64,000 nt of DNA from an uncultured Candidatus Rokubacteria bacterium (GTDB lineage: Bacteria; Methylomirabilota; Methylomirabilia; Rokubacteriales; DASRDR01), in assembly GCA_963708025.1 (NCBI GenBank), contig CAVPSB010000015.1, positions 160,001 through 224,000 of the forward strand. Reading direction: 5' to 3'. The translations under genes and the position numbers were made by a program. Below, piece after piece: positions 1-64,000 of the stretch. The notes under the pieces are model-generated. The model saw only the letters and a list, made by a program, of their open reading frames with translations. It was not told where the DNA came from and made no database searches. How positions within the stretch are numbered: the stretch's first letter is position 1; each line of letters opens with the position of its first letter.

Positions 1-461
1 CCGCCGTGCACGGCACGCTGGTCGTTGCGCTGGGTCTGGCGACGACGCCGTTCGGCGCGTCGTGGGGCCCGAGTGTCGGCGTGCTGGGGGCGATGGGCGT
101 CGTCGCCAGCGCGCTCCTCGCCAACGTGTGGCCGCTGCGCGCCACGGCGGATGGAAGCCGGGTCGAGCGATGGCTGGACGGCCTCGGCAACCGGCATGGA
201 TTCTACGGAGCGCTGCTCGGTTACGTGCTCGGCCGCACCTTCATCCCCGACCTCTTGCCCGCTCTGCTCATCGTCGTGACGCTCGGCTCACATGCCTACT
301 GGCTCGGTCGGGTTGCCCTGCTCCTGGCCACACGGCGCCGGCCGGGGCCGGAGGTGGTGGGCGCCGACGGTTCGCGCTTCGGCGTCGAGCCGGCCCGTCG
401 CCCTACCGGGAGCTGGCTCAGCTCGAGCCCACGCGACCGGTGCCGCCCGGCCCCGGATTGA
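1..461 (+). CDS. 3' part of a membrane protein, possibly the C-terminus of a CDP-alcohol phosphatidyltransferase family protein (5'-truncated by window edge)
   Basis: Hydrophobic ORF 6..461 (VHGTLVVALG...LDGLGNRHGFYGALL) with several TM-like segments; family call from weak resemblance only. Confidence 0.4.
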   Translation, partial: AVHGTLVVALGLATTPFGASWGPSVGVLGAMGVVASALLANVWPLRATADGSRVERWLDGLGNRHGFYGALLGYVLGRTFIPDLLPALLIVVTLGSHAYWLGRVALLLATRRRPGPEVVGADGSRFGVEPARRPTGSWLSSSPRDRCRPAPD

Positions 462-526
462 GCGCGGGCAGCGCGGACTGGGCGCGGGCGGACTGCTGAC
501 GGCGTCCCAGCCAGCCGGCCCGGGCA

Positions 527-628
527 CACCATCTCGGCGGAGATCTCTCCCGCCTTGATCTTGCCCGGCCAGCGGACCATCGCCGGCACGCGGAACGCGC
601 CCTCCCAGTTGGTGTCCTTCTCGCTGCG
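527..628 (-). pseudogene. isolated internal fragment of an arylsulfatase gene
   Basis: Translates to [34 protein letters not shown], the typical sulfatase K-x-x-x-W-E-G-x-x-R-V-P-x-x-x-R-W-P-G segment; flanks are not sulfatase-like. Confidence 0.7.
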
Positions 629-930
629 ATGACTCGGAGGAGCGCGTCGGCGACACCCGACCTCCGGTTCCACCCCGGCCGGAGGGTCGCCAGGTTCTCG
701 GTGCCCGTTGCCAACGGGCCAGGGCGCAGACGCTCGAGGGGAAGTCCCGTCGCCATGCCAGACGCAAAGCCACGATAGCCCTGGTCGCCCCGGGCGCCAA
801 TGGGACTTTGGTCCTACTCTGCTCGGCCGGTGTCTCGCCGGGAGTCTTGACGGGCGCTCCCTCCACGGGTCACCATCGGTCGTCGGCCGCTCCTTCTCCG
901 ATCGACAACACCCGGCACGGGAGGACATGC

Positions 931-2503
931 GTGCGGAGGCTCTTCGGCATCACGCTGCTCGTCGCGGTCGCCGTGACCGCGCTGGCCACGCCGGCGTCGG
1001 CGGTGCTGGCGACGCTCACGGACGACGCCCACACCTCGTCCGCGTCCCAGGCGAAGAACTTCGGCATCGAGCCGTCCCTGCTCGTCCAGGCCCCGGGGCC
1101 CCGGACGGTCACCTTCCTCAAGTTCGACCTGGCGAGCCTGCCGAGCGGGACCCAGGGCAGCGACGTCGTGAAGGCGACCCTGACACTCTGGGTGAGCCGG
1201 GTCGGCGCGCCGGGGTTCTTCGACGTGCGAGTCGTGCGCAGTCCCTGGAGCGAGGGCGCGCTGACCGCGGTGGCGACGCCGCGGCTCGGCAGCGCGGAGA
1301 TCGGCGGGGTGCCGGTCGTCGCCGCGGCCCGGCAGTCGTTCATGACGCTCGACCTCACGGAGATCGTCCGGGAGTGGGTGGACAAGGGCCTGCCGAACCA
1401 CGGGATCGCGCTCGTCCCCAGCTCGCGCGAGGTGGCGGTGACCTTCGACAGCAAGGAGAACCGGGAGACCAGTCACGAGCCCCGGCTCGAGATCGTCCTG
1501 CGCGGCGAGCCCGGCATCGCCGGGCCACCCGGCCCCGCCGGCCCCGTGGGGCCGTCGGGGGGAACCGGCGGAGCCGCCGCCGGCCTGCCGGGTCCGGCCG
1601 GTTCACCGGGGCCGCCCGGACCGCAGGGAGCGATCGGTCCGCCCGGGCCGCGCGGGCCCGAAGGTCGTGAGGGGCTGCCCGGCCCGCCGGGGCTGCCTGG
1701 CCAGATGGGTCCTGCGGGTCCGGCCGGCTCGACGGGGCCGTCGGGACACGCCGGGACCGCCGGGACCGATGGGCCCCCCCGGGTTCGCCGGTCCTCCCGG
1801 CGTTCCCGGCGCTGCCGGCATCGCGGGGCCGGCCGGGCCGGTCGGCCCCGCGGTCACCGTCGCCGGCACGGCCCAGGTGGCCGCGAGGTCCACGCTCAAC
1901 GGGCTGAGGGAGTTCCGCGCCACCTCCAACTGGACGGCGCCCCCCGGCGTTACCCACGTGCTCGTGGAGTCCTGGGGCGCCGGTGGGGGCGGCGGCGGCG
2001 GCTCGTCGGGCGCCACCGGCGGCGGGGGCGGCGGCGGTGCCGGCGCCTACCAGCGCGGTGTCGTCGCCGTCACCCCCGGCGCCTCCTACGAGGTGGTCCT
2101 GGGCCAGGGCGGCGCCCAGGGGGACGTCGGCAAAGCGGGGTCGGCCGGCACCGACACGGAGTTCCGCGACGTGCGGACCGGCGCCGTCCTGTACCGGGCG
2201 CGGGCCGGTCGGGGTGGGGGCGCGGGACAGGAGCAGTACCTGCCGGGGTCCGTGGGGGCCGGGGGACCCGGCGATTCGGCGGGCATCGCGCGCGATGGCG
2301 TTAACGGGGCCGCCGGCTCGCCGTGTCCGCCCGCCGCGCTGTCGCCCTCGAACTGCCTTCGCCCGGCCAGCGGCGGCGCCGGCGGCGTCGCCTCCCGCGG
2401 CAGCGTGGATCCCCCCTCGACCGCCGGGCGTGGCGGCGGGGGCGGTCAGGGCAATAAACCGGGAACGGCGGGGTCGCCGGGCTACGTCATCCTGCAATGG
2501 TGA
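931..2503 (+). CDS. secreted collagen-like protein: signal peptide + DNRLRE/CBM96-like domain + Gly-X-Y repeats + C-terminal glycine-rich domain (frameshift near 1775)
   Basis: GGAGG at 920-924 then GTG 931; signal peptide [44 protein letters not shown] motifs; GXY run about 1504-1850 continuing in the 1667..2503 frame after a poly-C tract; [22 protein letters not shown]. Confidence 0.8.
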
Positions 2504-2653
2504 CCGCCGTTGCGCGCCCCCCGCGTTCGTCGCACAATCGCCTGAACTCGCCGCCGGGTCAGCCGGCGGCCGCGGAAAGGGACCCCCGCCGATGAGACAC
2601 CTCGTGTCAACCCTCTCGTTCCGCCGACCTCGTACCGCGTCGGGACTGCGGGG

Positions 2654-2788
2654 CACCCCCCCTCCCGGCAGGCCGGAGGCCGTCGGCCAAAGGCCGGAGG
2701 CCGTCGGCCAAAGGCCGGAGGCCGTCGGTGGGTGGGGAGGGGTCGCCAGAGGCCGAAGGCCGTCTATGGGTGGGGGTGGACCCCAATG
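2654..2788 (+). repeat. G/C-rich intergenic repeat containing a 21-bp tandem (AGGCCGGAGGCCGTCGGCCAA x2.8) and ending in GGGTGGGGGTGGACCCCAATG
   Basis: Tandem units at 2670, 2691 and 2712; homologous copy at 22847-22920. Confidence 0.8.
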
Positions 2789-4028
2789 AGCGCCATCCTG
2801 TTCCGGAACGCCAGGCTCTTCGATCCCACGACCGGGCGAGCTCGCCGGCGGCGGCTCGGTCCTGGTCGAGGGCGATCGCATCCGCGAGGTCGCCTCCCGG
2901 CCGATCCACGCCGCCGGCGCCACCGTCCTCGACTGCGGCGGGCGGACCCTGATGCCCGGGCTGATCGACTGCCACGTCCACGTCTTCCTCTCCGAGGTCA
3001 ACATCCGCGCCCTCGAAGCCGTCCCGCTCACCCTCATGACGGCCCGCGCCGCCGGCCTGATGCGGGCCATGCTCGACCGCGGCTTCACGACCGTCCGCGA
3101 CACCGGCGGCGCCGACTGGGGGATCCGGGAGGCCGTCGCGCTCGGGCACCTGGCCGGGCCCCGCCTCTTCGTCGCCGGTCGGGCTATCGGCCAGACCAGC
3201 GGCCACTCGGACACCCGCCGCCGGACCGACACCGGGTCGTCCTGCCCGACGTGCAACGCGATGCTGTTCACGCTGGCCATCGCCGACGGCGCCGACGAGG
3301 TCCGCCGGGCCGTCCGCGAGCAGCTCCGCCAGGGGGCGGACCACATCAAGATCATGGTCTCCGGCGGGGTGGCCTCGCCCTACGATCCGCTCGACAGCCT
3401 CCAGTACACGCTGGACGAGATCCGGGCGGCCGTGGACGAGGCGGCCACCTTCAAGCGCTACGTCTGCGCCCACGCCTACCCCGCCGAGGCGATCGCCCGG
3501 GCCGTCGACTGCGGCGTGCGGGTGATCGAGCACGGGAACCTGATCGACGCCGGGACCGCGAAGCTGATGGCCGAGCGGGGCGCCATCCTGGTGCCGACGC
3601 TGGTCGCCTACGACGCCATCAACCGCCACGGCGGCCGGTTCGGGATGGGCGGGGAGAGCCTCGAGAAGAACAAGCTCGTCCTGGAGGCGGGGCTCCGCTC
3701 GCTCGAGCTCGCCCGGGACGCCGGCGTGCGGATGGCGTACGGGAGCGACCTGCTCGGACAGCTCCAGCCCGACCAGTCGCGCGAGTTCCTGCTCCGGGCC
3801 GAGGCCCTCTCGCCCCGCGAGATCCTCCACTCGGCGACGGTTGTCGGCGCCGAGCTGCTCGGCCGGGCGGGCGAGCTGGGCGTCGTGGCCCCGGGGGCGC
3901 TGGCCGACCTCCTGGTGGTGGACGGCAACCCGCTCGAGGACCTGGGGCTCTTCCAGGACCAGGGCGCCCACCTGTCGGTGATCATGCAGGGCGGACGGCT
4001 CCACAAGAACCGCCTCCCCCCGGCATGA
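2786..4028 (+). CDS. metal-dependent amidohydrolase family protein (frameshift near 2833)
   Basis: MSAILFRNARLFD start, then MPGLIDCHVH, GFTTVRDTGG, IKIMVSGGV, AHA, IEHG, GSD and ADLLVVDGNP motifs. Confidence 0.9.
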
Positions 4029-4852
4029 CGGCGAGCGGCGTCGCCCTCCGCCGCGGGCTGGGTCGCCTGGCCCTGCGGGGCGCGGCGGGGGTGGCCCTCG
4101 CCTTCGTCCTCCTCCCCCTCGGGCTCGTCTCCTGGCTCGGCTTCTTCCGGAACGAGGTCGTCTCCTTCCCGCCCCGGGGGTACACCCTCCGCTGGTTCGG
4201 GGCGATCCTCGACCAGCGCAACTTCGTCGACGGGTTCGTGGCGAGCCTGGAGGTCGGCCTCGTCGCCATGCTGGCGGGGCTCGCGGTCGGCGTGCCGGCC
4301 AGCCTGTGCCTGGCGCGCCACCGCTTCCGCGGCCACGAGGCGCTGAACACGCTGCTCCTCCTGCCCCTGGTCGTGCCCGGCATCGTCGCCGGCACCGCCA
4401 TCTACGTGTTCCAGGTCGAGACCGAGATCTTGACCGGCCTCCCCCTGGTCGCCTCGCTGCCGGGGCTCGTGCTGGCCCACGTCCTCATCACGATCCCGTG
4501 GACCGTGCGGCTCGTCACCGCCAGCCTGGCCGGGCTCGACCGCACGGTGGAGGAGGCGGCGCTCAGCCTCGGTGCCGGGCCGTGGACGACGTTCCGGCGC
4601 GTCACCCTGCCGCTGATCCGGCCCGGGGTGGTGGCGGCCGCGCTCTTCAGCTTCATCATCTCGTTCGGCAACCTGGAGATGTCGCTCTTCCTGGTCGGTC
4701 CCGGGCGCACCACGCTGCCGATCGCCATCCTCCAGTACCTGGAGTGGCGCATCGACCCGGTCATCGCCGCCGTGTCCTTCCTCCAGATCGTCCTGATCGC
4801 CGCCGGCATGGCGGTGACGAACCGGTACGTGCGGCTCAGCCGGGTGCTGTAG
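4025..4852 (+). CDS. ABC transporter permease (PotC-like)
   Basis: ATGA overlap with upstream stop; multiple TMs; EAA loop VEEAALSLGA. Confidence 0.9.
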   Translation: MTASGVALRRGLGRLALRGAAGVALAFVLLPLGLVSWLGFFRNEVVSFPPRGYTLRWFGAILDQRNFVDGFVASLEVGLVAMLAGLAVGVPASLCLARHRFRGHEALNTLLLLPLVVPGIVAGTAIYVFQVETEILTGLPLVASLPGLVLAHVLITIPWTVRLVTASLAGLDRTVEEAALSLGAGPWTTFRRVTLPLIRPGVVAAALFSFIISFGNLEMSLFLVGPGRTTLPIAILQYLEWRIDPVIAAVSFLQIVLIAAGMAVTNRYVRLSRVL

Positions 4853-4861
4853 CCGGCCGGC

Positions 4862-5950
4862 ATGTCGCGCGTCGTCCTCGAGGGGCTGTCGAAGCGGTAC
4901 GGCGAGGTGTGGGCCGTCCGCGACGTCGCGCTCACGATCGAGGAGGGCGAGCTGGTGGTCCTGCTCGGCCCCAGCGGCTGCGGCAAGACGACGATCCTCC
5001 GCATGATCGCCGGCCTGGCCGAGGTCACGGCGGGCCGGATCCGGCTGGGCGGGCGCGACATCACCCAGGCCCCGCCTTACCGGCGGAACACCGGGCTCGT
5101 CTTCCAGGGCTACGCTCTCTTTCCCCACCTGACCGTCGCCGAGAACGTCGCCTTCGGCCTCGAGATGCGCCGGCTGGCGCGGCCGGCCATCGACGACAAG
5201 GTCGCCGAGGCGCTGCGCCTGGTGCGCTTGGGGGGGCTCGGGGACCGCCTGCCGCGCCAGCTCTCGGGCGGGCAGCAGCAGCGGGTCGCGCTGGCCCGCG
5301 CGCTGGTCATCGCGCCCGAGCTGCTCCTCCTAGACGAGCCGCTGTCCAACCTCGACGCCAAGCTGCGGGAGGAGGTCCGCGTCGAGATCCGGCAGCTCCA
5401 GCGGACGCTCGGGCTGACGACCCTCATGGTGACCCACGACCAGGAAGAGGCGCTGACCATGGCCGACCGGCTGGTCGTCATGTCGGGCGGCGTGATCCAG
5501 CAGATCGGGACGCAGCGCGAGCTGTACGACCGGCCGGCGAACCGGTTCGTGGCCGGCTTCGTGGGCCGGACGAACTTCTTTCCGGGCCGCGTGGTGGCGC
5601 CCGGCCTGTTCGAGACCGACGGCGGCCTGAAGATCCGGGTAGCGGCCGACGGCGACGCCGGCCGCCCCGCCCTGCTCGCCCTGCGGCCGGAGCGGGTGGC
5701 GATCGCGGGGGGACCGCCGGCCGGCGTGGCGAACAGCGCGGCGGGGGCGGTGGAGTTCGTGTCGTATTTGGGCTCGATCATCGAGTACTACGTGCGGCTG
5801 GCATCCGGGGAGGTGGTGCGGGTCCACAGTCCGAACACCGGGGCGGCCGGCGCCCCCGCCTTCGCCCTCGGCGACCGGGTGCAGCTCGCCTGGCCGGCGG
5901 AGGCGGGGCTCGTTCTGGCCAACGACCAGACCCAGGAGGATCGACGATGA
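4862..5950 (+). CDS. ABC transporter ATP-binding protein (PotA-like, C-terminal TOBE)
   Basis: Walker A GPSGCGKT, LSGGQQQR signature, LLLDEP, VTHDQEEA. Confidence 0.95.
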   Translation: MSRVVLEGLSKRYGEVWAVRDVALTIEEGELVVLLGPSGCGKTTILRMIAGLAEVTAGRIRLGGRDITQAPPYRRNTGLVFQGYALFPHLTVAENVAFGLEMRRLARPAIDDKVAEALRLVRLGGLGDRLPRQLSGGQQQRVALARALVIAPELLLLDEPLSNLDAKLREEVRVEIRQLQRTLGLTTLMVTHDQEEALTMADRLVVMSGGVIQQIGTQRELYDRPANRFVAGFVGRTNFFPGRVVAPGLFETDGGLKIRVAADGDAGRPALLALRPERVAIAGGPPAGVANSAAGAVEFVSYLGSIIEYYVRLASGEVVRVHSPNTGAAGAPAFALGDRVQLAWPAEAGLVLANDQTQEDRR

Positions 5951-7026
5951 AGAGCAGACTGTCCGGGAGCGCTCCGTTCGCGATCACGCGCCGCCGCTTC
6001 GTCCAGGGGGCGGGCGCGCTGGCCGGCGCCGCCGCGCTGGGCGGCCTCGGGGCCGGCCCGGCCCGGGCCCAGGCTGGCGGCAAGATGGTGCTGGGCACCT
6101 GGGGCGGCGACTACTCGAAGCTCCTCACCCAGAACGTCGAGACGCCGATCCTGAAGCCCAAGGGGATCGAGGTCGTCCACGACATCGCCGGCGACCCCCA
6201 GCGGCGGGCGAAGCTGGTCGCCGAGAAGCGCCTCCCGCGGGGGACGACCGACCTCCAGGCGCTCAGCGCGGCGGGCTCCTACGAGATGTGGGCGGCCGGC
6301 GTGCTCGACGAGATCGACTTCGGCAAGATCGCGAACGCCCGGCACCTGCTGGCGCCGATGAAGACGAAGTACTCGGTCGGCCACATCTACAGCGGGCAGG
6401 TGATCCTCTACAACCCGCAGATGATCAGCCCGGCGCCGACCTCGTACAACGACCTCTGGGATCCCAAGCACCAGGGCAAGGTCGGCGTCATCGACATCCA
6501 GTACATCGGCACCATCGAAGCCGCGACCCTCGTCTCGGGCGGCAGCATGGAGAACTTCGAGCCGGCCAAGGCCAAGCTCCTCGAGCTGCGGAAGCTCGGC
6601 CTGAAGATGTACCCGACCAACGAGGCGATGGCCCAAGCGCTCCAGACGGGCGAGGTCGGCATGTGCATCATGTGGAAGGCCCGCGGCGTGATGTGGCAGA
6701 ACGCCGGCGTGCCGGTCCAGGCGGTGGCCCCGAAGGAGGGCGTGGTCCTCTACGTCTCCGACTTCGTCCTGCCCAAGAACGCGCAGAACAAGGCGGCCGC
6801 CCATGCGTATCTCGACGCGATGCTGGAGCCGACGGCCCAGGTCGCGTTCGCCGAGACCATGGGCTACAACGCCACCGTGGACAACGCCAAGCCGCCCGAG
6901 GCGGTGGCCAAGCGGGTCGGCTTCAGCAAGGAGGAGCAGGCGAAGCTGATCACGCCCAGCTACGAGTACATCGCCAAGGTGGACTCGCAGTTCAAGGAGT
7001 GGTGGGACAAGGTCTTCAAGGCCTGA
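5947..7026 (+). CDS. ABC transporter substrate-binding protein (PotD-like), Tat-exported
   Basis: Twin-arginine signal TRRRFVQGA...ARA; WGGDY, DLWDPK and PKEG motifs. Confidence 0.9.
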   Translation: MKSRLSGSAPFAITRRRFVQGAGALAGAAALGGLGAGPARAQAGGKMVLGTWGGDYSKLLTQNVETPILKPKGIEVVHDIAGDPQRRAKLVAEKRLPRGTTDLQALSAAGSYEMWAAGVLDEIDFGKIANARHLLAPMKTKYSVGHIYSGQVILYNPQMISPAPTSYNDLWDPKHQGKVGVIDIQYIGTIEAATLVSGGSMENFEPAKAKLLELRKLGLKMYPTNEAMAQALQTGEVGMCIMWKARGVMWQNAGVPVQAVAPKEGVVLYVSDFVLPKNAQNKAAAHAYLDAMLEPTAQVAFAETMGYNATVDNAKPPEAVAKRVGFSKEEQAKLITPSYEYIAKVDSQFKEWWDKVFKA

Positions 7027-7039
7027 GCCGCCCTTCCGC

Positions 7040-7086
7040 TCCCTCTCCCTCCCTCGGGGAGGGAGAGGGGCGGGGTGAGGGTGGGC
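7040..7086. repeat. CCCTCTCCC...GGGAGAGGG-type REP-like palindrome
   Basis: CCCTCTCCCTCCC-TCG-GGGAGGGAGAGGG hairpin followed by GCGGGGTGAGGG, inside the operon. Confidence 0.65.
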
Positions 7087-7112
7087 CGAGGCACGCACAT
7101 GATGGACCGGCG

Positions 7113-7976
7113 GTGACGGCGGAGCGACCGGGCGCCTCCCGGGGCCTGGCCGCGGCGGCGCTGGTGACGCCGGCCAGCCTCGTCGTCACCGTCGGGCTCC
7201 TGGTGCCCATCGCCATCCTCTTCCGCTACAGCCTGAACCGCTTCGTCCCCGGGCGCCTCATGGTCGAGGCGCTGACGGTGGAGAACTACGTCAAGTTCTT
7301 CACCGACCCGTTCTACGTCGCCGTCCTCCTCCGGACCTTCCGGGTGGCCGGCGTCTGCATGGTCCTGTGCCTGGTCTTCGGCTTCCCGCTCGCCTACGTG
7401 CTGGCCCGGACGCGCACGCGGTGGAAGAGCGTCCTGATCATGCTCGTGGTGCTCCCGCTCTTCGTGGGGAACGCCGTCCGCGCGGCCGGCTGGATGGTCA
7501 TGTTCAGCAACAAGGGCCTGCTCAACACGATGCTCGCCTGGCTGGGATTCGGCAGCCAGGCGCCGCTCATGTACACGGAGACCGCGGTGATCGTGGGGAT
7601 CACCGCGGTCAACCTGCCCTTCATGGTGCTGACGCTCCAGAGCGTCATCGAGGGGATCGATCCCTCCGTCGAGGAGGCGGCCCTCACGCTCGGCGCCGGG
7701 CCGCTGCGGGTGTTCGGGCGGGTGATCCTGCCGCTGGCCATGCCGGGGGTGCTGGCCGGCACCATCCTGGTGTTCATCCTCGGCATGAATGCCTACGCCA
7801 CCCCGGTCCTCCTCGGCGGGCCCCGTTTCCAGGTGATGGGGCCAGTCGTCTACGGGCAGTTCGTCGGCCTCAACAACTGGCCATTCGGCGCCGCCCTCTC
7901 CTTCGTCCTCATGACCGCCACCCTCCTCCTGACCGTCGTGTCCAACGTGCTCGTCCAGCGCCGCTACCGCCGCTGA
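7113..7976 (+). CDS. ABC transporter permease (PotB-like)
   Basis: TM segments; VEEAALTLGA; TPVLLGG. Confidence 0.9.
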   Translation: MTAERPGASRGLAAAALVTPASLVVTVGLLVPIAILFRYSLNRFVPGRLMVEALTVENYVKFFTDPFYVAVLLRTFRVAGVCMVLCLVFGFPLAYVLARTRTRWKSVLIMLVVLPLFVGNAVRAAGWMVMFSNKGLLNTMLAWLGFGSQAPLMYTETAVIVGITAVNLPFMVLTLQSVIEGIDPSVEEAALTLGAGPLRVFGRVILPLAMPGVLAGTILVFILGMNAYATPVLLGGPRFQVMGPVVYGQFVGLNNWPFGAALSFVLMTATLLLTVVSNVLVQRRYRR

Positions 7977-8056
7977 GCAGGGAAGGCCCGCTCGCACGAC
8001 GGCAACGTCGCGTCCCGCGGGGGGAGCGGTGCCGCGCCGAAGGAGGCATCCTCCCT

Positions 8057-8296
8057 GCAACGGAGTCGTTCCAGCCCGGGCAGGCGAGCTCGTTCTTCGG
8101 CTACGGCTACCAGACATGGATTCTCCCCGGCAAGGAGCGGCAGTTCGTGCTGCGGGGCCTGCGGGGGCAAAGCGTGTTCGTGGACCCGAAGTCGAAGCTC
8201 GTGATGGTCCACACCGCGGCGCGCGACGTCGGCGACCTGGGAATCGGGGAGCTGGTGTCACTCTGGTCCGGCGTCGTGAAGGGGCACGCCAAGTGA
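8057..8296 (+). pseudogene. C-terminal remnant of a beta-lactamase-family serine hydrolase
   Basis: GYGYQTW...GLRGQSVFVDPKSKLVMV is the typical C-terminus of this family; no SxxK-containing N-terminus upstream. Confidence 0.75.
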
Positions 8297-8390
8297 GAAG
8301 AGCCGCACCTGACGGCCGATCGGAGCGGGCGCCATGATGCCGGGGGGCCCGAAGCCGACTGCTGGGCGGCGACCCGTACATCGGGCAACG

Positions 8391-9770
8391 CTAGAGCTGG
8401 CCGGTCGGGCCCCAGGCTTCGAGGCGCGCCGGGTAGGCCGGGTCGTCGTAGCGGGCGAGCGTGAACGCCGGAGCGTAGTCGGGTAGGGGGCCGCCGGTCA
8501 CGTGGGCGGCGAGCAGTTCGCCCGCGGCGCAGGCGGCCATGAGGCCGTAGCCGGAGAGCGCCCCGATGACGTAGGCGCCGTCCACCGGCAGCGGCCCGAC
8601 GAGGGGCCGGTTCTCGCGGGTCTTGGTGTAGTAGCCGCCGTCGAGGTAGACCCGCGGCATCCGCTCCAGGTAGGCGCGGAAGCCCGGGATCATCCGCGAC
8701 ATGCCGCGGAGCGCCAGCTCCGGGAAGTAGGGGTCAGCCGGCAGCGGGAACACCGGGGCGGCGGCCTCGGTGTGGTAGGCCCAGATGACCAGGATCGTCC
8801 GGCTGTCCGGGCTGCCGCCCTCCGGGCGCAGGTGGACGCCGGCGGGGAACGGCCCGAGCATCCAGCGGAGCTCGTCGGCCGCGCCGAGCCCGGCCCGCTC
8901 CTCCTCGGTCCAGTCGAGGGTCTGGGGGTCGTCCCAGATCAGGAAGGGTGCGTCCCGCGGCACCACGCCGAGGTGGTCGTCGAAGGCGATCTTGACGTGC
9001 CGCTCGGAGAAGACCGGCAGCTCGACGCCGCCCAGGAGCCGGGCGACGTCCCCGACGAAGGGCCCGGCCGCGTCCACGAAGCGGCGCGTCGCGATCGTGG
9101 CCGCGCCCGCCGCCCCCGCCACCCGCACGCCTTCCACCCGGCCGCGCGCGATGTCGATCCCCTCCACGCGCGCCTCGAGGACCCGGACGCCGTGGCGGCG
9201 GGCCTGCTCCAGGAGGTACATGCCGAGCTGCTGGCCGGAGAGCCAGCCGCAGCGGCGGGCGTGGAGGATGGCGATCGTGTCGGGCGCGACGTACGGGAAG
9301 TGCCGGCGGATCAGCGCCGGATCGAGGAGCAGGTCGGCGCCGGCCGGCTGGCCCCGGTACTCGAACGGCGACGCCGGCGCGTAGGGCTCGGGCCCCGGGT
9401 GGCGCCGGAGCGGGCCGGCCCCCAGGGCGGCCGCCGCCTCCGCCGTCTTCGCGAGCTCGGCGGCGTGGGCAGGGTCGGCGGTGGCGTAGACGTAGCCCCG
9501 GCGGTTCATCCGGAAGACGTTGCCGCTCTCCTCCGCCAGCGCCTCCAGGAGGTCGATGCTGCGGTTCATGAGCCGGAGCATGGCGTCGTCGGGCCCCGGC
9601 CACCAGTTGCGGTACGCCTCGGTCGACTTGTCGCTGGTCAGGGACAGCGGCGGTCGCTCGTCCACCAGCACGACGCGCTCGACCCCCCGCCGCGCCGCCA
9701 GATGGTAGGCGGCCGCGACGCCGGCGATCCCGGCGCCGCAGATCACGACGTCGGCCGCGGGCGCCGTCAT
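8391..9770 (-). CDS. FAD-dependent oxidoreductase (DAO/sarcosine oxidase beta-like)
   Basis: GAGIAG dinucleotide motif, VDAAGP, ENRPLVG, SGYGLM. Confidence 0.9.
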   Translation of the reverse strand: MTAPAADVVICGAGIAGVAAAYHLAARRGVERVVLVDERPPLSLTSDKSTEAYRNWWPGPDDAMLRLMNRSIDLLEALAEESGNVFRMNRRGYVYATADPAHAAELAKTAEAAAALGAGPLRRHPGPEPYAPASPFEYRGQPAGADLLLDPALIRRHFPYVAPDTIAILHARRCGWLSGQQLGMYLLEQARRHGVRVLEARVEGIDIARGRVEGVRVAGAAGAATIATRRFVDAAGPFVGDVARLLGGVELPVFSERHVKIAFDDHLGVVPRDAPFLIWDDPQTLDWTEEERAGLGAADELRWMLGPFPAGVHLRPEGGSPDSRTILVIWAYHTEAAAPVFPLPADPYFPELALRGMSRMIPGFRAYLERMPRVYLDGGYYTKTRENRPLVGPLPVDGAYVIGALSGYGLMAACAAGELLAAHVTGGPLPDYAPAFTLARYDDPAYPARLEAWGPTGQL

Positions 9771-9798
9771 GGCCGGAGGGCTGGCCGGGCGATCCGGG

Positions 9799-10098
9799 TC
9801 AGGGCTCCCGCCGCCCGCGGAGCTCGAGGTAGAGGTTGTAGGTGGCGATCCCGGCCGGGAACAGGTTGGACAGGATCCCGACCGAGTCGTTCTTGCCGAG
9901 GGTGAAGTAGGCCAGCAGGAGCAGGCTACCCACGATGCTCATGTACCAGAAGAGCGGCGGCAGCGTGGGCCGGCCGCGGAGCCGGGAGACATAGAGCTGG
10001 ACCAGCCAGCGTCCGGTGAACAGCGCCACCCCGAGATAGCCGACCAGCTTCCAGGGTGTGAAAACGACGCCGAAGTAGACTCCGATGACCTGGCTCAT
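9799..10098 (-). CDS. lipid-A-disaccharide synthase N-terminal (LAB_N) domain protein
   Basis: WKLVGYLG..LFTGRWLVQ...FWYMSIVGSLLLLAYF pattern. Confidence 0.85.
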   Translation of the reverse strand: MSQVIGVYFGVVFTPWKLVGYLGVALFTGRWLVQLYVSRLRGRPTLPPLFWYMSIVGSLLLLAYFTLGKNDSVGILSNLFPAGIATYNLYLELRGRREP

Positions 10099-10243
10099 GA
10101 CGGCTCCCCCTCCGGCATCCTCTCACGGGAGCGCCGATCCCACGACGGGCTCGCGCGGGGCGATGGAAGAAGAACGGGGGGATCGCGGTATGGCACAGAT
10201 CGCGCGGCTCGACCAAGGAGCCAGCATTGCCTCGGCACGGCCG

Positions 10244-10648
10244 CTAGGGCTTCAACGTGAACTTGCCGTACTCGACGAAGTTCCGGTCGAAGGTGAAGGC
10301 CGTCGGGATCTTGAGCCGCTCCATCAGCGCAAAGCTCGTGCAGTCGGTGAAGCTGAACGCCTTGTCCTCGTAGCGCCGGAAGATCCGCCAGGCCGCCTCG
10401 AAGTCGAGGGGCGTGACTGGCTCGACCCGGAAGAACCGGCTCGCCCGGACGCCTTCCCCGAAATCGATCGAGGCGCGGTGCCCCACCCGCATCCGAATGA
10501 GGGTGTAGACCTCGTCGAGGACGTAGTCGCTGGTGACGAGTCGTTCCCCCCCCGACATCAGTTGGTCACGCGTGTCGAGGGCCTGGGGGTGATGTCGATC
10601 CCGCTCGTTCTCGATGGCGAAGAAGGCCGCAGTGTCTACGAAGACCAC
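10244..10648 (-). CDS. vapC: VapC-type PIN-domain toxin
   Basis: VFVDTAAF, VLDEVYT, SFTDCTSF and FTFD acidic PIN motifs. Confidence 0.9.
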   Translation of the reverse strand: MVFVDTAAFFAIENERDRHHPQALDTRDQLMSGGERLVTSDYVLDEVYTLIRMRVGHRASIDFGEGVRASRFFRVEPVTPLDFEAAWRIFRRYEDKAFSFTDCTSFALMERLKIPTAFTFDRNFVEYGKFTLKP

Positions 10649-10893
10649 TCGGCCTCTCCATAGAGATATTTGTCGTGCTTGGCCGAGAGGTCCTTCGGGC
10701 CTTTGAACGAACCCCGGCGCCTATAGAACGCGTCGTCTCGATAGCTCTCTCGAAAGCTGGCCGGCGACGCACGTCGCGCATCGATCAGCGAGCGGATGAA
10801 GGCGCTGACCGTGAGCCCCTCGGCGGCCGCCTCGTGGCGCAGGAACTCGTACTGGTCGGAGGAAAGCTCGAGCGTCAAGCGCTTGGTCGTCAT
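10636..10893 (-). CDS. cognate antitoxin (RHH/CopG-like)
   Basis: MTTKRLTLEL...TVSAFIRSLI...DLSAKHDKYLYG; AGGAGG RBS; overlaps toxin start. Confidence 0.8.
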   Translation of the reverse strand: MTTKRLTLELSSDQYEFLRHEAAAEGLTVSAFIRSLIDARRASPASFRESYRDDAFYRRRGSFKGPKDLSAKHDKYLYGEAEWSS

Positions 10894-11010
10894 GGCATCC
10901 TCCTGTGCGTACGTACATACTACCACACGCCACCCGGGACGGGAGCGGCTTTCCCCCCACCGGGGTTGTGCTAGGATGCCGCGCGAGAGCCAAGCCTGCT
11001 GGAGGACGAC

Positions 11011-12045
11011 ATGGCCCAGGTCGCCCGCATCGAGGACCGCCCCGACCGCGCGCTGATCGCCGCGCTGGAGGCGGCGCGGCTCCACCCGCTGTGGGACCGC
11101 TACAAGCGGATCACGCCGATCCAGCCGCGGTCGGCCGAGGAGAGCCTCCTCTGGCGCTGGCGCGACATCGAGCCCTTGACCGCCCGGGCCGCCGGCGAGG
11201 TCCCGATCGAGGACGTCGAGCGGCGGGCGATCATCCTGGCCCACCCGGCCTTCGGCGGCCAGACGGTCACCACCAGCAACCTGATCGGCGCGTTCACCGT
11301 GCTGGAGCCGGGTGACCACGCGGTCCCGCATCGCCACACGGCGGCGGCGATCCGGTTCGCGACGCGCGCCGAGGGCGCGGTCACCATCGTCAACGGCCGC
11401 CGCTGCGAGATGCGGGACGGGGACCTCGTCCTCACCCCGCCGATGTGCTGGCATGGCCACGTCAACGCGAGCGACCACCGCACGATCTGGTTCGACTCGG
11501 CCAACATGCCGCTCATCAACACGCTGGACGCGAGCTTCTTCGAGCCGGGCCGCCGCGAGGCGGACGGGTTCTGGAACGTCGACGAGGGCGACGAGCGGCT
11601 GTGGGCGGCGGCCGGGCTGGTGGCGGCCGGGGTGGATCACCGGGCGTCCCACTCGCCCAAGTATCGCTACCCCGGCGAGGCGACGCGCCGGCTGCTGGAG
11701 GCCGCGCCGCCGGGGCCGGACGGCGCCCGCACCGTCCGCTACGTCAACCCGCTCACCGGCGGCGCGGTGATGCCGACCCTCGACTGCTACGCGACGCGCC
11801 TGACTGGGGGCGGGCCGACCCGCCCCCGGCGGGCGACCTACAACGCCGTCTGCCTGGTCGTGGCGGGCGAGGGGCGCTCGACGGTGGGCGAGCAGACCTT
11901 CGAGTGGGCGCGGCACGACGTCTTCACGGTTCCCCACTGGACCTGGGCGAGCCACCAGGGCCTGAGCCCCCACGCCGACCTCTTCGTCGTCACCGACCGC
12001 GCCGTCTACGAGCGCCTGGATCTCCTGCGGGAGGAGCTCCAGTAG
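11011..12045 (+). CDS. gentisate 1,2-dioxygenase-family bicupin
   Basis: ERRAIILAHP, HRHTAAAIRF, TPPMCWHGH, YVNPLTGG, DVFTVPHW. Confidence 0.88.
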   Translation: MAQVARIEDRPDRALIAALEAARLHPLWDRYKRITPIQPRSAEESLLWRWRDIEPLTARAAGEVPIEDVERRAIILAHPAFGGQTVTTSNLIGAFTVLEPGDHAVPHRHTAAAIRFATRAEGAVTIVNGRRCEMRDGDLVLTPPMCWHGHVNASDHRTIWFDSANMPLINTLDASFFEPGRREADGFWNVDEGDERLWAAAGLVAAGVDHRASHSPKYRYPGEATRRLLEAAPPGPDGARTVRYVNPLTGGAVMPTLDCYATRLTGGGPTRPRRATYNAVCLVVAGEGRSTVGEQTFEWARHDVFTVPHWTWASHQGLSPHADLFVVTDRAVYERLDLLREELQ

Positions 12046-12074
12046 CGAACCGCGCCCCGGCGGACTCTGCCGTC

Positions 12075-14471
<2,397 letters not shown>

Positions 14472-14486
14472 GAGCATGCGAGGTCG

Positions 14487-14660
14487 GTGAACGTCGAGCG
14501 CGCCGCGGTCCTGCTCGCCACGGTGGGATTGGCCGCCGGGTGTGGCGTTCCTCCTCTGCCGATCGATCCGGGCGCCACGCCGCGGTTCGCCGGCCTGTGC
14601 GGCACGATCGGCATCACCATTCGCGGAGAACCCGGCGCGCTGGAATCGGGTAGACTCTAG
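14487..14660 (+). CDS. possible small lipoprotein or remnant (57 aa), not in ORF track
   Basis: [19 protein letters not shown]: hydrophobic stretch plus lipobox. Confidence 0.3.
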
Positions 14661-14663
14661 CTC

Positions 14664-14969
14664 GTGCCCACCGACGCCCCGAAGAGCGCGTACGAGCTGG
14701 CGATGGAGCGCCTTCGGCAGAAGGACCGCGAGGCAGGGGTCGAGGAGCGTCCGCTGACCGACGAGCAGAAGGCGGCGATCGCCGAGGCGCGCCAGATCTA
14801 TCAGGCGAGGGTCGCCGAGCGCGAGATCCTCCACCGGGACGCCCTGCCCAAGGCCCAGAGCCGCCAGGAAGTCGACAAGCTCGAGGGCGAGCTGGCGCGC
14901 GACCGGGATCGCCTGGCCAGCGACCGGGACCGCAAGATCGCCGAGATCAAGCAGCGGTCGGCGAAGTAG
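14664..14969 (+). CDS. conserved hypothetical helical protein
   Basis: KSAYELAMERL...LTDEQKAAIAE; strong GC3 codon bias; TAGACT 7 nt before GTG. Confidence 0.75.
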   Translation: MPTDAPKSAYELAMERLRQKDREAGVEERPLTDEQKAAIAEARQIYQARVAEREILHRDALPKAQSRQEVDKLEGELARDRDRLASDRDRKIAEIKQRSAK

Positions 14970-15104
14970 AACGCGAGGCGCCTCGTGCGCGAGCCGAGAG
15001 TAATCGGAGGCCCCCGTCTCGCCTCCGAAGATGGCTCGATCACGGTCGCCTGGCGAGCCGGGCGGGTCGCCCACGTGAAGCCGGGGCCATGACGCCGTCA
15101 TGAG

Positions 15105-16242
15105 ATGCGGGTCGCGGTAGTCGGGGCGGGGCCGGCCGGGCTGCTCTTCGCGCTGCTCGCCAAGCGACGGCGGCCGGCGTGGCGGGTCGAGGTCGTCGAG
15201 CAGAATCCGCCCGGCGCCACCTACGGGTTCGGCGTCGTGTTCTCGGAGGGCGCGCTCGGCTTCCTCGAGCGCGACGAGCCGGCGCTGCTGCGGGTCCTCA
15301 CCGCCGCGATGCAGGCCTGGCCGATGCAGCGTATCGTGCACCGGGACCAGCGGGTGGACGTTCGACGGCAACGGCTTCTCGGCGATCGGCCGGCTCGAGC
15401 TGCTCCGGGTCATCCAGGGGCTTTGCCGCGAGGCGGGCGTGGCCCTCCAGTTCGACCGAGCGATCGGATCGCTCGACGAGGTCGTGGGCGCGGACCTCGT
15501 CGTCGGCGCCGACGGGGCGAACTCGCTCGTGCGCCGGACGCTGGAAGCGCACTTCCAGCCGAGGGTCGAGCTGCTCACCAACCGGTTCGCCTGGTACGGC
15601 ACCGCCCGGACGTTCGAGTGCCTGACGCTCACGTTCCGGGAGAGCGAGCATGGCGCCTTCGTCGCCCACCATTACCGTCATGCGCCGGCGATGAGCACCT
15701 TCGTCGTGGAGTGCGACGCGGCGACGTGGACGCGGGCAGGGCTCGACCGCATGTCCGATGCCGAGTCGCGCGCCTACTGCGAGCGCGTGTTCGCGCCGGA
15801 CCTCGGCGGGCACCCGCTCGTCTCGAACCGGTCGGTGTGGCGCCGGTTCCCGCTCCTCGCGAGCCGGCGCTGGTCGGTCGAGAACGTCGTGCTGCTCGGC
15901 GATGCGCTGCGCACGGTGCACTTCTCGATCGGCTCCGGGACCCGCCTCGCGCTCGAGGACGCGATCGCCCTCGACCGCGCTTTCGCGGAGAGCGGCGAGG
16001 ACGTGCCCCGCGCGCTGGCGGCATTCGAGCGCGAGCGCCGGCCGGTCGTCGAGAAGCTCCTGGCGGCGGCCACCGCGAGCTCTTACTGGTACGAGACGTT
16101 TCCCGAGCGAATGGGCCGGTTCGACGCGATCCGGCTCGCCCACGACTACATGACGCGAAGCGGCCGCATGACCGACGATCGCCTGCGACAGCTCGCGCCG
16201 CAGTTCATGGCCAGGGTGGACAAGGCACCCGGGAAGGTCTGA
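15105..16242 (+). CDS. FAD-dependent monooxygenase, similar to the N-terminal domain of salicylyl-CoA 5-hydroxylase/anthraniloyl-CoA monooxygenase (frameshift near 15362)
   Basis: GAGPAG, TYGFGVVFS, ADGANS, LLGDALRTVHFSIGSGTRLALED. Confidence 0.88.
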
Positions 16243-16248
16243 GAGGCC

Positions 16249-17752
16249 ATGGCGCGATCCGGCGCCCGCGCCTCGCGGCGGGAGAACGAGACGGCGACGA
16301 CGCGTCGCCGGCGTCGGACCGCGGGCCAGCCCGATCGCCGATCTGCGTCGCCTGCTCTCGGAGCAGGGGTTCCAGCGGATCGCCGGGGGGCCGGTCGTGC
16401 CGGGGAACCGCCTGCGGATCCTGCGGGACGCCCGGGAGAACTACCCGGCCTGGATGGCGGCGATCGAGTCGGCGCGCCGGACCATCCACCTCGAGATGTA
16501 CATCGTCCACGACGACGGCATCGGGCGCCGCTTCCGCGATCTGCTCGTCGCCCGGGCGCGGGCCGGGGTGACGGTCCGCGTCCTCTACGACTGGTTCGGC
16601 TCGCTGCGGCTGGTCGGCCGCGGGTTCTGGGCGCCGCTGCGGGCGGCGGGCGGCGAGGTCCGGGTGGCGAACCCGCCGAGCCTCGACAGCGTGCTGGGCT
16701 GGGCCAGCCGCGACCATCGGAAGCTCCTCAGCGTCGACGGGTCCGAGGCGTTCATCTCCGGCCTCTGCATCGGCGACGCGTGGATCGGCGACCCCGAGCG
16801 CGGGATCGCGCCCTGGCGCGACACCGGCGTCCAGCTCGCCGGGCCGGCGGTCGCCGACGCCGAGGCGGCCTTCGCCGCCGCCTGGGCCCTCGCCGGCCCT
16901 CCTGTCCCGCCCGCCGAGCTGCCGCGCCGGGAGGCCATCGCGGCGGCGGGGGCCGTCGCGCTCCGGGTGATCGCCTCCGCGCCCGAGACGACGGAGCTGT
17001 ACCGGATGGACCTCCTGGTGGCGGTAGCGGCCCGCGAGCGGCTCTGGCTGACCGACGCCTACTTCATGGCCACCCCGGCCTACCGCCAGGCGCTCCGCTC
17101 GGCGGCGCTCGACGGGGTGGACGTGCGGCTCCTGGTGCCGCACGGCAGTGACATCGAGTGGATCGCCAACGTCTCCCGCACGATGTACCGCTCCCTGCTG
17201 GAGGCGGGCGTGCGCGTCTTCGAGTGGGACGGCCCCATGGTGCACGCGAAGACGGCGGTGGCCGACGGGCGCTGGACCCGCGTCGGCTCCACGAACCTCA
17301 ACGTCGCGAGCTGGCTCGGCAACTGGGAGCTGGACGTGGCCGTCGAGGACGAGGGGATCGCCCGCGAGATGGAGGCGGTCTTCCTCGACGACCTGACGAA
17401 CGCGACCGAGATCGTCATCACGCCGCGGAAGAAGGTGCGGCCCTACGAGCCCGGTCCCCGGGCGCGCTCGGGGCTGGGCTCGAGCTCGCGGGTGCTGAAG
17501 GACGCCGCCCGCATGGGCAGCTTCGTCGGCGCGGCGGTCAAGGGTCACCGGACGCTGGAGCGTGGCGAGTCGTGGCCCCTGGTCACGTTCGCCGCGGCGC
17601 TCCTCGCGCTGGCCCTGGTCGCCGCCCTGCTGCCCCGGCTGATCGCCTACCCGCTAGCGGCGCTCTCGGGCGTGACCGGCGGGCTGCTGCTCCTCAAGGC
17701 GGTGCGGCTGCGCTGGGGCCGCCGGTGGAAGGAGGACGCCGGCCCCGGCTGA
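16249..17752 (+). CDS. cardiolipin synthase-like phospholipase D (start uncertain, probable frameshift about 16300)
   Basis: Two HKD motifs (HRKLLSVD, HAKTAVAD), GSTNLN; C-terminal TM pair. Confidence 0.88.
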
Positions 17753-17767
17753 CCCGCGACCGCCCGG
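17731..17767 (+). repeat. left copy of 37-bp direct repeat flanking TA module (contains the PLD stop codon)
   Basis: GGAGGACGCCGGCCCCGGCTGACCCGCGACCGCCCGG; one mismatch to 18711-18747. Confidence 0.9.
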
Positions 17768-17872
17768 AGACGACGAAGGGCTATGGGCTCCCCTCGTAAC
17801 CCCTCGTCGTCGGCCGCCGGCTCCGGTCCGATGGGCTTCACTCCGGGCGAGCGAGGTTGACGGCGCCCGCTG

Positions 17873-18292
17873 TCAGCGGCCCGGCACGACGCGGAACCGT
17901 CGCCGGCCCCCGATACGGTACGTTTCGAAGTCGGCGTGGTCGATCGTGAAGATGGTGGCCAGGGATTCCCGGTGCGCAAGGTGGACCAGCGTGGCATCGG
18001 CGAAGTCCATGGCGTGGTCCGCATAGCGCTCCATGAGGTGCTTCAGAGCCGGCAGGTCGGAATCGTCGATGGAGAGCACGGCGACAGCACCGGAGCGGAG
18101 GAAGCCCCACGCGGCCTCGATATCTCGGGGCCGGTCGCCGACCAGGTGGAACAACTCGGCCAGGACGGCTGCCGAGGTCGCCAGCGGAAAGCGGAGCGAT
18201 GCGAACGCGTCGCGGCACCGCTCGTGCCACCGGTCATCCCGGTCGAGCAGCGCGAGGATCGCGCCGGTGTCGATCAGACCGCTAGGACGCAC
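17873..18292 (-). CDS. vapC: VapC-type PIN-domain toxin
   Basis: LIDTGAIL, VLAELFH, MDFADATLV, IFTIDHADF. Confidence 0.9.
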   Translation of the reverse strand: MRPSGLIDTGAILALLDRDDRWHERCRDAFASLRFPLATSAAVLAELFHLVGDRPRDIEAAWGFLRSGAVAVLSIDDSDLPALKHLMERYADHAMDFADATLVHLAHRESLATIFTIDHADFETYRIGGRRRFRVVPGR

Positions 18293-18569
18293 GCCGCTTC
18301 GCGAGCCGCTCGCGGATCTCGCGGCGTGCACTCTCGGCGCGCCGCGGGTTTCCCCCGGCCAGCGAGCCGACGAAGCGCTCCGACGATGCCCGGATGCGCT
18401 GCTGAACCGACTCGGACTCGCCAGCCCCGGCTGCCCGATCTCGGAGCCACTCTCGCGCCATGCGGCCGAGCAGCTCGCCGACGCTGGTCTTCTCCTCGCG
18501 AGCGGCGTCTTCGAGCGCCGCCTTCAGGTCGGCGGCCACGCGCCAGCTGTAGACTTCACTCTTCGCCAT
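18282..18569 (-). CDS. cognate antitoxin (RHH-like)
   Basis: MAKSEVYSWRVAADLKAALEDAAREEKTSVGELL; overlaps toxin start. Confidence 0.8.
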   Translation of the reverse strand: MAKSEVYSWRVAADLKAALEDAAREEKTSVGELLGRMAREWLRDRAAGAGESESVQQRIRASSERFVGSLAGGNPRRAESARREIRERLAKRRAS

Positions 18570-18605
18570 GCACGACACTGTAGTGCATGGCTCCCCGGGC
18601 GTCAA
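18567..18605 (-). promoter_or_regulatory. sigma70 promoter with overlapping operator palindrome; leaderless TA transcript
   Basis: TTGACG (18605-18600), 17 nt, TACAGT (18582-18577), 7 nt, ATG; inverted repeat CATGCAC-N9-GTGCATG over the -10 and start. Confidence 0.75.
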
Positions 18606-18710
18606 GCTCCGCGCGCAGCTCCCGGCTCCATCGAGTGCTCACCGAGTGCCGTTCCAACTTGTCCCAGCTGCGAGCTGGCCGGCAATCGGGAGCCGGGACC
18701 GCCGGCGGGA

Positions 18711-18747
18711 GGAGGACGCCGGCTCCGGCTGACCCGCGACCGCCCGG
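18711..18747 (+). repeat. right copy of 37-bp direct repeat
   Basis: GGAGGACGCCGGCTCCGGCTGACCCGCGACCGCCCGG. Confidence 0.9.
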
Positions 18748-18769
18748 GCGCCCGGTCAGGTGTGGGCGA

Positions 18770-19108
18770 CTACCCCGCTCCGCCGCTGGTCGGCCCGCGA
18801 TAGCCCGCGCCCCCCGCCTTGCGCATCGCCTCGACGACCTGCTCGGGAGTCAGCAGCACGGTCGTCTTCGTGGCGCGCAGGTGTCCGGGCGCCATGGCCG
18901 CGAGCAGGATCGATGTGATGGCGACCTCGTTCGGGGCCTCGACGATGATGAAGCCGTCGTACTCGCCGAAGGAGTAGTAGACTCCGACGAGCCGGCCACC
19001 GAACTGCTGGCAGAGCTTCGACACGACCTCGGTCCGGTTCTCGGGCTTCCGGGTGAAGGCGGTCCAGGCTTCGCTCGTGTAGGCGAACTGCGCCATGTAG
19101 AGAGGCAT
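18770..19108 (-). CDS. GYD domain-containing protein
   Basis: MPLYMAQFAYT...PENR...YYSFGEYDG...TTVLLT; upstream TTGACG-17-TAGAGT at 19189-19161. Confidence 0.85.
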   Translation of the reverse strand: MPLYMAQFAYTSEAWTAFTRKPENRTEVVSKLCQQFGGRLVGVYYSFGEYDGFIIVEAPNEVAITSILLAAMAPGHLRATKTTVLLTPEQVVEAMRKAGGAGYRGPTSGGAG

Positions 19109-19237
19109 CGCGGTGTCTCCTGTCGGTCCTGGGTGGCGGAGCGGTCGAGGTGGTGAGGGGACTCTATGCCCGGGGCCAGCAGGCGTCAAGGAGCGAGCCA
19201 GGTCGCCGCCGACTATAATGGGTCGCTGGAGGGACTC

Positions 19238-19552
19238 GTGGCGGACATCCGACAGTTCATCTATATAGTGCGCCCCACGCGCCTGCAGATGCTGACCGAG
19301 GGCCCGACCTCGGAGGAGGGCGCCGTGGTCAAGCGTCATCTCGAGTACCTGGAGCGCCTGGCCGAGGCGGGCGTCGTGCTGCTGGCCGGCCGGACCCAGA
19401 CGGCGGACGAGAAGACATTCGGCCTCGTCGTCTTCCGGGCGGAGTCCGAGGAGGCGGCCCGGCGCATCGTCGACGGCGATCCCGCCGTCGCCCACGGCGT
19501 CATGCGGGCCGAGCTGTACCCCTACCGGGTCGCGGTCCTCGGGAAATTCTGA
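19238..19552 (+). CDS. YciI family protein
   Basis: HLEYL...LAGRT...GLVVFRAESEEAAR...DPAV; TATAAT at 19214-19219. Confidence 0.8.
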   Translation: MADIRQFIYIVRPTRLQMLTEGPTSEEGAVVKRHLEYLERLAEAGVVLLAGRTQTADEKTFGLVVFRAESEEAARRIVDGDPAVAHGVMRAELYPYRVAVLGKF

Positions 19553-19608
19553 GACCGCGAATCGGCTGCCGCTGACCCCCTTTCGGGGGACACCACACGG
19601 GAGCCACA

Positions 19609-20391
19609 ATGGATCTCGGATTGCGCGGGAAGGCGGCGCTCGTTACCGGCGCCAGCCGGGGAATCGGCCGGGGCATCGCCGTCGAGCTGGCGCGGGAAGG
19701 CTGCCGGATCGCGCTCTGCGCGCGGGGCAAGGACGCCCTGGACCAGGCGGCGGCGGAGATCCGGGGGCTCGGCGCCGAGGTGGTCGCGGTGGTGGCCGAC
19801 GTCACGACCGACGGCGGCATCCGCGAGGTCGTGGACGCGGCCCGGGCCGCCTTCGGCCGGATCGACGTGCTGGTCAACAACGTCGGGGGCTCGACCGGCG
19901 CCTCCTTCCAGGAGACCAGCGTGGAGGACTGGCAGCGGGCCATCGACCTCAACCTGCTGCCGGCGGTGCGGGCCAGCCGCCTGGTGGTCCCGGACATGCG
20001 GAGCCGGGGGGCGGGGGCGATCGTCAACATCGTCTCCATCTATGGCCGCGAATGGGGCGGGGCCTACGTGCGCCGGCCGACCTACATGGCGGCCAAGGCG
20101 GCGGAGATCGCCATGTCCAAGGCGCTGGCCCTGGAGCTGGCCCCCCACGGGATCCGGGTCAACGCGGTGGCACCCGGCTCGATCATCTTCCCGGGGGGCG
20201 GCTGGGAGCGCCGGACGCGCGAGGACCCCGACGGGATCGCGACCTTCATCGCGGCGGACCTGCCGCTCGGCCGGTTCGGGCGCGCGGACGAGGTCGGCCG
20301 CGTCGTGGCCTTCCTCGCCTCGGACGCCGCCAGCCTCGTCCTGGGTGCCTGCCTGAACGTGGACGGGGGCCAGTCCCGCTCCCTGATCTGA
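19609..20391 (+). CDS. SDR family oxidoreductase
   Basis: TGASRGIG, NNVG, YMAAK, VNAVAPG. Confidence 0.93.
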   Translation: MDLGLRGKAALVTGASRGIGRGIAVELAREGCRIALCARGKDALDQAAAEIRGLGAEVVAVVADVTTDGGIREVVDAARAAFGRIDVLVNNVGGSTGASFQETSVEDWQRAIDLNLLPAVRASRLVVPDMRSRGAGAIVNIVSIYGREWGGAYVRRPTYMAAKAAEIAMSKALALELAPHGIRVNAVAPGSIIFPGGGWERRTREDPDGIATFIAADLPLGRFGRADEVGRVVAFLASDAASLVLGACLNVDGGQSRSLI

Positions 20392-20458
20392 GCCGCGGCC
20401 GGCGCCCGCGGTCGGAATTTCCGGCCGCCCGGCCGGGGCGCGGTGCTATACCGCTCCC

Positions 20459-21716
20459 GTGAGCGTGCTCTCCAGCGCTCCGCCAGCGTCGTCCCTCCGC
20501 GCGCTGGCCTTCCACGGGCGAGCCCGCACCCTCTTCGGCATTCACGTCGTCAACGTCTTCTTCACGCTCCTGACGCTGGGCCTCTACTACCCGTGGGCGC
20601 GGGTCCGCGCCCGGCAGTACCTCGTCAGCCAGGTCGAGCTCGACGGCGACCGGTTCGGCTACGTACGTGCGGACGGGCTTCTTCGGCATCCCGCGCATCG
20701 AGCGCGTCCGCCTCCAGCCCGACCGCCAGCTTCCCGAGCTGCTGGAGACCGTCCCGTCGGCCGCGTCCCCGCGGCGGCGGCTCACCGATGGGCTCCTCGC
20801 CGCGGGCCGGTGGCCGGAGGCGGTCGCGCACGTCCGCGCGTACGCGCGCTACCATCCCGCCGACGCCGAGTACCTCGCCGGGGTCGCGTCGCGGCTGCGG
20901 CAGGCGGGGCGAGCCGAGGAGCTGGCCGTCGTCCAGGCGCTGCTGGCCCAGGCCGAGCGGGAGGCCCGGGCGCCGCGGGGCGCGACCGCCGACCAGACGG
21001 ATCCGGAGGCCGGGCCCCTCGCGCTGGCCGGCGAGGTGCTCGCGCTGGCCGGGCTCGACACGCGCCTCGCGCAGCTCGAACGGGAGGTCGAGGTGCGGCT
21101 GGGGTCGCTTCGCCCGGCGGCGCGCGAGCCCGGCCGGCTCCAGGCCGTCATCAGGCGAGCCTTCTCGCGCGCCGCGCTGGCGGTGGCCGCCCGGCGGGTG
21201 GTGGCCGCGCGGCTCGGCGAGCCCGAGGCCCAGGCGGCGGTGGGCTGGCTGCGCTCGCCGCTCGGGCGGCGCGCGACCGAGCTGGAGGGGACCCTCTCTT
21301 CGGAGGGGCGTTCCCGCTTCGTCCGCGGGTTCCCCGAGGTGACGCCGCCGCCGGCACGGCTCGCGCTGGCCCGGCGACTGGAGGCCGCCACCGGCGTGGC
21401 CGCGCTGAATGCCGAGGCGAGGACCGCCGTGGAGCGCGGTGTCGCCGGGGCGGCCGCGCCGCTCCTCCTGGAGTCCCGGCGGCCGGACGAGCCGGGTCTC
21501 GATGCCTGGATGGAACGGATCGAGTCCACCGCGTTCGAGGCCGTGACGGGGATCCTCTTCGCCTACCGGGAGCTGGAGGACGCGGCGCTGGAGGAGATGG
21601 TGCGGTTCCGGGAAGGCCCGGCCGGGCGCTGGACCTCCGAGGTCTATCGCGATGCGCTCCTCGGGGCGATCCGGGCCGGCGAGGCGCGCGCCGCCGCGGC
21701 GGCCGGCCAGCGCTGA
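20459..21716 (+). pseudogene. truncated YjgN/DUF898 N-terminus joined out of frame to a soluble helical (TPR/DUF2059-like) coding region
   Basis: FHG...VNVFFTLLTLGLYYPWARVR..Y..SQVELDGDRF is YjgN-like; frame changes at TACGTACG (20660-20667); downstream WLRSPLGRR / FREGPAGRW. Confidence 0.55.
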
Positions 21717-21821
21717 GAGACCAGGGCGGCGGGGAGACCCAACCGATCGCCTTGACGGTCGTGCCGCCGCCCGGATAGACTCCCCGGTACCGGTCGGTCG
21801 TTCTTTCCCGAGAGCAGACGC

Positions 21822-22793
21822 ATGAAGCTAATCGGCATCCTTTTCGGCCAGGAGCGGGCCTTCCCCTACACCCTGATCGAGCGCATCAACGCGCTCGGGG
21901 CGAACGGGGTCGCGGCCGAGCCGGTCACCGTCGGGGGCGTGAGCCTGGAGACGCCCCGGCGCTACGATCTGGTGCTCGACCGGATCAGCCAGGACATCCC
22001 CTTCTATCGCGCGATCCTCAAGAAGCTCGTGGTGGACGGCACCGTCGTGGTCAACAACCCCTTCTGGTGGTCGGCCGACGACAAGTTCTTCAACAACGTG
22101 GTGGCCCACGCCATCGGGGTGGCGGTGCCGAAGACGGTCATCCTCCCGTCGAACCAGCACCCGCCCAACACGACGTCGTCGTCGATGACCAACCTCGTCT
22201 ACCCGCTCGACTGGGCGTCCATCTTCAGCCACGTCGGCTTCCCCGCCTACTTCAAGCCCTACGCCGGGGGCGGCTGGAAGAGCGTCTACCGCGTGAGCGG
22301 CCCCGACGAGTTCTTCGCGGCCTACCAGGCCTCGGGGCAGCTCGTCATGACCCTCCAGGAGGAGATCCGCTTCGAGGAGTATTTCCGCTGCTACGTCATC
22401 GGGCAGAAGTACGTCCACGTCATGCGCTACGACCCGCGCCAGCCGCACTTCCAGCGCTACCTGCGGGATGCCCCTCCGATCGACCCCGCGCTCCACGCGC
22501 GCCTCCACGGGGACTGCCTCAAGCTGGCGACCACGCTCGGCTACGACTTCGACACCATGGAGTTCGCGGTCCGGGACGGCGTCCCCTACGCCATCGACTT
22601 CCTCAACCCGGCCCCCGACGCCGACCCCGGCTCGATCGGGCCGGCCAACTTCGAGTGGATCGTCGAGCACTCCGCCCGGTGGCTGGTCGAGCGGGTGCTG
22701 CAGGGGGCGGACCCGGTGAAGCAATTCCACTGGCAGGTCCTGCTGTCGGGCGGCCAGGTGCCGGCGCCGGCGGCGGGAGAGGACCCGCGATGA
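21822..22793 (+). CDS. RimK-like ATP-grasp ligase
   Basis: DRISQDIPFY, NNPFWWSADDKF, KPYAGGGWK, EFAVRDGVPYAIDFLNPAPD. Confidence 0.85.
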   Translation: MKLIGILFGQERAFPYTLIERINALGANGVAAEPVTVGGVSLETPRRYDLVLDRISQDIPFYRAILKKLVVDGTVVVNNPFWWSADDKFFNNVVAHAIGVAVPKTVILPSNQHPPNTTSSSMTNLVYPLDWASIFSHVGFPAYFKPYAGGGWKSVYRVSGPDEFFAAYQASGQLVMTLQEEIRFEEYFRCYVIGQKYVHVMRYDPRQPHFQRYLRDAPPIDPALHARLHGDCLKLATTLGYDFDTMEFAVRDGVPYAIDFLNPAPDADPGSIGPANFEWIVEHSARWLVERVLQGADPVKQFHWQVLLSGGQVPAPAAGEDPR

Positions 22794-22846
22794 CGGAACA
22801 CCCGGGCGCGTCGGGGCCCGTGCATGCTGGCCCAGGTATCGCGCGA

Positions 22847-22920
22847 CACCCCTCCCCCCGGCCACAGGCCGAAGGCCGTCCAACGGTGGGGAGGGGACGG
22901 GGGTGGGGGTGGACCCAATG
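22847..22920 (+). repeat. second copy of the repeat at 2654-2788; ends in the downstream start codon
   Basis: CACCCCTCCCC..AGGCCGAAGGCCGTCC..GGTGGGGAGGGG..GGGTGGGGGTGGACCCAATG. Confidence 0.8.
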
Positions 22921-24042
22921 AACATCGAGCGGCCGGCGTTCACCCTCGGCGTCGAGGAGGAGTTCCAGATCGTCAACCCGGAGACCCGGGAGCTCAGGAG
23001 CCGGGCCCAGCAGGTCCTCGACGAGGGGAAGCGGCTGCTCCACGAGCACTTCAAGCCGGAGCTGCACCAGTCGGTCGTGGAGATCGGTACCGGGATCTGC
23101 AAGAACGTCCAGGAGGTGCGCCGGGACGTCACCGAGCTGCGGGCCGAGCTGATCCGCATGGCCCGGCGGAAGGGACTGCGAGTGGCGGCCGCCGGCACCC
23201 ATCCCTTCTCCCATTGGGCCGACCAGCTGATCACGGCCGATCCCCGGTACGACGCCATCGTCGACGAGCTGCAGACGGTGGCCCGGGCCAACCTGGTGTT
23301 CGGGCTCCACGTCCACGTCGGGATCAAGGACCGCGACCTGGCCATCCAGATCATGAACGAGGCCCGGTACTTCCTGCCGCACCTGCTCGCGCTCTCGGCC
23401 AACTCCCCCTTCTGGCTCGGCCGGAACACCGGGCTCAAGAGCTACCGGACGCGGGTCTTCGAGCAGTTCCCCCGCACCAGCATCCCGGAGACCTTCGAGA
23501 CGGCGACCGCCTTCGACGAGTTCGTCCGGGTCCTGGTGAAGACCAACTGCATCGACAATGGAAAGAAGGTGTGGTGGGACGTCCGGCCCCACCCGTTCTA
23601 CGACACCCTCGAGTTCCGCGTGTGCGACATCCCGATGCGGGCCGACGAGACGGTGGCGCTGGCCGCCCTGATCCAGGCGATCTGCGCCAAGCTCTATGAG
23701 CTGCGGGCCCGGAACCTCGGCTTCCGGGTCTACCGGCGCGGGCTGATCCTGGAAAACAAGTGGCGGGCCAGCCGCTGGGGGATCGACGGCAACCTCATCG
23801 ATTTCGGCAAGGAGATCGAGGTGCCGTTCCGCGACCTGGCCGGGGAGCTGCTGGAGTTCGTCGACGACGTCGTTGACGACCTGGGGAGCCGCCAGGAGGT
23901 CGAGTCCATCAACTGGATCCTCCGCCACGGGACGGGGGCCGACCGGCAGCTCGCCCGCTACGCCGAGTCCGGCGATCTCCGGCAGGTCGTTGACTTCGTC
24001 TGCGAGGAGACCGCGCACGGGCTCGACGTTGACCAACCCTGA
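22918..24042 (+). CDS. carboxylate-amine ligase (YbdK/GCS2 family)
   Basis: FTLGVEEEFQ, GTHPFS, GLHVHVG, SANSPFW, WWDVRPHP, TLEFRVCD, ENKWRA. Confidence 0.92.
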   Translation: MNIERPAFTLGVEEEFQIVNPETRELRSRAQQVLDEGKRLLHEHFKPELHQSVVEIGTGICKNVQEVRRDVTELRAELIRMARRKGLRVAAAGTHPFSHWADQLITADPRYDAIVDELQTVARANLVFGLHVHVGIKDRDLAIQIMNEARYFLPHLLALSANSPFWLGRNTGLKSYRTRVFEQFPRTSIPETFETATAFDEFVRVLVKTNCIDNGKKVWWDVRPHPFYDTLEFRVCDIPMRADETVALAALIQAICAKLYELRARNLGFRVYRRGLILENKWRASRWGIDGNLIDFGKEIEVPFRDLAGELLEFVDDVVDDLGSRQEVESINWILRHGTGADRQLARYAESGDLRQVVDFVCEETAHGLDVDQP

Positions 24043-24048
24043 GATCGT

Positions 24049-24114
24049 CGGGACCTCCCTCCCACCCCCCCAGCCCCCCTCCCCCACCCACCGGGGGGAG
24101 GGGGGAGCCGGAGG
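24049..24114 (+). repeat. about 65-bp G/C-run palindromic repeat, copy 1
   Basis: GGGACCTCCC..CCCACCCCCCCAGCCCCCCTCCCCCACCCACCGGGGGGAGGGGGGAGCCGG; near-identical copies at 25165 (inverted) and 59426. Confidence 0.85.
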
Positions 24115-24116
24115 CC

Positions 24117-25142
24117 CTGATCCCTTCACCCTCTGAGATCCTCGGGGGGGTCGATCCCGAGCTGGCGCCTGGGGCACGGAACGCCATCCGGACCTGCCTG
24201 CGGGTGGCGGCACACGAGCGGGTCACGCTCATCACCGACCGGGAGACGGCGGCCATCGCTGCCAGCCTGGCCGCCGAGGTCCGGGCGGTCGGGGCGCCCC
24301 TCGAGACCCACGTGCTGGAAGACTACGGGCCGCGGCCGATGACCGCCATGCCGGAGCCGATCCTGGCCGCCCTGGAGCGGAGCGCGGTCTCCATCTACGC
24401 CGCCCAGCCCAAGCCGGGGGAGCTGGCCAGCCGGATCGAGATGACGGCCGTCGTCAATCGGCGCCGGATCCGCCACGGCCACATGGTCTCGATCTCGCCG
24501 CGGATCATGGTCGAGGGCATGCGGGCCGACTTCGAGCGCGTCGATGCCCTCGGCACGCGCGTCCTGGAGCGGGCCGTGCGGGCTCGGCGCATCACCGCCC
24601 GGTCCCGGGCCGGCTCCGACCTGGAGGCGACCTTCGATCCGGCCATCCGCTGGATCAAGACGAGCGGCATCATCTCCCCCGAGAAGTGGGGCAACCTGCC
24701 GGGGGGCGAGGTCTTCACCGCGCCGGCCCGGGTGGACGGCGTCTACGTCGTGGACGGGGTCCTCGGCGACTACCTGTGCGCCCGGTACGGCGACCTGGAG
24801 GCGATCCCGCTGACGGTGGTCATCGAGGACAGCCGGGTGGCCGACGTCCGCTGCGCCCGCCCCGACGTCGCCGCGGATTTCCGGGCCTACACGCGGGCCC
24901 ACGAGCACTCCGACCGGGTCGGCGAGTTCGCGTTCGGGACGAACCTCGCCGTGCGCTCGATCATCGGGAACATCCTCCAGGACGAGAAGCTGCCCGGGCT
25001 CCACCTCGCCTTCGGCCACCCGTACACCGAGCACACGGGGGCGTCCTGGTCGTGCCCCACCCACCTCGACATCGTCGGCCGGCACTTCGACATCTGGATC
25101 GACGGGGAGCCGGTGATGGCCGACAGCCAGTACCTCATCTGA
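24117..25142 (+). CDS. M29-type (thermophilic metalloprotease/aminopeptidase T-like) aminopeptidase; start uncertain
   Basis: Frame open upstream of GTG 24204 (DPELAPGARNAIRTCL); NLPGGEVF, GEFAFGTN, QDEK, HLAFG, HLD. Confidence 0.85.
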   Translation: MIPSPSEILGGVDPELAPGARNAIRTCLRVAAHERVTLITDRETAAIAASLAAEVRAVGAPLETHVLEDYGPRPMTAMPEPILAALERSAVSIYAAQPKPGELASRIEMTAVVNRRRIRHGHMVSISPRIMVEGMRADFERVDALGTRVLERAVRARRITARSRAGSDLEATFDPAIRWIKTSGIISPEKWGNLPGGEVFTAPARVDGVYVVDGVLGDYLCARYGDLEAIPLTVVIEDSRVADVRCARPDVAADFRAYTRAHEHSDRVGEFAFGTNLAVRSIIGNILQDEKLPGLHLAFGHPYTEHTGASWSCPTHLDIVGRHFDIWIDGEPVMADSQYLI

Positions 25143-25164
25143 GGGAGTGTGAGGCATCGGCCTC

Positions 25165-25228
25165 TCCGGCTCCCCCCTCCCCCCGGTGGGTGGGGGAGGG
25201 GGGTTGGGGGGGTGGGCGGGAGGTCCCG
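25165..25228 (-). repeat. about 65-bp G/C-run palindromic repeat, copy 2 (inverted)
   Basis: Reverse complement matches 24049-24114. Confidence 0.85.
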
Positions 25229-25231
25229 AAG

Positions 25232-26428
25232 ATGATTTCCGAGTGGCGGCGGGCGTACAACGCCGCTTACTCCGACGAGAAGTACCAGGCGTACCGCCGG
25301 CGCCTGGAGGCGAAGGCGGGCTGCCCGATCGACTTCCGCCTTGCCGAGACCCCGGTGTTCCTGCCGGCCGAGCTCCGCGAGGCGATGGTCTCAGCCGCCG
25401 CCGCCATCGTCGAGCAACTCGCCAGCCCGGGCCACCAGCGCGCCTCGCTGGCCGCGGTCCCCGCCGAGTTCGACGTCCCCGGCTGCGACGACCACCCGCG
25501 CTTCGTCCAGGTCGACTTCGCGGTGACGCGCGAGGGTGACCGGCCCGACGGCCGCCTCGTGCCGCGGCTCATCGAGCTGCAGGGCTTCCCGTCCCTCTAC
25601 GGCTTCCAGGTTTTGCAGGCCCTCGAGCTGAAGAAGCTGGTCCCGGACGGGGAGGGGCTCCGCTTCCTTTTCTCCGGCCTCGACCTCGACGGGTACCGCC
25701 GGGTGCTGGGAGAGGCGATCCTGGATGGCTGCCCGCCCGAGCACGTCGTCCTGCTGGACCTGGACCCCCCGTCCCAGAAGACGTACCCCGACTTCGCGAT
25801 GACCGAGAGGCTCTGGGGCGTCCGGGCGGTGTGCCCAACCAGCCTCGAGAAGCGGGGGCGGGAGCTCTGGTACCGCCGGGACGGCACGCCGACCCGGATC
25901 CTCCGGATCTACAATCGGGTGATCGTGGACGAGCTGGTGGCCAAGCGGGTCGCGCTGCCGTTCCGTTACACCGAGCCCCTCGACGTCGAGTGGGCTGGCC
26001 ACCCCAACTGGTACTTCCGCTGGAGCAAGCACTCGCTGCCGTGGCTCGACCACCCGGCGGTGCCCGAAGCTCGATTCCTCTCGGATTTCGACCGCCCGCC
26101 GGACGACCTCGCGCGCTGGGTCCTGAAGCCGCTCTTCTCCTTCGCCGGGCTGGGCGTGAAGGTGGACGTGACCCGGGCGGATCTCGACGCGGTCCCTCCC
26201 GAGCGGCGAGGGCAGACGCTCCTCATGCGGAAGGTCGAGTACGCGCCGGTCGTCGAGACCACCGACGGCCACGCCTCGAAGTGCGAGGTGCGGGTCATGG
26301 TCGTCTGGGCGGCCGGGGGGCCGCGCCCCGTCACCACCCTCGTCCGCCTCTCCCAGGGCCAGATGATGGGCGTCGACTTCAACAAGGACCGGACCTGGGT
26401 CGGCTCCTCGGCCGCCCTCTGGCCCTGA
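25232..26428 (+). CDS. circularly permuted ATP-grasp-like amidoligase
   Basis: FRLAETPVF, QVDFAV, LIELQGFPSL, IYNRVIVDE, WVLKPLFSFAG, KCEVR. Confidence 0.7.
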   Translation: MISEWRRAYNAAYSDEKYQAYRRRLEAKAGCPIDFRLAETPVFLPAELREAMVSAAAAIVEQLASPGHQRASLAAVPAEFDVPGCDDHPRFVQVDFAVTREGDRPDGRLVPRLIELQGFPSLYGFQVLQALELKKLVPDGEGLRFLFSGLDLDGYRRVLGEAILDGCPPEHVVLLDLDPPSQKTYPDFAMTERLWGVRAVCPTSLEKRGRELWYRRDGTPTRILRIYNRVIVDELVAKRVALPFRYTEPLDVEWAGHPNWYFRWSKHSLPWLDHPAVPEARFLSDFDRPPDDLARWVLKPLFSFAGLGVKVDVTRADLDAVPPERRGQTLLMRKVEYAPVVETTDGHASKCEVRVMVVWAAGGPRPVTTLVRLSQGQMMGVDFNKDRTWVGSSAALWP

Positions 26429-26489
26429 TTGTGCCCGGAACCCCGCCAGGCAATCCTTCGCCAGGGCAGCGGGGAATTCGCGGGGGTCA

Positions 26490-26540
26490 GCCCCCCTCCC
26501 CCAGTGGGTGGGGAGGGGGTCGGGGGTGGGGGAGGTTCCT
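26490..26540. repeat. diverged copy of the G/C-run palindromic repeat between convergent genes
   Basis: CCCCCCTCCCCCAGTGGGTGGGGAGGGGGTCGGGGGTGGGGGAGGTTCC. Confidence 0.6.
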
Positions 26541-27249
26541 AAAGATAGTGGCGGATCTGCTCCTTCCACCACGGCCAGTCGTGGCCGTAGGGCGCCGCCC
26601 AGATGTGACCGCGGTGGGGGATGCCCTTGGCCTGCAGCACGGCGATGAGCTGCCGCGAGCCCTCCACGATGTTGTCCAGCTCGCCCGTCACGATCGCGAT
26701 GTCGAGCGCCGACAGCCGGTGGACCCAGTCCGCGCCCATGTTGGCGACGTAGGCGGTGGGGCAGTGGTAGTAGGCCACGTCGTCCCAATAGCCGTCCAGG
26801 AACGCGTGGATGTCGTACTTCCCCGACAGGCCCACCACCTTGTTGACGAGGTCGGGGTGGCGGAAGCCGAAGTTGACCGCGTGGTAGGCGCCGAAGCTGC
26901 ATCCCAGCGTCGCGAGCCGGCCGTCGGTCCGGGCGCGGGCCCGGACCAGGGGCACGACCTCCTCGGACAGGCAGCGGTCGTACTGCTGGTGGCGGGCCAG
27001 CCGCTCGGCCGGGTGCCGGTCGGTCGCGTAGAAGCTCTCTTCGTCCACCCCGTCCACGCACGCGACCTGGATGGCACCGCCCTCGATCAGGTCGGCGACC
27101 GCGCCCACCAGGCCGAAATCCTCCGCCTGGTAGAATCGCCCCTTCGAGGTCGGGAACCAGACCATCGGGCGGCCGCCGTGGCCGAAGTAGAGCATCTCCA
27201 TCCCGCGACCCAGGCTCGGCGAATCCCACGTGACGTAATCCCGCTTCAT
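26539..27249 (-). CDS. esterase family alpha/beta hydrolase
   Basis: FGHGGRP, GCSFGAYH nucleophile elbow, LSGKYD, HDWPWW. Confidence 0.9.
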   Translation of the reverse strand: MKRDYVTWDSPSLGRGMEMLYFGHGGRPMVWFPTSKGRFYQAEDFGLVGAVADLIEGGAIQVACVDGVDEESFYATDRHPAERLARHQQYDRCLSEEVVPLVRARARTDGRLATLGCSFGAYHAVNFGFRHPDLVNKVVGLSGKYDIHAFLDGYWDDVAYYHCPTAYVANMGADWVHRLSALDIAIVTGELDNIVEGSRQLIAVLQAKGIPHRGHIWAAPYGHDWPWWKEQIRHYL

Positions 27250-27262
27250 GGCCGGGGGCTCA

Positions 27263-27475
27263 TCAGCGCTCGGAGTAGTCGTTGCCGATGACGAAGTCCC
27301 ACTCCCGGGCGCCGGGCGTGCCGAAGCTGCGGCGGAAGAGCGGCTCGGCCGGGGCCCGCGTCACGCCGCTCTCGCCGGAGTCGCCGGCGGGCGGGCCCGT
27401 GGCGCACCCGGCGGCGAGCCCGACCCACAGGCCGCCTGCCATCACCCAGACCACCACCCGCCGGCGCCTGCTCAT
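27263..27475 (-). CDS. small putative lipoprotein
   Basis: MSRRRR + hydrophobic stretch + LAAGC lipobox; GGAGG upstream. Confidence 0.55.
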   Translation of the reverse strand: MSRRRRVVVWVMAGGLWVGLAAGCATGPPAGDSGESGVTRAPAEPLFRRSFGTPGAREWDFVIGNDYSER

Positions 27476-27552
27476 GCCCCGACCTCCCTCGTGTTCCCGA
27501 TTGGTCATGTCGCTCCCCGCGTGATTGTAGCGCCAGACGCGGGCTTGATCCG

Positions 27553-28860
27553 ATGAAACACCGGTCACGGGTGGACCGGGTCGAGAACACGCAGGTCGGG
27601 GCGGTGCGGATGTCCGGGGACCACGCAGGCGGCGGGCTCTCGTCGGACGGCAGGCTCCTCTTCGCGGCGTACGCCGTGCGCATGTTCGCCTACGGCTTCC
27701 TGTCGGTCATCCTGGGGCCCTACCTGGCCTCGCTGGGACTGTCGCCGACCACCATCGGCTGGATCTTCACGGCCTCGCTCGCGGGCGGCGCCCTGATGAC
27801 GGTGGCGCTGGCCGGGGTCGCGGACCGGGTGGGCCGCCGCCGGGTCCAGCTCGCGGGGGCGGTCCTGATGCTCCTCGGGGGCGTCCTCTTCGTCCTGACG
27901 GACCGCCTGGTCCTGCTCGTGATCGCCGCCACGGTGGGCGCCATCAGCCCCTCCGGCAAGGACGTGGGGCCGTTCCTGGCGGTCGAGCAGGCCATGCTCC
28001 CGGCGACCACGGCGGCCGCGCAACGGACCCGGGTCTTCGCCACCTACAACCTCGTCGGCGCGCTGGCCGGCGCGCTCGGCGCGCTGGCCGCCGGGCTCCC
28101 GGCTCTCATTGGCCTGGCGCCTCTCGCCGGGTATCGCGCGCTCGTCTGGGGATACGCGGTCGCCGCCCTGCTGCTGATCGTCCTCTATGGCCGGCTGAGC
28201 CCCCGGGTGGAGGCCGCCCCCGACCCCGGCGCCGGCCGCCGGCGGTGGCTCGGGGCGTCCCGCTCCCGCGGCCTCGTGCTGCGACTCGCCGCGCTCTTCG
28301 CGCTCGACTCGTTCGCCGGGGGCTTCGTGGTCCAGGGGCTGGTGGCGTACTGGTTCTATCTCCGCTGGAGCCTCGACACGACGGCGCTGGCCGGCATCTT
28401 CTTCGGGACCAACGTGCTGGCCGCGCTCTCCTTCCTGCTGGCCGCTCCCATCGCCCGGCGGATCGGGCTCCTGAACACGATGGTGTTCACGCATCTCCCG
28501 TCCAACGTGCTGCTCCTGCTCGTGCCCCTGATGCCGAGCGCCGCTCTCGCGGTCGCGGTGCTGCTCGCCCGCCATCTGCTCTCCCAACTCGACGTCCCGA
28601 CCCGCCAGTCCTACACGATGGCCGTGGTGGACCCGGCCGAGCGCGCGGCTGCCGCCGGCCTGCTGGCCGTGGCCCGGAACGGCGCCGCCGCCGTCGCTCC
28701 GGCCTTCGCGGGCGCCGCCCTCGCCGTGCCGGCGCTCGGCCTGCCGTTCCTGGTGGCGGGCGGCCTGAAGATCACCTACGACCTGGCGCTGTGGGCGCTC
28801 TTCCGCGCCGTCCGGCCCCCGGAGGAGACCGCGCCCGCGCCATCCTCGACCTCTCGCTGA
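27553..28860 (+). CDS. MFS transporter (start may be ATG 27610)
   Basis: About 12 TMs; ADRVGRRR motif A; DVPTRQSY. Confidence 0.9.
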   Translation: MKHRSRVDRVENTQVGAVRMSGDHAGGGLSSDGRLLFAAYAVRMFAYGFLSVILGPYLASLGLSPTTIGWIFTASLAGGALMTVALAGVADRVGRRRVQLAGAVLMLLGGVLFVLTDRLVLLVIAATVGAISPSGKDVGPFLAVEQAMLPATTAAAQRTRVFATYNLVGALAGALGALAAGLPALIGLAPLAGYRALVWGYAVAALLLIVLYGRLSPRVEAAPDPGAGRRRWLGASRSRGLVLRLAALFALDSFAGGFVVQGLVAYWFYLRWSLDTTALAGIFFGTNVLAALSFLLAAPIARRIGLLNTMVFTHLPSNVLLLLVPLMPSAALAVAVLLARHLLSQLDVPTRQSYTMAVVDPAERAAAAGLLAVARNGAAAVAPAFAGAALAVPALGLPFLVAGGLKITYDLALWALFRAVRPPEETAPAPSSTSR

Positions 28861-28879
28861 GCCGTCGGGACCAGAAAGT

Positions 28880-28915
28880 ACGAGAGCCTCCGGCGAACTC
28901 GCCGGAGGCTCTCGT
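28880..28915. terminator. perfect 17-bp stem hairpin between convergent genes (terminator- or REP-like)
   Basis: ACGAGAGCCTCCGGCGA-AC-TCGCCGGAGGCTCTCGT; no U-tract. Confidence 0.55.
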
Positions 28916-28961
28916 CGTGCGACGGATCGCCGTAGATCAGACCCCGCTCAGGCGATTCCCG

Positions 28962-29050
28962 TAGGGCAGGGCCGAGGAGCGAGCAGCGCCCACAGGCCGA
29001 AGGCCGTCCGAACGACGACGCGATGCGACGCTCATCGGCCCTGTCCCCTA
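28962..29050. repeat. modular structured repeat (MITE-like), copy A
   Basis: TAGGGCAGGGCCGAGGAGCG...CGCTCATCGGCCCTGTCCCCTA terminal inverted arms with inner AGGCCGAAGGCCGTCC. Confidence 0.85.
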
Positions 29051-30304
29051 GAAGCTCCACTGGATGCCGACCAGCGGCGTGACATCGTCGCGGAGACCGG
29101 TGTTGTTCAGGGCGACCAGCAGGTTGAACAGGATGAGGACATTCTGCCAGGGGTTGATCTTCACGCCGAACGCCGCGTTGATGATGTTGTCGTCGGAGAT
29201 CTCGTTCGAGCCGAGCGGCCGGCCGGCCTTCGGCCGATTGTTGTCGATCACGTACCGCCCGAGCAGATCGAACGCGAACGTCACGCGCGGGATGATCGCC
29301 CAGTCGAACCCCAGCGTGTAGAACAGCTCGTTGTCGATCTCGGACGTGTCCCCGAGGTCGAAGCCGACGTTGATGTGGGGCGAGATGCCCAGCACCTTGG
29401 CCGAGGCGATGAAGAAGGGCCGCACCCGCACCTCGCCCAGCCCCAGCAGGTTGTCCTCGTCCCCGGTCGGGAGCCGGAGGTCCAGCGCAGCCGCCATCGA
29501 GATGTCCTTCTGGCGATAGAAGTTGTACTTGCCGCGCAGCAGGATGTCGCCGATCCCGGTGGCGTCGTCCTTGGCCTGGACCGCCAGGGTGTCGGTCCCG
29601 TTCAGGAAGCGGTGGATGTCCGTGTTTCCGTCGGTGCCGGTCCGGATGATGGTGGCCACCCCTTTCACGTCCATGGAGAGATGGACGATCGGGATGGCGA
29701 TGGCGACGTCCAGGTTGTCCAGGATCCCGTAGTTCGCGGTGAAGACGAAGAGGTCCTGCTCGATCTGGGTCCGGAGGCTGGCGCTGATGGTGTCGGCCTC
29801 GAAGAAGAACGGCGGCCGGCCTCGGATGGCCCCGGTCGGCTCGTGGGTGAAGTTGACGGTCAGGCTGCCGTCGTGGAGGTCCTGGCCGTCGAGCTTGTCG
29901 AAGGTGAAGTGGGAGTAGGTGAAGCCGAGCGAGAACTTGCGGCGGCCGATGGTGTCGCCCCGCTCGGCGAAGATCGGCCCGAAGCTGTCGGTCGTGCGCG
30001 CGAACACGCCGGTGACCGGGTCGTACTGGAAGGTGAGGCCGCTGGACGGCGACGGGACGGGGAAGGTCTCGAGCTGGCCCTTCAGCGCGTCGTTGAGCGT
30101 GGTCAGCTCGCCCTTGGTGGCCACCCGGAAGTGCGCCTCGTGGCTGGGGGCGCCACCGCCCGGCGGCGCCAGGATGATCCCGTCGGCTCCGAACAGGTTC
30201 GGGATGAGATCGGCCAAGCCCGCCGTGGCCGGGCGACCGGACAGAGCGAGACTGGTGAGTGCGAACGCCGCGATCCAGCGCACGGTGATACTACCCTTCC
30301 TCAT
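29048..30304 (-). CDS. putative outer-membrane beta-barrel protein (transporter/MetA-pathway-like)
   Basis: Signal peptide, GIGDILLRGKY, LRLPTGD, amphipathic strands, C-terminal ...GIQWSF. Confidence 0.75.
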   Translation of the reverse strand: MRKGSITVRWIAAFALTSLALSGRPATAGLADLIPNLFGADGIILAPPGGGAPSHEAHFRVATKGELTTLNDALKGQLETFPVPSPSSGLTFQYDPVTGVFARTTDSFGPIFAERGDTIGRRKFSLGFTYSHFTFDKLDGQDLHDGSLTVNFTHEPTGAIRGRPPFFFEADTISASLRTQIEQDLFVFTANYGILDNLDVAIAIPIVHLSMDVKGVATIIRTGTDGNTDIHRFLNGTDTLAVQAKDDATGIGDILLRGKYNFYRQKDISMAAALDLRLPTGDEDNLLGLGEVRVRPFFIASAKVLGISPHINVGFDLGDTSEIDNELFYTLGFDWAIIPRVTFAFDLLGRYVIDNNRPKAGRPLGSNEISDDNIINAAFGVKINPWQNVLILFNLLVALNNTGLRDDVTPLVGIQWSF

Positions 30305-30438
30305 GCGTGCCCTCCCCGAACTCTGACGATGAGGTTCGGCCCAAGCTCTCGGACGGGATCGATGCGGCGAAAAGTCTACCACGAGCGCGACGCGGCACAC
30401 GAGAATCCGAGCGCGCCGGCTGCGTTCCCTTCGGGAGG

Positions 30439-30937
30439 CTAGTCCCGGAACTCCTGGTCGAGAATCTCCCGGATGAACCGATCGAGCGAGACCGGATAGA
30501 ACCGGGCGTCGGGCGCGTGGATGACGCCGGTGTTCGATCACCTCGCGCCGGGCCAGGTCGTCCAGCACCCGCTCGAGGTGCTCGGGCGCGGCCCGCTCGT
30601 GGCGTCGGATCGAGAGGTCCTCGCTCTCCAGCATCAGACGGGGCGCGTAGCGGAAGCTGAAGACCCGGGCGATGACGGCGCGATCCATCAGCTCGCGCTC
30701 GGCGAAGACCTCGCCGTAGGTCGGGCCTCCGCTCCCCAGGCCCAGCACGAGGCGGGGGGAGACGCGGATCCTGCCGCACACCTCGACCGAGCGGCCGGTG
30801 TGCTCGCGCTCGGGGGCGACGAGGACATAGGGCAGAACGTGATAGCCCGTGACGATGCCGGTCAGGGGCTTTCTCACGATCTCGGTTTGCTCGAAGACGT
30901 GGCGCAGCCGCTCGGAGTCCTGCCAGTCGTCGCCCAT
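30439..30937 (-). CDS. hypothetical protein (frameshift near 30535)
   Basis: MGDDWQDSERLRHVFEQTEIVRKP... continues as GVIHAPDARFYPVSLDRFIREILDQEFRD*; TACACT 7 nt before ATG. Confidence 0.7.
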
Positions 30938-31142
30938 CGGCCCCAGTGTAGATCGAATCCGCCCGTCGCGCCCACCGCCCTCCCTCCCCGGGGAGGCCGC
31001 CGGACGGCCGCGCCCGTCCGGGTCGCAAAGGGGAATTGTGGACATCGGGGTGAATGTGCTACACATGGGCAACTCGTTGGGGTCCCGGTCGGCACCCGGC
31101 TCCTCCATCTCGCGAGGAGCAACCAAGGGAGGGTGTGTCGTC

Positions 31143-33053
31143 GTGAGTGCGTGGCGGGTGGGCGGCGTGTCCGGCAGTTGTGGCCTCGTTCTCATGCTCC
31201 TGGCGGGATCGTTGTGGGCCCAGTCTCCCGGCGTGGGTGAGCCAGTCGAGTCGGGGGTCCGCTCGGAGCGCGTCCGTGATCTCCTGGCGCAGCGGATCCA
31301 GCGGCGCCCTGCCGAGGAGGAGCCGAAGCCGGAGCCGGCGGCGCCCGGGGCGCCCGGGGCTCCCGCCGCGCCGGGGGCGCCGGCCGAGGGTGGCCCACCC
31401 CTGCGCACCCCGGCCGATCCGCCCCTGGGAGTGGCCGGGCAGTCCGGGATCCCCCTGGTGAGCCAGACCACCTCGGACTTCCTGCCGCTTCCCGATCGCT
31501 GGCGGACGGGCTTCCCCCGCTGGGACCGCTACGGTCGCTCCTTCGATCTGCCCTACGCCGAGGGCAAGTGGTGGGACCCCTACACCCAGAGCGTGATCAA
31601 GGGGGACTACCCGATCTGGGGCCAGTACACCTTCTTCTCGCTCACCGCGATCAGCGACACGCTGATCGAGGCCCGCAAGCTCCCGACCCCGGCCGGCATC
31701 TCGCCCGCCCGGGCGAACCAGAACCCGTTCTTCGGCGAGGGCGAGCAGCTCTTCTGGAACCAGAACTTCATCCTGACCTTCGAGCTGTTCCACGGCCTGA
31801 CCGCCTTCCGGCCGCGCGACTGGGAGATCCGATTCACCCCCGTGATCCAGTTCAACTACCTGGACACGCGGGAGACGGGCGCGGTCAACGTCGACCCCGG
31901 CAAGAGCACCAGCCGGTTCGACACCGACGTGATCGGGATCCAGGAGGCGCTGGTCGAGTACCACATCGCCGACCTGTCGCCCTACTACGACTTCGTCTCG
32001 GTCCGGGCCGGCATCCAGCCGTTCCTCAGCGACTTCCGCGGCTTCCTCTTCGCCGACAACGAGCTGGGCGTCCGGTTCCTCGGCAACTACTTCGCGAACC
32101 GCCTCCAGTACAACGTGGCCTACTTCCACATGCTGGAGAAGGACACCAACAGCGGGTTGAACCGGCTGACCGCCCGGGACCAGAACGTCGTCATCGCCAA
32201 CCTCTACCGCCAGGACTTCATCTGGCCCGGCTACACCGCCCAGCTCAGCTTCCACTACAACAACGACAGAAGAGCACCCAGTTCGACGACAACGGCTTCA
32301 TCGTCCGACCGGCGGCCATCGGCACGATCCAGGAGCACGAGCTCGACGCCTACTACCTCGGCTGGACCGGCGACGGCCACATCGGGTGGCTGAACATCAC
32401 CCACCCGTTCTACCAGGTGCTCGGCCGCGACAGCCTCAACCAGATCGCCGGCCGCTCGGTCGACATCAACGCCCAGATGTTCGCCCTCGAGCTCTCGGCG
32501 GACCTCGACTGGCTGCGCCCGAAGGTCTCGTTCCTGTGGGCCTCGGGCGACCCCGATCCCCAGGACGGCACCGCCCGCGGCTTCGACACGATCTTCGACA
32601 ACCCGAACTTCGCCGGCGGGCCGTTCAGCTTCTGTCCGCCAGGGGATCGCGCTGACCGGCGCCCGGTGAACCTGGTCAATCGGAACAGCCTGGTGCCCGA
32701 CCTCCGCTCCAGCAAGGAGCAGGGGCAGGCGAACTTCGTCAACCCCGGCCTGTTCCTCTTCAACGTGGGCGTCGACGCCGCGGTCACCCCGAAGCTCAAG
32801 GCCCTGTTCAACGTCAACTACCTCCGCTTCCAGGATACCGAGCTCGCTCCGGGTGCTCCTCTTCCAGAACAAGATCCGCGACGACATCGGCTGGGACCTC
32901 AGCCTCGGGATCCAGTACCGGCCGTTCCTGAACGACAACATGATCGTCACGGCCGGCTTCGCGGGATTCATCCCCGGCGACGGGTTCAAGGACATCTACC
33001 AGAAGGACGACCTGCTCTACTCGGCGTTCGCCACCTTTACCGTCACGTACTGA
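31143..33053 (+). CDS. outer-membrane beta-barrel protein (frameshifts near 32270, 32635 and 32845)
   Basis: Signal peptide ..LLAGSLWA, Pro-rich linker, amphipathic strands (QEALVEYH, RAGIQPF, LGWTGDG, NVNYLRF), C-terminal FTVTY. Confidence 0.8.
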
Positions 33054-33158
33054 GAGACCGTGAGGGGACCGACCCCGACCGCGGGCGAGGGATGACCCAA
33101 GGGGGGGACCCGGGGGAGGAGCGCGCAGCGCCCCCCCGGCCCGACTGAGAGGAGCGCC

Positions 33159-36100
33159 ATGCTCAGCGCAGCGACTCGAGGTGGTCTGGGCCGCGCCGCC
33201 CTCGGCTGGGGGCTCTCGGCTGTACTCGTGGCATTCGTCATCGTCGCCTGTGCCCGGGCGCCGCGAGCGCCGTGCCGGTCGCCGAGATGGCGACCAAGGC
33301 CGGCGACCTGAAGAAGCAGACGGAGCAGGACGTGGCCAAGAAGAGCGCCGGCTGCCTGACCTGCCACACCCAGACCGACTCGCAGACCATGCACGAGTCG
33401 CGACGGTGAGCTCGGCTGCATCGACTGCCACGGCGGCGACGCCGGACCGACGGCGCCGGCCGGCACGAAGGCCGGGGACGCCACCTACGAGGCGCAGAAG
33501 AAGGCGGCGCACGTGCTGCCGCACGACACCCATCTCTTCGCGCACCTCGGCGAACCCCGAGCGCTCGGCCACCGCCTGGCTGAAGGAGCGCGGAGTTCGT
33601 CCGGTTCGTGAACCCCGGCGATCTGCGGGTGGCCCGGGTGACGTGCGGCCTCACCGGCTGCCACCCCACCGAGGTGGCGGCGGTCGAGAAGAGCATGATG
33701 ACCCACGGCGGCCATGCTGTGGGGCGCCGCGCTCTACAACAACGGCGCGTTCCCGATCAAGCATGCCGCGGTTCGGCGAGAGCTACGGACCCGACGGCAC
33801 GCCCCAGCGCGCTGCAGACCGTCCCGCCGCCGACCCCCGAGGAGATCGTCAAGAAGGGCGTGCTGCCCTTTCTCGACCCGCTGCCGCGCTTCGAGGTCGG
33901 CCAGCCGGGCAACATCCTGCGCGTCTTCGAGCGCGGCCAGCGCAAGCCCCTCGAGATCGGCCTCCCGATCGTCGACGAGGACCCGGCCGGCCGGCCAACC
34001 GGCTGAGCCACCGCGGGCTCGGCACCCTCAACCGCACCGACCCGGTCTTCCTCAGCCTGCAGAAGACGCGCCTGCTCGACCCGATCCTCTCGCTTCCTCG
34101 GCACCAACGACCACCCCGGCGACTACCGCTCGAGCGGCTGCACGCGCCTGCCACGTGGTCTACGCCAACGACCGCGATCGCCGGTCCACTCCGGCCCGTA
34201 CGCCGCAGTTCGGCAACCTGGGCCGGACGCCAGCGACCGATCCGACCATCCCGCAAGGACGAGTCCGGGCACCCGATCAAGCACACGTTCACGAACGCGA
34301 TCCCCACCAGCCAGTGCATCGTCTGCCACATCCACCCGGGCACCAACGTGTGACACGACGCTACCTCGGCTACACCTGGTGGGACAACGAGACCGACGGC
34401 GAGCGTGATGTACCCGGCCAAGGAGCGCAGCAGCTCACGCGCCGAGCAGGTCGCACGAGATCCGAGCGGCCAACCCCGAGGGCGCCGCCGCTGCGCGGGC
34501 TGTGGTCGGACGTCGACTTCCTCGCACAACGTGACGCGACCTCAACCCGCAAGCTCACGCGCACCCAGTTCGCCGACTTCCACGGCCACGGCTGGATCTT
34601 CCGCGCCGTCTACAAGCAGGACCGCAAGGGCAACCTGCTCGACGCCAAGGACGACAGGTCGTCGCCCCCGACGATCCCGACCAGCTTCAAGAAGGCCGTG
34701 CACCTGAAGGACATCCACCTCGAGAAGGGGATGCACTGCGTCGACTGCCACTTCGAGCAGGACGTGCACGGCAACGGCAAGCTCTACGGCGAGACGCGCA
34801 ACGCGATCGAGATCGACTGCGTGGACTGCCACGGCACGATCGACGAGCAGGGCCACGCTGCGACGTCGGGCCCGGCGGCGCCCGCCGGGCGGCACCGACC
34901 TCTCGACCGCTGCACGACGCCGTTCGGCCAGCGCCGCTTCTACTGGCGGGGCGACACGCTGATCCAGCGCTCGATGGTCGACCAAGGAGCTCGCAGTGGG
35001 AGGTCGTGCAGGTGCTCGACACCATCGACCCGCCTCGACTGGGCCCGGCCAACCCGAAGTACAGCGAGCGGTCGCGGCTGGCCAAGACGATGCGCAAGGA
35101 CGGCACGACCTGGGGCGCCGTGCCGGCCGAGAGGGCAAGGACCTGGCGCACGCCGACGCCAAGATGACCTGCTACACCTGCCACACGTCGTGGATGACGA
35201 GCTGCTTCGGCTGCCACCTGCCGATGCAGGCCAACGAGCGCGAAGCCGCTCCTGCACAACGAGGGCGACGAGCCGCGCAACTGGACGCCGTACAACTCCC
35301 AGGTGCTGCGCGACGACGTCTTCATGCTGGCGATCGACGGCACGGTCACCGGGCAACCGGATCGCGCCGGTCCGCTCCTCGAGCGCCGTCCTCGTCGGCT
35401 CGCAGAACGCCAACCGCGAGTGGGTCTACTCGCAGCAGCAGACCGGTCTCGGCCGAGGGCTTCAGCGGCCAGGCCTTCAACACGTCACGTTCCCCACACG
35501 GTGCGCGGCCGACCGAGACGCAAGCAGTGCACCGACTGCCACGTCTCGGCAGGCGAACGACAACAACGCCTGGATGGCGCAGCTCCTGCATGCAGGGCAC
35601 GAACTTCGTCAACTTCATCGGCCGCTACGTCTACGTGGCCGAGGGCAAGGCGCGGGCTCGAGGCGGTCGTCGTCACCGAGCGGGACGAGCCGCAGGCGGT
35701 GATCGGCAGCCACCTGCACGAGCTGGCCTACCCGACGAACTACCAGCAGCACGCGGCGCGCGGCAGCCGTCCTGCAGGAGGCCTACCACCACCGGGGCCG
35801 CGACGTCTCGACTGTTCGGCCGGCGACGAGGTGCTGTCCATCCAGCTCCGCGGCGAGTACCTCTACACCGCCAACGGGCCGGGCGGCTTCCGCGTCTACG
35901 ACGTCGCCAACATCGACAACAAGGGCTTCTCCGAGCGCATCGTGACCGCGCCGGTCTCGCCGCTCGGCCAGCGGCTCTACGTGAAGACCAAGTACGCGAC
36001 CGCGGTCGCGTCGCCCACCACGCTGGCGCGTCGACCCGACGCGGGCGCAGCGGCCGGAGAACGCAGGAGCAGCCGATCCACCCGCTCTACGCGCTACCTC

Positions 36101-37075
36101 TACGTCACCGACCGGGAGGAAGGGCTCGTGTCATCGGCATCCGCCGTCGAACCGCCGGCGCACGCTGCTCGACGGCGATCCGAACAACAACTTCCTCGAA
36201 GCGCGCCGTCGCCTTCAACCCCGACGGCGTGCTCGACGGCGCCGTCAACCTCACCATCGCCGGCACGCTACGCCTACGTCCTGCGCCAAGCGCGGCCTCG
36301 TCGTCGTCGACCTCGACGACCCGCTCCAGCCGACGGTCGTGGCCGAGGTCGGCGCGCCGGCGATCGTCGAGCCCGCGCGCCGTCGCCGTGCAGTTCCGCT
36401 ACGCCTTCGTCACCGACGGCGAGGGGCTGAAGGTCATCGACGTCACCGAGCCGACCGCGCCCCGGCCGGTGCCCGGCGCGACGGTGCCGCTCGCGGACGC
36501 GCACGGGATCTACGTCGCCCGCACCTACGCCTACGTCGCCGCCGGCGCCAAGGGCTGGTCGATCGTCGACGTCGAGCGAGCCGGAGCGCGCCGACGCTCG
36601 ACCAGATGTACAACGCCGACGGCGCGCATCAACGACGCGCGCGACGTGAAGGTCGGCATGACCAACGCCAGCGCTCTTCGCCTACGTCGCCGACGGCAAG
36701 AACGGCCTGCGCGTCGTCCAGCTCATCTCGCCGCGACGACAACGCCGAACTACACTCGGCTTCAGCCCGCGGCCGACGCCGCGGCTCATCGCCACCTACG
36801 AGACGCACGGGCCGGCGCTGGCGCTCTCCAAGGGCCTCGACCGCGACCGCGCCGTCGACGAGAGCGGCAACCAGATCGCCGTCTTCGGCCGGCGCGGCGC
36901 CCGCCCGTTCAACCGGGCCGAGATGGAGCGCCTGTACCTCCGCGACGGCAAGCTCTGGACGGTGAAGGACACGCCGCCCGGCGCGCCGCGAGAGATGAAG
37001 GGCGCGGAGCCGAAGAAGGAAGAGGAGCCCGCCCCGCAGGAGCGCCGGCCCCGCCGCGGCGCCCCCGGCGGCTAG
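33159..37075 (+). CDS. large multiheme cytochrome c (10 heme motifs) with C-terminal LVIVD-repeat beta-propeller; many frameshifts
   Basis: Heme motifs at 33353, 33417, 33644 (CX4CH), 34139, 34315, 34737, 34818, 35170, 35203, 35528; repeats such as [52 protein letters not shown]. Confidence 0.85.
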
Positions 37076-37138
37076 ATCCATCCGGGGGGTCTCGGAAGAC
37101 CCCCCGGATTCCCCCCCTCGGTTGCGCGGGCGAAGCCC

Positions 37139-37294
37139 GTGCTCGGAGCGGCCTGGACAGGCCGCGCGGCGGGACGCATCCTGCTGAGCGACGTCATCGT
37201 GTTCAAGAAGGAAGTCGTGATCATGTTGGTGGCCGTCCTCACCCCGATCACGCTCCTGGTGTTGATCGTCGTGATACGCATGCTTCTGCGATAG
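37139..37294 (+). CDS. small single-TM protein (start GTG 37139 or 37199), not in ORF track
   Basis: VFKKEVVIMLVAVLTPITLLVLIVVIRMLLR*; GC3-rich codons. Confidence 0.45.
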   Translation: MLGAAWTGRAAGRILLSDVIVFKKEVVIMLVAVLTPITLLVLIVVIRMLLR

Positions 37295-37400
37295 GGCGAC
37301 GCTGCCGCCCGAGCCGCTCGGCGTCTCCCAACCGCCTGTTGCGACCTCGCAGCCGGGTGTTCCACTTTCGAGCGGCGGCTCCGCCGCCGCAATCCGTTCC

Positions 37401-37442
37401 TGGGGGAGGTCTCGGAGGGGGGCCGTCGAGGCCCCCTCCGAT
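37401..37442. repeat. REP-like hairpin after the gspD stop
   Basis: TCGGAGGGGG-GCCGTCGAGG-CCCCCTCCGA; related GGAGGGGG..CCCCCTCC hairpin at about 50668-50695. Confidence 0.55.
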
Positions 37443-37446
37443 GGTT

Positions 37447-39631
37447 TCAGCGCGAGGAGATGTCGGTGGCCGGGAGGCCTTCGCTGCGGGGCGGGCGGGG
37501 GGCCGGGACGACCGGGGCCGGCAGGTTCGGGTCCTCGATCTGCTTCTTGAGCTGGGGAGCCCGGCGCTTGAATTCCTCGTAGACGGACTGGGCCTCGGCC
37601 GGGTCCAGCACGATCCGCGGGGTGACGAGGATCATCAGCTCCGTCTTGATCGTCCCCTCTGTCGTGGCGCCGAAGAGATAGCCGAGGATCGGGATCCGGG
37701 ACAGGAACGGGATCCCCTGCCGGACCAGCGCCTTCCGCTCCTCGATGAGCCCGCCCAGGACCAGCGACTCGTTCTCGCCCACCACGACCGACGTCTCGGC
37801 CACCCGCTTGATGAACACCGGCGACTGGGTGGCGGTGACGTCGTTCGGGCGGACGTCGGAGACCTCCTGGCGGACGTCCAGCGCCACGAAGCGGTTCTCG
37901 CTGACCCGGGGCAACACGGTCAGGAGGATGCCGGTGTCCCGGTACTCGACGGTCGTCGTGATCACCGAGGAGGGCTGGACCGCGCCGACCACGCCGGTCG
38001 TCGGCTGCTGCTGGCTCGTGAGGATGGGAACGGAGCGGCCCACGTGGATCTGGGCGCGCTTGTTCTCCACGGCGAGCACGCGCGGGCTGGAGAGCACGTT
38101 GACGCGGTTCTCGGCGGCGAACGCCTGGAGCATCCCCAGGAAGTCCTTGCTCTGGAGCACGAAGAAGAACGTCGGGGGGAGCGGCACGATCCCCGGCACC
38201 CCGGTGTCGAGGCCGCTGCTGAGCGTGACATTCTCCCCCCCGATCTTGATGCCGCCCGAGCGGAGCGCCCACTCGATGCCGAGCGAGGTCGAGTCGTCGA
38301 GCGTGAACTCCGCCACCAGGATCTCGATGAGGACGCGCCGCGGCATCCGGTCGAGCCGCTGCAGGATCGGCTGGAGGACCGCCCAGCTCGGCGGCGTGGT
38401 GGTGATCAGGAGGGTATTGGTGGCCTCGTCCGCGATCACGCGGACGTCCTCGGCCGCCAGGTCGTCGCCCTCCGGGACCACGCCCGGCGGCGGCAGTCCT
38501 CCGGGCGGCGGCCCCCCTGGCGCGGGCTCGAACGGCATGCCCGGGGGCAGGGGGCCGGGGCGCGGGGCCGGGAGCTCGGGCCCCTCCCCGCCGGCGGAAG
38601 AGCCCGGTCAGGGTGGTGGCCAGCTCCTTGGCCCTCAGGTGCTCGACGCGGTAGATGAAGACACCGCGCGAGGGGGGCGACTGGGTGTCGAGCCGGGTCA
38701 CCAGGGCCTGGATGCGCTCCAGCACGGCCGGCGGACCCACGGCCAGGATGGTGTTGGTTCGGCCGTCGGCGAGTATCACGGCCCGACCGCCGGTCGGCTC
38801 CTGGAGGGCCGGCCCCGGCGGCGCTCCCTCCAGCCCCTCGGGGGCTCGCGGTACCGGGGGCGGGAGCGCTCGGCCGGGAGCGGCCGGCCCGCCCGCGACG
38901 AGCTGGGTGATGAGCGGGGCCAGGGTGGTGGCGTCCGCGAAGCGGAGCGGGAAGATCTGAAGCTGCTCCTGGGCGGTCGGCACGTCCAGCATGCGGATCA
39001 CCGACAGGTACCGGCGGAGCTTCTCGACGGAGTCGGTGATCACCAGGATGTTGGTGTCACGGTGCACGGACACCGCCGCCTCCCGGCTGATCAGCGGCAG
39101 CAGCACCCGGACCAGCTCGCCCGCCGATCCGTAGCGGAGCGGGATCAGCTGGGTGACGATCTCCTCGGGCCGCCGGCTCGGATCCGGCTCGGACCCCACC
39201 ACGACGGGGAGCCCCTGGGCCTGGGCGGCGGCGATCCGGATGATCTTGTAGAGGTCGCCGGCGCGGACCGCGGTCAGGCCGTGGGTTTCCAGGACCGTCA
39301 GGAGCATGTCGAACAGCGCGCGGCGCGGCACCCGGCCCTGGACGGTCACCTTGCGGCGGACCTCGGGGGCCAGAACGTAGTTGAACTCGATGGCCTGGGC
39401 GACGGCGTCGAGGACGACGTCCAGGTCGGCGTCCTGGAAGTTCAGGGTCACCAACTCGTCCTCGGTGGCGAGGCGGGCCGGCGCCGGCGCCTGGGGGAAC
39501 ACCGGGGTCAGGACGGCGCCCGGCAGGGCGAGGACGGTGAGGACGGCGAGGGACCAGCGAGCCAGGCGCGCGCGCCTCGCCGGCAGCCCCTCCCGCCGAC
39601 GGCGCCGGGGGGTCGTGCACCACACACTCAT
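37447..39631 (-). CDS. gspD: type II secretion secretin (frameshift(s) about 38540-38600)
   Basis: VTLNFQDADL N0 domain, N-domain repeats (DGRTNTIL, DEATNTLL), VLIEILVAE, VLSSPRV, GRSVPI, YRDTGILL.V.P, GIPFLSRIPILGYLF, TELMILVTPRI. Confidence 0.92.
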
Positions 39632-39685
39632 CGGGGAGTCGTTCCGGACCGCGGGCCGTCACCCGGCCCGCCATCCGACCGGGGC

Positions 39686-39715
39686 ACTCTACACTCGCCT
39701 CTCGCGGGCCGTCAA
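39686..39715 (-). promoter_or_regulatory. candidate sigma70 promoter for gspD
   Basis: TTGACG (39715-39710), 18 nt, TAGAGT (39691-39686). Confidence 0.55.
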
Positions 39716-39720
39716 GCCAC

Positions 39721-41234
39721 CGCATCGGATCAAAACTTCGGTTACCGAACGGAGGGGGCTCCATCAGAAGTTACGGTTACCAACTCCAGCCAGGAGGTGA
39801 CCGTGACGCGAGCCGGATTGCGGGAGTACGCCGCCGCGCAGCGGGAGCGCTATCTCGGCGCCCGGCGGGCCGACAAGCATCGGCTGCTGACCGAGGTGGT
39901 GACCGTCACCGGCCTGCACCGCAAGGCGGCCATCCGCCTGCTGCGGCGCCCCCCGCGCCCGCCCGGCGGCCGCCCCCGCTCGGGCCGCCCCCGCGTCTAC
40001 GGCCCCGCCGTGGCCGCCGCCGCGCAGCTCCTCTCCGAGGCCACCGGCCACATCGGCCCCCACCGCTGGCACCCCTTCCTCCCCGAGCTGCTCGATCGCC
40101 TGACCCGGAGCGGCGACCTGGTCGTCCCCCCGGAGGTCGACAAGCGCCTCCGCCAGGTCAGCCCCGCCACGCTGGCCCGCCTGCTGGCCCCGTTCCGGGC
40201 CACGCTCCCCGGGCGGGGGGCCACCACCACCCGCCCCGGGGCCTGGCTCAAGCATGAGATCCCCGTCCGCACCTTCGCCGAGTGGAGCGACGCCCAGCCC
40301 GGCTTCCTCGAACTCGACTTGGTCGCCCACTGTGGCCCGACCACGCGCGGCTTCTATCTCTGCACCCTCTGCGCCGTCGATGTCGCGACCAGCTGGGTCG
40401 AGCTCCAAGCCGTCTGGGGCAAGGGCCAGCTGCGGGTCGGCACCGCCATCCACCACGTCCGCCAGCGCCTGCCCATGCCCTTGCGCGGCCTGGACAGCGA
40501 CAACGGCTCCGAGTTCATCAATCACGACCTGTATGCCTGGTGCCAGCGCGAGGGCATCACCTTCACCCGCAGTCGTCCCTACCAGAAAAACGACAGCGCC
40601 CACGTCGAGCAGAAGAACGGCGCCATCGTCCGCCCCCTCATCGGCTATGATCGGTACGCCTCCCGCGCCGCCTATGCCCAGCTCGCCCGCGTCTACGAGC
40701 TCGCCCGGCTGCACATCAACTTCTTCCAGCCGGTCCAGAAGCTCGTGACCAAAGCGCGCCGCGGCCCGCGCGTGCATCGCGTGTACGACCGCGCCCAGAC
40801 CCCGTATCAGCGCCTGTGTGCCACGGGCGTCCTCCCGCCCCCGCGCCGGCAAGAGCTCGAGGCCGTGTATCAGCGGCTCAACCCCCTGCACCTCCGCCGG
40901 CAGCTCGAGGCCGCCCTGGATCGCCTCTGGCCCTTGGCCGTCCCGGCCCCGCCCGCGCCGGCCGCACCCCGGGAAAACGCCCCGGAAAGGGAATAGCCGG
41001 ATATGGCCTCGCGCCCAACTCGCGCTCCTACGGGCGCCCAGCGGCCCGCGCGCCTGACCCCGGGCCTGGCCAGCGGCCCCAGGCGCTCCCGGGGCGCGCC
41101 GCCCGCCCGGTCCGCCGGCACTCCCACGGCCTCACGCGCCGCCCTGGGCGGCGCCGCCACCCTGCGGCCCCGGGTAACCCTGACTTCTGATCTGACGGAT
41201 CACGGAGGGTAACCCTGACTTATGAGTGACCGCG
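39721..41234 (+). mobile_element. insertion sequence, 1514 bp, ISNCY-type (size and 5-bp TSD fit the ISLbi1-like group)
   Basis: GCCAC duplicated at 39716-39720 and 41235-41239; imperfect ends CGCATCGGATCA / rc CGCGGTCACTCA; two subterminal ...TCA.AAG..A.GGTTACC-type motifs at each end. Confidence 0.85.
39803..40996 (+). CDS. DDE transposase (integrase core)
   Basis: AGGAGG RBS; GLHRKAAIRLL; ELDLVAHCG; DSDNGSEFIN; SRPYQKNDSAHVEQKN; intact frame. Confidence 0.92.
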   Translation: MTRAGLREYAAAQRERYLGARRADKHRLLTEVVTVTGLHRKAAIRLLRRPPRPPGGRPRSGRPRVYGPAVAAAAQLLSEATGHIGPHRWHPFLPELLDRLTRSGDLVVPPEVDKRLRQVSPATLARLLAPFRATLPGRGATTTRPGAWLKHEIPVRTFAEWSDAQPGFLELDLVAHCGPTTRGFYLCTLCAVDVATSWVELQAVWGKGQLRVGTAIHHVRQRLPMPLRGLDSDNGSEFINHDLYAWCQREGITFTRSRPYQKNDSAHVEQKNGAIVRPLIGYDRYASRAAYAQLARVYELARLHINFFQPVQKLVTKARRGPRVHRVYDRAQTPYQRLCATGVLPPPRRQELEAVYQRLNPLHLRRQLEAALDRLWPLAVPAPPAPAAPRENAPERE

Positions 41235-41281
41235 GCCACCACTCGCCACCGGCTGGCCGTCGTGGGCCATGACGAAACCCC

Positions 41282-41310
41282 TTGACCGGCTCATTCGCTG
41301 TCGCTAGGAT
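41282..41310 (+). promoter_or_regulatory. sigma70 promoter for the cytochrome/NuoEF/cNMP-FeS operon
   Basis: TTGACC, 17 nt, TAGGAT; AAGGAG RBS before ATG 41362. Confidence 0.65.
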
Positions 41311-41361
41311 GCTCACACCCTTGCTTGGCACTTCACCCCTGACCGTGAAGGAGTCGCGGCG

Positions 41362-42589
41362 ATGAGCAGGAGCCTCCCGGGCATCACGTCCCTCATCCTC
41401 GTTGCGGCGATGGCCGTCGTCATCGGAGCCGCCGTGCAGAGCGCGGAGGCGCAGCTGGCGATTTCGAAGGAGTTCAAGTACACCGGCACCGGCTCGTGCG
41501 CCGCCTCGAGCTGCCACGGCGCCAAGAAGCCGGCCGCCAAGCCGGGCGATCCCGACGACACCTACACCGTCTGGGCGACCAAGGACAAGCACAACAAGGC
41601 GTATACCACGCTCACCAAGAAGGAATCGGTCGCGATCGCCCAGAAGCTCAAGATCGCCAAGGCGACGGAGTCGGACAAGTGCACCGGCTGCCACGCGCTC
41701 CACATCACCAAGGAGATGCTGGCCCCGAAGGCGAAGTACGACGTCGCCGACGGGGTGAGCTGCGACTCCTGCCACGGCCCGGCCGAGAAGTGGCTCGAGG
41801 GGCACGACAAGGGCGAGAAGAACTGGCCGCACGCGAAGTCGGTGAGCATGGGGATGTACGACACCAAGGACGTGCTGAAGCGGGCCGAGCTCTGCGTCTC
41901 GTGCCACCTGTCGATCGAAGCCGAGATGGTGGCGGCCGGTCATCCGACGATGATCTTCGAGCTCGACAGCTTCAGCGCAGAACCAGCCCCCGCACTGGAA
42001 GGACCAGAAGGACTGGTTCGGCGCCCAGGCCTGGAGCACCGGTCAGGCGGTCGCCCTCCGGGAGTCGGCCCAGCAGCTCGCGACCCGGGCCAAGGGGAAC
42101 GCGCCTGAGGCGCTGATCAAGGAGAGCTTTGACCAGACCCGCGGCCACGCCATCTCGCTGCGGTCGGTCCTGGGCCAGGTGGCCGCCGACGCCGGCAAGA
42201 AGCTCGACGCCGAGATCGCCGCGATGGGCGACGGGAAGGACAAGGCCAAGGTGGCGGCCGCCGCGACCAACGTCGCCAAGCTCGGCGGCGACCTCTCCAA
42301 GCAGCTCTCGCAGACGAAGTTCAACAAGGACATCGTCTGGGCGACTCTCAAGGCGGCGGTGAGCGATCCCGAGCGGGCGACCTCGGCCGGGCTGCGCTCG
42401 GCCGAGCAGGTGGCCATGTCGGTGGACAGCCTCTTCCGCTCGGTCAACGCCGTGGCGAAGCCTCCCGAGGGGAAGGCCATCGACGCCGCGATCGGGAAGA
42501 TGTTCGACGAGCTGCCGAGCAAGCCGGCGGACTTCGACGCCAAGAAGTTCTCGGCCAACCTGCAGGCGATCGGCAAGAACATCAAGTAG
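41362..42589 (+). CDS. periplasmic tetraheme cytochrome c (c554-like) with helical C-terminal domain (frameshift near 41985)
   Basis: Signal peptide; YTGTGSCAASSCH, CTGCH, GVSCDSCHGP, CVSCH; AAGHP...FELD. Confidence 0.88.
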
Positions 42590-42605
42590 AGCCGCCGGCG
42601 ACGCA

Positions 42606-44355
42606 ATGGCGCAGCCTGGCGAGGTCATCGTCTCCGAGCTGCGGGAGATTCAGCACCGGTACGGCTATCTCCCGGTGGAAGAGCTCCGCGCGCTCTCCGC
42701 CCGCATCGCGGTGCCCGTCTACCAGCTCCACGGCGTCGCCAGCTTCTTCCCCCACTTCCGGCTGCACCCGCCGGCCTCGGTCGAGGTGCGGGTCTGCGCC
42801 GACATGTCGTGCCACCTCAACGGGGCCCGGCAGCTCCTCGGCGCCTTCCAGACCGAGGCCAACCGGATCTCCGACATGGACGTCCAGACCGTGTCCTGCC
42901 TGGGGCGGTGCGATCGGGCGCCGGCGGCGGAGATCGGCGAGCACATCCTCGAGTCCGTCTCCATCGAAGAGGTCCCCGACCTCGTCCTGTCCGCCGCCGA
43001 CGGCAAGATGGAGCCCCGGCCCCGGGTCGGCGCCCAGCCCACGGCTCTCCGCAGCGATCCCTACAGCGGCAGCCCGCGCTACGAGGCGGTCCAGCAGTTC
43101 CTGGGTCACGGCGACGTCGAGCGAGTGCTGGGGACCCTCAAGGCCGCCGGGCTGCGCGGCATGGGCGGGGCCGGCTTCCCGACCGGCGGACAAGTGGGAG
43201 CTCGTGCGCAGCGCGCCGGGCGACGACAAGTACATCGTCTGCAACGCCGACGAGAGCGAGCCCGGCACCATCAAGGACCGCTTCATCCTGGAGTCCCTGC
43301 CCCTATCTGCTCGTGGAGGGCATGATCGCTCGCCGGCCTGGTCACCGGCGCCCGAGCAGGGCATCGTCTACATCCGCCACGAGTACGAGCCAGATGCGAG
43401 GAAGCGCTCGAGCGCGCCATCCGCGAGGCGCGGCAGCAGGGCGTGCTCGGCCCCCGGGTCATGGGCTCGGACCGCACCTTCGAGCTCGAGACTCTTCGTC
43501 AGCCCCGGCGGCTACATCTGCGGCGAGGAGTCCGCGCTGCTCGAGGCGATGGAGGGCAAGCGGGCCGAGCCGCGCAACAAGCCGCCGTTCCCGGTCACCC
43601 ACGGCCTGTACGGCAAGCCGACCGTCATCAACAACGTCGAGACCCTGGCCTTCGTGCCGCTCATCCTGCTGCAGCGGCGCCGACTGGTTCAAGGCGCAGG
43701 GCGCAGAACGGCGCGGCAGCGGCCTCAAGTTCGTCGGCATCAGCGGCGCACGTGGCGCGGCCGGGCGTCTACGAGGTCGCCGATGGGCACGCACGGCCCG
43801 CGAGGTCATCTACGACCTCGCCGGCGGCATGCCGGAACGGGCGGCGCGCTGAAGGCCTGGGCCCCGTCGGGGCCGTCGTCGGGCTTCCTGCCGGCCTCGA
43901 TGATCGACTTGCCGCTCGACTTCGGACACGCTGGCCAAGGCCGGCTCGATGCTCGGCTCGGGCGCGGTGCGTCGTGATGGCCGAAGGCACGTGCATGCTC
44001 GACATGGCGCTCAACGCCGTACGCTTCTTCCGCAACGAGTCGTGCGGCAAGTGCGTGCCGTGCCGGGTCGGCTCCGCAGAAGATGGTCGAGCTGCTCGAC
44101 CCGGGTCGACGCGGGGCCAGGCCGGACCGGGCGACATGGACACGCATCGACGACCTCGACCAGGCGCTGCGGCTCACCTCGATCTGCGGCCTGGGCCAGG
44201 TCGTGCCGAAGCCGATGCGCTCGGTCGATCCAGCACTTCCGCGAGGAGGTGGACGACGCACCTCCTCCGGCAACGCTGCCCCGCGGGCGTGTGCTCTGGA
44301 TCAGGCGGCGGGCTCCGATCGGGACTTGACGGCGACCATCATGAGGCGGCTCTGA
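42606..44355 (+). CDS. NuoE-NuoF fusion (NAD(H)/FMN diaphorase module); frameshifted
   Basis: NuoE-like CADMSCH and CLGRCD; NuoF GLRGMGGAGFPTG, NADESEPG, YICGEESALL, PTVINNVET, ESCGKCVPCR, SICGLG, CPAGVC. Confidence 0.88.
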
Positions 44356-46586
44356 TGGCGCCGGCCACGTCGAGGCGACCATCGACGGGAAGTCGGTCGA
44401 GCGTGCCGGCCGGCACCACGATCTTCGACGCCGCCCGCGCGGCTCGAGCATCGCCATCCCGACCCTCTGCCACCCGCAGCACGCAGACGCCGGTCGGCGT
44501 CTGCCGCGTCTGCGTGGTCGAGGTGAAGAACGCGCGCGTGCTGCCGGCGGCCTGCGTCCGGCCGGTCGAAGCCGGGCATGGAGGTCATGACCGCGCGCCG
44601 AGGCGTGCAGCGAGCGCGCCGGACGCTGGCTCGAGCTGCTGCTGGCCGACCACCCCGTCCCCTGCGCCCGGCAGGCGAAGACGCGGCGACTGCGAGCTGG
44701 AGAACCTGGCCGCGGGCTGCCGACCTGGCGCCGGCCGCGCTTCGCGAGGCCGCCCGTCGCCGCGTGGGCGCGACGACTCGCCCCCCATCATCGCCGTCGA
44801 CCACACCGCCTGCATCCTGTGCGACCGCTGCATCCGCGGCTGCACGCGAGGTGCAGGCACAACTTCGTCATCGGCCGCGCCGGCAAGGGCTACGCGGCGG
44901 GGATCGCCTTCGACACCGACGTCCCCATGGGGAAGTCGACCTGCGTGTCGCTGCGGCGAGTGCATGGTCTCGTGCCCGACCGGCGCGCTCACCCTCAAGA
45001 CCGAGGCGGCGTCGTCGCCGGCCTCGACCCGGCGGCCAGCTGGTCGGCGAGACGCTGACGTCGGCCGACGATCCGGGACGTGCCGATCTTGCGAGGGGTG
45101 TCGGGCAACGTTCCTGGACCTGAACCGCGGCGCCGGTGGTCGGCGGCACGTTCCAGCCGGGCGAGGTCATCTGCCGGGAGGGCGAGTTCGGCTCCACCGC
45201 GTTCTACGTCCTGAGGGGCAAGGTCGAGGTCTCCATCCCGACCCCGATGGCCCACTGCGACGAGCCACGCCGGGGCTCCACGGGCGGCTGGCGGGGCTGC
45301 GCTCCACAAGATGACCCGAGCTCCGGTGCACAGCGGGACGGAGCCCAGGCGGAGTCGGCGACGCCCACCGGCTATCATCCCGATCGACGCCTCCGTCGAC
45401 CTCGCCTACGACAAGCCGGTCGCCCAGCTCGGGCCCGGCGAGCTGTTCGGCGAGATGACCTGCCTCATCTTCTATCCGCGCTCGGCCACCGTGCGGGCGG
45501 TCGAGGACGACCGTCGTCCTCGAGATGCTGCGCAACGTGCTGCAGATCCTGCAGCGGAACAAGACGTTCCGGCCGAGCTCGAGCGCGCGCTATCGCGAGC
45601 GCGCGCTCGACACGCACCTGCGCAGCGTCCCGATCCTGGCCGGCCTCACCGACGAGTTCATCGACCGACCTGCGCGACAGCGTCGAGCTGGTCCGCTACG
45701 AGCCCGGGCGAGGTGATCTGCCGGCAGGGCGACGCCGGCCGACAGCTTCTATCTGATCCGGATCGGCTTCGTGAAGGTGACGCCAGACGTTCCCCGGCGG
45801 CGAGCTGGTCGCTGCCGTACCTGGCCCGCGGCAACTACTTCGGCGAGATCGGTCTGCTGGGCGGCGGCGTCCGGACCGCCACCTGCACCGCGCTCGACCA
45901 CGTCGAGGTGGTCCGCATCAGCGGCCGACGACTTCCGACGCATGCTCGAGCGCTTCCCCGACGATCCGCCGCGCGCCTCGGCGGACGTGGCCCGAGCGCC
46001 GCACGCGAGGAGAACGCAGCGGCAGGCCTCACGGCTCGTCGACGTCGCCGCTCGAGGACTTCCTCGGCCAGGGGCTGATGGAGGCGCAGAACCTGCTGCT
46101 CATCGACCTCGACCGCTGCACGCGCTGCGACGCCTGCGTGCGGGCCTGCGCCGACGCGCACGACGGCGTCACGCGGCTGGTCCGCGACGGGCTGCGCTAC
46201 GACAAGTACCTGGTGGCGACCTCGTGCCGCTCGTGCCGCGACCCGCTGTGCATGGTCGGCTGCCCGGTCGGCTCGATCCGGCGCACGGACTCGCTCGAGA
46301 TCATCATCGAGGACTGGTGCATCGGCTGCGGCTGTGCGCCGAGCACTGCCCGTACGGCAACATCAACCTGCACCCGTTCAAGGTCACCGCCGACGCCCGA
46401 GCGCCGGCGGCAAGAAGGCGGTGGTCCGCGAAAGGCGACCGCGCTGCGACCTGTGCCGCGAACTGAACAGAGCCGAGCTGCGTGTACGCGTGCCCGCACG
46501 ACGCCGCCATGCGGGTCGAGCCCCGCGAGTTCTTCGCGACCGGGACGTCCCAGGTCCGGGGCGCCCCGCCGTCCATCCGGTCATGA
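44355..46586 (+). CDS. NuoG/HydA-like N-terminal FeS domain + two cNMP-binding domains + C-terminal 4Fe-4S polyferredoxin; frameshifted
   Basis: IPTLCH, GVCRVCVVE, CILCDRCIRGC, CGECMVSCP; LFGEMTCLIFYPRSATVRA and YFGEIGLLGGGVRTATC; CTRCDACVRAC, CRSCRDPLCMVGCP, CIGCG, CDLC..CVYACP; TGATG/ATGA couplings. Confidence 0.82.
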
Positions 46587-47506
46587 TCATCGATCGCGGT
46601 CACCTCCGGTGGGTGGCGATCTGCCTCGGCATCCTCCTCGCTTCCACCGCGGTCTACATCCCGTACCACGTCCGCTCGCTCAACGGGCCGTCGGGCGGCA
46701 GCCTGATCGGGCTCCTCTTCGGCTTCATCGGCTACGGGCTCATGCTCTTCGCCGGCGCGCTCGGCGTGCGGACCCGGCGCGCGACCTGGCGCTTCGGTCG
46801 CGCGGAGACCTGGCTCAAGGGCCACGTCTGGCTGGCCCTGCTGGCCTATCCGCTGATCTACTTCCACGCCGGCTTCGCGTTCGGCGGGCCGCTGACCGTG
46901 GCGCTCATGATCCTGTTCACCATCGTGACCGTCAGCGGCCTCGTCGGCGTGGTGCTCCAGGGGATCCTCCCCCGCATGATGACCGAGCGGGTCCCGCTGG
47001 AGACGATCTTCGAGCAGGTGGACAACGTGCTGGCCCAGATCCGGGGGGAGGCCGACCACGTGGTCAAGGCGGTCGCCGATCCGGAGCAGGCGTCGGCGGA
47101 CGAGGCGGCGGCCACGGTCGGCCGCCGGCCGCCCCCGTCGGCTCGGCGGGCGCAGGTGCGGGCGCAGATCGGAACCACGTCGGCCCCGGCCGAGGAGGCC
47201 CAGGCCCTCAAGGAGTTCTACGAGAACGAGGTGCGCCCGTACCTGTACGACAAGGCGGGACGGACCGCGTCGCTCAACAGTCCGTCGAAGGCGGCGGTGG
47301 TCTTCGCCCAGCTCCGGACGCGGGTGCCGGACGAGCTGCACCACGTCGTGGACGACCTCCAGGCCATCTGCGAAGAGCGCCGCCAGCTCAAGGTGCAGAC
47401 CGGACTCCACTACTGGCTGCACGCGTGGCTCCTGGTCCACGTGCCGCTGTCGCTGGCGCTGCTGCTACTGTCCGCCGCGCACGCCGTCCTGGCGTTGCGC
47501 TACTAG
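46583..47506 (+). CDS. integral membrane protein with paired His residues (ferric-reductase/cytochrome b-like)
   Basis: TM helices with WLKGHVWL..YFHAG and WLLVHVPLS..AAHAV. Confidence 0.75.
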   Translation: MIIDRGHLRWVAICLGILLASTAVYIPYHVRSLNGPSGGSLIGLLFGFIGYGLMLFAGALGVRTRRATWRFGRAETWLKGHVWLALLAYPLIYFHAGFAFGGPLTVALMILFTIVTVSGLVGVVLQGILPRMMTERVPLETIFEQVDNVLAQIRGEADHVVKAVADPEQASADEAAATVGRRPPPSARRAQVRAQIGTTSAPAEEAQALKEFYENEVRPYLYDKAGRTASLNSPSKAAVVFAQLRTRVPDELHHVVDDLQAICEERRQLKVQTGLHYWLHAWLLVHVPLSLALLLLSAAHAVLALRY

Positions 47507-47515
47507 AGGCACTTC

Positions 47516-49073
47516 GTGGCGCGGGAGCGAACGACCAAGGGGCTGGCCAAGCGGATCGAGCTGACCTACTACCAGCACCTGCATCCCTTCCGGCGCCTGT
47601 GGCGGATTCTCTGCATCGCCCTGGTGTCGGTCGCCGCGGTGTGGCTCATCGTGATGGCGGTCATGGGGGATCAGCGGATCTACACGAGCGGTCCGGTGGC
47701 GACGGCTCACCGGATGTTCAACCTCGACTGCGAACGCTGTCACGTTCGACCGGCCGACGCCGGCGGCCCCGGTGGCCAAGGCCGACGGCGCGGCGCCGGC
47801 GGCGCCCGTCATCCCGGTCTCGACGACGCGGCACCCTGGCGGCTTCTTCCGCCGGGTCAGCGACGGCGCCTGCTTCAGCTGTCACGATGCCCCCGACCAC
47901 CACGCCAACGCGGCAGTGTCGCTGCGGTGCGCCGAGTGCCACCTCGAGCACAAGGTGGAGACCACGCTGGCCCGGATGTCGGACCGGCACTGCGTCCTCT
48001 GCCACGCCGACCTGAAGACCAAGAGCGGGACCACCGAGTACGAGCGCCAGGTCGTCAGCCTCGCCCGGCATCCGGAGTTCGCGGTCTTGCGGAAGAACGT
48101 CAAGGACGCGACCCAGATCAAGCTGAACCACGAGACCCACCAGAAGCCCGACTTGCCGGCCGGCGGCGGGAAGCGCGTGACGCTCGGCTGCGTGAGCTGC
48201 CACGTGCAGGACGACGCCGGGAAGTACATGAAGCCGATCTCCTTCGACCTGCACTGCAAGCAATGCCACCCGCTGGAGGCCAGCGCCGACGTCGTCGTGC
48301 CCCACCAGCGGCCCGAGATCATCCGGGGCTTCCTGCTCAGCCGCTCCGCCCGAGGCGGCGGGGCCGCGGCCAGCCCGGCGGCGGCGCCCGGCGCCGAGAA
48401 GCCGGCCGACAAGCCGGCCGAAGAGGAGGCCCCGAAGGGCCGCCGGCGGGGAACCGGCTCATCCGCGTTGCCGGAGGCGCTCGTGCGGCTCGTGGGCTGG
48501 GTCCAGGAGGCGGTCGGGACCACCGAGCGCCCGCCGATCCAGCTCGTCCAGCGGCAGCGCGGCGGGGGCGCGCCGGAGGCGCCGGCGGCGCCCTCCGGAG
48601 CGGCCCCGGCCGGAGCGGCGCCTGCCGCAGCGGCCCCGGCCGCGGGTGGCGGGGGTGGCGGGCTGGCGGGGGTTGTCCAGCTGGAGAAAGGCTTGTACGA
48701 GGGCAGGTCGGCGGTCTGTCCCTACTGCCACATGATCGAGAAGGCCGATCCGCTGCCCCGCATCGTGCCGCCGAAGATCCCCGTGCGCTGGTTGCCGCGG
48801 AGCTCGTTCGACCATCGAGCGCACCGGCCGCTGGCCTGCCTGGCCTGCCACCCGGACGCCAAGAAGAGCACGGACACGGCCGACGTGTTGTTGTCGAAGG
48901 TGGCAGTCTGTCAGGAGTGCCACCGGGAAGGCGGCGGGGCCCGGGCGGGCTGCGTGGAGTGCCACCTCTATCATGACCGGTCCAAAGAGCGGTCGCCGGA
49001 CGGCCCGCACACGGTGCCTCAGTTCGCCGTCACGGCCGGACGTCCGACCGCCGCGCCAGCGACGAAACCCTGA
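47516..49073 (+). CDS. membrane-anchored decaheme cytochrome c3-family protein (frameshift near 47770)
   Basis: N-terminal TM; CERCH, CFSCH, CAECH, CVLCH, CVSCH, CKQCH, CPYCH, CLACH, CQECH, CVECH; c3-like FDHRAH and LNHETH. Confidence 0.9.
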
Positions 49074-49181
49074 CGCGACGCCAGCCGGCGGGCGCGTCGC
49101 TCCGGTCTGTGGACAGCCGTTCCGCGATCGTGGTAGGGTGCGGGCGGTAACGTAAACGACGGGCTTCTCTGAGGGAGGGGA

Positions 49182-50660
49182 ATGGGCACGCGAGACGTCT
49201 CCCGAATCGGTACGGGTGTCCTGATCGCCGTCGCGCTCCTCGGGTCCGCCTCCCGGGTCGGGGCCGTCCCGCTGACCGCCGACGAAGTCCAGCTCATCGT
49301 CAGCACGGCGGCCGCCTCGATCGACGCCACCACGGCGGTCATCGCGGTGACCGACCGCTCGGGCAACCCGCTCGCCGTGTTCCGGAAGATCAACGGGAAC
49401 GCAGGGGCCGCTGACACCGCGGTGGGTCTGGCCCGGAGCGCCGCGTTCTTCGCCAACGACCAGGCCCCGCTCTCCTCGCGGACCGTGCGCTTCATCACCG
49501 AGATCCACTTCCCGCCGGGGGTCGCCGGCACGCCCAACGGCGGGCAGTACGGCATCGAGAACACGAACCGGGGCTGCACGCTGAGCAACAACTTCAACCC
49601 CGGCAAGGCGGTCCCACCGTCCCGGTCGCTCAGCGGAGGCACCGGTCCGGGCATCATCACCGGCAAGCCCGACGTGTTCGACTCGAATCCCAACGCGGTG
49701 AACCCGGGTGGTGTCCCGGTCTACAAGGACAACCAGGTCGCGGGCGGAGTCGGCGTGACCGGCGTCTCCGCCGCGGAGGCCGAGTTCGCGGCCTTCAGCG
49801 GCGGCTTCGGGAACGGAAACCCCCGGTTCTCGCCGACCTTTGGCTCGCCGGGTGTCGTCTTCATCGACGGCGTCGCCCTGCCGTTCGTGAACCAGCGGAC
49901 CCGACCGGCCGGCAGTTCCCCTGGCAGCTTCGTCGGTGACTTCCTCCTGGGGCCGCAAGGGAGCCCGAACGCCGGCGTGCCGGACGGCTATCTGGTCGGT
50001 CCCGCCGGGAGCGCCGAGCTGAGCGCGGCGGAGGTCGACGGCATCGTGCGGCGGGCCGAGGCCCAGGCCAACAGCACCCGCGCCGCGATCCGGCTGCCTC
50101 TCGGCAGGACGACCCGGATGGTGATCTCCGTCTCGGACCTCCAGGGCAACCTGCTCGCGATCTTCCGGATGCCCGACGCGACGGTTTTCAGCATCGACGT
50201 CTCCGCGACCAAGGCCCGGAACATGGTCTACTTCCCGAGCACCCGGCTCGACCCGGCCGACCTACCCGGTGTCCCGCCCGGGACCGCCCTGACCGCCCGG
50301 ACCATCAACTTCGGCACTCAGCCCCTGTACCCGCCCGGCATCGATGCCGGCGGCCCCGGCCCCTTCTTCAACCTGTTCGTCCGGGACACGGCCCGTCCCT
50401 GCACGCAGGGCAACGACCAGCAGAACCGGGGGAACCAGAGCGGGATCGTCTTCTTCGCCGGCTCGGCCCCCCTGTACCGGAGCGGGGTGCTGATCGGCGG
50501 GCTCGGGGTGAGCGGCGACGGCGTCGAGCAAGACGAGGTCGTGACCGACGCTGGGTCACGTGGATTCGAGCCGCCCGACAACATCCGGGCCGACAACATC
50601 TTCATCCGCGGGGTCCGGCTCCCGTACTTCCGGTTCAACCGGAACCCGACCGCGCGCTGA
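49182..50660 (+). CDS. secreted protein with two GlcG/HbpS-like heme-binding domains
   Basis: Signal peptide; AVTDRSGNPL...PGGVPVYK...GGVGVTG and SVSDLQGNLL...GSAPLYR..IGGLGVSGDGVEQD. Confidence 0.85.
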   Translation: MGTRDVSRIGTGVLIAVALLGSASRVGAVPLTADEVQLIVSTAAASIDATTAVIAVTDRSGNPLAVFRKINGNAGAADTAVGLARSAAFFANDQAPLSSRTVRFITEIHFPPGVAGTPNGGQYGIENTNRGCTLSNNFNPGKAVPPSRSLSGGTGPGIITGKPDVFDSNPNAVNPGGVPVYKDNQVAGGVGVTGVSAAEAEFAAFSGGFGNGNPRFSPTFGSPGVVFIDGVALPFVNQRTRPAGSSPGSFVGDFLLGPQGSPNAGVPDGYLVGPAGSAELSAAEVDGIVRRAEAQANSTRAAIRLPLGRTTRMVISVSDLQGNLLAIFRMPDATVFSIDVSATKARNMVYFPSTRLDPADLPGVPPGTALTARTINFGTQPLYPPGIDAGGPGPFFNLFVRDTARPCTQGNDQQNRGNQSGIVFFAGSAPLYRSGVLIGGLGVSGDGVEQDEVVTDAGSRGFEPPDNIRADNIFIRGVRLPYFRFNRNPTAR

Positions 50661-50830
50661 GCTCCGCCGGAGGGGGGCACTTGCCCCCCTCCGGGGGCTC
50701 GGCTGATCAGGAACTCGCCAGGCGACCGTCGCCAACCCGGCTCAGATCCGACCAGGCGCGAGTGGCGACCTTCGTGTGGTCCGATCATCAAGTATCTATG
50801 AAATCAGCTGTTCACCGCGTTTGTCGTTGC

Positions 50831-50846
50831 TGGCACGGCCCATGCT
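50831..50846 (+). promoter_or_regulatory. sigma54 (-24/-12) promoter candidate
   Basis: TGGCACG-GCCC-ATGCT versus consensus TGGCACG-N4-TTGCW; AT-rich IHF-like tract at about 50785-50805. Confidence 0.55.
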
Positions 50847-50861
50847 CGAGAGCTGGCCAGC

Positions 50862-51182
50862 ATGGCCACCCCTCCCGAATGTCTGGTCATCGTGCGACGC
50901 GGAGAGACCGCGGTCTTCGAGCGCCTGAAGGCTCAGTTCGCCGGGATGCCGAACGTCCAGGTGGTTTGGGACCGGCGGGTTCGTGACCGGCGCGTGATCA
51001 TCCAGGACGTGGAGAACGAGCGCCGCGGGGGCGAGCGCCGAGCCCCGCTCGACGCGACCATGTGGACCACCCGGGGCTATTTCCTGGCCCGTCCGCACCC
51101 GACCTTGCCCGGCCCGGCCGCGGCGCCGGCCCTCCGCAAGGCCAACGGGCAGCGGGCACGCAAGCGCGGGCCCGCCGACTAG
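50862..51182 (+). CDS. small hypothetical protein with DRR..DRR..ERR..ERR motif
   Basis: LVIVRRGE...VQVVWDRRVRDRR...ERRGGERR. Confidence 0.7.
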   Translation: MATPPECLVIVRRGETAVFERLKAQFAGMPNVQVVWDRRVRDRRVIIQDVENERRGGERRAPLDATMWTTRGYFLARPHPTLPGPAAAPALRKANGQRARKRGPAD

Positions 51183-51389
51183 CCTCCCGGGTCCACCGCC
51201 GTCCGCGACTCTCCCCGATTCGCCGAGCCGGGCCGTTCTCCTCGCCGCCCCTCTGGACGTACTCGCTGAGGTATCGTCGTCTCCTCGCCCGGGGACACGC
51301 GATGGTGGACAATGTCCAGGCCGGGTGGCGCGAGGCGGTGGTTGTATGCTGGAGGGGGAACCCCCCATTCAGGAGGCCCTCGAGCGACA

Positions 51390-53897
51390 TTGCCAGCGAA
51401 GCGACCCAAGTCGGCACCGCGGCGGCGCCCCCCGACCGGGGAACGCCTGGCGGAGTACACGGCCAAGCGGGACTTCGCGGTCACGCCGGAGCCGGCGCCC
51501 GGCCGCGCCGCGCCGTCCGCCGGAGCGCCCACCTTCATGGTGCACAAGCACCATGCGACGCGGCTCCACTACGACCTCCGGCTGGAGATGGACGCGGCTC
51601 TGGCCTCCTGGGCGATTCCGAAGGGGCCGAGCTACGACCCGGCCGTCAAGCGGCTCGCCGTCCAGACCGAAGACCACCCGCTCGAGTACGGCGGGTTCGA
51701 GGGGCGGATCCCCGACGGCGAGTACGGCGCCGGCGACTCCCTGATCTGGGACCGGGGGACGTACGACACGGTGCCTCCGGGCGAGGCGTCCCGGCAGCGG
51801 GCCAAGGGGCACCTCCACCTCGAGCTGCGTGGCGCCAAGCTCCGCGGCCGCTGGCACCTGCTGCGGACGGGGCGTGCGAGGGAGGGCCGGGACGGCAAGC
51901 CGCAGTGGCTCTTCTTCAAGGCCAAGGACGATGCCGCCGACGCGGCCTTCGACGTGGTGGCCGAGCGCCCGGAGTCGGTGGTGACCGGGCGGGTGGCCGC
52001 CCGTGGCCCCGTGCGGAAGGCCGAGCTGCGGGCGCCGCGACCCGGGCCGGAGCGGCTCCTGGAGCGCGTCTTCCCCCCGATGCTGGCCACCCTCGTCGGC
52101 CACGCGCCCCCCGACGAGGCCGACTGGGTGTACGAGCTGAAGTACGACGGCTTCCGCGCCCTCTGCGCGCTCTCGGGACGAAAGGTCGCCATCTGGTCCC
52201 GCAACCGCCTGGACCTGGCCCGTCGCTTCGGGACGATCGCCGGTGCGCTCTCGCGCCTGGTCGTGGCCGACGCCGTGCTGGACGGTGAGATCGTCGCCCT
52301 CGACGCCCATGGGGCGCCGCGCTTCCAGCTCCTCCAGAAGGGTCACGACGCCGAGGCGGTGCTGGTGGCCTTCGACCTCCTCTGGCTCGACGGCCGGGAC
52401 CTGCGGGAGCGCCCACTGGAGGAGCGGCGCGACCTGCTCGAGAGCCTCCTGGCCAACGCGCCGCCCGGCGTCCGCCTCGCCGAGCGCCTTCCGGGTCCCG
52501 CCGAGCGGGCCCTGGCGGCAGCCGCCGCCCGGGGCTACGAGGGACTCATCGCCAAGCGGCGAGGCTCCAGCTACCAGGGCGTCCGCTCCCGCGACTGGCT
52601 GAAGCTCAAGGCGGGGAACCGGCAGGAGGTCGCCGTCGTCGGCTTCACCCGCTCGAAGAGCCAGCGCGACGAGATCGGCGCCCTCCTCGTCGCCGTCGCC
52701 GAGGGCGGCCACCTGGCTTACGCAGGCAAGGTGGGGACGGGCTTCTCGTCCCGCCAGCGAGCCGAGCTGAAGCGCGAGCTGTCCCGTGAGGCCGTGGCCA
52801 CTCCGCCCGTCCGCGACGCTCCCCGGATGCGGGACGCCACCTGGGTCGAGCCGCGCCTCGTGGCGGAGGTCGAGTTCACCGAGTGGACGTCGGACGGCAA
52901 GCTCCGTCACCCGGCCTTCGTCGGTCTCCGTCCCGACAAGTCACCGATGGAGTGCGTGCGGGAGACGCCGGCGGAGCCCCCCGCGTCGCCGCCGGCCGAC
53001 GATCGCCGGCCTCCGCGGCCGAGGCCGGCGGGAGCGGTCCGGGTCGCGCTGACCCACCCGGAGCGGCTCCTGTATCCCCGGGACGGCATCACCAAGCAGG
53101 AGCTGGCCGACTACTACGAGGCGGTGGCGGAGCCGCTCCTCCGCGCCGTGGCCGATCGGCCGCTGGCGCTCGAGCACTGGAACGACGGGATCGACGCGAC
53201 CTCCTGGTTCCAGCAAGACATCGGGAAGGACGCGGCCCCGTGGATGCGCCTGGCCGAGACCCCGACCCGGACCGGCGGCCGGCGGGTCCGCCACCTGATC
53301 GCCGACCGCCCCGAGACGCTCCGCTGGCTCGCCCAGCACTCGGTGCTGACCATCCACATGTGGTCGTCGCGGGTCCCGAGCCTCGAGTCGCCCGACTGGG
53401 TGGTCTTCGATCTGGATCCCGCCGAGGGGCGCGGCGTCGAGCAGGCCGTGGAGCCCGCCCTCGTGCTCCGCGGGATGTTCGAGCGGCTGTCGATGCCCAG
53501 CGTGCCGAAGACGTCCGGTCAGGACGGGCTTCACATCTTCGTCCCGCTGGCACCCGGCCACACCCACCAGCAGGCGGTGGAGTTCGCGGCGTACGTGTGC
53601 GGGGCCGTCGCCCGCGAGCTTCCGGGCGTGACCGTGGAGCGCAGTCCCGCCAAGCGACGGGGCCGACTGTATCTCGACGCCTACCAGAACGGCTACGGGA
53701 AGACCGTGGTGGCGCCCTACTCCCCGCGCGCCCGGGACGGCGCGCCGGTGTCGGCGCCGCTGACCTGGAGCGAGGTCACCCGGGCGCTCGACCCGTCGCG
53801 CTTCACCCTCCGGACGATGCCGAAGCGGATCGAGAAGGTCGGCGACCTCTTCGAGCCGGCCCACCGGCAAGGAGTCCGCCTCCCGCCGATCGGCTGA
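51390..53897 (+). CDS. ligD: NHEJ DNA ligase D (phosphoesterase-ligase-polymerase)
   Basis: EYTAKRDF..TPEP, HKHHATRLHYDLRLE, EDHPLEY; ELKYDGFR, EGLIAKR, LRHP; FDLDP, KTSG..GLHI. Confidence 0.95.
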   Translation: MPAKRPKSAPRRRPPTGERLAEYTAKRDFAVTPEPAPGRAAPSAGAPTFMVHKHHATRLHYDLRLEMDAALASWAIPKGPSYDPAVKRLAVQTEDHPLEYGGFEGRIPDGEYGAGDSLIWDRGTYDTVPPGEASRQRAKGHLHLELRGAKLRGRWHLLRTGRAREGRDGKPQWLFFKAKDDAADAAFDVVAERPESVVTGRVAARGPVRKAELRAPRPGPERLLERVFPPMLATLVGHAPPDEADWVYELKYDGFRALCALSGRKVAIWSRNRLDLARRFGTIAGALSRLVVADAVLDGEIVALDAHGAPRFQLLQKGHDAEAVLVAFDLLWLDGRDLRERPLEERRDLLESLLANAPPGVRLAERLPGPAERALAAAAARGYEGLIAKRRGSSYQGVRSRDWLKLKAGNRQEVAVVGFTRSKSQRDEIGALLVAVAEGGHLAYAGKVGTGFSSRQRAELKRELSREAVATPPVRDAPRMRDATWVEPRLVAEVEFTEWTSDGKLRHPAFVGLRPDKSPMECVRETPAEPPASPPADDRRPPRPRPAGAVRVALTHPERLLYPRDGITKQELADYYEAVAEPLLRAVADRPLALEHWNDGIDATSWFQQDIGKDAAPWMRLAETPTRTGGRRVRHLIADRPETLRWLAQHSVLTIHMWSSRVPSLESPDWVVFDLDPAEGRGVEQAVEPALVLRGMFERLSMPSVPKTSGQDGLHIFVPLAPGHTHQQAVEFAAYVCGAVARELPGVTVERSPAKRRGRLYLDAYQNGYGKTVVAPYSPRARDGAPVSAPLTWSEVTRALDPSRFTLRTMPKRIEKVGDLFEPAHRQGVRLPPIG

Positions 53898-54220
53898 CCC
53901 GGCCCCGTGCGATCCACATCAGGTAAGGGGATTCATCCCGATCCTCGCGCGACGGGAAGCCCCGGGTGAGCCCGTGGTGCGGACGGCGTGAGCCCACCGT
54001 CGTGCCGGTGGCAAAAACGCGCGGCCGGGTGTCCGACGACGTCGTAGAATAGCTTCGCCAAGCAGTACCCGGACGCGCACCGCGCCCCGACGGTTCGACG
54101 CGGCTTCGAGCGCGGCCGGGCCTACGACCTCGGCGTGCGACGGGCGGCCCGACGGGGCGCGCCGGCATCGCCGACCGGGAGGGCCAGAGCGATGCCTCGT
54201 TCGGACTCGGCGGGTCGTCC

Positions 54221-55039
54221 GTGAAGCGGGAGGTGCTCCCCGGGCTGGGCCGCGCGCTCATCGGGATGGTGCACCTCCTGCCCCTGCCCGGCAGCCCGCG
54301 CTGGGCGGGCCGGATGGAGCCGGTTGTGGACCGTGCGGTGGCCGACGCTCGTGCAATCGCCGCCGGTGGGTTTCACGCCTGCCTCGTGGAGAATTTCGGG
54401 GACGTCCCGTTCAGCGCCGGGCGGGTGGATCCGGCGACCGTCGCCGCGATGGGCGTCGTCGTGGCCGAGGTCCGGGGCTCGGTGTCAGTGCCAGTGGGCG
54501 TCAACGTGCTGAAGAACGACGCCCTGGCCGCCCTGGCGGTGGCCGCGGCGTCGGGGGCGGTGTTCGTCCGCCTGAACGTGCACGTCGGCGCGGTCGTCGG
54601 CGACCAGGGCCTCCTCCAGGGCGACGCCTACGCGACGCTCCGGTACCGCCGCCTCCTCGGCACCGAGACGCGGCTCTTCGTCAACGTCGGAGGCAAGCAC
54701 GCGGTGCCGCTGGCGCCGGTCGAGCTGGAGCAGGTCGCCCACGACGCGGTCGAGCGCGGGCTTGCCGACGCCCTGGTGGTCTCCGGCCCGTCCACCGGCA
54801 AGCCGACCGAGCCGGGCGACGTCAAGCGGGTGCGGGCGGCCGTTCCCGACTGCCCGCTCCTGGTGGGCTCCGGCGTGACACCGGAGACCGTGAGCCAGCT
54901 CCTCGCGCTCGCTGACGGGGTCATCGTGGGGACGTGGCTCAAGCGCGATGGCCGGACGGCAAACCAGATCGACCCTGCGCGGGTGACCGCGCTGGCGAAG
55001 GCCGCCCGCGAGCGCAAGGGGGGCGGGGGAGGGGCATGA
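54221..55039 (+). CDS. BtpA/SgcQ family protein
   Basis: IGMVHLLPLPGSP, VENFGDVPF, GVNVLKND, LVGSGV. Confidence 0.9.
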   Translation: MKREVLPGLGRALIGMVHLLPLPGSPRWAGRMEPVVDRAVADARAIAAGGFHACLVENFGDVPFSAGRVDPATVAAMGVVVAEVRGSVSVPVGVNVLKNDALAALAVAAASGAVFVRLNVHVGAVVGDQGLLQGDAYATLRYRRLLGTETRLFVNVGGKHAVPLAPVELEQVAHDAVERGLADALVVSGPSTGKPTEPGDVKRVRAAVPDCPLLVGSGVTPETVSQLLALADGVIVGTWLKRDGRTANQIDPARVTALAKAARERKGGGGGA

Positions 55040-55599
55040 CGCCGGCCGCGGCGCAGATGCTGCGGCTGCTGGACCGGGCCACCACCCGGTGGCACTTCCC
55101 CGTGGTCGGCCGCGAGAAGGGCCGCCTGCTCCGGCGCCTGCTGACCCGCCATCGCCCGCGGCGCGCGGTCGAGATCGGCTCACTCTTCGGCTACTCCGCC
55201 ATCCTCATCGCCTCGGAGCTCCCGCCCGGCGGCCGGCTGGTCTCCGTCGAGGCGAATCCCTTTCTCGCCTGGATGGTCGAGGCCAACGTCCGGGAGGCCG
55301 GACTGGGCCGGCGGGTGACCGTGCGGAGCGGGGATGCCCGCCGGGTGATTCCGACGCTCCGCGACCGGTTCGACTTCGCCCTCATCGACGCGGCCAAGGC
55401 CGAGTACCTCGATTACCTGCGACGGCTCGAGCCGAAGCTCCGGCCGGGCGCGGTCGTCGTCGCCGACAACACCGGCATCTTCCGGCGGGACGTGGCGCCC
55501 TACCTCCGCCACGTGCGGGAGAGTGGCCGCTACCGGACCCGGGAGTACGAGTTCGGCGACGACGCGATGGAGGTCAGCATCCTGGAGCCGGGCCGGTGA
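55036..55599 (+). CDS. class I SAM-dependent O-methyltransferase
   Basis: VEIGSLFGYSA, FDFALIDAAKAEY, VVADN. Confidence 0.88.
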   Translation: MTPAAAQMLRLLDRATTRWHFPVVGREKGRLLRRLLTRHRPRRAVEIGSLFGYSAILIASELPPGGRLVSVEANPFLAWMVEANVREAGLGRRVTVRSGDARRVIPTLRDRFDFALIDAAKAEYLDYLRRLEPKLRPGAVVVADNTGIFRRDVAPYLRHVRESGRYRTREYEFGDDAMEVSILEPGR

Positions 55600-55658
55600 C
55601 CTTCCCGCCCCGGCCTCGGTCGGGTACAGCCTCAGAGCCGTCGTAGCTAGTCGTTCTC

Positions 55659-55829
55659 GGGGCAGGGCCGAGGAGCGAGCAGCGCCCACAGGCCGAAGGC
55701 CGTCCAATGGACGCAGGGAGTCGCCGACCGCAGGCGTACTCCGAGTACGCCGAGGATCGGCGACGACCCCAAAGGCCGAAGGCCGTCCGAACGACGACGC
55801 GATGCGACGCTCCTCGGCCCTGCCCTCTA
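55659..55829. repeat. modular structured repeat, copy B
   Basis: Same arms as copy A; two GGCCGAAGGCC hairpins and a GCGTAC-N5-GTACGC module. Confidence 0.85.
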
Positions 55830-56889
55830 AACGGTGGACCAGGCCGTTCGTGCGGTGCCTCGCACCGCGTCCATGACGCGCTGGACCGCCAGGCCGTCGC
55901 GGAACGTCGCGGCCGGCTCGATCGGGACCCTTGTCCAGGATGGCGGTCGCCAGGTGGTCGACCAGGCGGATGAACGAGAGGCCCCACAGCGCGGCGTAGT
56001 TCATCCCCGGCGCCGGGGCCAGCGTCTCCGGCTCGGTCAGCTCCGCCAGCGTCTGCCCGAGCCGGGCGCCCCACAGCCGGTCGGCGTCGTCCAGGGCCAG
56101 CGTGCCTTCGTCGCCCCACACCTCGATCCGCGGGCCCGTGGCGTGCGCGGCGACCACGCTCAGCAGGAGGACGCCGACGGCCCCCGAGGCGAAGCGGAGC
56201 CCGAGCGTCGTGAAGTCGTCCGTCGTCACCGGACGGCGACCCGACCCGTCCGGCGCCGGGCGCTCCTTCACGAAGGTCTCGACGGTTCCGGAGACGCTCG
56301 CGATCTCGCCGAGCCAGTAGCGGAGAAGGTCGATCTGGTGGGAGCCGACGGCGCCCAGGAGCCCGCCGCCCCGGGCGGCGTCGAACCACCAGCCCCAGGG
56401 GAGGTTCGGGTCGCGCCGGCCGCCGCCCACGAGAGTGAGCAAGACGTGACGGGGCTGCCCGATGAACCCCTCGCCGATCAGGCGCTTGACCTTCCGGCGG
56501 TTCGGGTTGAACCGCAGCTCGTGGTCGATGACGTGGACCACGCCGGCCCGCTCGGCCGTCCCCAGCATGTCGGCCGCCTCGGCGGCCGTGAGCGCCATCG
56601 GCTTCTCGCACAGGACGTGCCGCCGGGCGGCGAGCGCCGCCATCGTCATCGGGTGATGCAGGTGCGTCGGCGAGGTGATGCTGACCAGGTCGAGGTCGGC
56701 TCGGGCCAGGTCGGCGTACGCGTCGAAGGCGTGCGGGATCCCGAAGGCGTCGGCCACCTTCCGGGCCTTGCCGGGCTGGCCGCTCGCGACGGCCACGACC
56801 TCGACCCGGGGGTGACGCCGAAACGCCGGGATCTGCACTGTGCTGCCGAAGCCCGTTCCGATGACCCCCACCTTCAGCTTCGCGGCCAT
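55827..56889 (-). CDS. Gfo/Idh/MocA family oxidoreductase (frameshift near 55925)
   Basis: GVIGTGFG, HVLCEKPMA, GGGLLGAVGSHQID. Confidence 0.9.
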
Positions 56890-56903
56890 GCGCTTCCTCC
56901 CGG

Positions 56904-58062
56904 TCAGGCGTGAGGTGGCCGGACCCCATCCGCCAGCGCGGCGAGGATCTCCGGCCCGAACGTGTCGACGCGCCACTGCCGGAGCCCCGGGACGCCCCGG
57001 AGCGCGACGAGGTCGTCGGGCGGCGCGGCGGCTAGGGCGTCGATCAGGCGCTGGGGCAGGAGCACCCCGGGGTCGCAGCCCGGTGCGCTCCGCCGCCGTC
57101 GCCCGCCAGCCCCGGAGCCGCTCGGCCCGCTGCTGCACGTGAGGCGGGACGAGCGGCCGCCGGCGCCGCTCCGGGCGCGGCTCGTCCGCAAGCGGTTCGG
57201 CGAGGCCGCGGGCGACGGCGTCCACGATCCCCTCGCCGTAGCGCTCGATCAGTCGCGGCGTCAGCCCGGCGATGTCCGCCAGCGCCTCGCGCGAGCGGGG
57301 CCGGGCGGAGGCCAGCGCCACCAGCGTGTCCGGGCTGAGCACCTTGAAGGGTGGCCGGCGCTCGGCGCGGGCCCACGCTTCGCGCTGGCGATGCAGCGCT
57401 CGCAGGAGCGCCAGGCCCTGCCGGTCGAGCCGCGAGGCGCCCCGGAGCCGCCGGTAGCCGTCCTCGTCGGCCGCTCGCTCGACGACCGGCTGGCTCGCCA
57501 GCGCCTCGCACTCCTCGACGAGCCAGGCGTCGCGGCCGATCCCCCGCAGCTCGGTCACCAGGCGCTCGTTGAGCAGGATCAGGTGCCGGACGTCCTCGGC
57601 CGCGTACGCCTCCTGGGCCGGCGTCAGCGGACGCCGGGCCCAGTCCGCCTTCTGCTGCGACTGGATCGGCTTGATCCCCAGGTAGCGCTCGAGCAGGGCG
57701 TCGAGCCCGAGCTCCCGGATGCCGAGGAAGCGCGCGGCCAGCATGGTGTCGGAGATGCGGGCGAAGGTGAAGCCGAAGCGGCGCTTCAGGTGCCCGAGGT
57801 CGTTCTCGGCGCTGTGGAAGACCTGGAGGGTGGCGCGATCGGCGCAGAGGGGGCGGAGCGGCTCCAGGTCGGGAAGCGCGAGGGGGTCGACCAGGTAGAC
57901 GTGGTCGTCGGCGTCGGCGACCTGGACCAGGCAGAGCCGCTCGGGGTAGTGGTGGAGGCTGTCGGCCTCGGTGTCGATGGCGATCGCTGCCGCACCGGCG
58001 AGCTGACGGCCAAGCGCGGCCAGCTCATCCGGGGAGCGGATCCAGACAGGGCTAGCTGACAC
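56904..58062 (-). CDS. rnd: ribonuclease D with HRDC domains (frameshift near 57075)
   Basis: IDTEADSLHHY, FHSAENDL, DTMLAA, DWARRPLT, YAAEDV. Confidence 0.9.
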
Positions 58063-58137
58063 TTCCTCAGGATACCAGGGGTTTGGCCCGCTTAGGCGTC
58101 CACGAATGCCGAAGTCATGGCAGACGAGTCGAGTTCT

Positions 58138-58250
58138 TGGGGGCAGGGCCGAGGAGCGAGCGCCCAAAGGCCGAAGGCCCTCCGATCCACGCCGGCCGAG
58201 CGCGTCCCGACCGAGACGAACATCGCGAAGCTCATCGGCCTCGCCCGCTA
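58138..58250. repeat. modular structured repeat, copy C
   Basis: GGGCAGGGCCGAGGAGC...GCTCATCGGCCTCGCCCGCTA. Confidence 0.75.
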
Positions 58251-58309
58251 GTCTTCTTGAGGGCCGGAAGTGGTGCTGAATGAGTCAATTTTCCGCAACA
58301 CCGGCTCTC

Positions 58310-58437
58310 GGGGCGTGGCCGAGACCCGAGCAGCCCTAGGACGCAGGGAGTCGCCGACCGGAAGCGTACCCCGGGTACGCTGAGGATCGGCGACGACCGA
58401 GGACGACGGGATGCGACGGGTATCGGCCACGCCGCTA
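58310..58437. repeat. modular structured repeat, copy D
   Basis: GGCGTGGCCGAGACCCG...CGGGTATCGGCCACGCCGCTA with GCGTAC..GTACGC module. Confidence 0.8.
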
Positions 58438-59395
58438 GTCCTCGCTCCAGCGCTCCAGCAGTCGAGCGCCCAGCGAGCGGTGGCCCAGGAAGAAGTACGT
58501 CAGCATGGCGGCCGCGGCGAGCAGGTTGGCGATGGCGATGTTCCACCACATCAGGGCGCCGACCAGCGCCTCGTCGAGCGCGGAGACGAAGCCCAGGAAG
58601 AACAGCTCGAAGCACCAGAAGAGGATGAAGAGCCCGAGCAGGATCCGGGGCTCGCGCTCGGCCATCGTGATGGCGGCCGCGGCCAGGATGCCGAAGGCCG
58701 CGAAGGCGGCGAAGTGGAGCACGGTGTAGCCGAGGACGACGTTGAGGTGGACTTGCAGGGTCGCCGGGTCACGCAGGCCCTCGAAGAGGGCGCTGCCGAG
58801 CAGCGCCGGCGTCCGCAGGCGGCGTGCCGCGAAGCGTGTCGTAGATCAGGAACCACACGACGACCACGCCTCCCCCGATCAGGCCGGCCACGATGCCCTC
58901 GCGGACCACGGCGATCCACCGGCCCCCGAGCGTCTCCGCGAGCGCGCGATGCCGGCGGAAGAAGTAGCCGAGCATGGAGAGGGCGGCCAGGAAGTTGCCG
59001 ATCAGGATGGCCCACCAGGCGATGACGCCGAGGATCGGACGGGCCAGGAAGGTCACCAGCGCCAGGAAGAAGACCTCGAAGGCGGCGAAGAAGATCAGGA
59101 GCGCGACCAGCATCGCGGGCTCGCGCTCGGCGCCGGCGACCAGGGCCGCCGCCACGATGCCGAAGGCGGCGAACGCCAGGACGTGGACGATCGTGTACCC
59201 GAGGACCGGGCCGAAGGCGACCGGGACGGCGCCGGTGGGGGCGGCGCCGCGGATGAGGCCGTCCCAGAGAACCGCCGGCGTGCGCAGCGGCGTGCGCTGG
59301 ACCAGGTCGAAGACGAGGAACCAGACGGCGACCGTCGCGGCGCCGATCAGGCCCGCGACGATGCCTTCCCGCACGATGCGCGTGTCGCTGCTCAT
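58435..59395 (-). CDS. membrane protein with internal tandem duplication (frameshift about 58820)
   Basis: Two repeats of REGIVAGLIG..V.VWFL..D....TP...GYT..H...F.AFGI...W..I.I.N.LAA..ML.YF. Confidence 0.8.
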
Positions 59396-59425
59396 GGTGT
59401 TCTCCTCCCGGATCCGGCCTTGGAT

Positions 59426-59489
59426 CGGGACCTCCCACCCACCCCCCCCAGCCCCCCTCCCCCACCCACCGGGGGGAGGGGGGTGCCGG
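59426..59489 (+). repeat. about 65-bp G/C-run palindromic repeat, copy 3
   Basis: Near-identical to 24049-24114. Confidence 0.85.
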
Positions 59490-59513
59490 TGCAACCGATT
59501 CCTTCACAATCTC

Positions 59514-60287
59514 TCAACGCGGCCCCGGCGCTACCGCCGCCGCGGGCTCGGCCTCCTCGAGGCTCGCCCACCGGAAGAACACGACGGTCCCCGCCACCAC
59601 GTAGGCGAGGGGCCCCACCACCCACATGAGGACGCCGGCGAGCTCCTGGTCGGCCCGGGGCGAGAGCGGCCACCACGGGGCCGTCGTCGCGTAGAAGGGG
59701 TAGAGGAGCTCCTCGGCCAGCGTGATCGGAGCGGCGACGGTCATCATGGGCACCGAGGAGACGAAGAGGAAGAGAAGCTGGGCCGGCGGGGTGGGCCGCG
59801 GCCACTCGGGCAGCGGCCCCAGCAGGGGCCACCAGGCGAGCAGGCCGGTTCCTAGGAGCGTCAGGTGCTCCAGGATGTGCACCGTCTCGTGGTGGAGGGC
59901 CGCCTCGAAGAGGGCGGGGCGGTGCCAGACGACCAGGACGGCGGCGGGAACGAGGAGCGCCACCGCGGGTCGGGTGAGCGCCCGGCCCGCGGCCTCGATT
60001 CCGGGAATCCGCAGCAGGGGCCGGAGAAGGCGCGCCGGCGTGCCGGCGAGCCACAGCGGCGGCACCACCAGGGTCAGCAGGAGGTGCTGGACCATGTGTC
60101 CGCTGAGGGAGACGTGCTCGGCCCACTCGGCCACCGGGCCGAGCAGGGCCGCAGCCAGGGCCACGATCCCGCCGAGGAAGAAGCCCAGCTGCCGGGCGGT
60201 GACGCGCGGTCCGACGGCCCAGAGGTAGACCGCGAGGAGCCCGCTGAGGCCGAGCGCGACGCTGGGGTGCCAGTGCCAGAGGTTCAT
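59514..60287 (-). CDS. ctaG: caa3-type cytochrome c oxidase assembly factor CtaG
   Basis: HMVQHLLL, WHRP, HILEH, DQELAGVLMW. Confidence 0.88.
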   Translation of the reverse strand: MNLWHWHPSVALGLSGLLAVYLWAVGPRVTARQLGFFLGGIVALAAALLGPVAEWAEHVSLSGHMVQHLLLTLVVPPLWLAGTPARLLRPLLRIPGIEAAGRALTRPAVALLVPAAVLVVWHRPALFEAALHHETVHILEHLTLLGTGLLAWWPLLGPLPEWPRPTPPAQLLFLFVSSVPMMTVAAPITLAEELLYPFYATTAPWWPLSPRADQELAGVLMWVVGPLAYVVAGTVVFFRWASLEEAEPAAAVAPGPR

Positions 60288-60634
60288 CAGGGAGACGCCG
60301 GCCTGATGCCCGTCGTCCCGACGTGGCCGAATAGCCACAGCAGGGAGATGACCAGGAGGACGGCCACGATGAGCGGGCCGACGAAGAGATAGGAGAACCA
60401 GACGTGGTCGAAGCGGAGGTGCATGTAGAACATCGCCACCAGCGCGAACTTGGCCAGGGCCAGGAAGACCAGGACCGGCACGAGGACGCGGGCCATGGCC
60501 GGGATGTAGAAGACGGCGACCTCCATGACGGTGAGCAGCAGGAGGAAGGCGGCGATCACCAGGTAGGTGCGCGGCCCGGCCTGGGGATGGGTGGCGCTGG
60601 GCGCGGCCGCGAGGGGGCTGGGGTGGGTGCTCAC
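60287..60634 (-). CDS. ctaF: cytochrome c oxidase subunit IV
   Basis: LTVMEV...AKFALVAMFYMHLRFD. Confidence 0.88.
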   Translation of the reverse strand: MSTHPSPLAAAPSATHPQAGPRTYLVIAAFLLLLTVMEVAVFYIPAMARVLVPVLVFLALAKFALVAMFYMHLRFDHVWFSYLFVGPLIVAVLLVISLLWLFGHVGTTGIRPASP

Positions 60635-60662
60635 GGCTCTCGGCCTCCCGGCTCCCGGTCGA

Positions 60663-63096
60663 TCACTGGATCAGGTAGATGAAGGTGAAGATCGCGATCC
60701 ACACCACGTCCACGAAGTGCCAGTAGAGCCCGGCGATGTCGACCAGGACCGCCTGGGACTGGCCGATCCGGCCGCGCCGGGTGAGGTACCAGAGGGTCGC
60801 GAGCCAGATGACCCCGACCGTGACGTGGGCGCCGTGGAAGCCGACCGTGACGTAGAACGTCGAGCCGAAGAGGTTCGTGGTGAGCCCGAGCCCCTCGTGG
60901 AAGAACTCGTTGAACTCGTAGACCTGACCGCCCAGGAAGATCAGCCCCCAGCGCCACCGTGGCCAGGAGCCAGCGCTGGGTCGCCGCGGTGTCGCCCCGC
61001 TGGATTGCGCCCACCGCCAGCACCATCGTCAGGCTCGACATCAGGAGATCGAAGGTGCTGAACGAGGTGAGCGGGATGTTCAGGATCTCGTGGGGCGTCG
61101 GCCCGCCGAGGCTCCGGCCCTTGTACACCAGGTAGACCGAGACGAGCGTCGCGAAGAAGAAGCACTCCGAGCCGATGAACGCCCAGATGCCCATCTTCCG
61201 GTGGTCGAGCCCCGATGTGCCGATGTTGACGTCGGCGTCGTGGCCGGCCGCGGTCGCGGGGGCCCGGGACGGCAGATGCTCCAGCGCGATCGCGAAGGCG
61301 CCGAGGACGGTGAGGAGGGCGCCCACGACCATCAGCGAGAGGTGGAGGAGCAGGCCGGCCGTCATGATCAGCATGGCCAGCGCCGTGAGGAACGGCCAGA
61401 TGGAGGCGGCCGGCATGTGGATCGGCTCCCGGAGGGTCGTGAGGGCGGCGGGGTCGGCGAGCCCGGGCCCGCGCTGGTCGGGATGCTTGGTGAGCCACAG
61501 CGCGTCGCGGCGCAGCACGCTGGGCACCGTCGCGAAGTTGTAGGACGGCGGCGGGGAGGGGATGGCCCACTCCAGCGTCCGGCCGTCCCACGGGTCGGGA
61601 GGAGCGGCGGCGCCGCGGGTCAGGCTGCGCCAGGCGTTGCCGAGGAACACCAGGATCGCCAGGCCGATGCCGAGCGCGCCGACGGTGGCCACCAGGTTCC
61701 AAAAGCCCCAGCCGAGCCCGCCCGGGTACGTGTAGATGCGACGGGGCATCCCCATCATCCCGAGGAAGTGCATCGGGAAGAAGGTCAGGTTCATGCTGAT
61801 CAGCATGAGCCAGAAGTGCAGCCGGCCCAGCCGCTCGTCGAGCATCCGCCCGGTCATCTTGGGCCACCAGTAGTAGATGCCCGCGAAGAGGCCGAGGAGA
61901 GTGCCGCCGAAGAGCACGTAATGGAAGTGGGCGACCACGAAGTAGGTGTCGGTCTGCTGGAGATCGACGGGGGGCGAGGCGTGCATGATGCCCGACAGCC
62001 CGCCGATCGTGAACATCGCGATGAAGCCGCAGGCGAAGTGGAGCGCGGTGGTGAAGCGGAGGGACCCACCCCACAGCGTGGCCAGCCAGTTGAAGATCTT
62101 GATGCCGGTGGGGATGGCGATGATCATCGAGGCCAGCCCGAAGGCCGAGTCGGCGATCGGGCCCATCCCGACCGCGAACATGTGATGCGCCCAGACCCCG
62201 AACCCGAAGAACCCGATCAGCGCGGTGGCGTAGACGATCGTCACGTAGCCGAAGATCGGCTTCCGCGCGAAGGTCGGGATCACCTCCGAGACGATGCCCA
62301 TGGCGGGCAGGATCAGGATGTAGACCTCCGGGTGGCCGAAGATCCAGAAGAGGTGCTGCCAGAGGATCGGCGAGCCGCCCCCGGCCGGCAGGTAGAAGGA
62401 CGTCCCGAGGAACCGGTCGAACCCGAGGAGGATGAGGGCGACGGTGATCGGCGGGAAGGCACAGAGCAGGAGGACGGACGTGACCGCCGTATTCCAGACG
62501 AAGATGGGCATCCGGAGGAAGGTCATGCCGGGCGCCCGCAGGTTGACGATCGTGACCAGGAAGTTCAGGGCCGAGATGATCGACGAGACGCCCAGGAAGA
62601 GCAGCCCCAGGAGCCAGAAATCCGTGTGCGGCCCCACCGAGAAGGGCTTCTCGGTGAGGGTCGCGTAGCCGAACCAGCCGGCGTGGGGCGCCGCGCCGAC
62701 CAGGAAGCTCGAGTTGATGAAGAGGCCGCCGAGCAGGAAGATCCAGTACGAGAAGGCGTTGAGCCGCGGGAAGGCGACGTCGCGCGCGCCGATGAGGAGC
62801 GGCACCAGGTAGTTGAAGAAGGTGGCGCTCAGCGGCATCAGCGCCAGGAAGACCATCGTGGTGCCGTGCATCGTGAAGAGCTGGTTGAACGTCTCGGCGC
62901 CGATGACCCGGGCGTCGGGCACCGCCAGCTGGAGGCGGATGAGGAGCGCCTCCAGGCCGCCGATGAGGAAGAAGGCGAGGGCGGAGACGCCGTAGAGGAT
63001 GCCGATCCGCTTGTGGTCGACGGTGGTCAGCCAGCCGATCAGACCGCTCGACTCGGCGCCGGCGTGCGTGCGCAGCGTCGCTTCAGTAACCGCCAT
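60663..63096 (-). CDS. ctaD: fused cytochrome c oxidase subunit I + III (A1-type; frameshift near 60945)
   Basis: TVDHKRIG, TMHGTTM, GHPEVY, WAHHM, VVAHFHY; then MGIWAFIGSE, GFHGAHV, YWHFVD in one ORF apart from one indel. Confidence 0.93.
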
Positions 63097-63110
63097 CGGC
63101 CAATTCATCA

Positions 63111-63326
63111 TGCCGGGCCGAGAACCGAGCAGCCCCCGCAGGCCGTAGGCCGTCCAACCGACGCAGGCCGGCGCCCACCGCAGGCGTACGCCCTGGTACG
63201 CCGAGGATGGGCGCCGGCCGAGGACGCCCGTAGGTCGAGACGGACGCCACAGGCGAGGCGTCCGATCGACGCAGGCCGAGCGCGTCACGACCGGGATGGA
63301 CGATGCGAAGGTTCTCGGCACGGCTA
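63111..63326. repeat. modular structured repeat, copy E (between oxidase subunit II and I genes)
   Basis: GCCGGGCCGAGAACC...GGTTCTCGGCACGGCTA arms with GGCCGTAGGCC and GCGTAC..GTACGC modules. Confidence 0.8.
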
Positions 63327-64000
63327 TTTCAAGCTCGTCAGGTAGGCGGTCAGGGCGGTCACCTGCACCTCGGTCAGCTTCAGATCGGGCATCAGAGAGC
63401 CCGGCTTGACCCCCGGCGGATCCTTCAGCCACCGGCTCAGGTTCTCGTGGGTGTTGCGGAGCATGCCGCCGGCGATCGTCTTCCGGGAGGCGAAGTGGGT
63501 GAGGTCCGGGCCGATCTGGCCGCCGGAGAGCCCCTGAATCGCGTGACAGCCGATGCAGGCCTGGGTCGTGAAGAGCTGACGGCCCTGCGCGGCGGGGCTG
63601 CCCTCCGGGGGCTCGGTGGCGGGCGCCTTCTGGCGCGCGACCCACGCCTGGAACTCCTGGCCCGGCAGGACGACGGCCAGGTGCCGCATGTTGGCGTGGG
63701 ACACGCCGCAGAACTCGGCGCACTGGCCCGGGTACTCCCCGGGTGCCGCCGGCGTCAGCAGGATCCGGTTGAGCTGGCCGGGCGGTGTGTCCCGCTTGCC
63801 GCCGAGTCCTGGCACCCAGAAGCTGTGGATGACGTCGATCGAGCCGAGGTCGAAGGCCACTCGCTGGCCGAGCGGGAGGTAGAGGTCGGTCGCCGTCGTG
63901 ATCCCGAGGTCCGGATACTGGAATTCCCACCACCACTGGTGCCCGATCACCCGCACCTTGAGGGCGTCGGGCGCGGGGGGGGCCTGCGTCCGGAAGATGG
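63324..64000 (-). CDS. ctaC: cytochrome c oxidase subunit II with fused cytochrome c (caa3), 5'-truncated by window edge
   Basis: GHQWWWEF, DVIHSFW, CuA motif CAEFCGVSHANM, CIGCH, GPDLTHF. Confidence 0.95.
   Translation of the reverse strand, partial: IFRTQAPPAPDALKVRVIGHQWWWEFQYPDLGITTATDLYLPLGQRVAFDLGSIDVIHSFWVPGLGGKRDTPPGQLNRILLTPAAPGEYPGQCAEFCGVSHANMRHLAVVLPGQEFQAWVARQKAPATEPPEGSPAAQGRQLFTTQACIGCHAIQGLSGGQIGPDLTHFASRKTIAGGMLRNTHENLSRWLKDPPGVKPGSLMPDLKLTEVQVTALTAYLTSLK

Follow-up and report, generated by a model that had tools for sequence, protein, structure and literature searches.

What would a bacterium do with a locus that sets an NADH-type flavoprotein and a cyclic-nucleotide-binding iron-sulfur (FeS) protein beside about 24 heme-c motifs and an outer-membrane barrel? 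The question is raised by a 64,000-nucleotide stretch (the window) from an uncultured Candidatus Rokubacteria bacterium (GCA_963708025.1, contig CAVPSB010000015.1, positions 160,001 to 224,000 of the forward strand), in which the cluster under study occupies positions 31143 to 50660 (Table 1). An earlier note on this DNA had proposed a cyclic nucleotide monophosphate (cNMP)-switched conduit carrying electrons from NAD(H) to the cell surface. Our results suggest that the ptd multiheme gene cluster, as described in the preprint that names it, is represented here by a Rokubacteria-type variant, and that the products of this locus could pass electrons from NADH outward across the inner membrane; for this identity and this path taken jointly, we estimate a probability of roughly 0.5.

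Table 1. Features of the window between positions 31143 and 50660 (frame changes in the cluster genes are relative to the proteins of the related genome G027)
Feature	Position	Strand	Evidence and state
Outer-membrane beta-barrel (PtdB-like position)	31143..33050, start approximate	+	tblastn to G027 barrel; frame changes near 32270-32282 and 32845-32847
Decaheme cytochrome c fused to LVIVD beta-propeller	33159..37072	+	HSPs to G027 1333-aa ortholog; LVIVD match in window, 25 bits
GspD-type secretin	37450..39631	-	Pfam Secretin 145 bits, Secretin_N, GspD N0; one frame change near 38600
IS element, 1522 bp	39717..41238	+	rve transposase 39764-40993; 4-bp CCAC at both junctions
Periplasmic tetraheme c554-like cytochrome, helical C-terminal domain (PtdD-like)	41362..42586	+	Cytochrome_C554 44 bits; HSPs to G027 428-aa ortholog in two frames; frame change near 41976-41991
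NuoE-NuoF fusion flavoprotein (NADH/FMN, 2Fe-2S, 4Fe-4S)	42606..44300, end approximate	+	2Fe-2S_thioredx (NuoE) 84 bits, Complex1_51K 68 bits, NADH_4Fe-4S
HoxU/NuoG-N-terminal-like FeS domain, two cNMP-binding domains and C-terminal four-cluster ferredoxin (PtdE-like)	44300..46560, bounds approximate	+	Fer2_4, cNMP_binding 58 bits, Fer4
Five-helix membrane protein, two invariant His pairs (PtdF-like, putative di-heme b)	46583..47506	+	Alignments, AF2 model, docking model; intact
Membrane-anchored decaheme cytochrome c (PtdG-like)	47516..49073	+	Ten heme motifs; HSPs to G027 557-aa ortholog; frame change ~47794-47841
Secreted double HbpS/GlcG (DUF336) protein	49182..50660	+	HbpS-like 74.7 bits, two stretches; intact

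The protein families named by the earlier note are real, as judged by a Pfam search of 76 plus-strand stop-to-stop segments, in which the Fer4 and c3-type matches fell under their own cut-offs. Its count of about 24 heme-c motifs was also accurate, 23 being readable in the window (9 + 4 + 10) and 24 in the intact G027 orthologs (10 + 4 + 10). The gene boundaries given earlier have to be redrawn. Frame breaks account for the overlapping stop and start codons at 45311/45314 and 46078, and intact relatives encode a NuoEF protein of 562 aa, a single protein of 736 aa joining the HoxU-like, cNMP and ferredoxin domains, a membrane protein of 310 aa, and a decaheme of 557 aa. Intergenic gaps readable in the window measure 16 nt (42589 to 42606), 9 nt (47506 to 47516, between the membrane-protein gene and the decaheme gene), and 108 nt (49073 to 49182). 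The locus is also less tidy than had been described: its families are present, but a minus-strand secretin gene and an insertion sequence (IS) lie inside it. No match to the secretin was found in any related locus fetched, and it stands outside the conserved cluster. The IS has a second copy on contig C13 (98.3% over 989 bp), and contigs from three public runs join position 39716 straight to 41239; it is a strain-specific insertion, and both elements are lineage-specific interruptions.

Two stretches, at ~33.3–36.7 kb and ~43.2–46.6 kb, switch reading frame about every 100 bp. From the ungapped tblastn HSP list of the window against the G027 proteins, we read ~35 frame changes in the decaheme-propeller gene, ~13 in NuoEF, ~20 in HoxU-cNMP, two in the barrel gene, one each in the c554-like and decaheme genes, and none in the membrane-protein and HbpS-like genes. 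These breaks could mean that the source genome carries a decaying pseudogene array, with real frameshifts and an IS insertion, in which a conserved system has ceased to function. The total of ~70 frame changes fits such decay, as do the IS, which separates the divergently oriented secretin and c554-like genes and lies 85 bp upstream of where the secretin gene starts, the patchy presence of the cluster among relatives (5 of 40 genomes), and the extra bases, all eight of which fall in runs of 1-2 rather than in homopolymers and leave the mechanism of error unexplained. Yet the scrambled stretches show no excess of substitutions, the segments between breaks being 56 to 90% identical to G027 and not below the intact genes in this respect; insertions and deletions alternate at about one per 100 bp; and like patches of dense phase switching occur elsewhere in the assembly (34 of 1590 2-kb windows of the genome). 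At 8 of the 8 listed one-base differences in cluster genes, the base is absent from contigs of other runs exactly at a mapped +1 frame change; those contigs are 90 to 99% alike and so count as relatives, not as proven members of the same strain. Because the contigs of other runs lack both the extra bases and the IS, the breaks point to assembly errors. We regard consensus error as the most likely source by our estimate, with considerable confidence, and decay as unlikely.

The earlier note had named a failure of these genes to co-occur in other genomes as grounds for abandoning its proposal. All eight families proved syntenic in three order-level relatives (G027, G029, and G040), and in G003, from the window's own family, the order c554-like, NuoEF, HoxU-cNMP, membrane protein, decaheme is as in the window. 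A core trio (the cNMP/four-cluster ferredoxin protein, the di-His membrane protein, and the decaheme) recurs in MAGs labelled with at least four phyla, the core being found in 22 loci. Seventeen loci matched the membrane protein strongly, many of them cut by contig ends. The decaheme gene is present in all 17 and lies directly downstream of the membrane-protein gene in 16; of the 16 loci that can be assessed for the cNMP-ferredoxin gene (L015 begins at the membrane-protein gene), 15 have it. The c554-like gene was found in 7 of the 17 (and in G027 and G040 by synteny comparison), the decaheme-propeller gene in 8, and the barrel gene in 6; synteny in G027 and G040 extends to the HbpS-like gene. 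Only 5 of the 17 loci have NuoEF alongside, which makes it an optional input outside the conserved core, and NADH does not serve the family at large as donor.

In intact form, the cytoplasmic NADH module is seen in G027, whose NuoEF matched PF01257 (106 bits), PF01512 (140 bits), and PF10589 (102 bits). Judged by profile scores, the module falls short of equivalog identity with complex I NuoF or HoxU: NuoEF reached 460 bits against TIGR01959 (NuoF; cut-off, 558.65), and the HoxU-like domain reached 167 bits against NF005745 (cut-off, 333). The NuoE, NuoF, and HoxU/NuoG-N domains with a full set of FeS motifs resemble the HoxEFU diaphorase and the NuoEFG N-module of complex I, but here they occur without an adjacent hydrogenase or Nuo membrane arm. 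The PtdE-like ortholog of G027 matched cNMP_binding at 138 bits, together with several Fer4 families. Two phosphate-binding cassettes, with their arginine, are readable in the window at 45446 and 45839 and are kept in 9 of the 11 orthologs checked; two Bryobacterales orthologs gave no match to the cassette pattern used. The four Cys motifs of the ferredoxin domain are conserved in 14 loci, with one Cys of the fourth group replaced by Ser in G027 and G040. NCBIfam matches of this domain were sub-threshold (DmsB, 51 against a cut-off of 214; also DsrO, HydN, and FDH3-beta).

The His-paired membrane protein of the earlier note was confirmed, H81/H95 and H286/H300 being invariant in 56 sequences. 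Its AF2 model is helical (pLDDT 82). The protein had no Pfam match above any cut-off and no NarI/HdrE or NrfD match, and its weak matches were to di-heme-b families only: Ferric_reduct in 14 of 55 members (best E 0.0012), DUF4405 in 12 of 55, and cytochrome b561 in 3 of 55. The structural comparison gave no convincing match, the values for cytochrome b561 (Z 8.4) and Dcytb (Z 8.0) lying in the noise range for helical bundles. The His pairs would probably bind heme b. A complex prediction of the kind proposed in the earlier note placed the ferredoxin domain on this protein with ipSAE values of 0.76, 0.72, and 0.76, compared with 0.00 for the best of three controls; in the calibration of the tool, which covered neither riding ligands nor user-supplied alignments, 116 of 157 solved complexes attained this mark, as did 2 of 215 mismatched pairs. 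The runs had at least 85% of contacts in common, with partner pLDDT of at least 71. In the predicted interface, the first and last Cys-cluster region of the ferredoxin domain meets the membrane protein at the Arg-rich loop between TM2 and TM3 and where the last His helix begins. This model lends support to an FeS domain that docks onto the di-His membrane protein at its cytoplasmic face.

Beyond the inner membrane, the G027 ortholog of the decaheme contains Cytochrome_C7, c3, and Paired_CXXCH domains. The c554-like protein has an N-terminal signal-like segment and four heme motifs (three CxxCH and one CxxxxCH). The decaheme-propeller protein begins with a signal or anchor and has nine readable heme motifs in the window; its 1333-aa ortholog in G027 has ten and an LVIVD match of 55.8 bits, and two distant loci (L029 and L030) have a separate 4-5-heme protein and a separate LVIVD gene. 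Cell-surface proteins are where such LVIVD repeats typically occur (Pfam). The double HbpS-like protein has a PduO-type DUF336 domain and EfgA as relatives in the PDB. The barrel gene encodes a signal peptide and a Pro-rich linker, its product is 48 to 70% identical to the G027 barrel (frames 0/2/0, ungapped tblastn), and its homologs end in an aromatic residue. The barrel fold itself was borne out: the AF2 model of the G027 ortholog (pLDDT 71) has ~20 strands, and its best Foldseek matches were AlgE (E 7e-16) and also the 18-strand Occ (OccD/K) porins. The MtrAB-type pairing that had been suggested gained no support, the barrel being AlgE-like with no MtrB, the large 26-strand type, among the 50 Foldseek matches listed, although absence from that list does not exclude the family. 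A barrel of the AlgE-like, 18-strand class may be too narrow to enclose a multiheme protein in the way of MtrB.

A cluster of this type has been named before. A 2024 preprint by Elbon, Stewart and Glass (bioRxiv 10.1101/2023.11.21.568154) proposes ptdABCDEFG as a porin-cytochrome complex, calls its function “completely unknown,” and raises a role in the nitrogen cycle. The view that no characterized system has this composition thus stands as regards characterization, but the cluster type was already on record. By domain content and layout as that preprint describes them, rather than by sequence, the core trio here matches ptdE/F/G. PtdE is described as a cNMP protein with 4Fe-4S clusters, and its counterparts in the window and G027 have both. 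PtdF is a ferric-reductase-like membrane protein, for which the helical protein here, with four invariant His and sub-threshold Ferric_reduct matches, is a candidate counterpart, and PtdG is a decaheme directly after PtdF, as here. The periplasmic tetraheme PtdD has its like in the c554-like protein, and the porin PtdB is matched at the fold level only. Both clusters have an NAD(P)H-type input, but of different kinds: PtdC is an FAD/NAD(P)-binding oxidoreductase, and instead of it we found NuoE-NuoF and a HoxU-like domain, with no PtdC-type gene in the cluster of the window, G027, G029, or G040. Unlike PtdE as described, the protein here carries the HoxU-like module fused at its N terminus. 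In place of PtdA, a pentaheme/beta-sandwich protein, a decaheme-LVIVD propeller is encoded beside the barrel; the double HbpS-like protein is extra, and the window genes form two operons. The described ptd hosts are marine or saline bacteria, while those here are soil, bog, and wetland MAGs of Rokubacteria and others. Relative to ptd as so described, the NuoEF-HoxU input, the decaheme-LVIVD propeller, the double HbpS-like protein, and the soil and bog hosts set this version apart.

In the path that we propose, cytoplasmic NADH would be oxidized at the FMN of the NuoE-NuoF flavoprotein, and electrons would travel through the HoxU-like domain of the PtdE-like protein to its ferredoxin domain, which would meet the cytoplasmic face of the PtdF-like protein. 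Two b-hemes, at His81/His95 and His286/His300, could then carry them across the inner membrane to the PtdG-like decaheme, from which they may reach the tetraheme c554-like and decaheme-propeller proteins. Flow from NADH outward is the most likely direction. The two cNMP-binding domains, placed between the input and output FeS modules, would most likely gate it; tight control is to be expected because outward flow would drain NADH and membrane potential. We infer this gating, as well as the terminal acceptor, a role of the barrel in electron transfer, and any passage to the cell surface.

Several known systems share parts of this layout. MtrCAB and the Geobacter porin-cytochrome conduits likewise have a barrel adjoining multiheme cytochromes, decahemes among them, but the matches here to the MtrA/DmsE family (TIGR03508) stay far under its cut-off of 192.2 bits, at 19.6 and 21.8, and the inner-membrane step differs from the CymA, ImcH, and CbcL types of quinol dehydrogenase. 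In Tmc, Hmc, and DsrMKJOP of sulfate reducers and in the FdnGHI/NarGHI anchors, a multi-cluster FeS protein on one membrane side is connected through a cytochrome b subunit to c-type cytochromes or an enzyme on the other. That membrane link is similar, but here the membrane protein belongs to a different family, the input is an NADH flavoprotein, and cNMP domains lie within the FeS subunit. In the transmembrane di-heme domain of NADPH oxidases and ferric reductases (NOX, FRE, and MsrQ), a stack of two b-hemes, with His ligands paired at a spacing of 13-14 residues, is fed by a cytoplasmic nicotinamide-nucleotide flavoprotein and passes electrons outward. The flavoprotein and paired-His layout is alike, but the Ferric_reduct matches are sub-threshold, the helix count differs, an FeS wire would stand between flavin and heme, and the acceptor would be a multiheme cytochrome rather than O2 or Fe(III).

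The quinone pool offers another way to connect these proteins. FdnHI and NarHI combine a four-cluster ferredoxin with a di-heme b subunit in quinone-coupled enzymes, and for that reason a quinone bypass is something that we can only infer here. The PtdE-like/PtdF-like pair, with NuoEF, might accordingly be a non-pumping NADH:quinone oxidoreductase or a quinol:cytochrome c oxidoreductase, its b-hemes serving a quinone site as in the FdnHI/NarHI anchors and the multihemes drawing on the quinol pool. The sub-threshold DmsB, DsrO, HydN, and FDH3-beta matches of the ferredoxin domain, its position next to a di-His membrane subunit, and the prokaryotic cytochrome b561 among the weak matches would all suit such a module. 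However, the profile searches detected no quinone-site family, and a cytoplasmic ferredoxin with an anchored decaheme encoded directly downstream fits a through-membrane hand-over; we consider quinone coupling improbable. A somewhat better case, though still a doubtful one, can be made for a periplasmic reductase or oxidase of a soluble substrate (a nitrogen or sulfur oxyanion, NO, or hydroxylamine), with the multihemes as the enzyme, the barrel admitting substrate or exporting product, and nothing at the cell surface. The barrel resembles substrate channels rather than MtrB among the matches listed, the tetraheme is c554-like, the heme-fused propeller could be catalytic, and a nitrogen-cycle role has been raised for ptd (bioRxiv 10.1101/2023.11.21.568154). 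Against this, no catalytic-heme family was detected, the NCBIfam ExtM and DmsE matches being far under cut-off, and a preprint passage states that LVIVD repeats are usual in cell-surface proteins.

Electrons might also run the other way, from an extracellular or periplasmic donor through the hemes to reduce NAD+ at NuoEF. HoxEFU-type modules are reversible, and all the cofactors could conduct in both directions. On bioenergetic grounds, however, inward electrons would oppose the membrane potential, the potential of NAD+/NADH lies far below that of most environmental donors, and the cluster has no energy-coupling subunit, which together make uptake very unlikely. We give even less credence to a redox signaling device, in which the heme/FeS chain would report the periplasmic redox state to cytoplasmic signaling domains with no bulk flow. 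The domains on the FeS subunit do vary in a way that suggests signaling (the window has cNMP, L016 has PilZ, and L022 has FHA with a PP2C phosphatase next to it), but cNMP, PilZ, and FHA are ligand-receiving input domains, and ~24 hemes with a dedicated NADH module would be a heavy investment for a sensor.

If the proposed wire from NADH to the periplasmic hemes works, abundant uncultured soil bacteria (Rokubacteria, Acidobacteriota, and Planctomycetota) could send reducing power from NADH straight to acceptors in the periplasm or outside the cell, with second messengers in control and the quinone pool left aside. Such a capacity would matter for the redox cycling of metals and humic substances in soils and wetlands, and for the way in which cells rid themselves of excess reductant. 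The NuoEF-linked form names a likely cytoplasmic donor for an otherwise uninterpretable cluster, and the intact membrane protein and docking model supply concrete residues for testing. It is possible, although we offer this as a tentative extension, that the ptd core PtdE/F/G is a quinone-independent, second-messenger-controlled inner-membrane electron gate, widespread in uncultured soil and aquatic bacteria, with interchangeable donors (NuoEF-HoxU, PtdC, or none adjacent) and regulators (cNMP, PilZ/c-di-GMP, or FHA with PP2C), and that in Rokubacteria it acts as a regulated NADH “vent” to periplasmic and extracellular acceptors. Such a vent would follow the logic of NADPH oxidase in bacterial form, with FeS clusters, b-hemes, and c-hemes as its building blocks. 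The genome itself has 54 cyclase-domain matches, and other NuoF paralogs are encoded on its contigs C34 and C32.

All of the protein families that the earlier note had read from the sequence were detected by Pfam in the window: NuoE (2Fe-2S_thioredx), NuoF (Complex1_51K and NADH_4Fe-4S), Fer2_4, Fer4, cNMP_binding, Cytochrome_C554, c3/c7-type heme regions, LVIVD, and HbpS-like domains (two in one protein), the Fer4 and c3-type scores being under cut-off. Open reading frame lists of the window are crowded with spurious frames because its G+C content is 72%, and genes were located by GC3 periodicity together with Pfam searches of the 76 plus-strand stop-to-stop segments of at least 60 amino acids between 30.8 and 51.2 kb and of the flanks. 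The observation is real but less tidy than described. The span presented as a single locus also holds a minus-strand secretin and an rve-type transposase, neither of which had been mentioned. The GspD-type secretin is solitary, further type II secretion genes being absent from its surroundings, and it separates the cluster's two halves. The possibility that it belongs to the system, secreting a surface cytochrome by the type II route, was rejected because no secretin match was found in any of the fetched related loci, and we take it to be a mere neighbor. Short dispersed repeats of ~50 to 110 bp, resembling REP elements, lie at 37062-37175 and 29000-29060, at the ends of the decaheme-propeller gene and of the neighboring outer membrane protein gene; dozens of 77 to 100% copies are found on most contigs of the window's genome (G000).

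Intact gene models came from relatives. The membrane protein is encoded in 5 of 40 further genomes from the window's family or order, and in three order-level relatives (G027, G029, and G040) all eight families occur in wider stretches as two divergent operons, with neither a secretin nor an insertion sequence between them. One operon runs from NuoEF through the HoxU-like/cNMP/ferredoxin (FeS) protein and the membrane protein to the decaheme cytochrome, the other from the barrel through the decaheme-propeller and c554-like proteins to the double HbpS protein. The gene order of the window is matched by G003, a member of its own family, so the arrangement is the usual one in this family, as opposed to a private rearrangement. 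The earlier estimate of about 24 heme motifs holds: the intact G027 proteins contain 24, and 23 are readable in the window, the last falling at a frame break. Pfam finds three cNMP stretches in the 736-residue G027 FeS protein, which we read as two domains, one of them split. Apparent fusions of the FeS and membrane genes (open frames of 1100 amino acids in G003 and 922 in G040) were dismissed as alternative frames that run without stops in GC-rich DNA; the membrane gene starts separately, ~20 nucleotides past the stop of the FeS gene, which speaks against fusion. Directly after the decaheme gene of G027 lies a type II NADH dehydrogenase (Pyr_redox_2 plus NDH2_C) with a fused C-terminal cNMP-binding domain (L007, the fetched G027 locus, 15387-16988), and a 69% identical copy is found in the window's genome on contig C32 (50702-52159).

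Features in and beside the cluster in the window, and the corresponding proteins of the order-level relative G027
Feature	Source	Coordinates	Strand	Length	Remarks
Phenol_MetA_deg-type outer membrane protein	window	29051-30439	-		divergent, adjoins barrel gene; Pfam on flanks
Secretin, GspD-type	window	37450-39631	-		Pfam
IS element with rve transposase	window	39717-41238		1522 bp	skipped by other-run contigs
rve-type transposase	window	39764-40993	+		Pfam
Membrane-protein gene	window	46583-47503
LigD	window	51312-53897			flanks cluster; Pfam on flanks
NuoE-NuoF	G027			562 aa	intact
HoxU/NuoG-N-terminal-like domain, cNMP domains, C-terminal ferredoxin	G027			736 aa	intact
Membrane protein	G027			310 aa	no Pfam family
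Decaheme, N-terminally anchored	G027			557 aa	9 CxxCH + 1 CxxxCH
Barrel	G027			686 aa
Decaheme with LVIVD repeats	G027			1333 aa	9 CxxCH + 1 CxxxxCH
c554-like tetraheme	G027			428 aa	3 CxxCH + 1 CxxxxCH
Double HbpS-like protein	G027			496+ aa	lipobox-like signal

The families of the cluster also co-occur in other genomes. A search with an alignment of five membrane proteins against one genome per species returned 22 loci, in metagenome-assembled genomes titled Rokubacteria/Rokuibacteriota, Planctomycetota (including Phycisphaerales and Isosphaeraceae), Acidobacteriota (Bryobacterales and Acidoferrum/Acidiferrales), "Deltaproteobacteria," and others. Among the 17 loci with a strong membrane-protein match, the decaheme was found in all 17 (directly downstream in 16) and the cNMP-ferredoxin protein in 15 of the 16 that could be assessed, L015 being left out. 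The remaining genes were found less often: the decaheme-propeller in 8/17, the c554-like protein in 7/17 (plus G027 and G040), the barrel in 6/17, NuoEF in 5/17 (L011 to L014 and L027), and the HbpS-like protein in 3/17 (plus G027 and G040), although such absences are weak evidence because contig ends cut many loci. The FeS protein lacks its HoxU-like N terminus in loci without NuoEF, carries a PilZ domain in L016 (8100-9953), and has a C-terminal FHA domain in L022 (7111-9891), where a PP2C phosphatase gene (12441-13160) follows the decaheme. The propeller of L029 and L030 has its own gene next to a 4- to 5-heme protein, and the membrane gene there matches DUF4405 weakly. The conserved core is thus the trio of cNMP/four-cluster ferredoxin protein, di-His membrane protein, and decaheme, and the system is modular in its cytoplasmic donor, in its regulator, and at its outer end. 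Two further arrangements were seen: in L014 (3028-5641) NuoEF directly precedes the membrane gene and an intervening cNMP-ferredoxin gene is lacking, which is either a genuine variant or a misassembly, and in L016 a cNMP plus DUF1003 membrane protein (4334-5182) lies downstream of the decaheme-propeller gene. As to habitat, a search of sequencing runs offers a hint only, with word shares of at most 0.24 among the listed holders and run labels of bog, soil, wetland, and freshwater sediment.

The membrane protein has 611 homologues at E ≤ 0.001 among 8000 candidates scored, and the 120 listed carry no Pfam domain; those named by their source are called "hypothetical protein." Four histidines (H81, H95, H286, and H300) are invariant in 56 sequences, and two others, H276 and H280, reach at least 90% conservation. 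The spacing within both His pairs, on helices predicted to cross the membrane (AF2 pLDDT 82, pTM 0.71), is 14 residues, which we take to be the geometry of two stacked b-hemes. Sub-threshold matches in a per-member Pfam scan were all to di-heme-b families: Ferric_reduct in 14/55, DUF4405 in 12/55, and prokaryotic cytochrome b561 in 3/55. Structure comparison was less telling, as Foldseek returned no match at E ≤ 0.001, a PDB profile search gave nothing meaningful, and VIA-align returned generic helical bundles, with cytochrome b561 (Z 8.4) and Dcytb (Z 8.0) tied with unrelated rows.

The ferredoxin domain of the FeS protein has four Cys groups conserved in 14 loci, the DmsB/FdnH/DsrO-type four-cluster wire layout; its NCBIfam matches to families of that type are below cut-off. 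The second Cys of the fourth group is Ser in G027 (L007, 12200-12742) and in G040 (L013, 9435-9977) and Cys in the other 12 loci. When the G027 membrane protein was modeled with the ferredoxin domain and two hemes, ipSAE reached 0.76, 0.72, and 0.76, compared to 0.00 for the best of three controls, values read against a mark that, in a calibration without riding ligands or user alignments, 116 of the 157 solved complexes and 2 of the 215 mismatches attained. The runs shared at least 85% of contacts, with a partner pLDDT of at least 71, and placed residues 60-78, 126-143, and 279-283 of the membrane protein and 30-46 and 150-163 of the ferredoxin domain at the interface. The modeled complex sets the cluster of the first and last Cys groups against an Arg-rich, presumably cytoplasmic, face beside the His-bearing helices. 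The modeling thus supports a predicted binding of the ferredoxin domain to the membrane protein.

The best reading of these features is an outward wire with a cNMP gate. Electrons would pass from NADH to FMN, an FeS chain, the four-cluster ferredoxin, two putative b-hemes, and the decaheme, and beyond it to the tetraheme, the decaheme-propeller, and the barrel, with the cNMP domains acting as a gate on the flow. Heme b binding, direction of flow, quinone independence, gating, and the final acceptor are all hypothesized parts of this wire. Membrane potential and the low potential of NADH would favor outward flow, which would conserve no energy and would drain both NADH and membrane potential; such a drain would explain the second-messenger and phospho-signaling domains on the FeS subunit across phyla. 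The window keeps both phosphate-binding cassettes (FGE...PRSA and FGE...VRTA), as do 9 of the 11 orthologs checked, whereas the pattern was not matched in two Bryobacterales orthologs. The class III cyclase domain (PF00211) has 54 matches in the window's genome, none inside the window, which indicates heavy use of cyclic nucleotide signaling.

At the outer end, the AlgE-like barrel may be no more than a channel for substrate. It has at least 8000 homologues at E ≤ 0.001 (every candidate scored), a few with Alginate_exp, and the C-terminal residue of the homologs is aromatic. Its model (pLDDT 71, pTM 0.71) has ~20 strands and a disordered Pro-rich N terminus of ~130 residues, and its best structural matches are AlgE (E 7e-16, TM-target 0.66) and then 18-strand Occ porins. 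PDB sequence searches with the cytochromes gave weak c7 and c554 matches only, and none with the decaheme-propeller protein. The HbpS-like protein is related to DUF336 proteins, e.g., the PduO-type domain and EfgA.

A ptdABCDEFG operon has been named in marine Alphaproteobacteria and in further bacteria of marine or saline settings, comprising a pentaheme that has a beta-sandwich (PtdA), the porin PtdB, an FAD/NAD(P) oxidoreductase (PtdC), a periplasmic tetraheme (PtdD), a cNMP protein with 4Fe-4S clusters (PtdE), a ferric-reductase-like membrane protein (PtdF), and a decaheme (PtdG); the preprint likens the set to porin-cytochrome complexes and says that its function "remains completely unknown" (bioRxiv 10.1101/2023.11.21.568154). 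In composition and gene order, PtdD, PtdE, PtdF, PtdG, and PtdB have counterparts in the window's c554-like, FeS, membrane, decaheme, and barrel genes, respectively, the preprint proteins being compared by their descriptions. In contrast, PtdC and PtdA as described there are unmatched in the window, which has NuoEF/HoxU and the decaheme-propeller instead. The wire proposed in the earlier note is a reasonable hypothesis whose core idea is already in print for ptd. Its comparison of the barrel with MtrB-type porins gained no support, MtrB being absent among the 50 structural matches listed. Compared with ptd as described, the new elements of the locus are an input module specific for NADH, another outer end, and a range of terrestrial hosts. 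Literature searches returned nothing on ptdABCDEFG beyond the naming preprint, no description of the cluster among the papers listed for Rokubacteria with multiheme or extracellular electron transfer, and nothing combining cyclic nucleotide-binding, multiheme, and NuoF. The Tenderiales uet cluster, a literature match for LVIVD and multiheme, is a different system.

The frame breaks in the window could reflect decay of the genes or errors in the consensus. They were mapped with ungapped tblastn HSPs of the G027 proteins, as gapped tblastn bled across frames at such GC content. Reading of the HSP list gave ~35 frame changes in the decaheme-propeller gene, ~20 in HoxU-cNMP, and ~13 in NuoEF. The barrel gene has 2, the c554-like and decaheme genes have 1 apiece, and the membrane and HbpS genes are free of them. 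Shifts occur in both directions, and the pieces between breaks are 56 to 90% identical to G027, not below the unbroken genes. We compared contigs from four public runs, 90 to 99% alike, over 31000-50700, where 12 of 199 indel rows were listed. Among the rows listed, nine inside cluster genes left out one base; 33711 and 33712 are one site, giving eight sites, all of which coincide with a mapped +1 frame change. One further listed row of this kind (37417) falls in an intergenic G-run, and two rows (46283 and 46285) together add three bases. Dense breaks, alternating insertions and deletions, no extra substitutions, and absence from related populations make consensus error the much more probable explanation, leaving decay a minor chance. 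Homopolymer-type indel error was rejected as the mechanism, since the extra bases at all eight sites lie in runs of 1 to 2, as was poor polishing caused by a second intact copy, none being found in the genome by blastn or tblastn. Scrambled patches are not unique to this locus: GC3 periodicity is missing in 18,972 of 81,540 300-bp windows genome-wide (23%), and at least six same-strand phase switches occur in 34 of 1590 2-kb windows (phase-tracking HMM, six contigs), such windows recurring on other parts of the assembly. Gene-level readings of this assembly need care.

Contigs of three other public runs skip the IS element, joining 39716 to 41239, the 4-bp sequence CCAC stands at both junctions, and a 98.3% copy over 989 bp lies on contig C13 of the same genome (423230-424210). 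The insertion, which lies where the secretin and c554-like genes diverge, is on these grounds recent and strain specific.

Follow-up and report, generated by a model that had tools for sequence, protein, structure and literature searches.

The locus analyzed here raises the question of whether a protein that begins like NuoG or HydA can carry two cyclic-nucleotide (cNMP)-binding domains and a polyferredoxin in place of the catalytic domain, and what such a protein would do. A preliminary description of the window, i.e., the whole stretch of 64,000 nt under analysis, had read positions 44355–46586 as one continuous ORF of this kind. Both the ORF listing and a frameshift-aware alignment showed that the window contains no single ORF across this region: it is spread over pieces in three frames (43443..45314, 45311..46078, and 46078..48015), and alignment to an intact 736-aa homolog (P0001) requires 28 frame changes, 22 of which skip one base and six of which skip two. 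After correction, the window copy is identical to P0001 at 535 of 731 residues without any in-frame stop, and encodes all 35 of the 35 checked ligand and phosphate-binding cassette (PBC) residues. Since the ATG at 44355 does not share a frame with the conserved residues that follow it, at least one further break must lie at the gene start.

A widespread family of intact single-gene relatives

The proposed architecture, with two cNMP domains and a polyferredoxin replacing the catalytic domain, is right for the family, as indicated by Pfam, NCBIfam, and PDB matches. Intact relatives are single ORFs of ~715–740 aa with a NuoG/HydA-like N-terminus, two cNMP domains, and a four-cluster ferredoxin in this order, i.e., one gene each rather than the separate genes that a corrected sequence might have revealed. 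At least 120 related proteins, counting the matches listed, are 63–83% identical; all but one of these 120 are 713–742 aa long and cover 97–100% of the query, the exception being a 554-aa record designated as partial, which covers 75%. Of 599 candidate stretches from species genomes, 545 code for a relative, and stop-free open frames of 804, 766, and 749 aa are present in genomes G003, G025, and G027, respectively. Clustering at 50% gave 1404 cluster representatives at E ≤ 1e-30, many of which align over a portion of the protein only. Soil and peat Acidobacteriota harbor the family in large numbers, and it is also found in Rokubacteria-type bacteria. The region is the window copy of a widespread, uncharacterized Fe-S protein that is most likely intact in the living organism.

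Table 1. Positions of the target gene, its domains, and the surrounding island genes in the window.
Feature	Position	Strand	Remarks
Putative outer-membrane beta-barrel protein, paired with large cytochrome	31167..33081	+	~4 frame changes
Large decaheme + LVIVD/beta-propeller protein, same island	33067..37081	+	~50 single-base frame changes
Cytochrome c554-like multiheme protein, 3 CxxCH + 1 CxxxxCH	41308..42586	+	one frame change at ~41977
NuoE-NuoF fusion (thioredoxin-like 2Fe-2S, FMN/NADH site, N3 4Fe-4S)	42606..44298	+	Pfam pieces; 19 frame changes
Frameshift-dense patch with sharp edges	43185..46466		47 single-base indels in 3.3 kb (19 nuoEF, 28 target)
Target gene: NuoG/HydA-like Fe-S N-terminus + two cNMP domains + four-cluster ferredoxin	44355..46586	+	at least 28 single-base frame changes
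N-terminal Fe-S module	44363..44993	+	[2Fe-2S] Cys set; degenerate His site (44651–44693); two CxxCxxCxxxC (44796–44993)
Predicted cNMP-binding domain A	45077..45560	+	PBC 45446–45499 (FGE...RSA)
Predicted cNMP-binding domain B	45609..45998	+	PBC 45839–45892 (FGE...RTA)
C-terminal four-cluster ferredoxin	46096..46520	+	16 Cys in four groups
Inner-membrane protein, 307 aa, five hydrophobic helices, two-heme-b, ferric-reductase-like	46583..47506	+	intact, no frameshift
Membrane-anchored decaheme cytochrome c, 1 + 9 CxxCH	47516..49073	+	one frame change near 47747

Domains of the Fe-S/cNMP protein

At the N-terminus of P0001, Pfam detects Fer2_4 (63.1 bits, cut-off 22.8) with the four-Cys site of a [2Fe-2S] cluster, and Fer4_9 (56.6 bits). 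The [2Fe-2S] ligands (Cys 40/51/54/68) are kept in 50–52 of 55–56 aligned sequences and encoded in the window copy, and those of two ferredoxin-type CxxCxxCxxxC motifs (Cys 152/155/158/162 and 195/198/201/205) in 52–53 of 54–62 sequences. The His-ligated [4Fe-4S] site of NuoG- and HydA-type proteins has the motif HxxxCxxCxxxxxC; here, only H100, C104, and C113 remain (HxxxC-x8-C), the middle Cys is gone, and the Cys of the site are present in 39 of 58 and 39 of 54 sequences. The corresponding Pfam model, NADH-G_4Fe-4S_3 (PF10588), stays below its cut-off on P0001 (17.1 vs. 27 bits). Thus, of the N-terminal motif set that had been called typical, the [2Fe-2S] set and both CxxCxxCxxxC motifs stand while the His-ligated site is degenerate, which renders the electron path within the molecule uncertain.

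Residues 5–217 of P0001 match HydA1 (7q4v), FdsA (6tg9), and the 75-kDa subunits of complex I in a PDB sequence search (E 1e-43 to 1e-25), and the whole-enzyme NCBIfam cut-offs are not reached (NuoG, 113.6 vs. 470; HoxU, 161.8 vs. 333; FeFe_hydrog_A6, 196.7 vs. 765). Like HydA of the bifurcating [FeFe] hydrogenase, FdsA, HoxU, and NuoG, the target family combines a [2Fe-2S] motif with two [4Fe-4S] motif sets and has NuoE/NuoF-type partners. In contrast to these proteins it lacks a catalytic domain, besides its degenerate His(Cys)3 site; Pfam gives neither an H-cluster nor a molybdopterin domain in P0001, in agreement with the preliminary description, which had seen no H-cluster or Mo/W-bisPGD domain.

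The central part of P0001 scores 131.6 bits for cNMP_binding (PF00027; cut-off 27.5; whole protein) in three stretches that span the two domains, and the window fragment 45311–46075 alone reaches 58.7 bits. The FGE...RSA and FGE...RTA motifs were found where they had been placed before (45446–45487 and 45839–45880), and in the corrected window copy both cassettes have intact Gly-Glu and Arg-[Ser/Thr]-Ala elements. The cassette residues are conserved among homologs, in cassette A (G362, 72/72; E363, 71/72; R372, 65/72) as well as in cassette B (G491, 72/72; E492, 65/72; R501, 57/72). Both domains keep their Glu/Arg pairs in 41 of the 50 members with the NuoG fusion and in 14 of the 22 that lack the N-terminal module, and at least one cassette is without its pair in the remaining nine and eight, respectively; the unfused relative L097 has no cassette Arg in either domain. 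The predicted binding of cNMP is thus not universal in the wider family. Cysteines inside or adjacent to the cassettes are also conserved (C366, 65/72; C505, 59/72).

PDB sequence matches place the tandem against PKA-R (3of1) and PKG (3shr) without interruption: a single alignment runs from cassette A through the connecting helices into domain B as in the CNB-A/CNB-B arrangement of these proteins (3of1, 3shr, 1rgs), with G-E...R-[ST]-A cassettes in both domains. Unlike in PKA-R and PKG, domain A of the target contains a long, variable insert in which an IPIDAxVDL motif is conserved, and the effector of the predicted cNMP-binding tandem is a fused ferredoxin domain instead of a kinase. Downstream, the four additional Cys clusters of the preliminary description were recovered as four groups of Cys, of which 15 residues are invariant (72/72) and C694 is found in 65 of 72 sequences. 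This part has partial NCBIfam matches of the HydN and DmsB types; PF13247 (Fer4_11) remains below its cut-off on P0001 (20.1 vs. 26.2 bits) and is passed by the unfused relatives P0217 (33.2 bits), P0238 (28.5 bits), and L097 (31.7 bits).

A conserved module with multiheme cytochromes

The target gene belongs to a conserved module of a NuoE-NuoF fusion, the Fe-S/cNMP protein, a five-helix two-heme-b membrane protein, and a decaheme cytochrome. In a survey of 80 loci, nuoEF was located upstream in 79, the membrane protein downstream in 79, the decaheme gene in 75, and the c554-like gene in 67, and most of the missing neighbors are at contig ends. The genes flanking the module in L043 are unrelated housekeeping genes. 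The corrected nuoEF of the window is identical to its homolog at 421 of 557 residues, and the intact homologs in L011 and L061 comprise 2Fe-2S_thioredx, Complex1_51K, SLBB, and NADH_4Fe-4S (Pfam). In one Rosetta-stone fusion of 1483 aa (P0179), NuoE, NuoF, the NuoG-like module, cNMP, and Fer4 are all part of a single polypeptide.

The ATG of the membrane protein overlaps the target stop codon in the window (ATGA). This protein has two WX3HX13H motifs and SGXXG (invariant W77/H81/H95, S118/G119/G122, and W282/H286/H300), and the name assigned automatically to its neighbor cluster (Atlas) reads ‘ferric reductase like transmembrane component’ (score 0.97). Ten CxxCH motifs were counted in the decaheme cytochromes of L061 and L043 as in that of the window, and the c554-like genes compared encode 3–4 CxxCH plus one CxxxxCH. 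Further upstream in the island, the large decaheme/propeller protein is identical to its L062 homolog at 926 of 1308 residues (40 skips of one base, 10 of two), and the putative outer-membrane protein at 359 of 615. Its designation as a beta-barrel is putative, being read from the C-terminal aromatic ending of the homolog and not from a family match.

Relation to the PtdE and PCC4 systems

Two described gene clusters resemble this module. In ptdABCDEFG, PtdE is followed by the ferric-reductase-like transmembrane protein PtdF and the periplasmic decaheme protein PtdG, with the tetraheme PtdD nearby, and the function of the cluster is completely unknown according to its authors (bioRxiv 10.1101/2023.11.21.568154). 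In PCC4 subgroup II, an inner-membrane protein of ~300 aa is directly preceded by an Fe-S gene (pfam13247); it has five helices, two WX3HX13H motifs, and an SGXXG element located on helix 4, and multiheme cytochromes of 4, 5, and 10 hemes and a porin are encoded in the neighborhood (He et al. 2017, PMC5566968). In the window, the cNMP Fe-S gene likewise immediately precedes the gene of a five-helix membrane protein, which shows exactly the PCC4 motifs, 2x WX3HX13H and SGXXG; a decaheme gene follows downstream, and a c554-like multiheme gene occurs nearby where ptd has a tetraheme one. The resulting order of c554-like multiheme protein, Fe-S/cNMP protein, two-heme-b membrane protein, and decaheme protein is shared with ptd, as compared by description and gene order. 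Unfused target relatives pass PF13247, the model of the PCC4 Fe-S gene, whereas P0001 itself does not. Over residues 229–718, the target is 40% identical to an unfused cNMP/Fe-S protein encoded beside MtrA/MtrB-like genes.

The systems also differ. Electron input in the window is a NuoE-NuoF fusion, whereas ptd as described has the FAD/NAD(P) oxidoreductase PtdC, and, compared to PtdE, the Fe-S protein is extended at its N-terminus by a NuoG/HydA-like module. The outer partner is a decaheme/LVIVD propeller protein rather than a pentaheme protein with a beta-sandwich (PtdA), and as a counterpart of PtdB, the putative outer-membrane protein of the island matched no porin family. The ptd clusters are described from marine lineages, in contrast to the soil Acidobacteriota and Rokubacteria-type hosts of the target family. 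The passages of He et al. on PCC4 mention neither cNMP domains nor NADH modules, the terms ‘cyclic nucleotide’ and ‘cNMP’ having 0 occurrences in the main text, and the published model runs electrons inward to quinone (PMC5566968). Judged by domains and gene order, the target appears to be an NADH-fed, NuoG-fused variant of the uncharacterized PtdE/PCC4 Fe-S gene.

Proposed electron route and its control

As the best explanation of the whole, with a probability of roughly 0.55, we propose an intact Fe-S electron carrier that passes electrons from NADH to multiheme cytochromes under cNMP gating, the breaks in its gene being consensus errors. NADH would be oxidized at the NuoF flavin, and electrons would run through the Fe-S chain of the target protein to the two b-hemes of the membrane protein, across the membrane to the periplasmic multiheme cytochromes, and on towards the large decaheme/propeller protein and its outer-membrane partner. 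Such a route would bypass the quinone pool and dissipate membrane potential by electron export, and would therefore need tight control. NOX and MsrQ, the latter with a cytosolic reductase, are electron exporters with a ferric-reductase domain. In proteins with this domain, two b-hemes on HX13H helices move cytoplasmic reducing power outward, as outlined in He et al. (PMC5566968). The proposed input differs in that a complex-I-type NADH module would feed the b-hemes through about eight Fe-S clusters.

Gating of electron flow by cNMP is plausible from the predicted domains, and a regulatory role gains plausibility from the gene context (NuoEF, two-heme-b protein, decaheme cytochrome, and in some loci a CHASE2 cyclase). 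The last helix of the tandem sensor is predicted to lead directly into the ferredoxin domain, so that cAMP or cGMP on the tandem could shift the C-terminal relay with respect to either the N-terminal one or the membrane partner and switch the flow on or off. The earlier suggestion that ligand binding alters the distance between the two relays is purely conjectural. More specifically, a second messenger may act directly on an electron carrier, with cAMP or cGMP moving the C-terminal four-cluster relay within or beyond the range of electron transfer and so opening or closing a quinone-independent, potential-dissipating route from NADH via the two membrane b-hemes to periplasmic and outer multiheme cytochromes; this ‘electron valve’, which would then be common in soil Acidobacteriota and Rokubacteria-type bacteria, is tentative, and we consider the odds to be somewhat against it. 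In Shewanella, cAMP-CRP is described as controlling anaerobic respiratory electron routes; the cNMP signal proposed here would, in contrast, act on the carrier itself and not on transcription.

Should the sensor domains have the function that their sequence suggests, a cyclic nucleotide would control electron flow at the carrier protein, neither via transcription nor via phosphorylation, and this control would be placed in a module that apparently links cytoplasmic NADH directly to extracellular-type multiheme cytochromes. Given the abundance of the family in soil and peat Acidobacteriota, this could bear on how uncultured soil bacteria shed reducing power onto iron or humic substances.

Alternatively, the two cNMP-type domains could be a structural spacer, a dimerization module, or a sensor of another ligand or of redox state, without second-messenger gating. 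Folds of the CRP/FNR type take other ligands elsewhere, such as heme in CooA and 2-oxoglutarate in NtcA, the cassette Arg is lost in some family members, and the Cys residues at the cassettes could hint at redox sensing. Moreover, 69 of the 80 loci, as well as the window, have no adjacent cyclase. However, most members keep canonical cassettes in both domains, and the closest solved relatives are bona fide cAMP or cGMP binders with the same tandem layout. A CHASE2 class III cyclase is encoded within 8 kb in 11 of the 80 loci, in three different arrangements, although such adjacency is weak evidence since class III cyclase matches number in the dozens in the source genome. We therefore regard a role without cyclic nucleotides as unlikely, though it is the strongest competitor of cNMP gating.

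The route could also run in reverse, from periplasmic or extracellular donors such as Fe(II) inward to NAD+ reduction. NuoEF-type modules work reversibly in other enzymes, and the related PCC4 clusters have been proposed as Fe(II)-oxidation conduits (He et al. 2017, PMC5566968). Inward electrons would, however, oppose the inside-negative membrane potential on their way to the very low-potential NAD+/NADH couple, and no energy-coupling subunit was seen in the conserved five-gene module, so that this direction is improbable compared to export from NADH.

Frame breaks as probable consensus errors

The five core-module genes (c554-like, nuoEF, target, membrane protein, and decaheme) contain 49 frame-changing events, all of a single base, and 47 of them fall within 3.3 kb, in a single patch with a sharp edge inside nuoEF. 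The c554-like and decaheme genes have one event each, and none were found in 42606–43185 or in 46583–47506, the span of the 0.9-kb membrane gene. A second dense patch (33.2–37.0 kb) has ~50 events. Neutral decay is expected to spread evenly over the genes of an island; instead, 97 of the ~103 island events are in the two patches and two in 4.4 kb of neighboring island genes (nuoEF start, membrane protein, decaheme, and c554-like). All events are single bases, ~80% of them insertions, without larger indels or stops, a pattern unlike natural indel spectra. None of six extra bases that could be placed exactly against contigs extends a homopolymer run, and at most one duplicates a neighboring base. 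The contigs of run X1 show 0 differences to the window in the flanks and 6 and 9 gaps inside the patch, where they also differ by 12 and 5 substitutions and thus possibly derive from another strain.

Breaks of the same type are found in three further few-contig assemblies, presumably built from long reads, whose orthologs have 4, 4, and 7 single-base breaks; two more few-contig assemblies have none. Among 18 many-contig assemblies, in contrast, no ortholog is split into pieces; eight show one stop inside the match, and the two inspected (G025 and G027) are open frames. Compared with the G003 proteins, the window genes show no loss of identity inside the patches (0.73–0.78, vs. 0.69–0.72 outside). 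The frame breaks are most likely consensus errors of a long-read-type assembly and not biology, as judged from their pattern.

Both dense patches of the window lie within one island, whose halves are separated by a transposase-like (IS481-like) ORF at 37.7–41.0 kb, an arrangement that counts against an artifact and might match a decaying island. The target and its island being a true pseudogene that decayed by frameshifts after a disruption such as this insertion, for which the presence of the gene in only 2 of 21 searched genomes of the family (G000 and G003), and hence its dispensability, would also speak, is the least probable of the alternatives in view of the clustering and type of the events, the undiminished identity, and the assembly dependence of the breaks. 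Single-base indels exceed 1% in kilobase patches of the source assembly. Gene calls in these patches are therefore unreliable, and experiments should be based on intact orthologs. The rpoB gene of the source genome is intact.

The target gene joins true motifs across broken frames

The preliminary description had placed a single ORF at 44355-46586, joining a NuoG/HydA-like Fe-S N-terminus, two cNMP-binding domains and a polyferredoxin. The motifs are present, but the single ORF is not: no entry of the ORF listing spans the region, and the listed ORFs divide it among three frames (43443..45314, 45311..46078 and 46078..48015), and in a three-frame translation conserved peptides switch frame every 30-160 bases. 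Pfam searches of window fragments placed Fer2_4 and Fer4 together in a single frame, with cNMP_binding split between two further frames (58.7 and 22.4 bits), and both cited phosphate-binding cassettes were recovered, FGE...RSA at 45446-45487 and FGE...RTA at 45839-45880. The ORF as described joins true motifs across frames and is absent from the window. Frameshift-aware protein-to-DNA alignment to P0001, an intact 736-aa homolog from the related genome G003, gave 28 frame changes (22 skips of one base and 6 of two). After correction, 535 of 731 residues are identical to P0001 without any stop, and all 35 Fe-S ligands and cassette residues checked are encoded in the window copy.

Intact relatives carry the full architecture in one gene

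When 31 related genomes were searched with a 255-aa middle fragment of the target, three strong matches lay in stop-free open frames (G003, 804 aa; G025, 766 aa; G027, 749 aa), each holding the full architecture in one gene. The proposed domain composition was borne out by Pfam on P0001, which supports the NuoG/HydA-like N-terminus, the cNMP region and the polyferredoxin (see table) and, as had been claimed, finds neither a hydrogenase nor a molybdopterin domain. NCBIfam likenesses are partial and below cut-off, at the N-terminus to group A6 [FeFe] hydrogenase, HoxU and NuoG and at the C-terminus to HydN and DmsB. The tandem sensor aligns contiguously with the PKA-R and PKG tandems, and its last helix reaches the ferredoxin domain within about 35 residues. 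Glu and Arg occur in both cassettes of 41 of 50 fused members and of 14 of 22 unfused ones.

The gene belongs to a conserved cytochrome module

Among 80 loci of relatives, the same neighbours recur around the gene (see table), and where one is missing, the locus mostly lies at a contig end; at L043 the genes outside the module are unrelated housekeeping genes. The downstream membrane protein, whose start codon overlaps the target stop (ATGA), has no family match in Pfam or NCBIfam, and its neighbour cluster in the Atlas bears the automatic name ferric-reductase-like. It has five hydrophobic helices, a predicted 140-residue cytoplasmic loop and the invariant motifs W77-x3-H81-x13-H95, W282-x3-H286-x13-H300 and S118-G-x-x-G122. 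The cytochrome that follows has ten CxxCH motifs. Further upstream, tblastx against related loci identified a large cytochrome gene, for which six-frame pieces of 32.8-37.1 kb had given only weak Pfam matches (LVIVD, cytochrome c3). Many acidobacterial and Rokubacteria-type loci have homologs of this gene and of the putative outer-membrane protein gene beside the module.

Features of the window and domains of the intact homolog P0001
Feature	Position	Frame changes	Occurrence or match
Putative outer-membrane protein gene, just upstream of large cytochrome gene	31167-33081	about 4	
Large decahaem and LVIVD/beta-propeller gene	33067-37081	about 50, single-base (33.2-37.0 kb)	926/1308 identical to L062 homolog
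Transposase-like 1083-aa ORF	37745-40996		
GGGTAACCCTGACTT, two exact copies	41172-41186; 41207-41221		
c554-like cytochrome gene, upstream		1	67/80 loci
nuoE-nuoF fusion, upstream, first part	42606-43185	0	79/80 loci (fusion)
nuoE-nuoF fusion, second part	43185-44258	19	
Target gene	44355-46586	28	
Membrane protein gene (0.9 kb; about 300 aa), downstream		0	79/80 loci
Multihaem (decahaem) cytochrome gene, after membrane protein		1	75/80 loci
Gene for HbpS-like domain protein	49182-50660		
LigD gene	51312-53897		
Fer2_4	P0001 residues 6-81		Pfam
NADH-G_4Fe-4S_3	P0001 residues 89-126		Pfam, sub-threshold
Ferredoxin dicluster	P0001 residues 147-211		Pfam
cNMP_binding	P0001		Pfam, 131.6 bits
Dicluster matches	P0001 residues 573-715		Pfam

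The two halves of the island are separated by a 1083-aa ORF in which similarity to an IS481-family transposase is confined to residues 796-979 (39.6 bits against a cut-off of 224; Pfam rve, 31.6 against 32.6). No convincing element ends were seen in a search for terminal inverted repeats around it, and the length of the ORF may be an artefact of high GC content, the true gene being shorter. Two exact copies of GGGTAACCCTGACTT, 35 bases apart, precede the c554-like gene by about 90-140 bases, with a chance expectation of 0.02 matches; the pair may serve the module as an operator or promoter. The decahaem gene is closely followed by genes for an HbpS-like domain protein of 492 aa and for an intact LigD of 861 aa with phosphoesterase, ligase and primase-polymerase domains.

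Two published gene clusters resemble the module. The text available of the preprint on ptdABCDEFG (bioRxiv 10.1101/2023.11.21.568154) mentions "cyclic nucleotide-binding" once, and its authors call the function of ptd completely unknown. In PCC4 subgroup II, as described in the part of He et al. 2017 (PMC5566968) available, an Fe-S gene of pfam13247 precedes the gene for a five-helix membrane protein whose motifs are exactly those of the window's membrane protein. Because these gene and motif descriptions agree, we regard the window's module as a variant of the ptd/PCC4 kind, a comparison by description rather than with the sequence of the Fe-S protein PtdE. Compared with ptd and PCC4 as described there, the window's module differs in its NuoEF input, its NuoG-like fusion and its outer cytochrome. 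Literature searches for the architecture did not retrieve a publication on its fused, NADH-fed form. The architecture is real, widespread and uncharacterised, although partly named in print; the window's copy of it is error-ridden.

The frame breaks cluster in two patches

Mapping the neighbour genes by the same frameshift-aware alignment revealed two sharply bounded patches in the window where single-base indels exceed 1% and about 80% of these are insertions; the sequence is otherwise clean. A GC3-phase tracker agrees, since all five 1-kb window bins with 8 or more frame switches fall in the two patches. We consider a consensus error of a long-read-type assembly the cause of the breaks, with a probability of about 85%. 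It is preferred over a true pseudogene because uniform neutral decay cannot yield 97 events in two patches, whereas another 4.4 kb of the same island carry 2; a genuinely decayed target is accordingly improbable.

Six few-contig assemblies of the phylum carry the gene, and in four of them it is broken by single-base, mostly +1, events: in the window's own genome, G000, and in L092 (G160), L093 (G161) and L094 (G190) with 4, 4 and 7 frame changes; in G159 and G162 it is intact. In 18 assemblies of at least 130 contigs, the gene was never split into pieces; eight of these list one stop, which in the two inspected lies at the gene end of an open frame. We infer that few contigs reflect long reads. 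The target gene family is systematically mis-called in few-contig assemblies.

Public sequencing runs yielded only short contigs at the locus, and no run contained half of the sequence words. Contigs of one run, X1, show no differences in the flanks, but the two pieces that fall within the patch have 6 and 9 gaps as well as 12 and 5 substitutions. Because of these substitutions, the X1 result supports an artefact without deciding between the readings. An excess-substitution test gave a small excess divergence in the patches, explicable by break-adjacent residues, with identity ratios that are non-linear with divergence.

As to the kind of error, the six extra bases whose positions the aligned contigs fix exactly extend no homopolymer run, and at most one of them doubles a single adjoining base, which speaks against homopolymer-type error; the pattern resembles random insertion of single bases. 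As a general cause of patches, cross-mapping onto conserved genes of any kind is not supported, since rpoB is intact. A tblastn search found no second operon copy in the genome. Programmed frameshifting or four-base decoding is dismissed, as the 28 sites share no motif and mix +1 and -1 events, the adjoining membrane gene has none, and orthologs in relatives are intact in one frame.

Across G000, the tracker flagged 412 of 8141 1-kb bins, compared with 1 of 60 in short-read relatives, and the assembly probably holds many further kilobase patches of indel error. Flagged stretches such as C29:1001-10000, C35:60001-65000 and C16:364001-367000 may include non-coding or low-GC3 DNA.

A possible cNMP-gated route for electron export

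With domain order, ligand conservation, gene order, fusion and haem-binding motifs directly observed, a path for electrons can be proposed. They would pass from NADH via the NuoF flavin and N3 to the [2Fe-2S] and two [4Fe-4S] clusters of the N-terminal module, and from there through the four C-terminal clusters and two b-haems to the decahaem and outer cytochromes. The His(Cys)3 site is degenerate, and the internal path is therefore not simply transferable from complex I. Outward export would be helped by the inside-negative potential, with protons staying inside; such export would drain energy and would therefore provide a rationale for a switch. In other proteins, cNMP-driven helix movements act where the last helix of the sensor meets the effector. 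Gating of electron flow by cNMP is an attractive hypothesis, consistent with the conserved cassettes and the occasional linkage to cyclases.

At 11 of the 80 loci, a CHASE2 class III cyclase is encoded no more than 8 kb from the gene; ten of these loci are acidobacterial and show two arrangements, and the Rokubacteria-type L011 shows a third. The target gene of the window has no such cyclase nearby. In G000, tblastn with two CHASE2 cyclases matched class III cyclase domains at more than 40 places, and its cyclic-nucleotide signalling repertoire is, as judged from these matches, large.

Family size and variants

The best 120 proteins from a 5.8-billion-protein collection are 63-83% identical, and all but one are 713-742 aa long with query coverage of 97-100%; the remaining record, labelled partial, has 554 aa and covers 75%. 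Their names are generic ("cyclic nucleotide-binding domain-containing protein" or [quoted passage not shown]). A relative is encoded in 545 of 599 candidate stretches of species genomes, and the 80 loci kept are mostly from Acidobacteriota (Terriglobia, Acidoferrales), with a few from Rokuibacteriota/Methylomirabilota. Within the window's phylum, matches at E <= 1e-60 occur in 34 of 251 genomes.

Clustering at 50% left 1404 representatives at E <= 1e-30, many of them 500-560 aa long and without the NuoG-like module; in these, Pfam confirmed cNMP and Fer4. Sensor function is not universal, because an unfused relative beside MtrA/MtrB-like genes lacks both Arg residues. At these loci (L097:3511-10385 and L098), the order is an MtrA-like multihaem cytochrome, an MtrB/PioB porin, a monohaem cytochrome and then the unfused cNMP/Fe-S protein, which is 40% identical to P0001 residues 229-718, has the cassette Arg substituted in both cNMP domains and is followed by a protein homologous to the two-haem-b membrane protein (26% identity, E 1e-21). 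In P0179 (1483 aa), Pfam shows a single chain made up of NuoE, NuoF, the NuoG-like module, cNMP and Fer4, and P0187 (1058 aa) combines the cNMP/Fe-S architecture with a C-terminal NUDIX domain.
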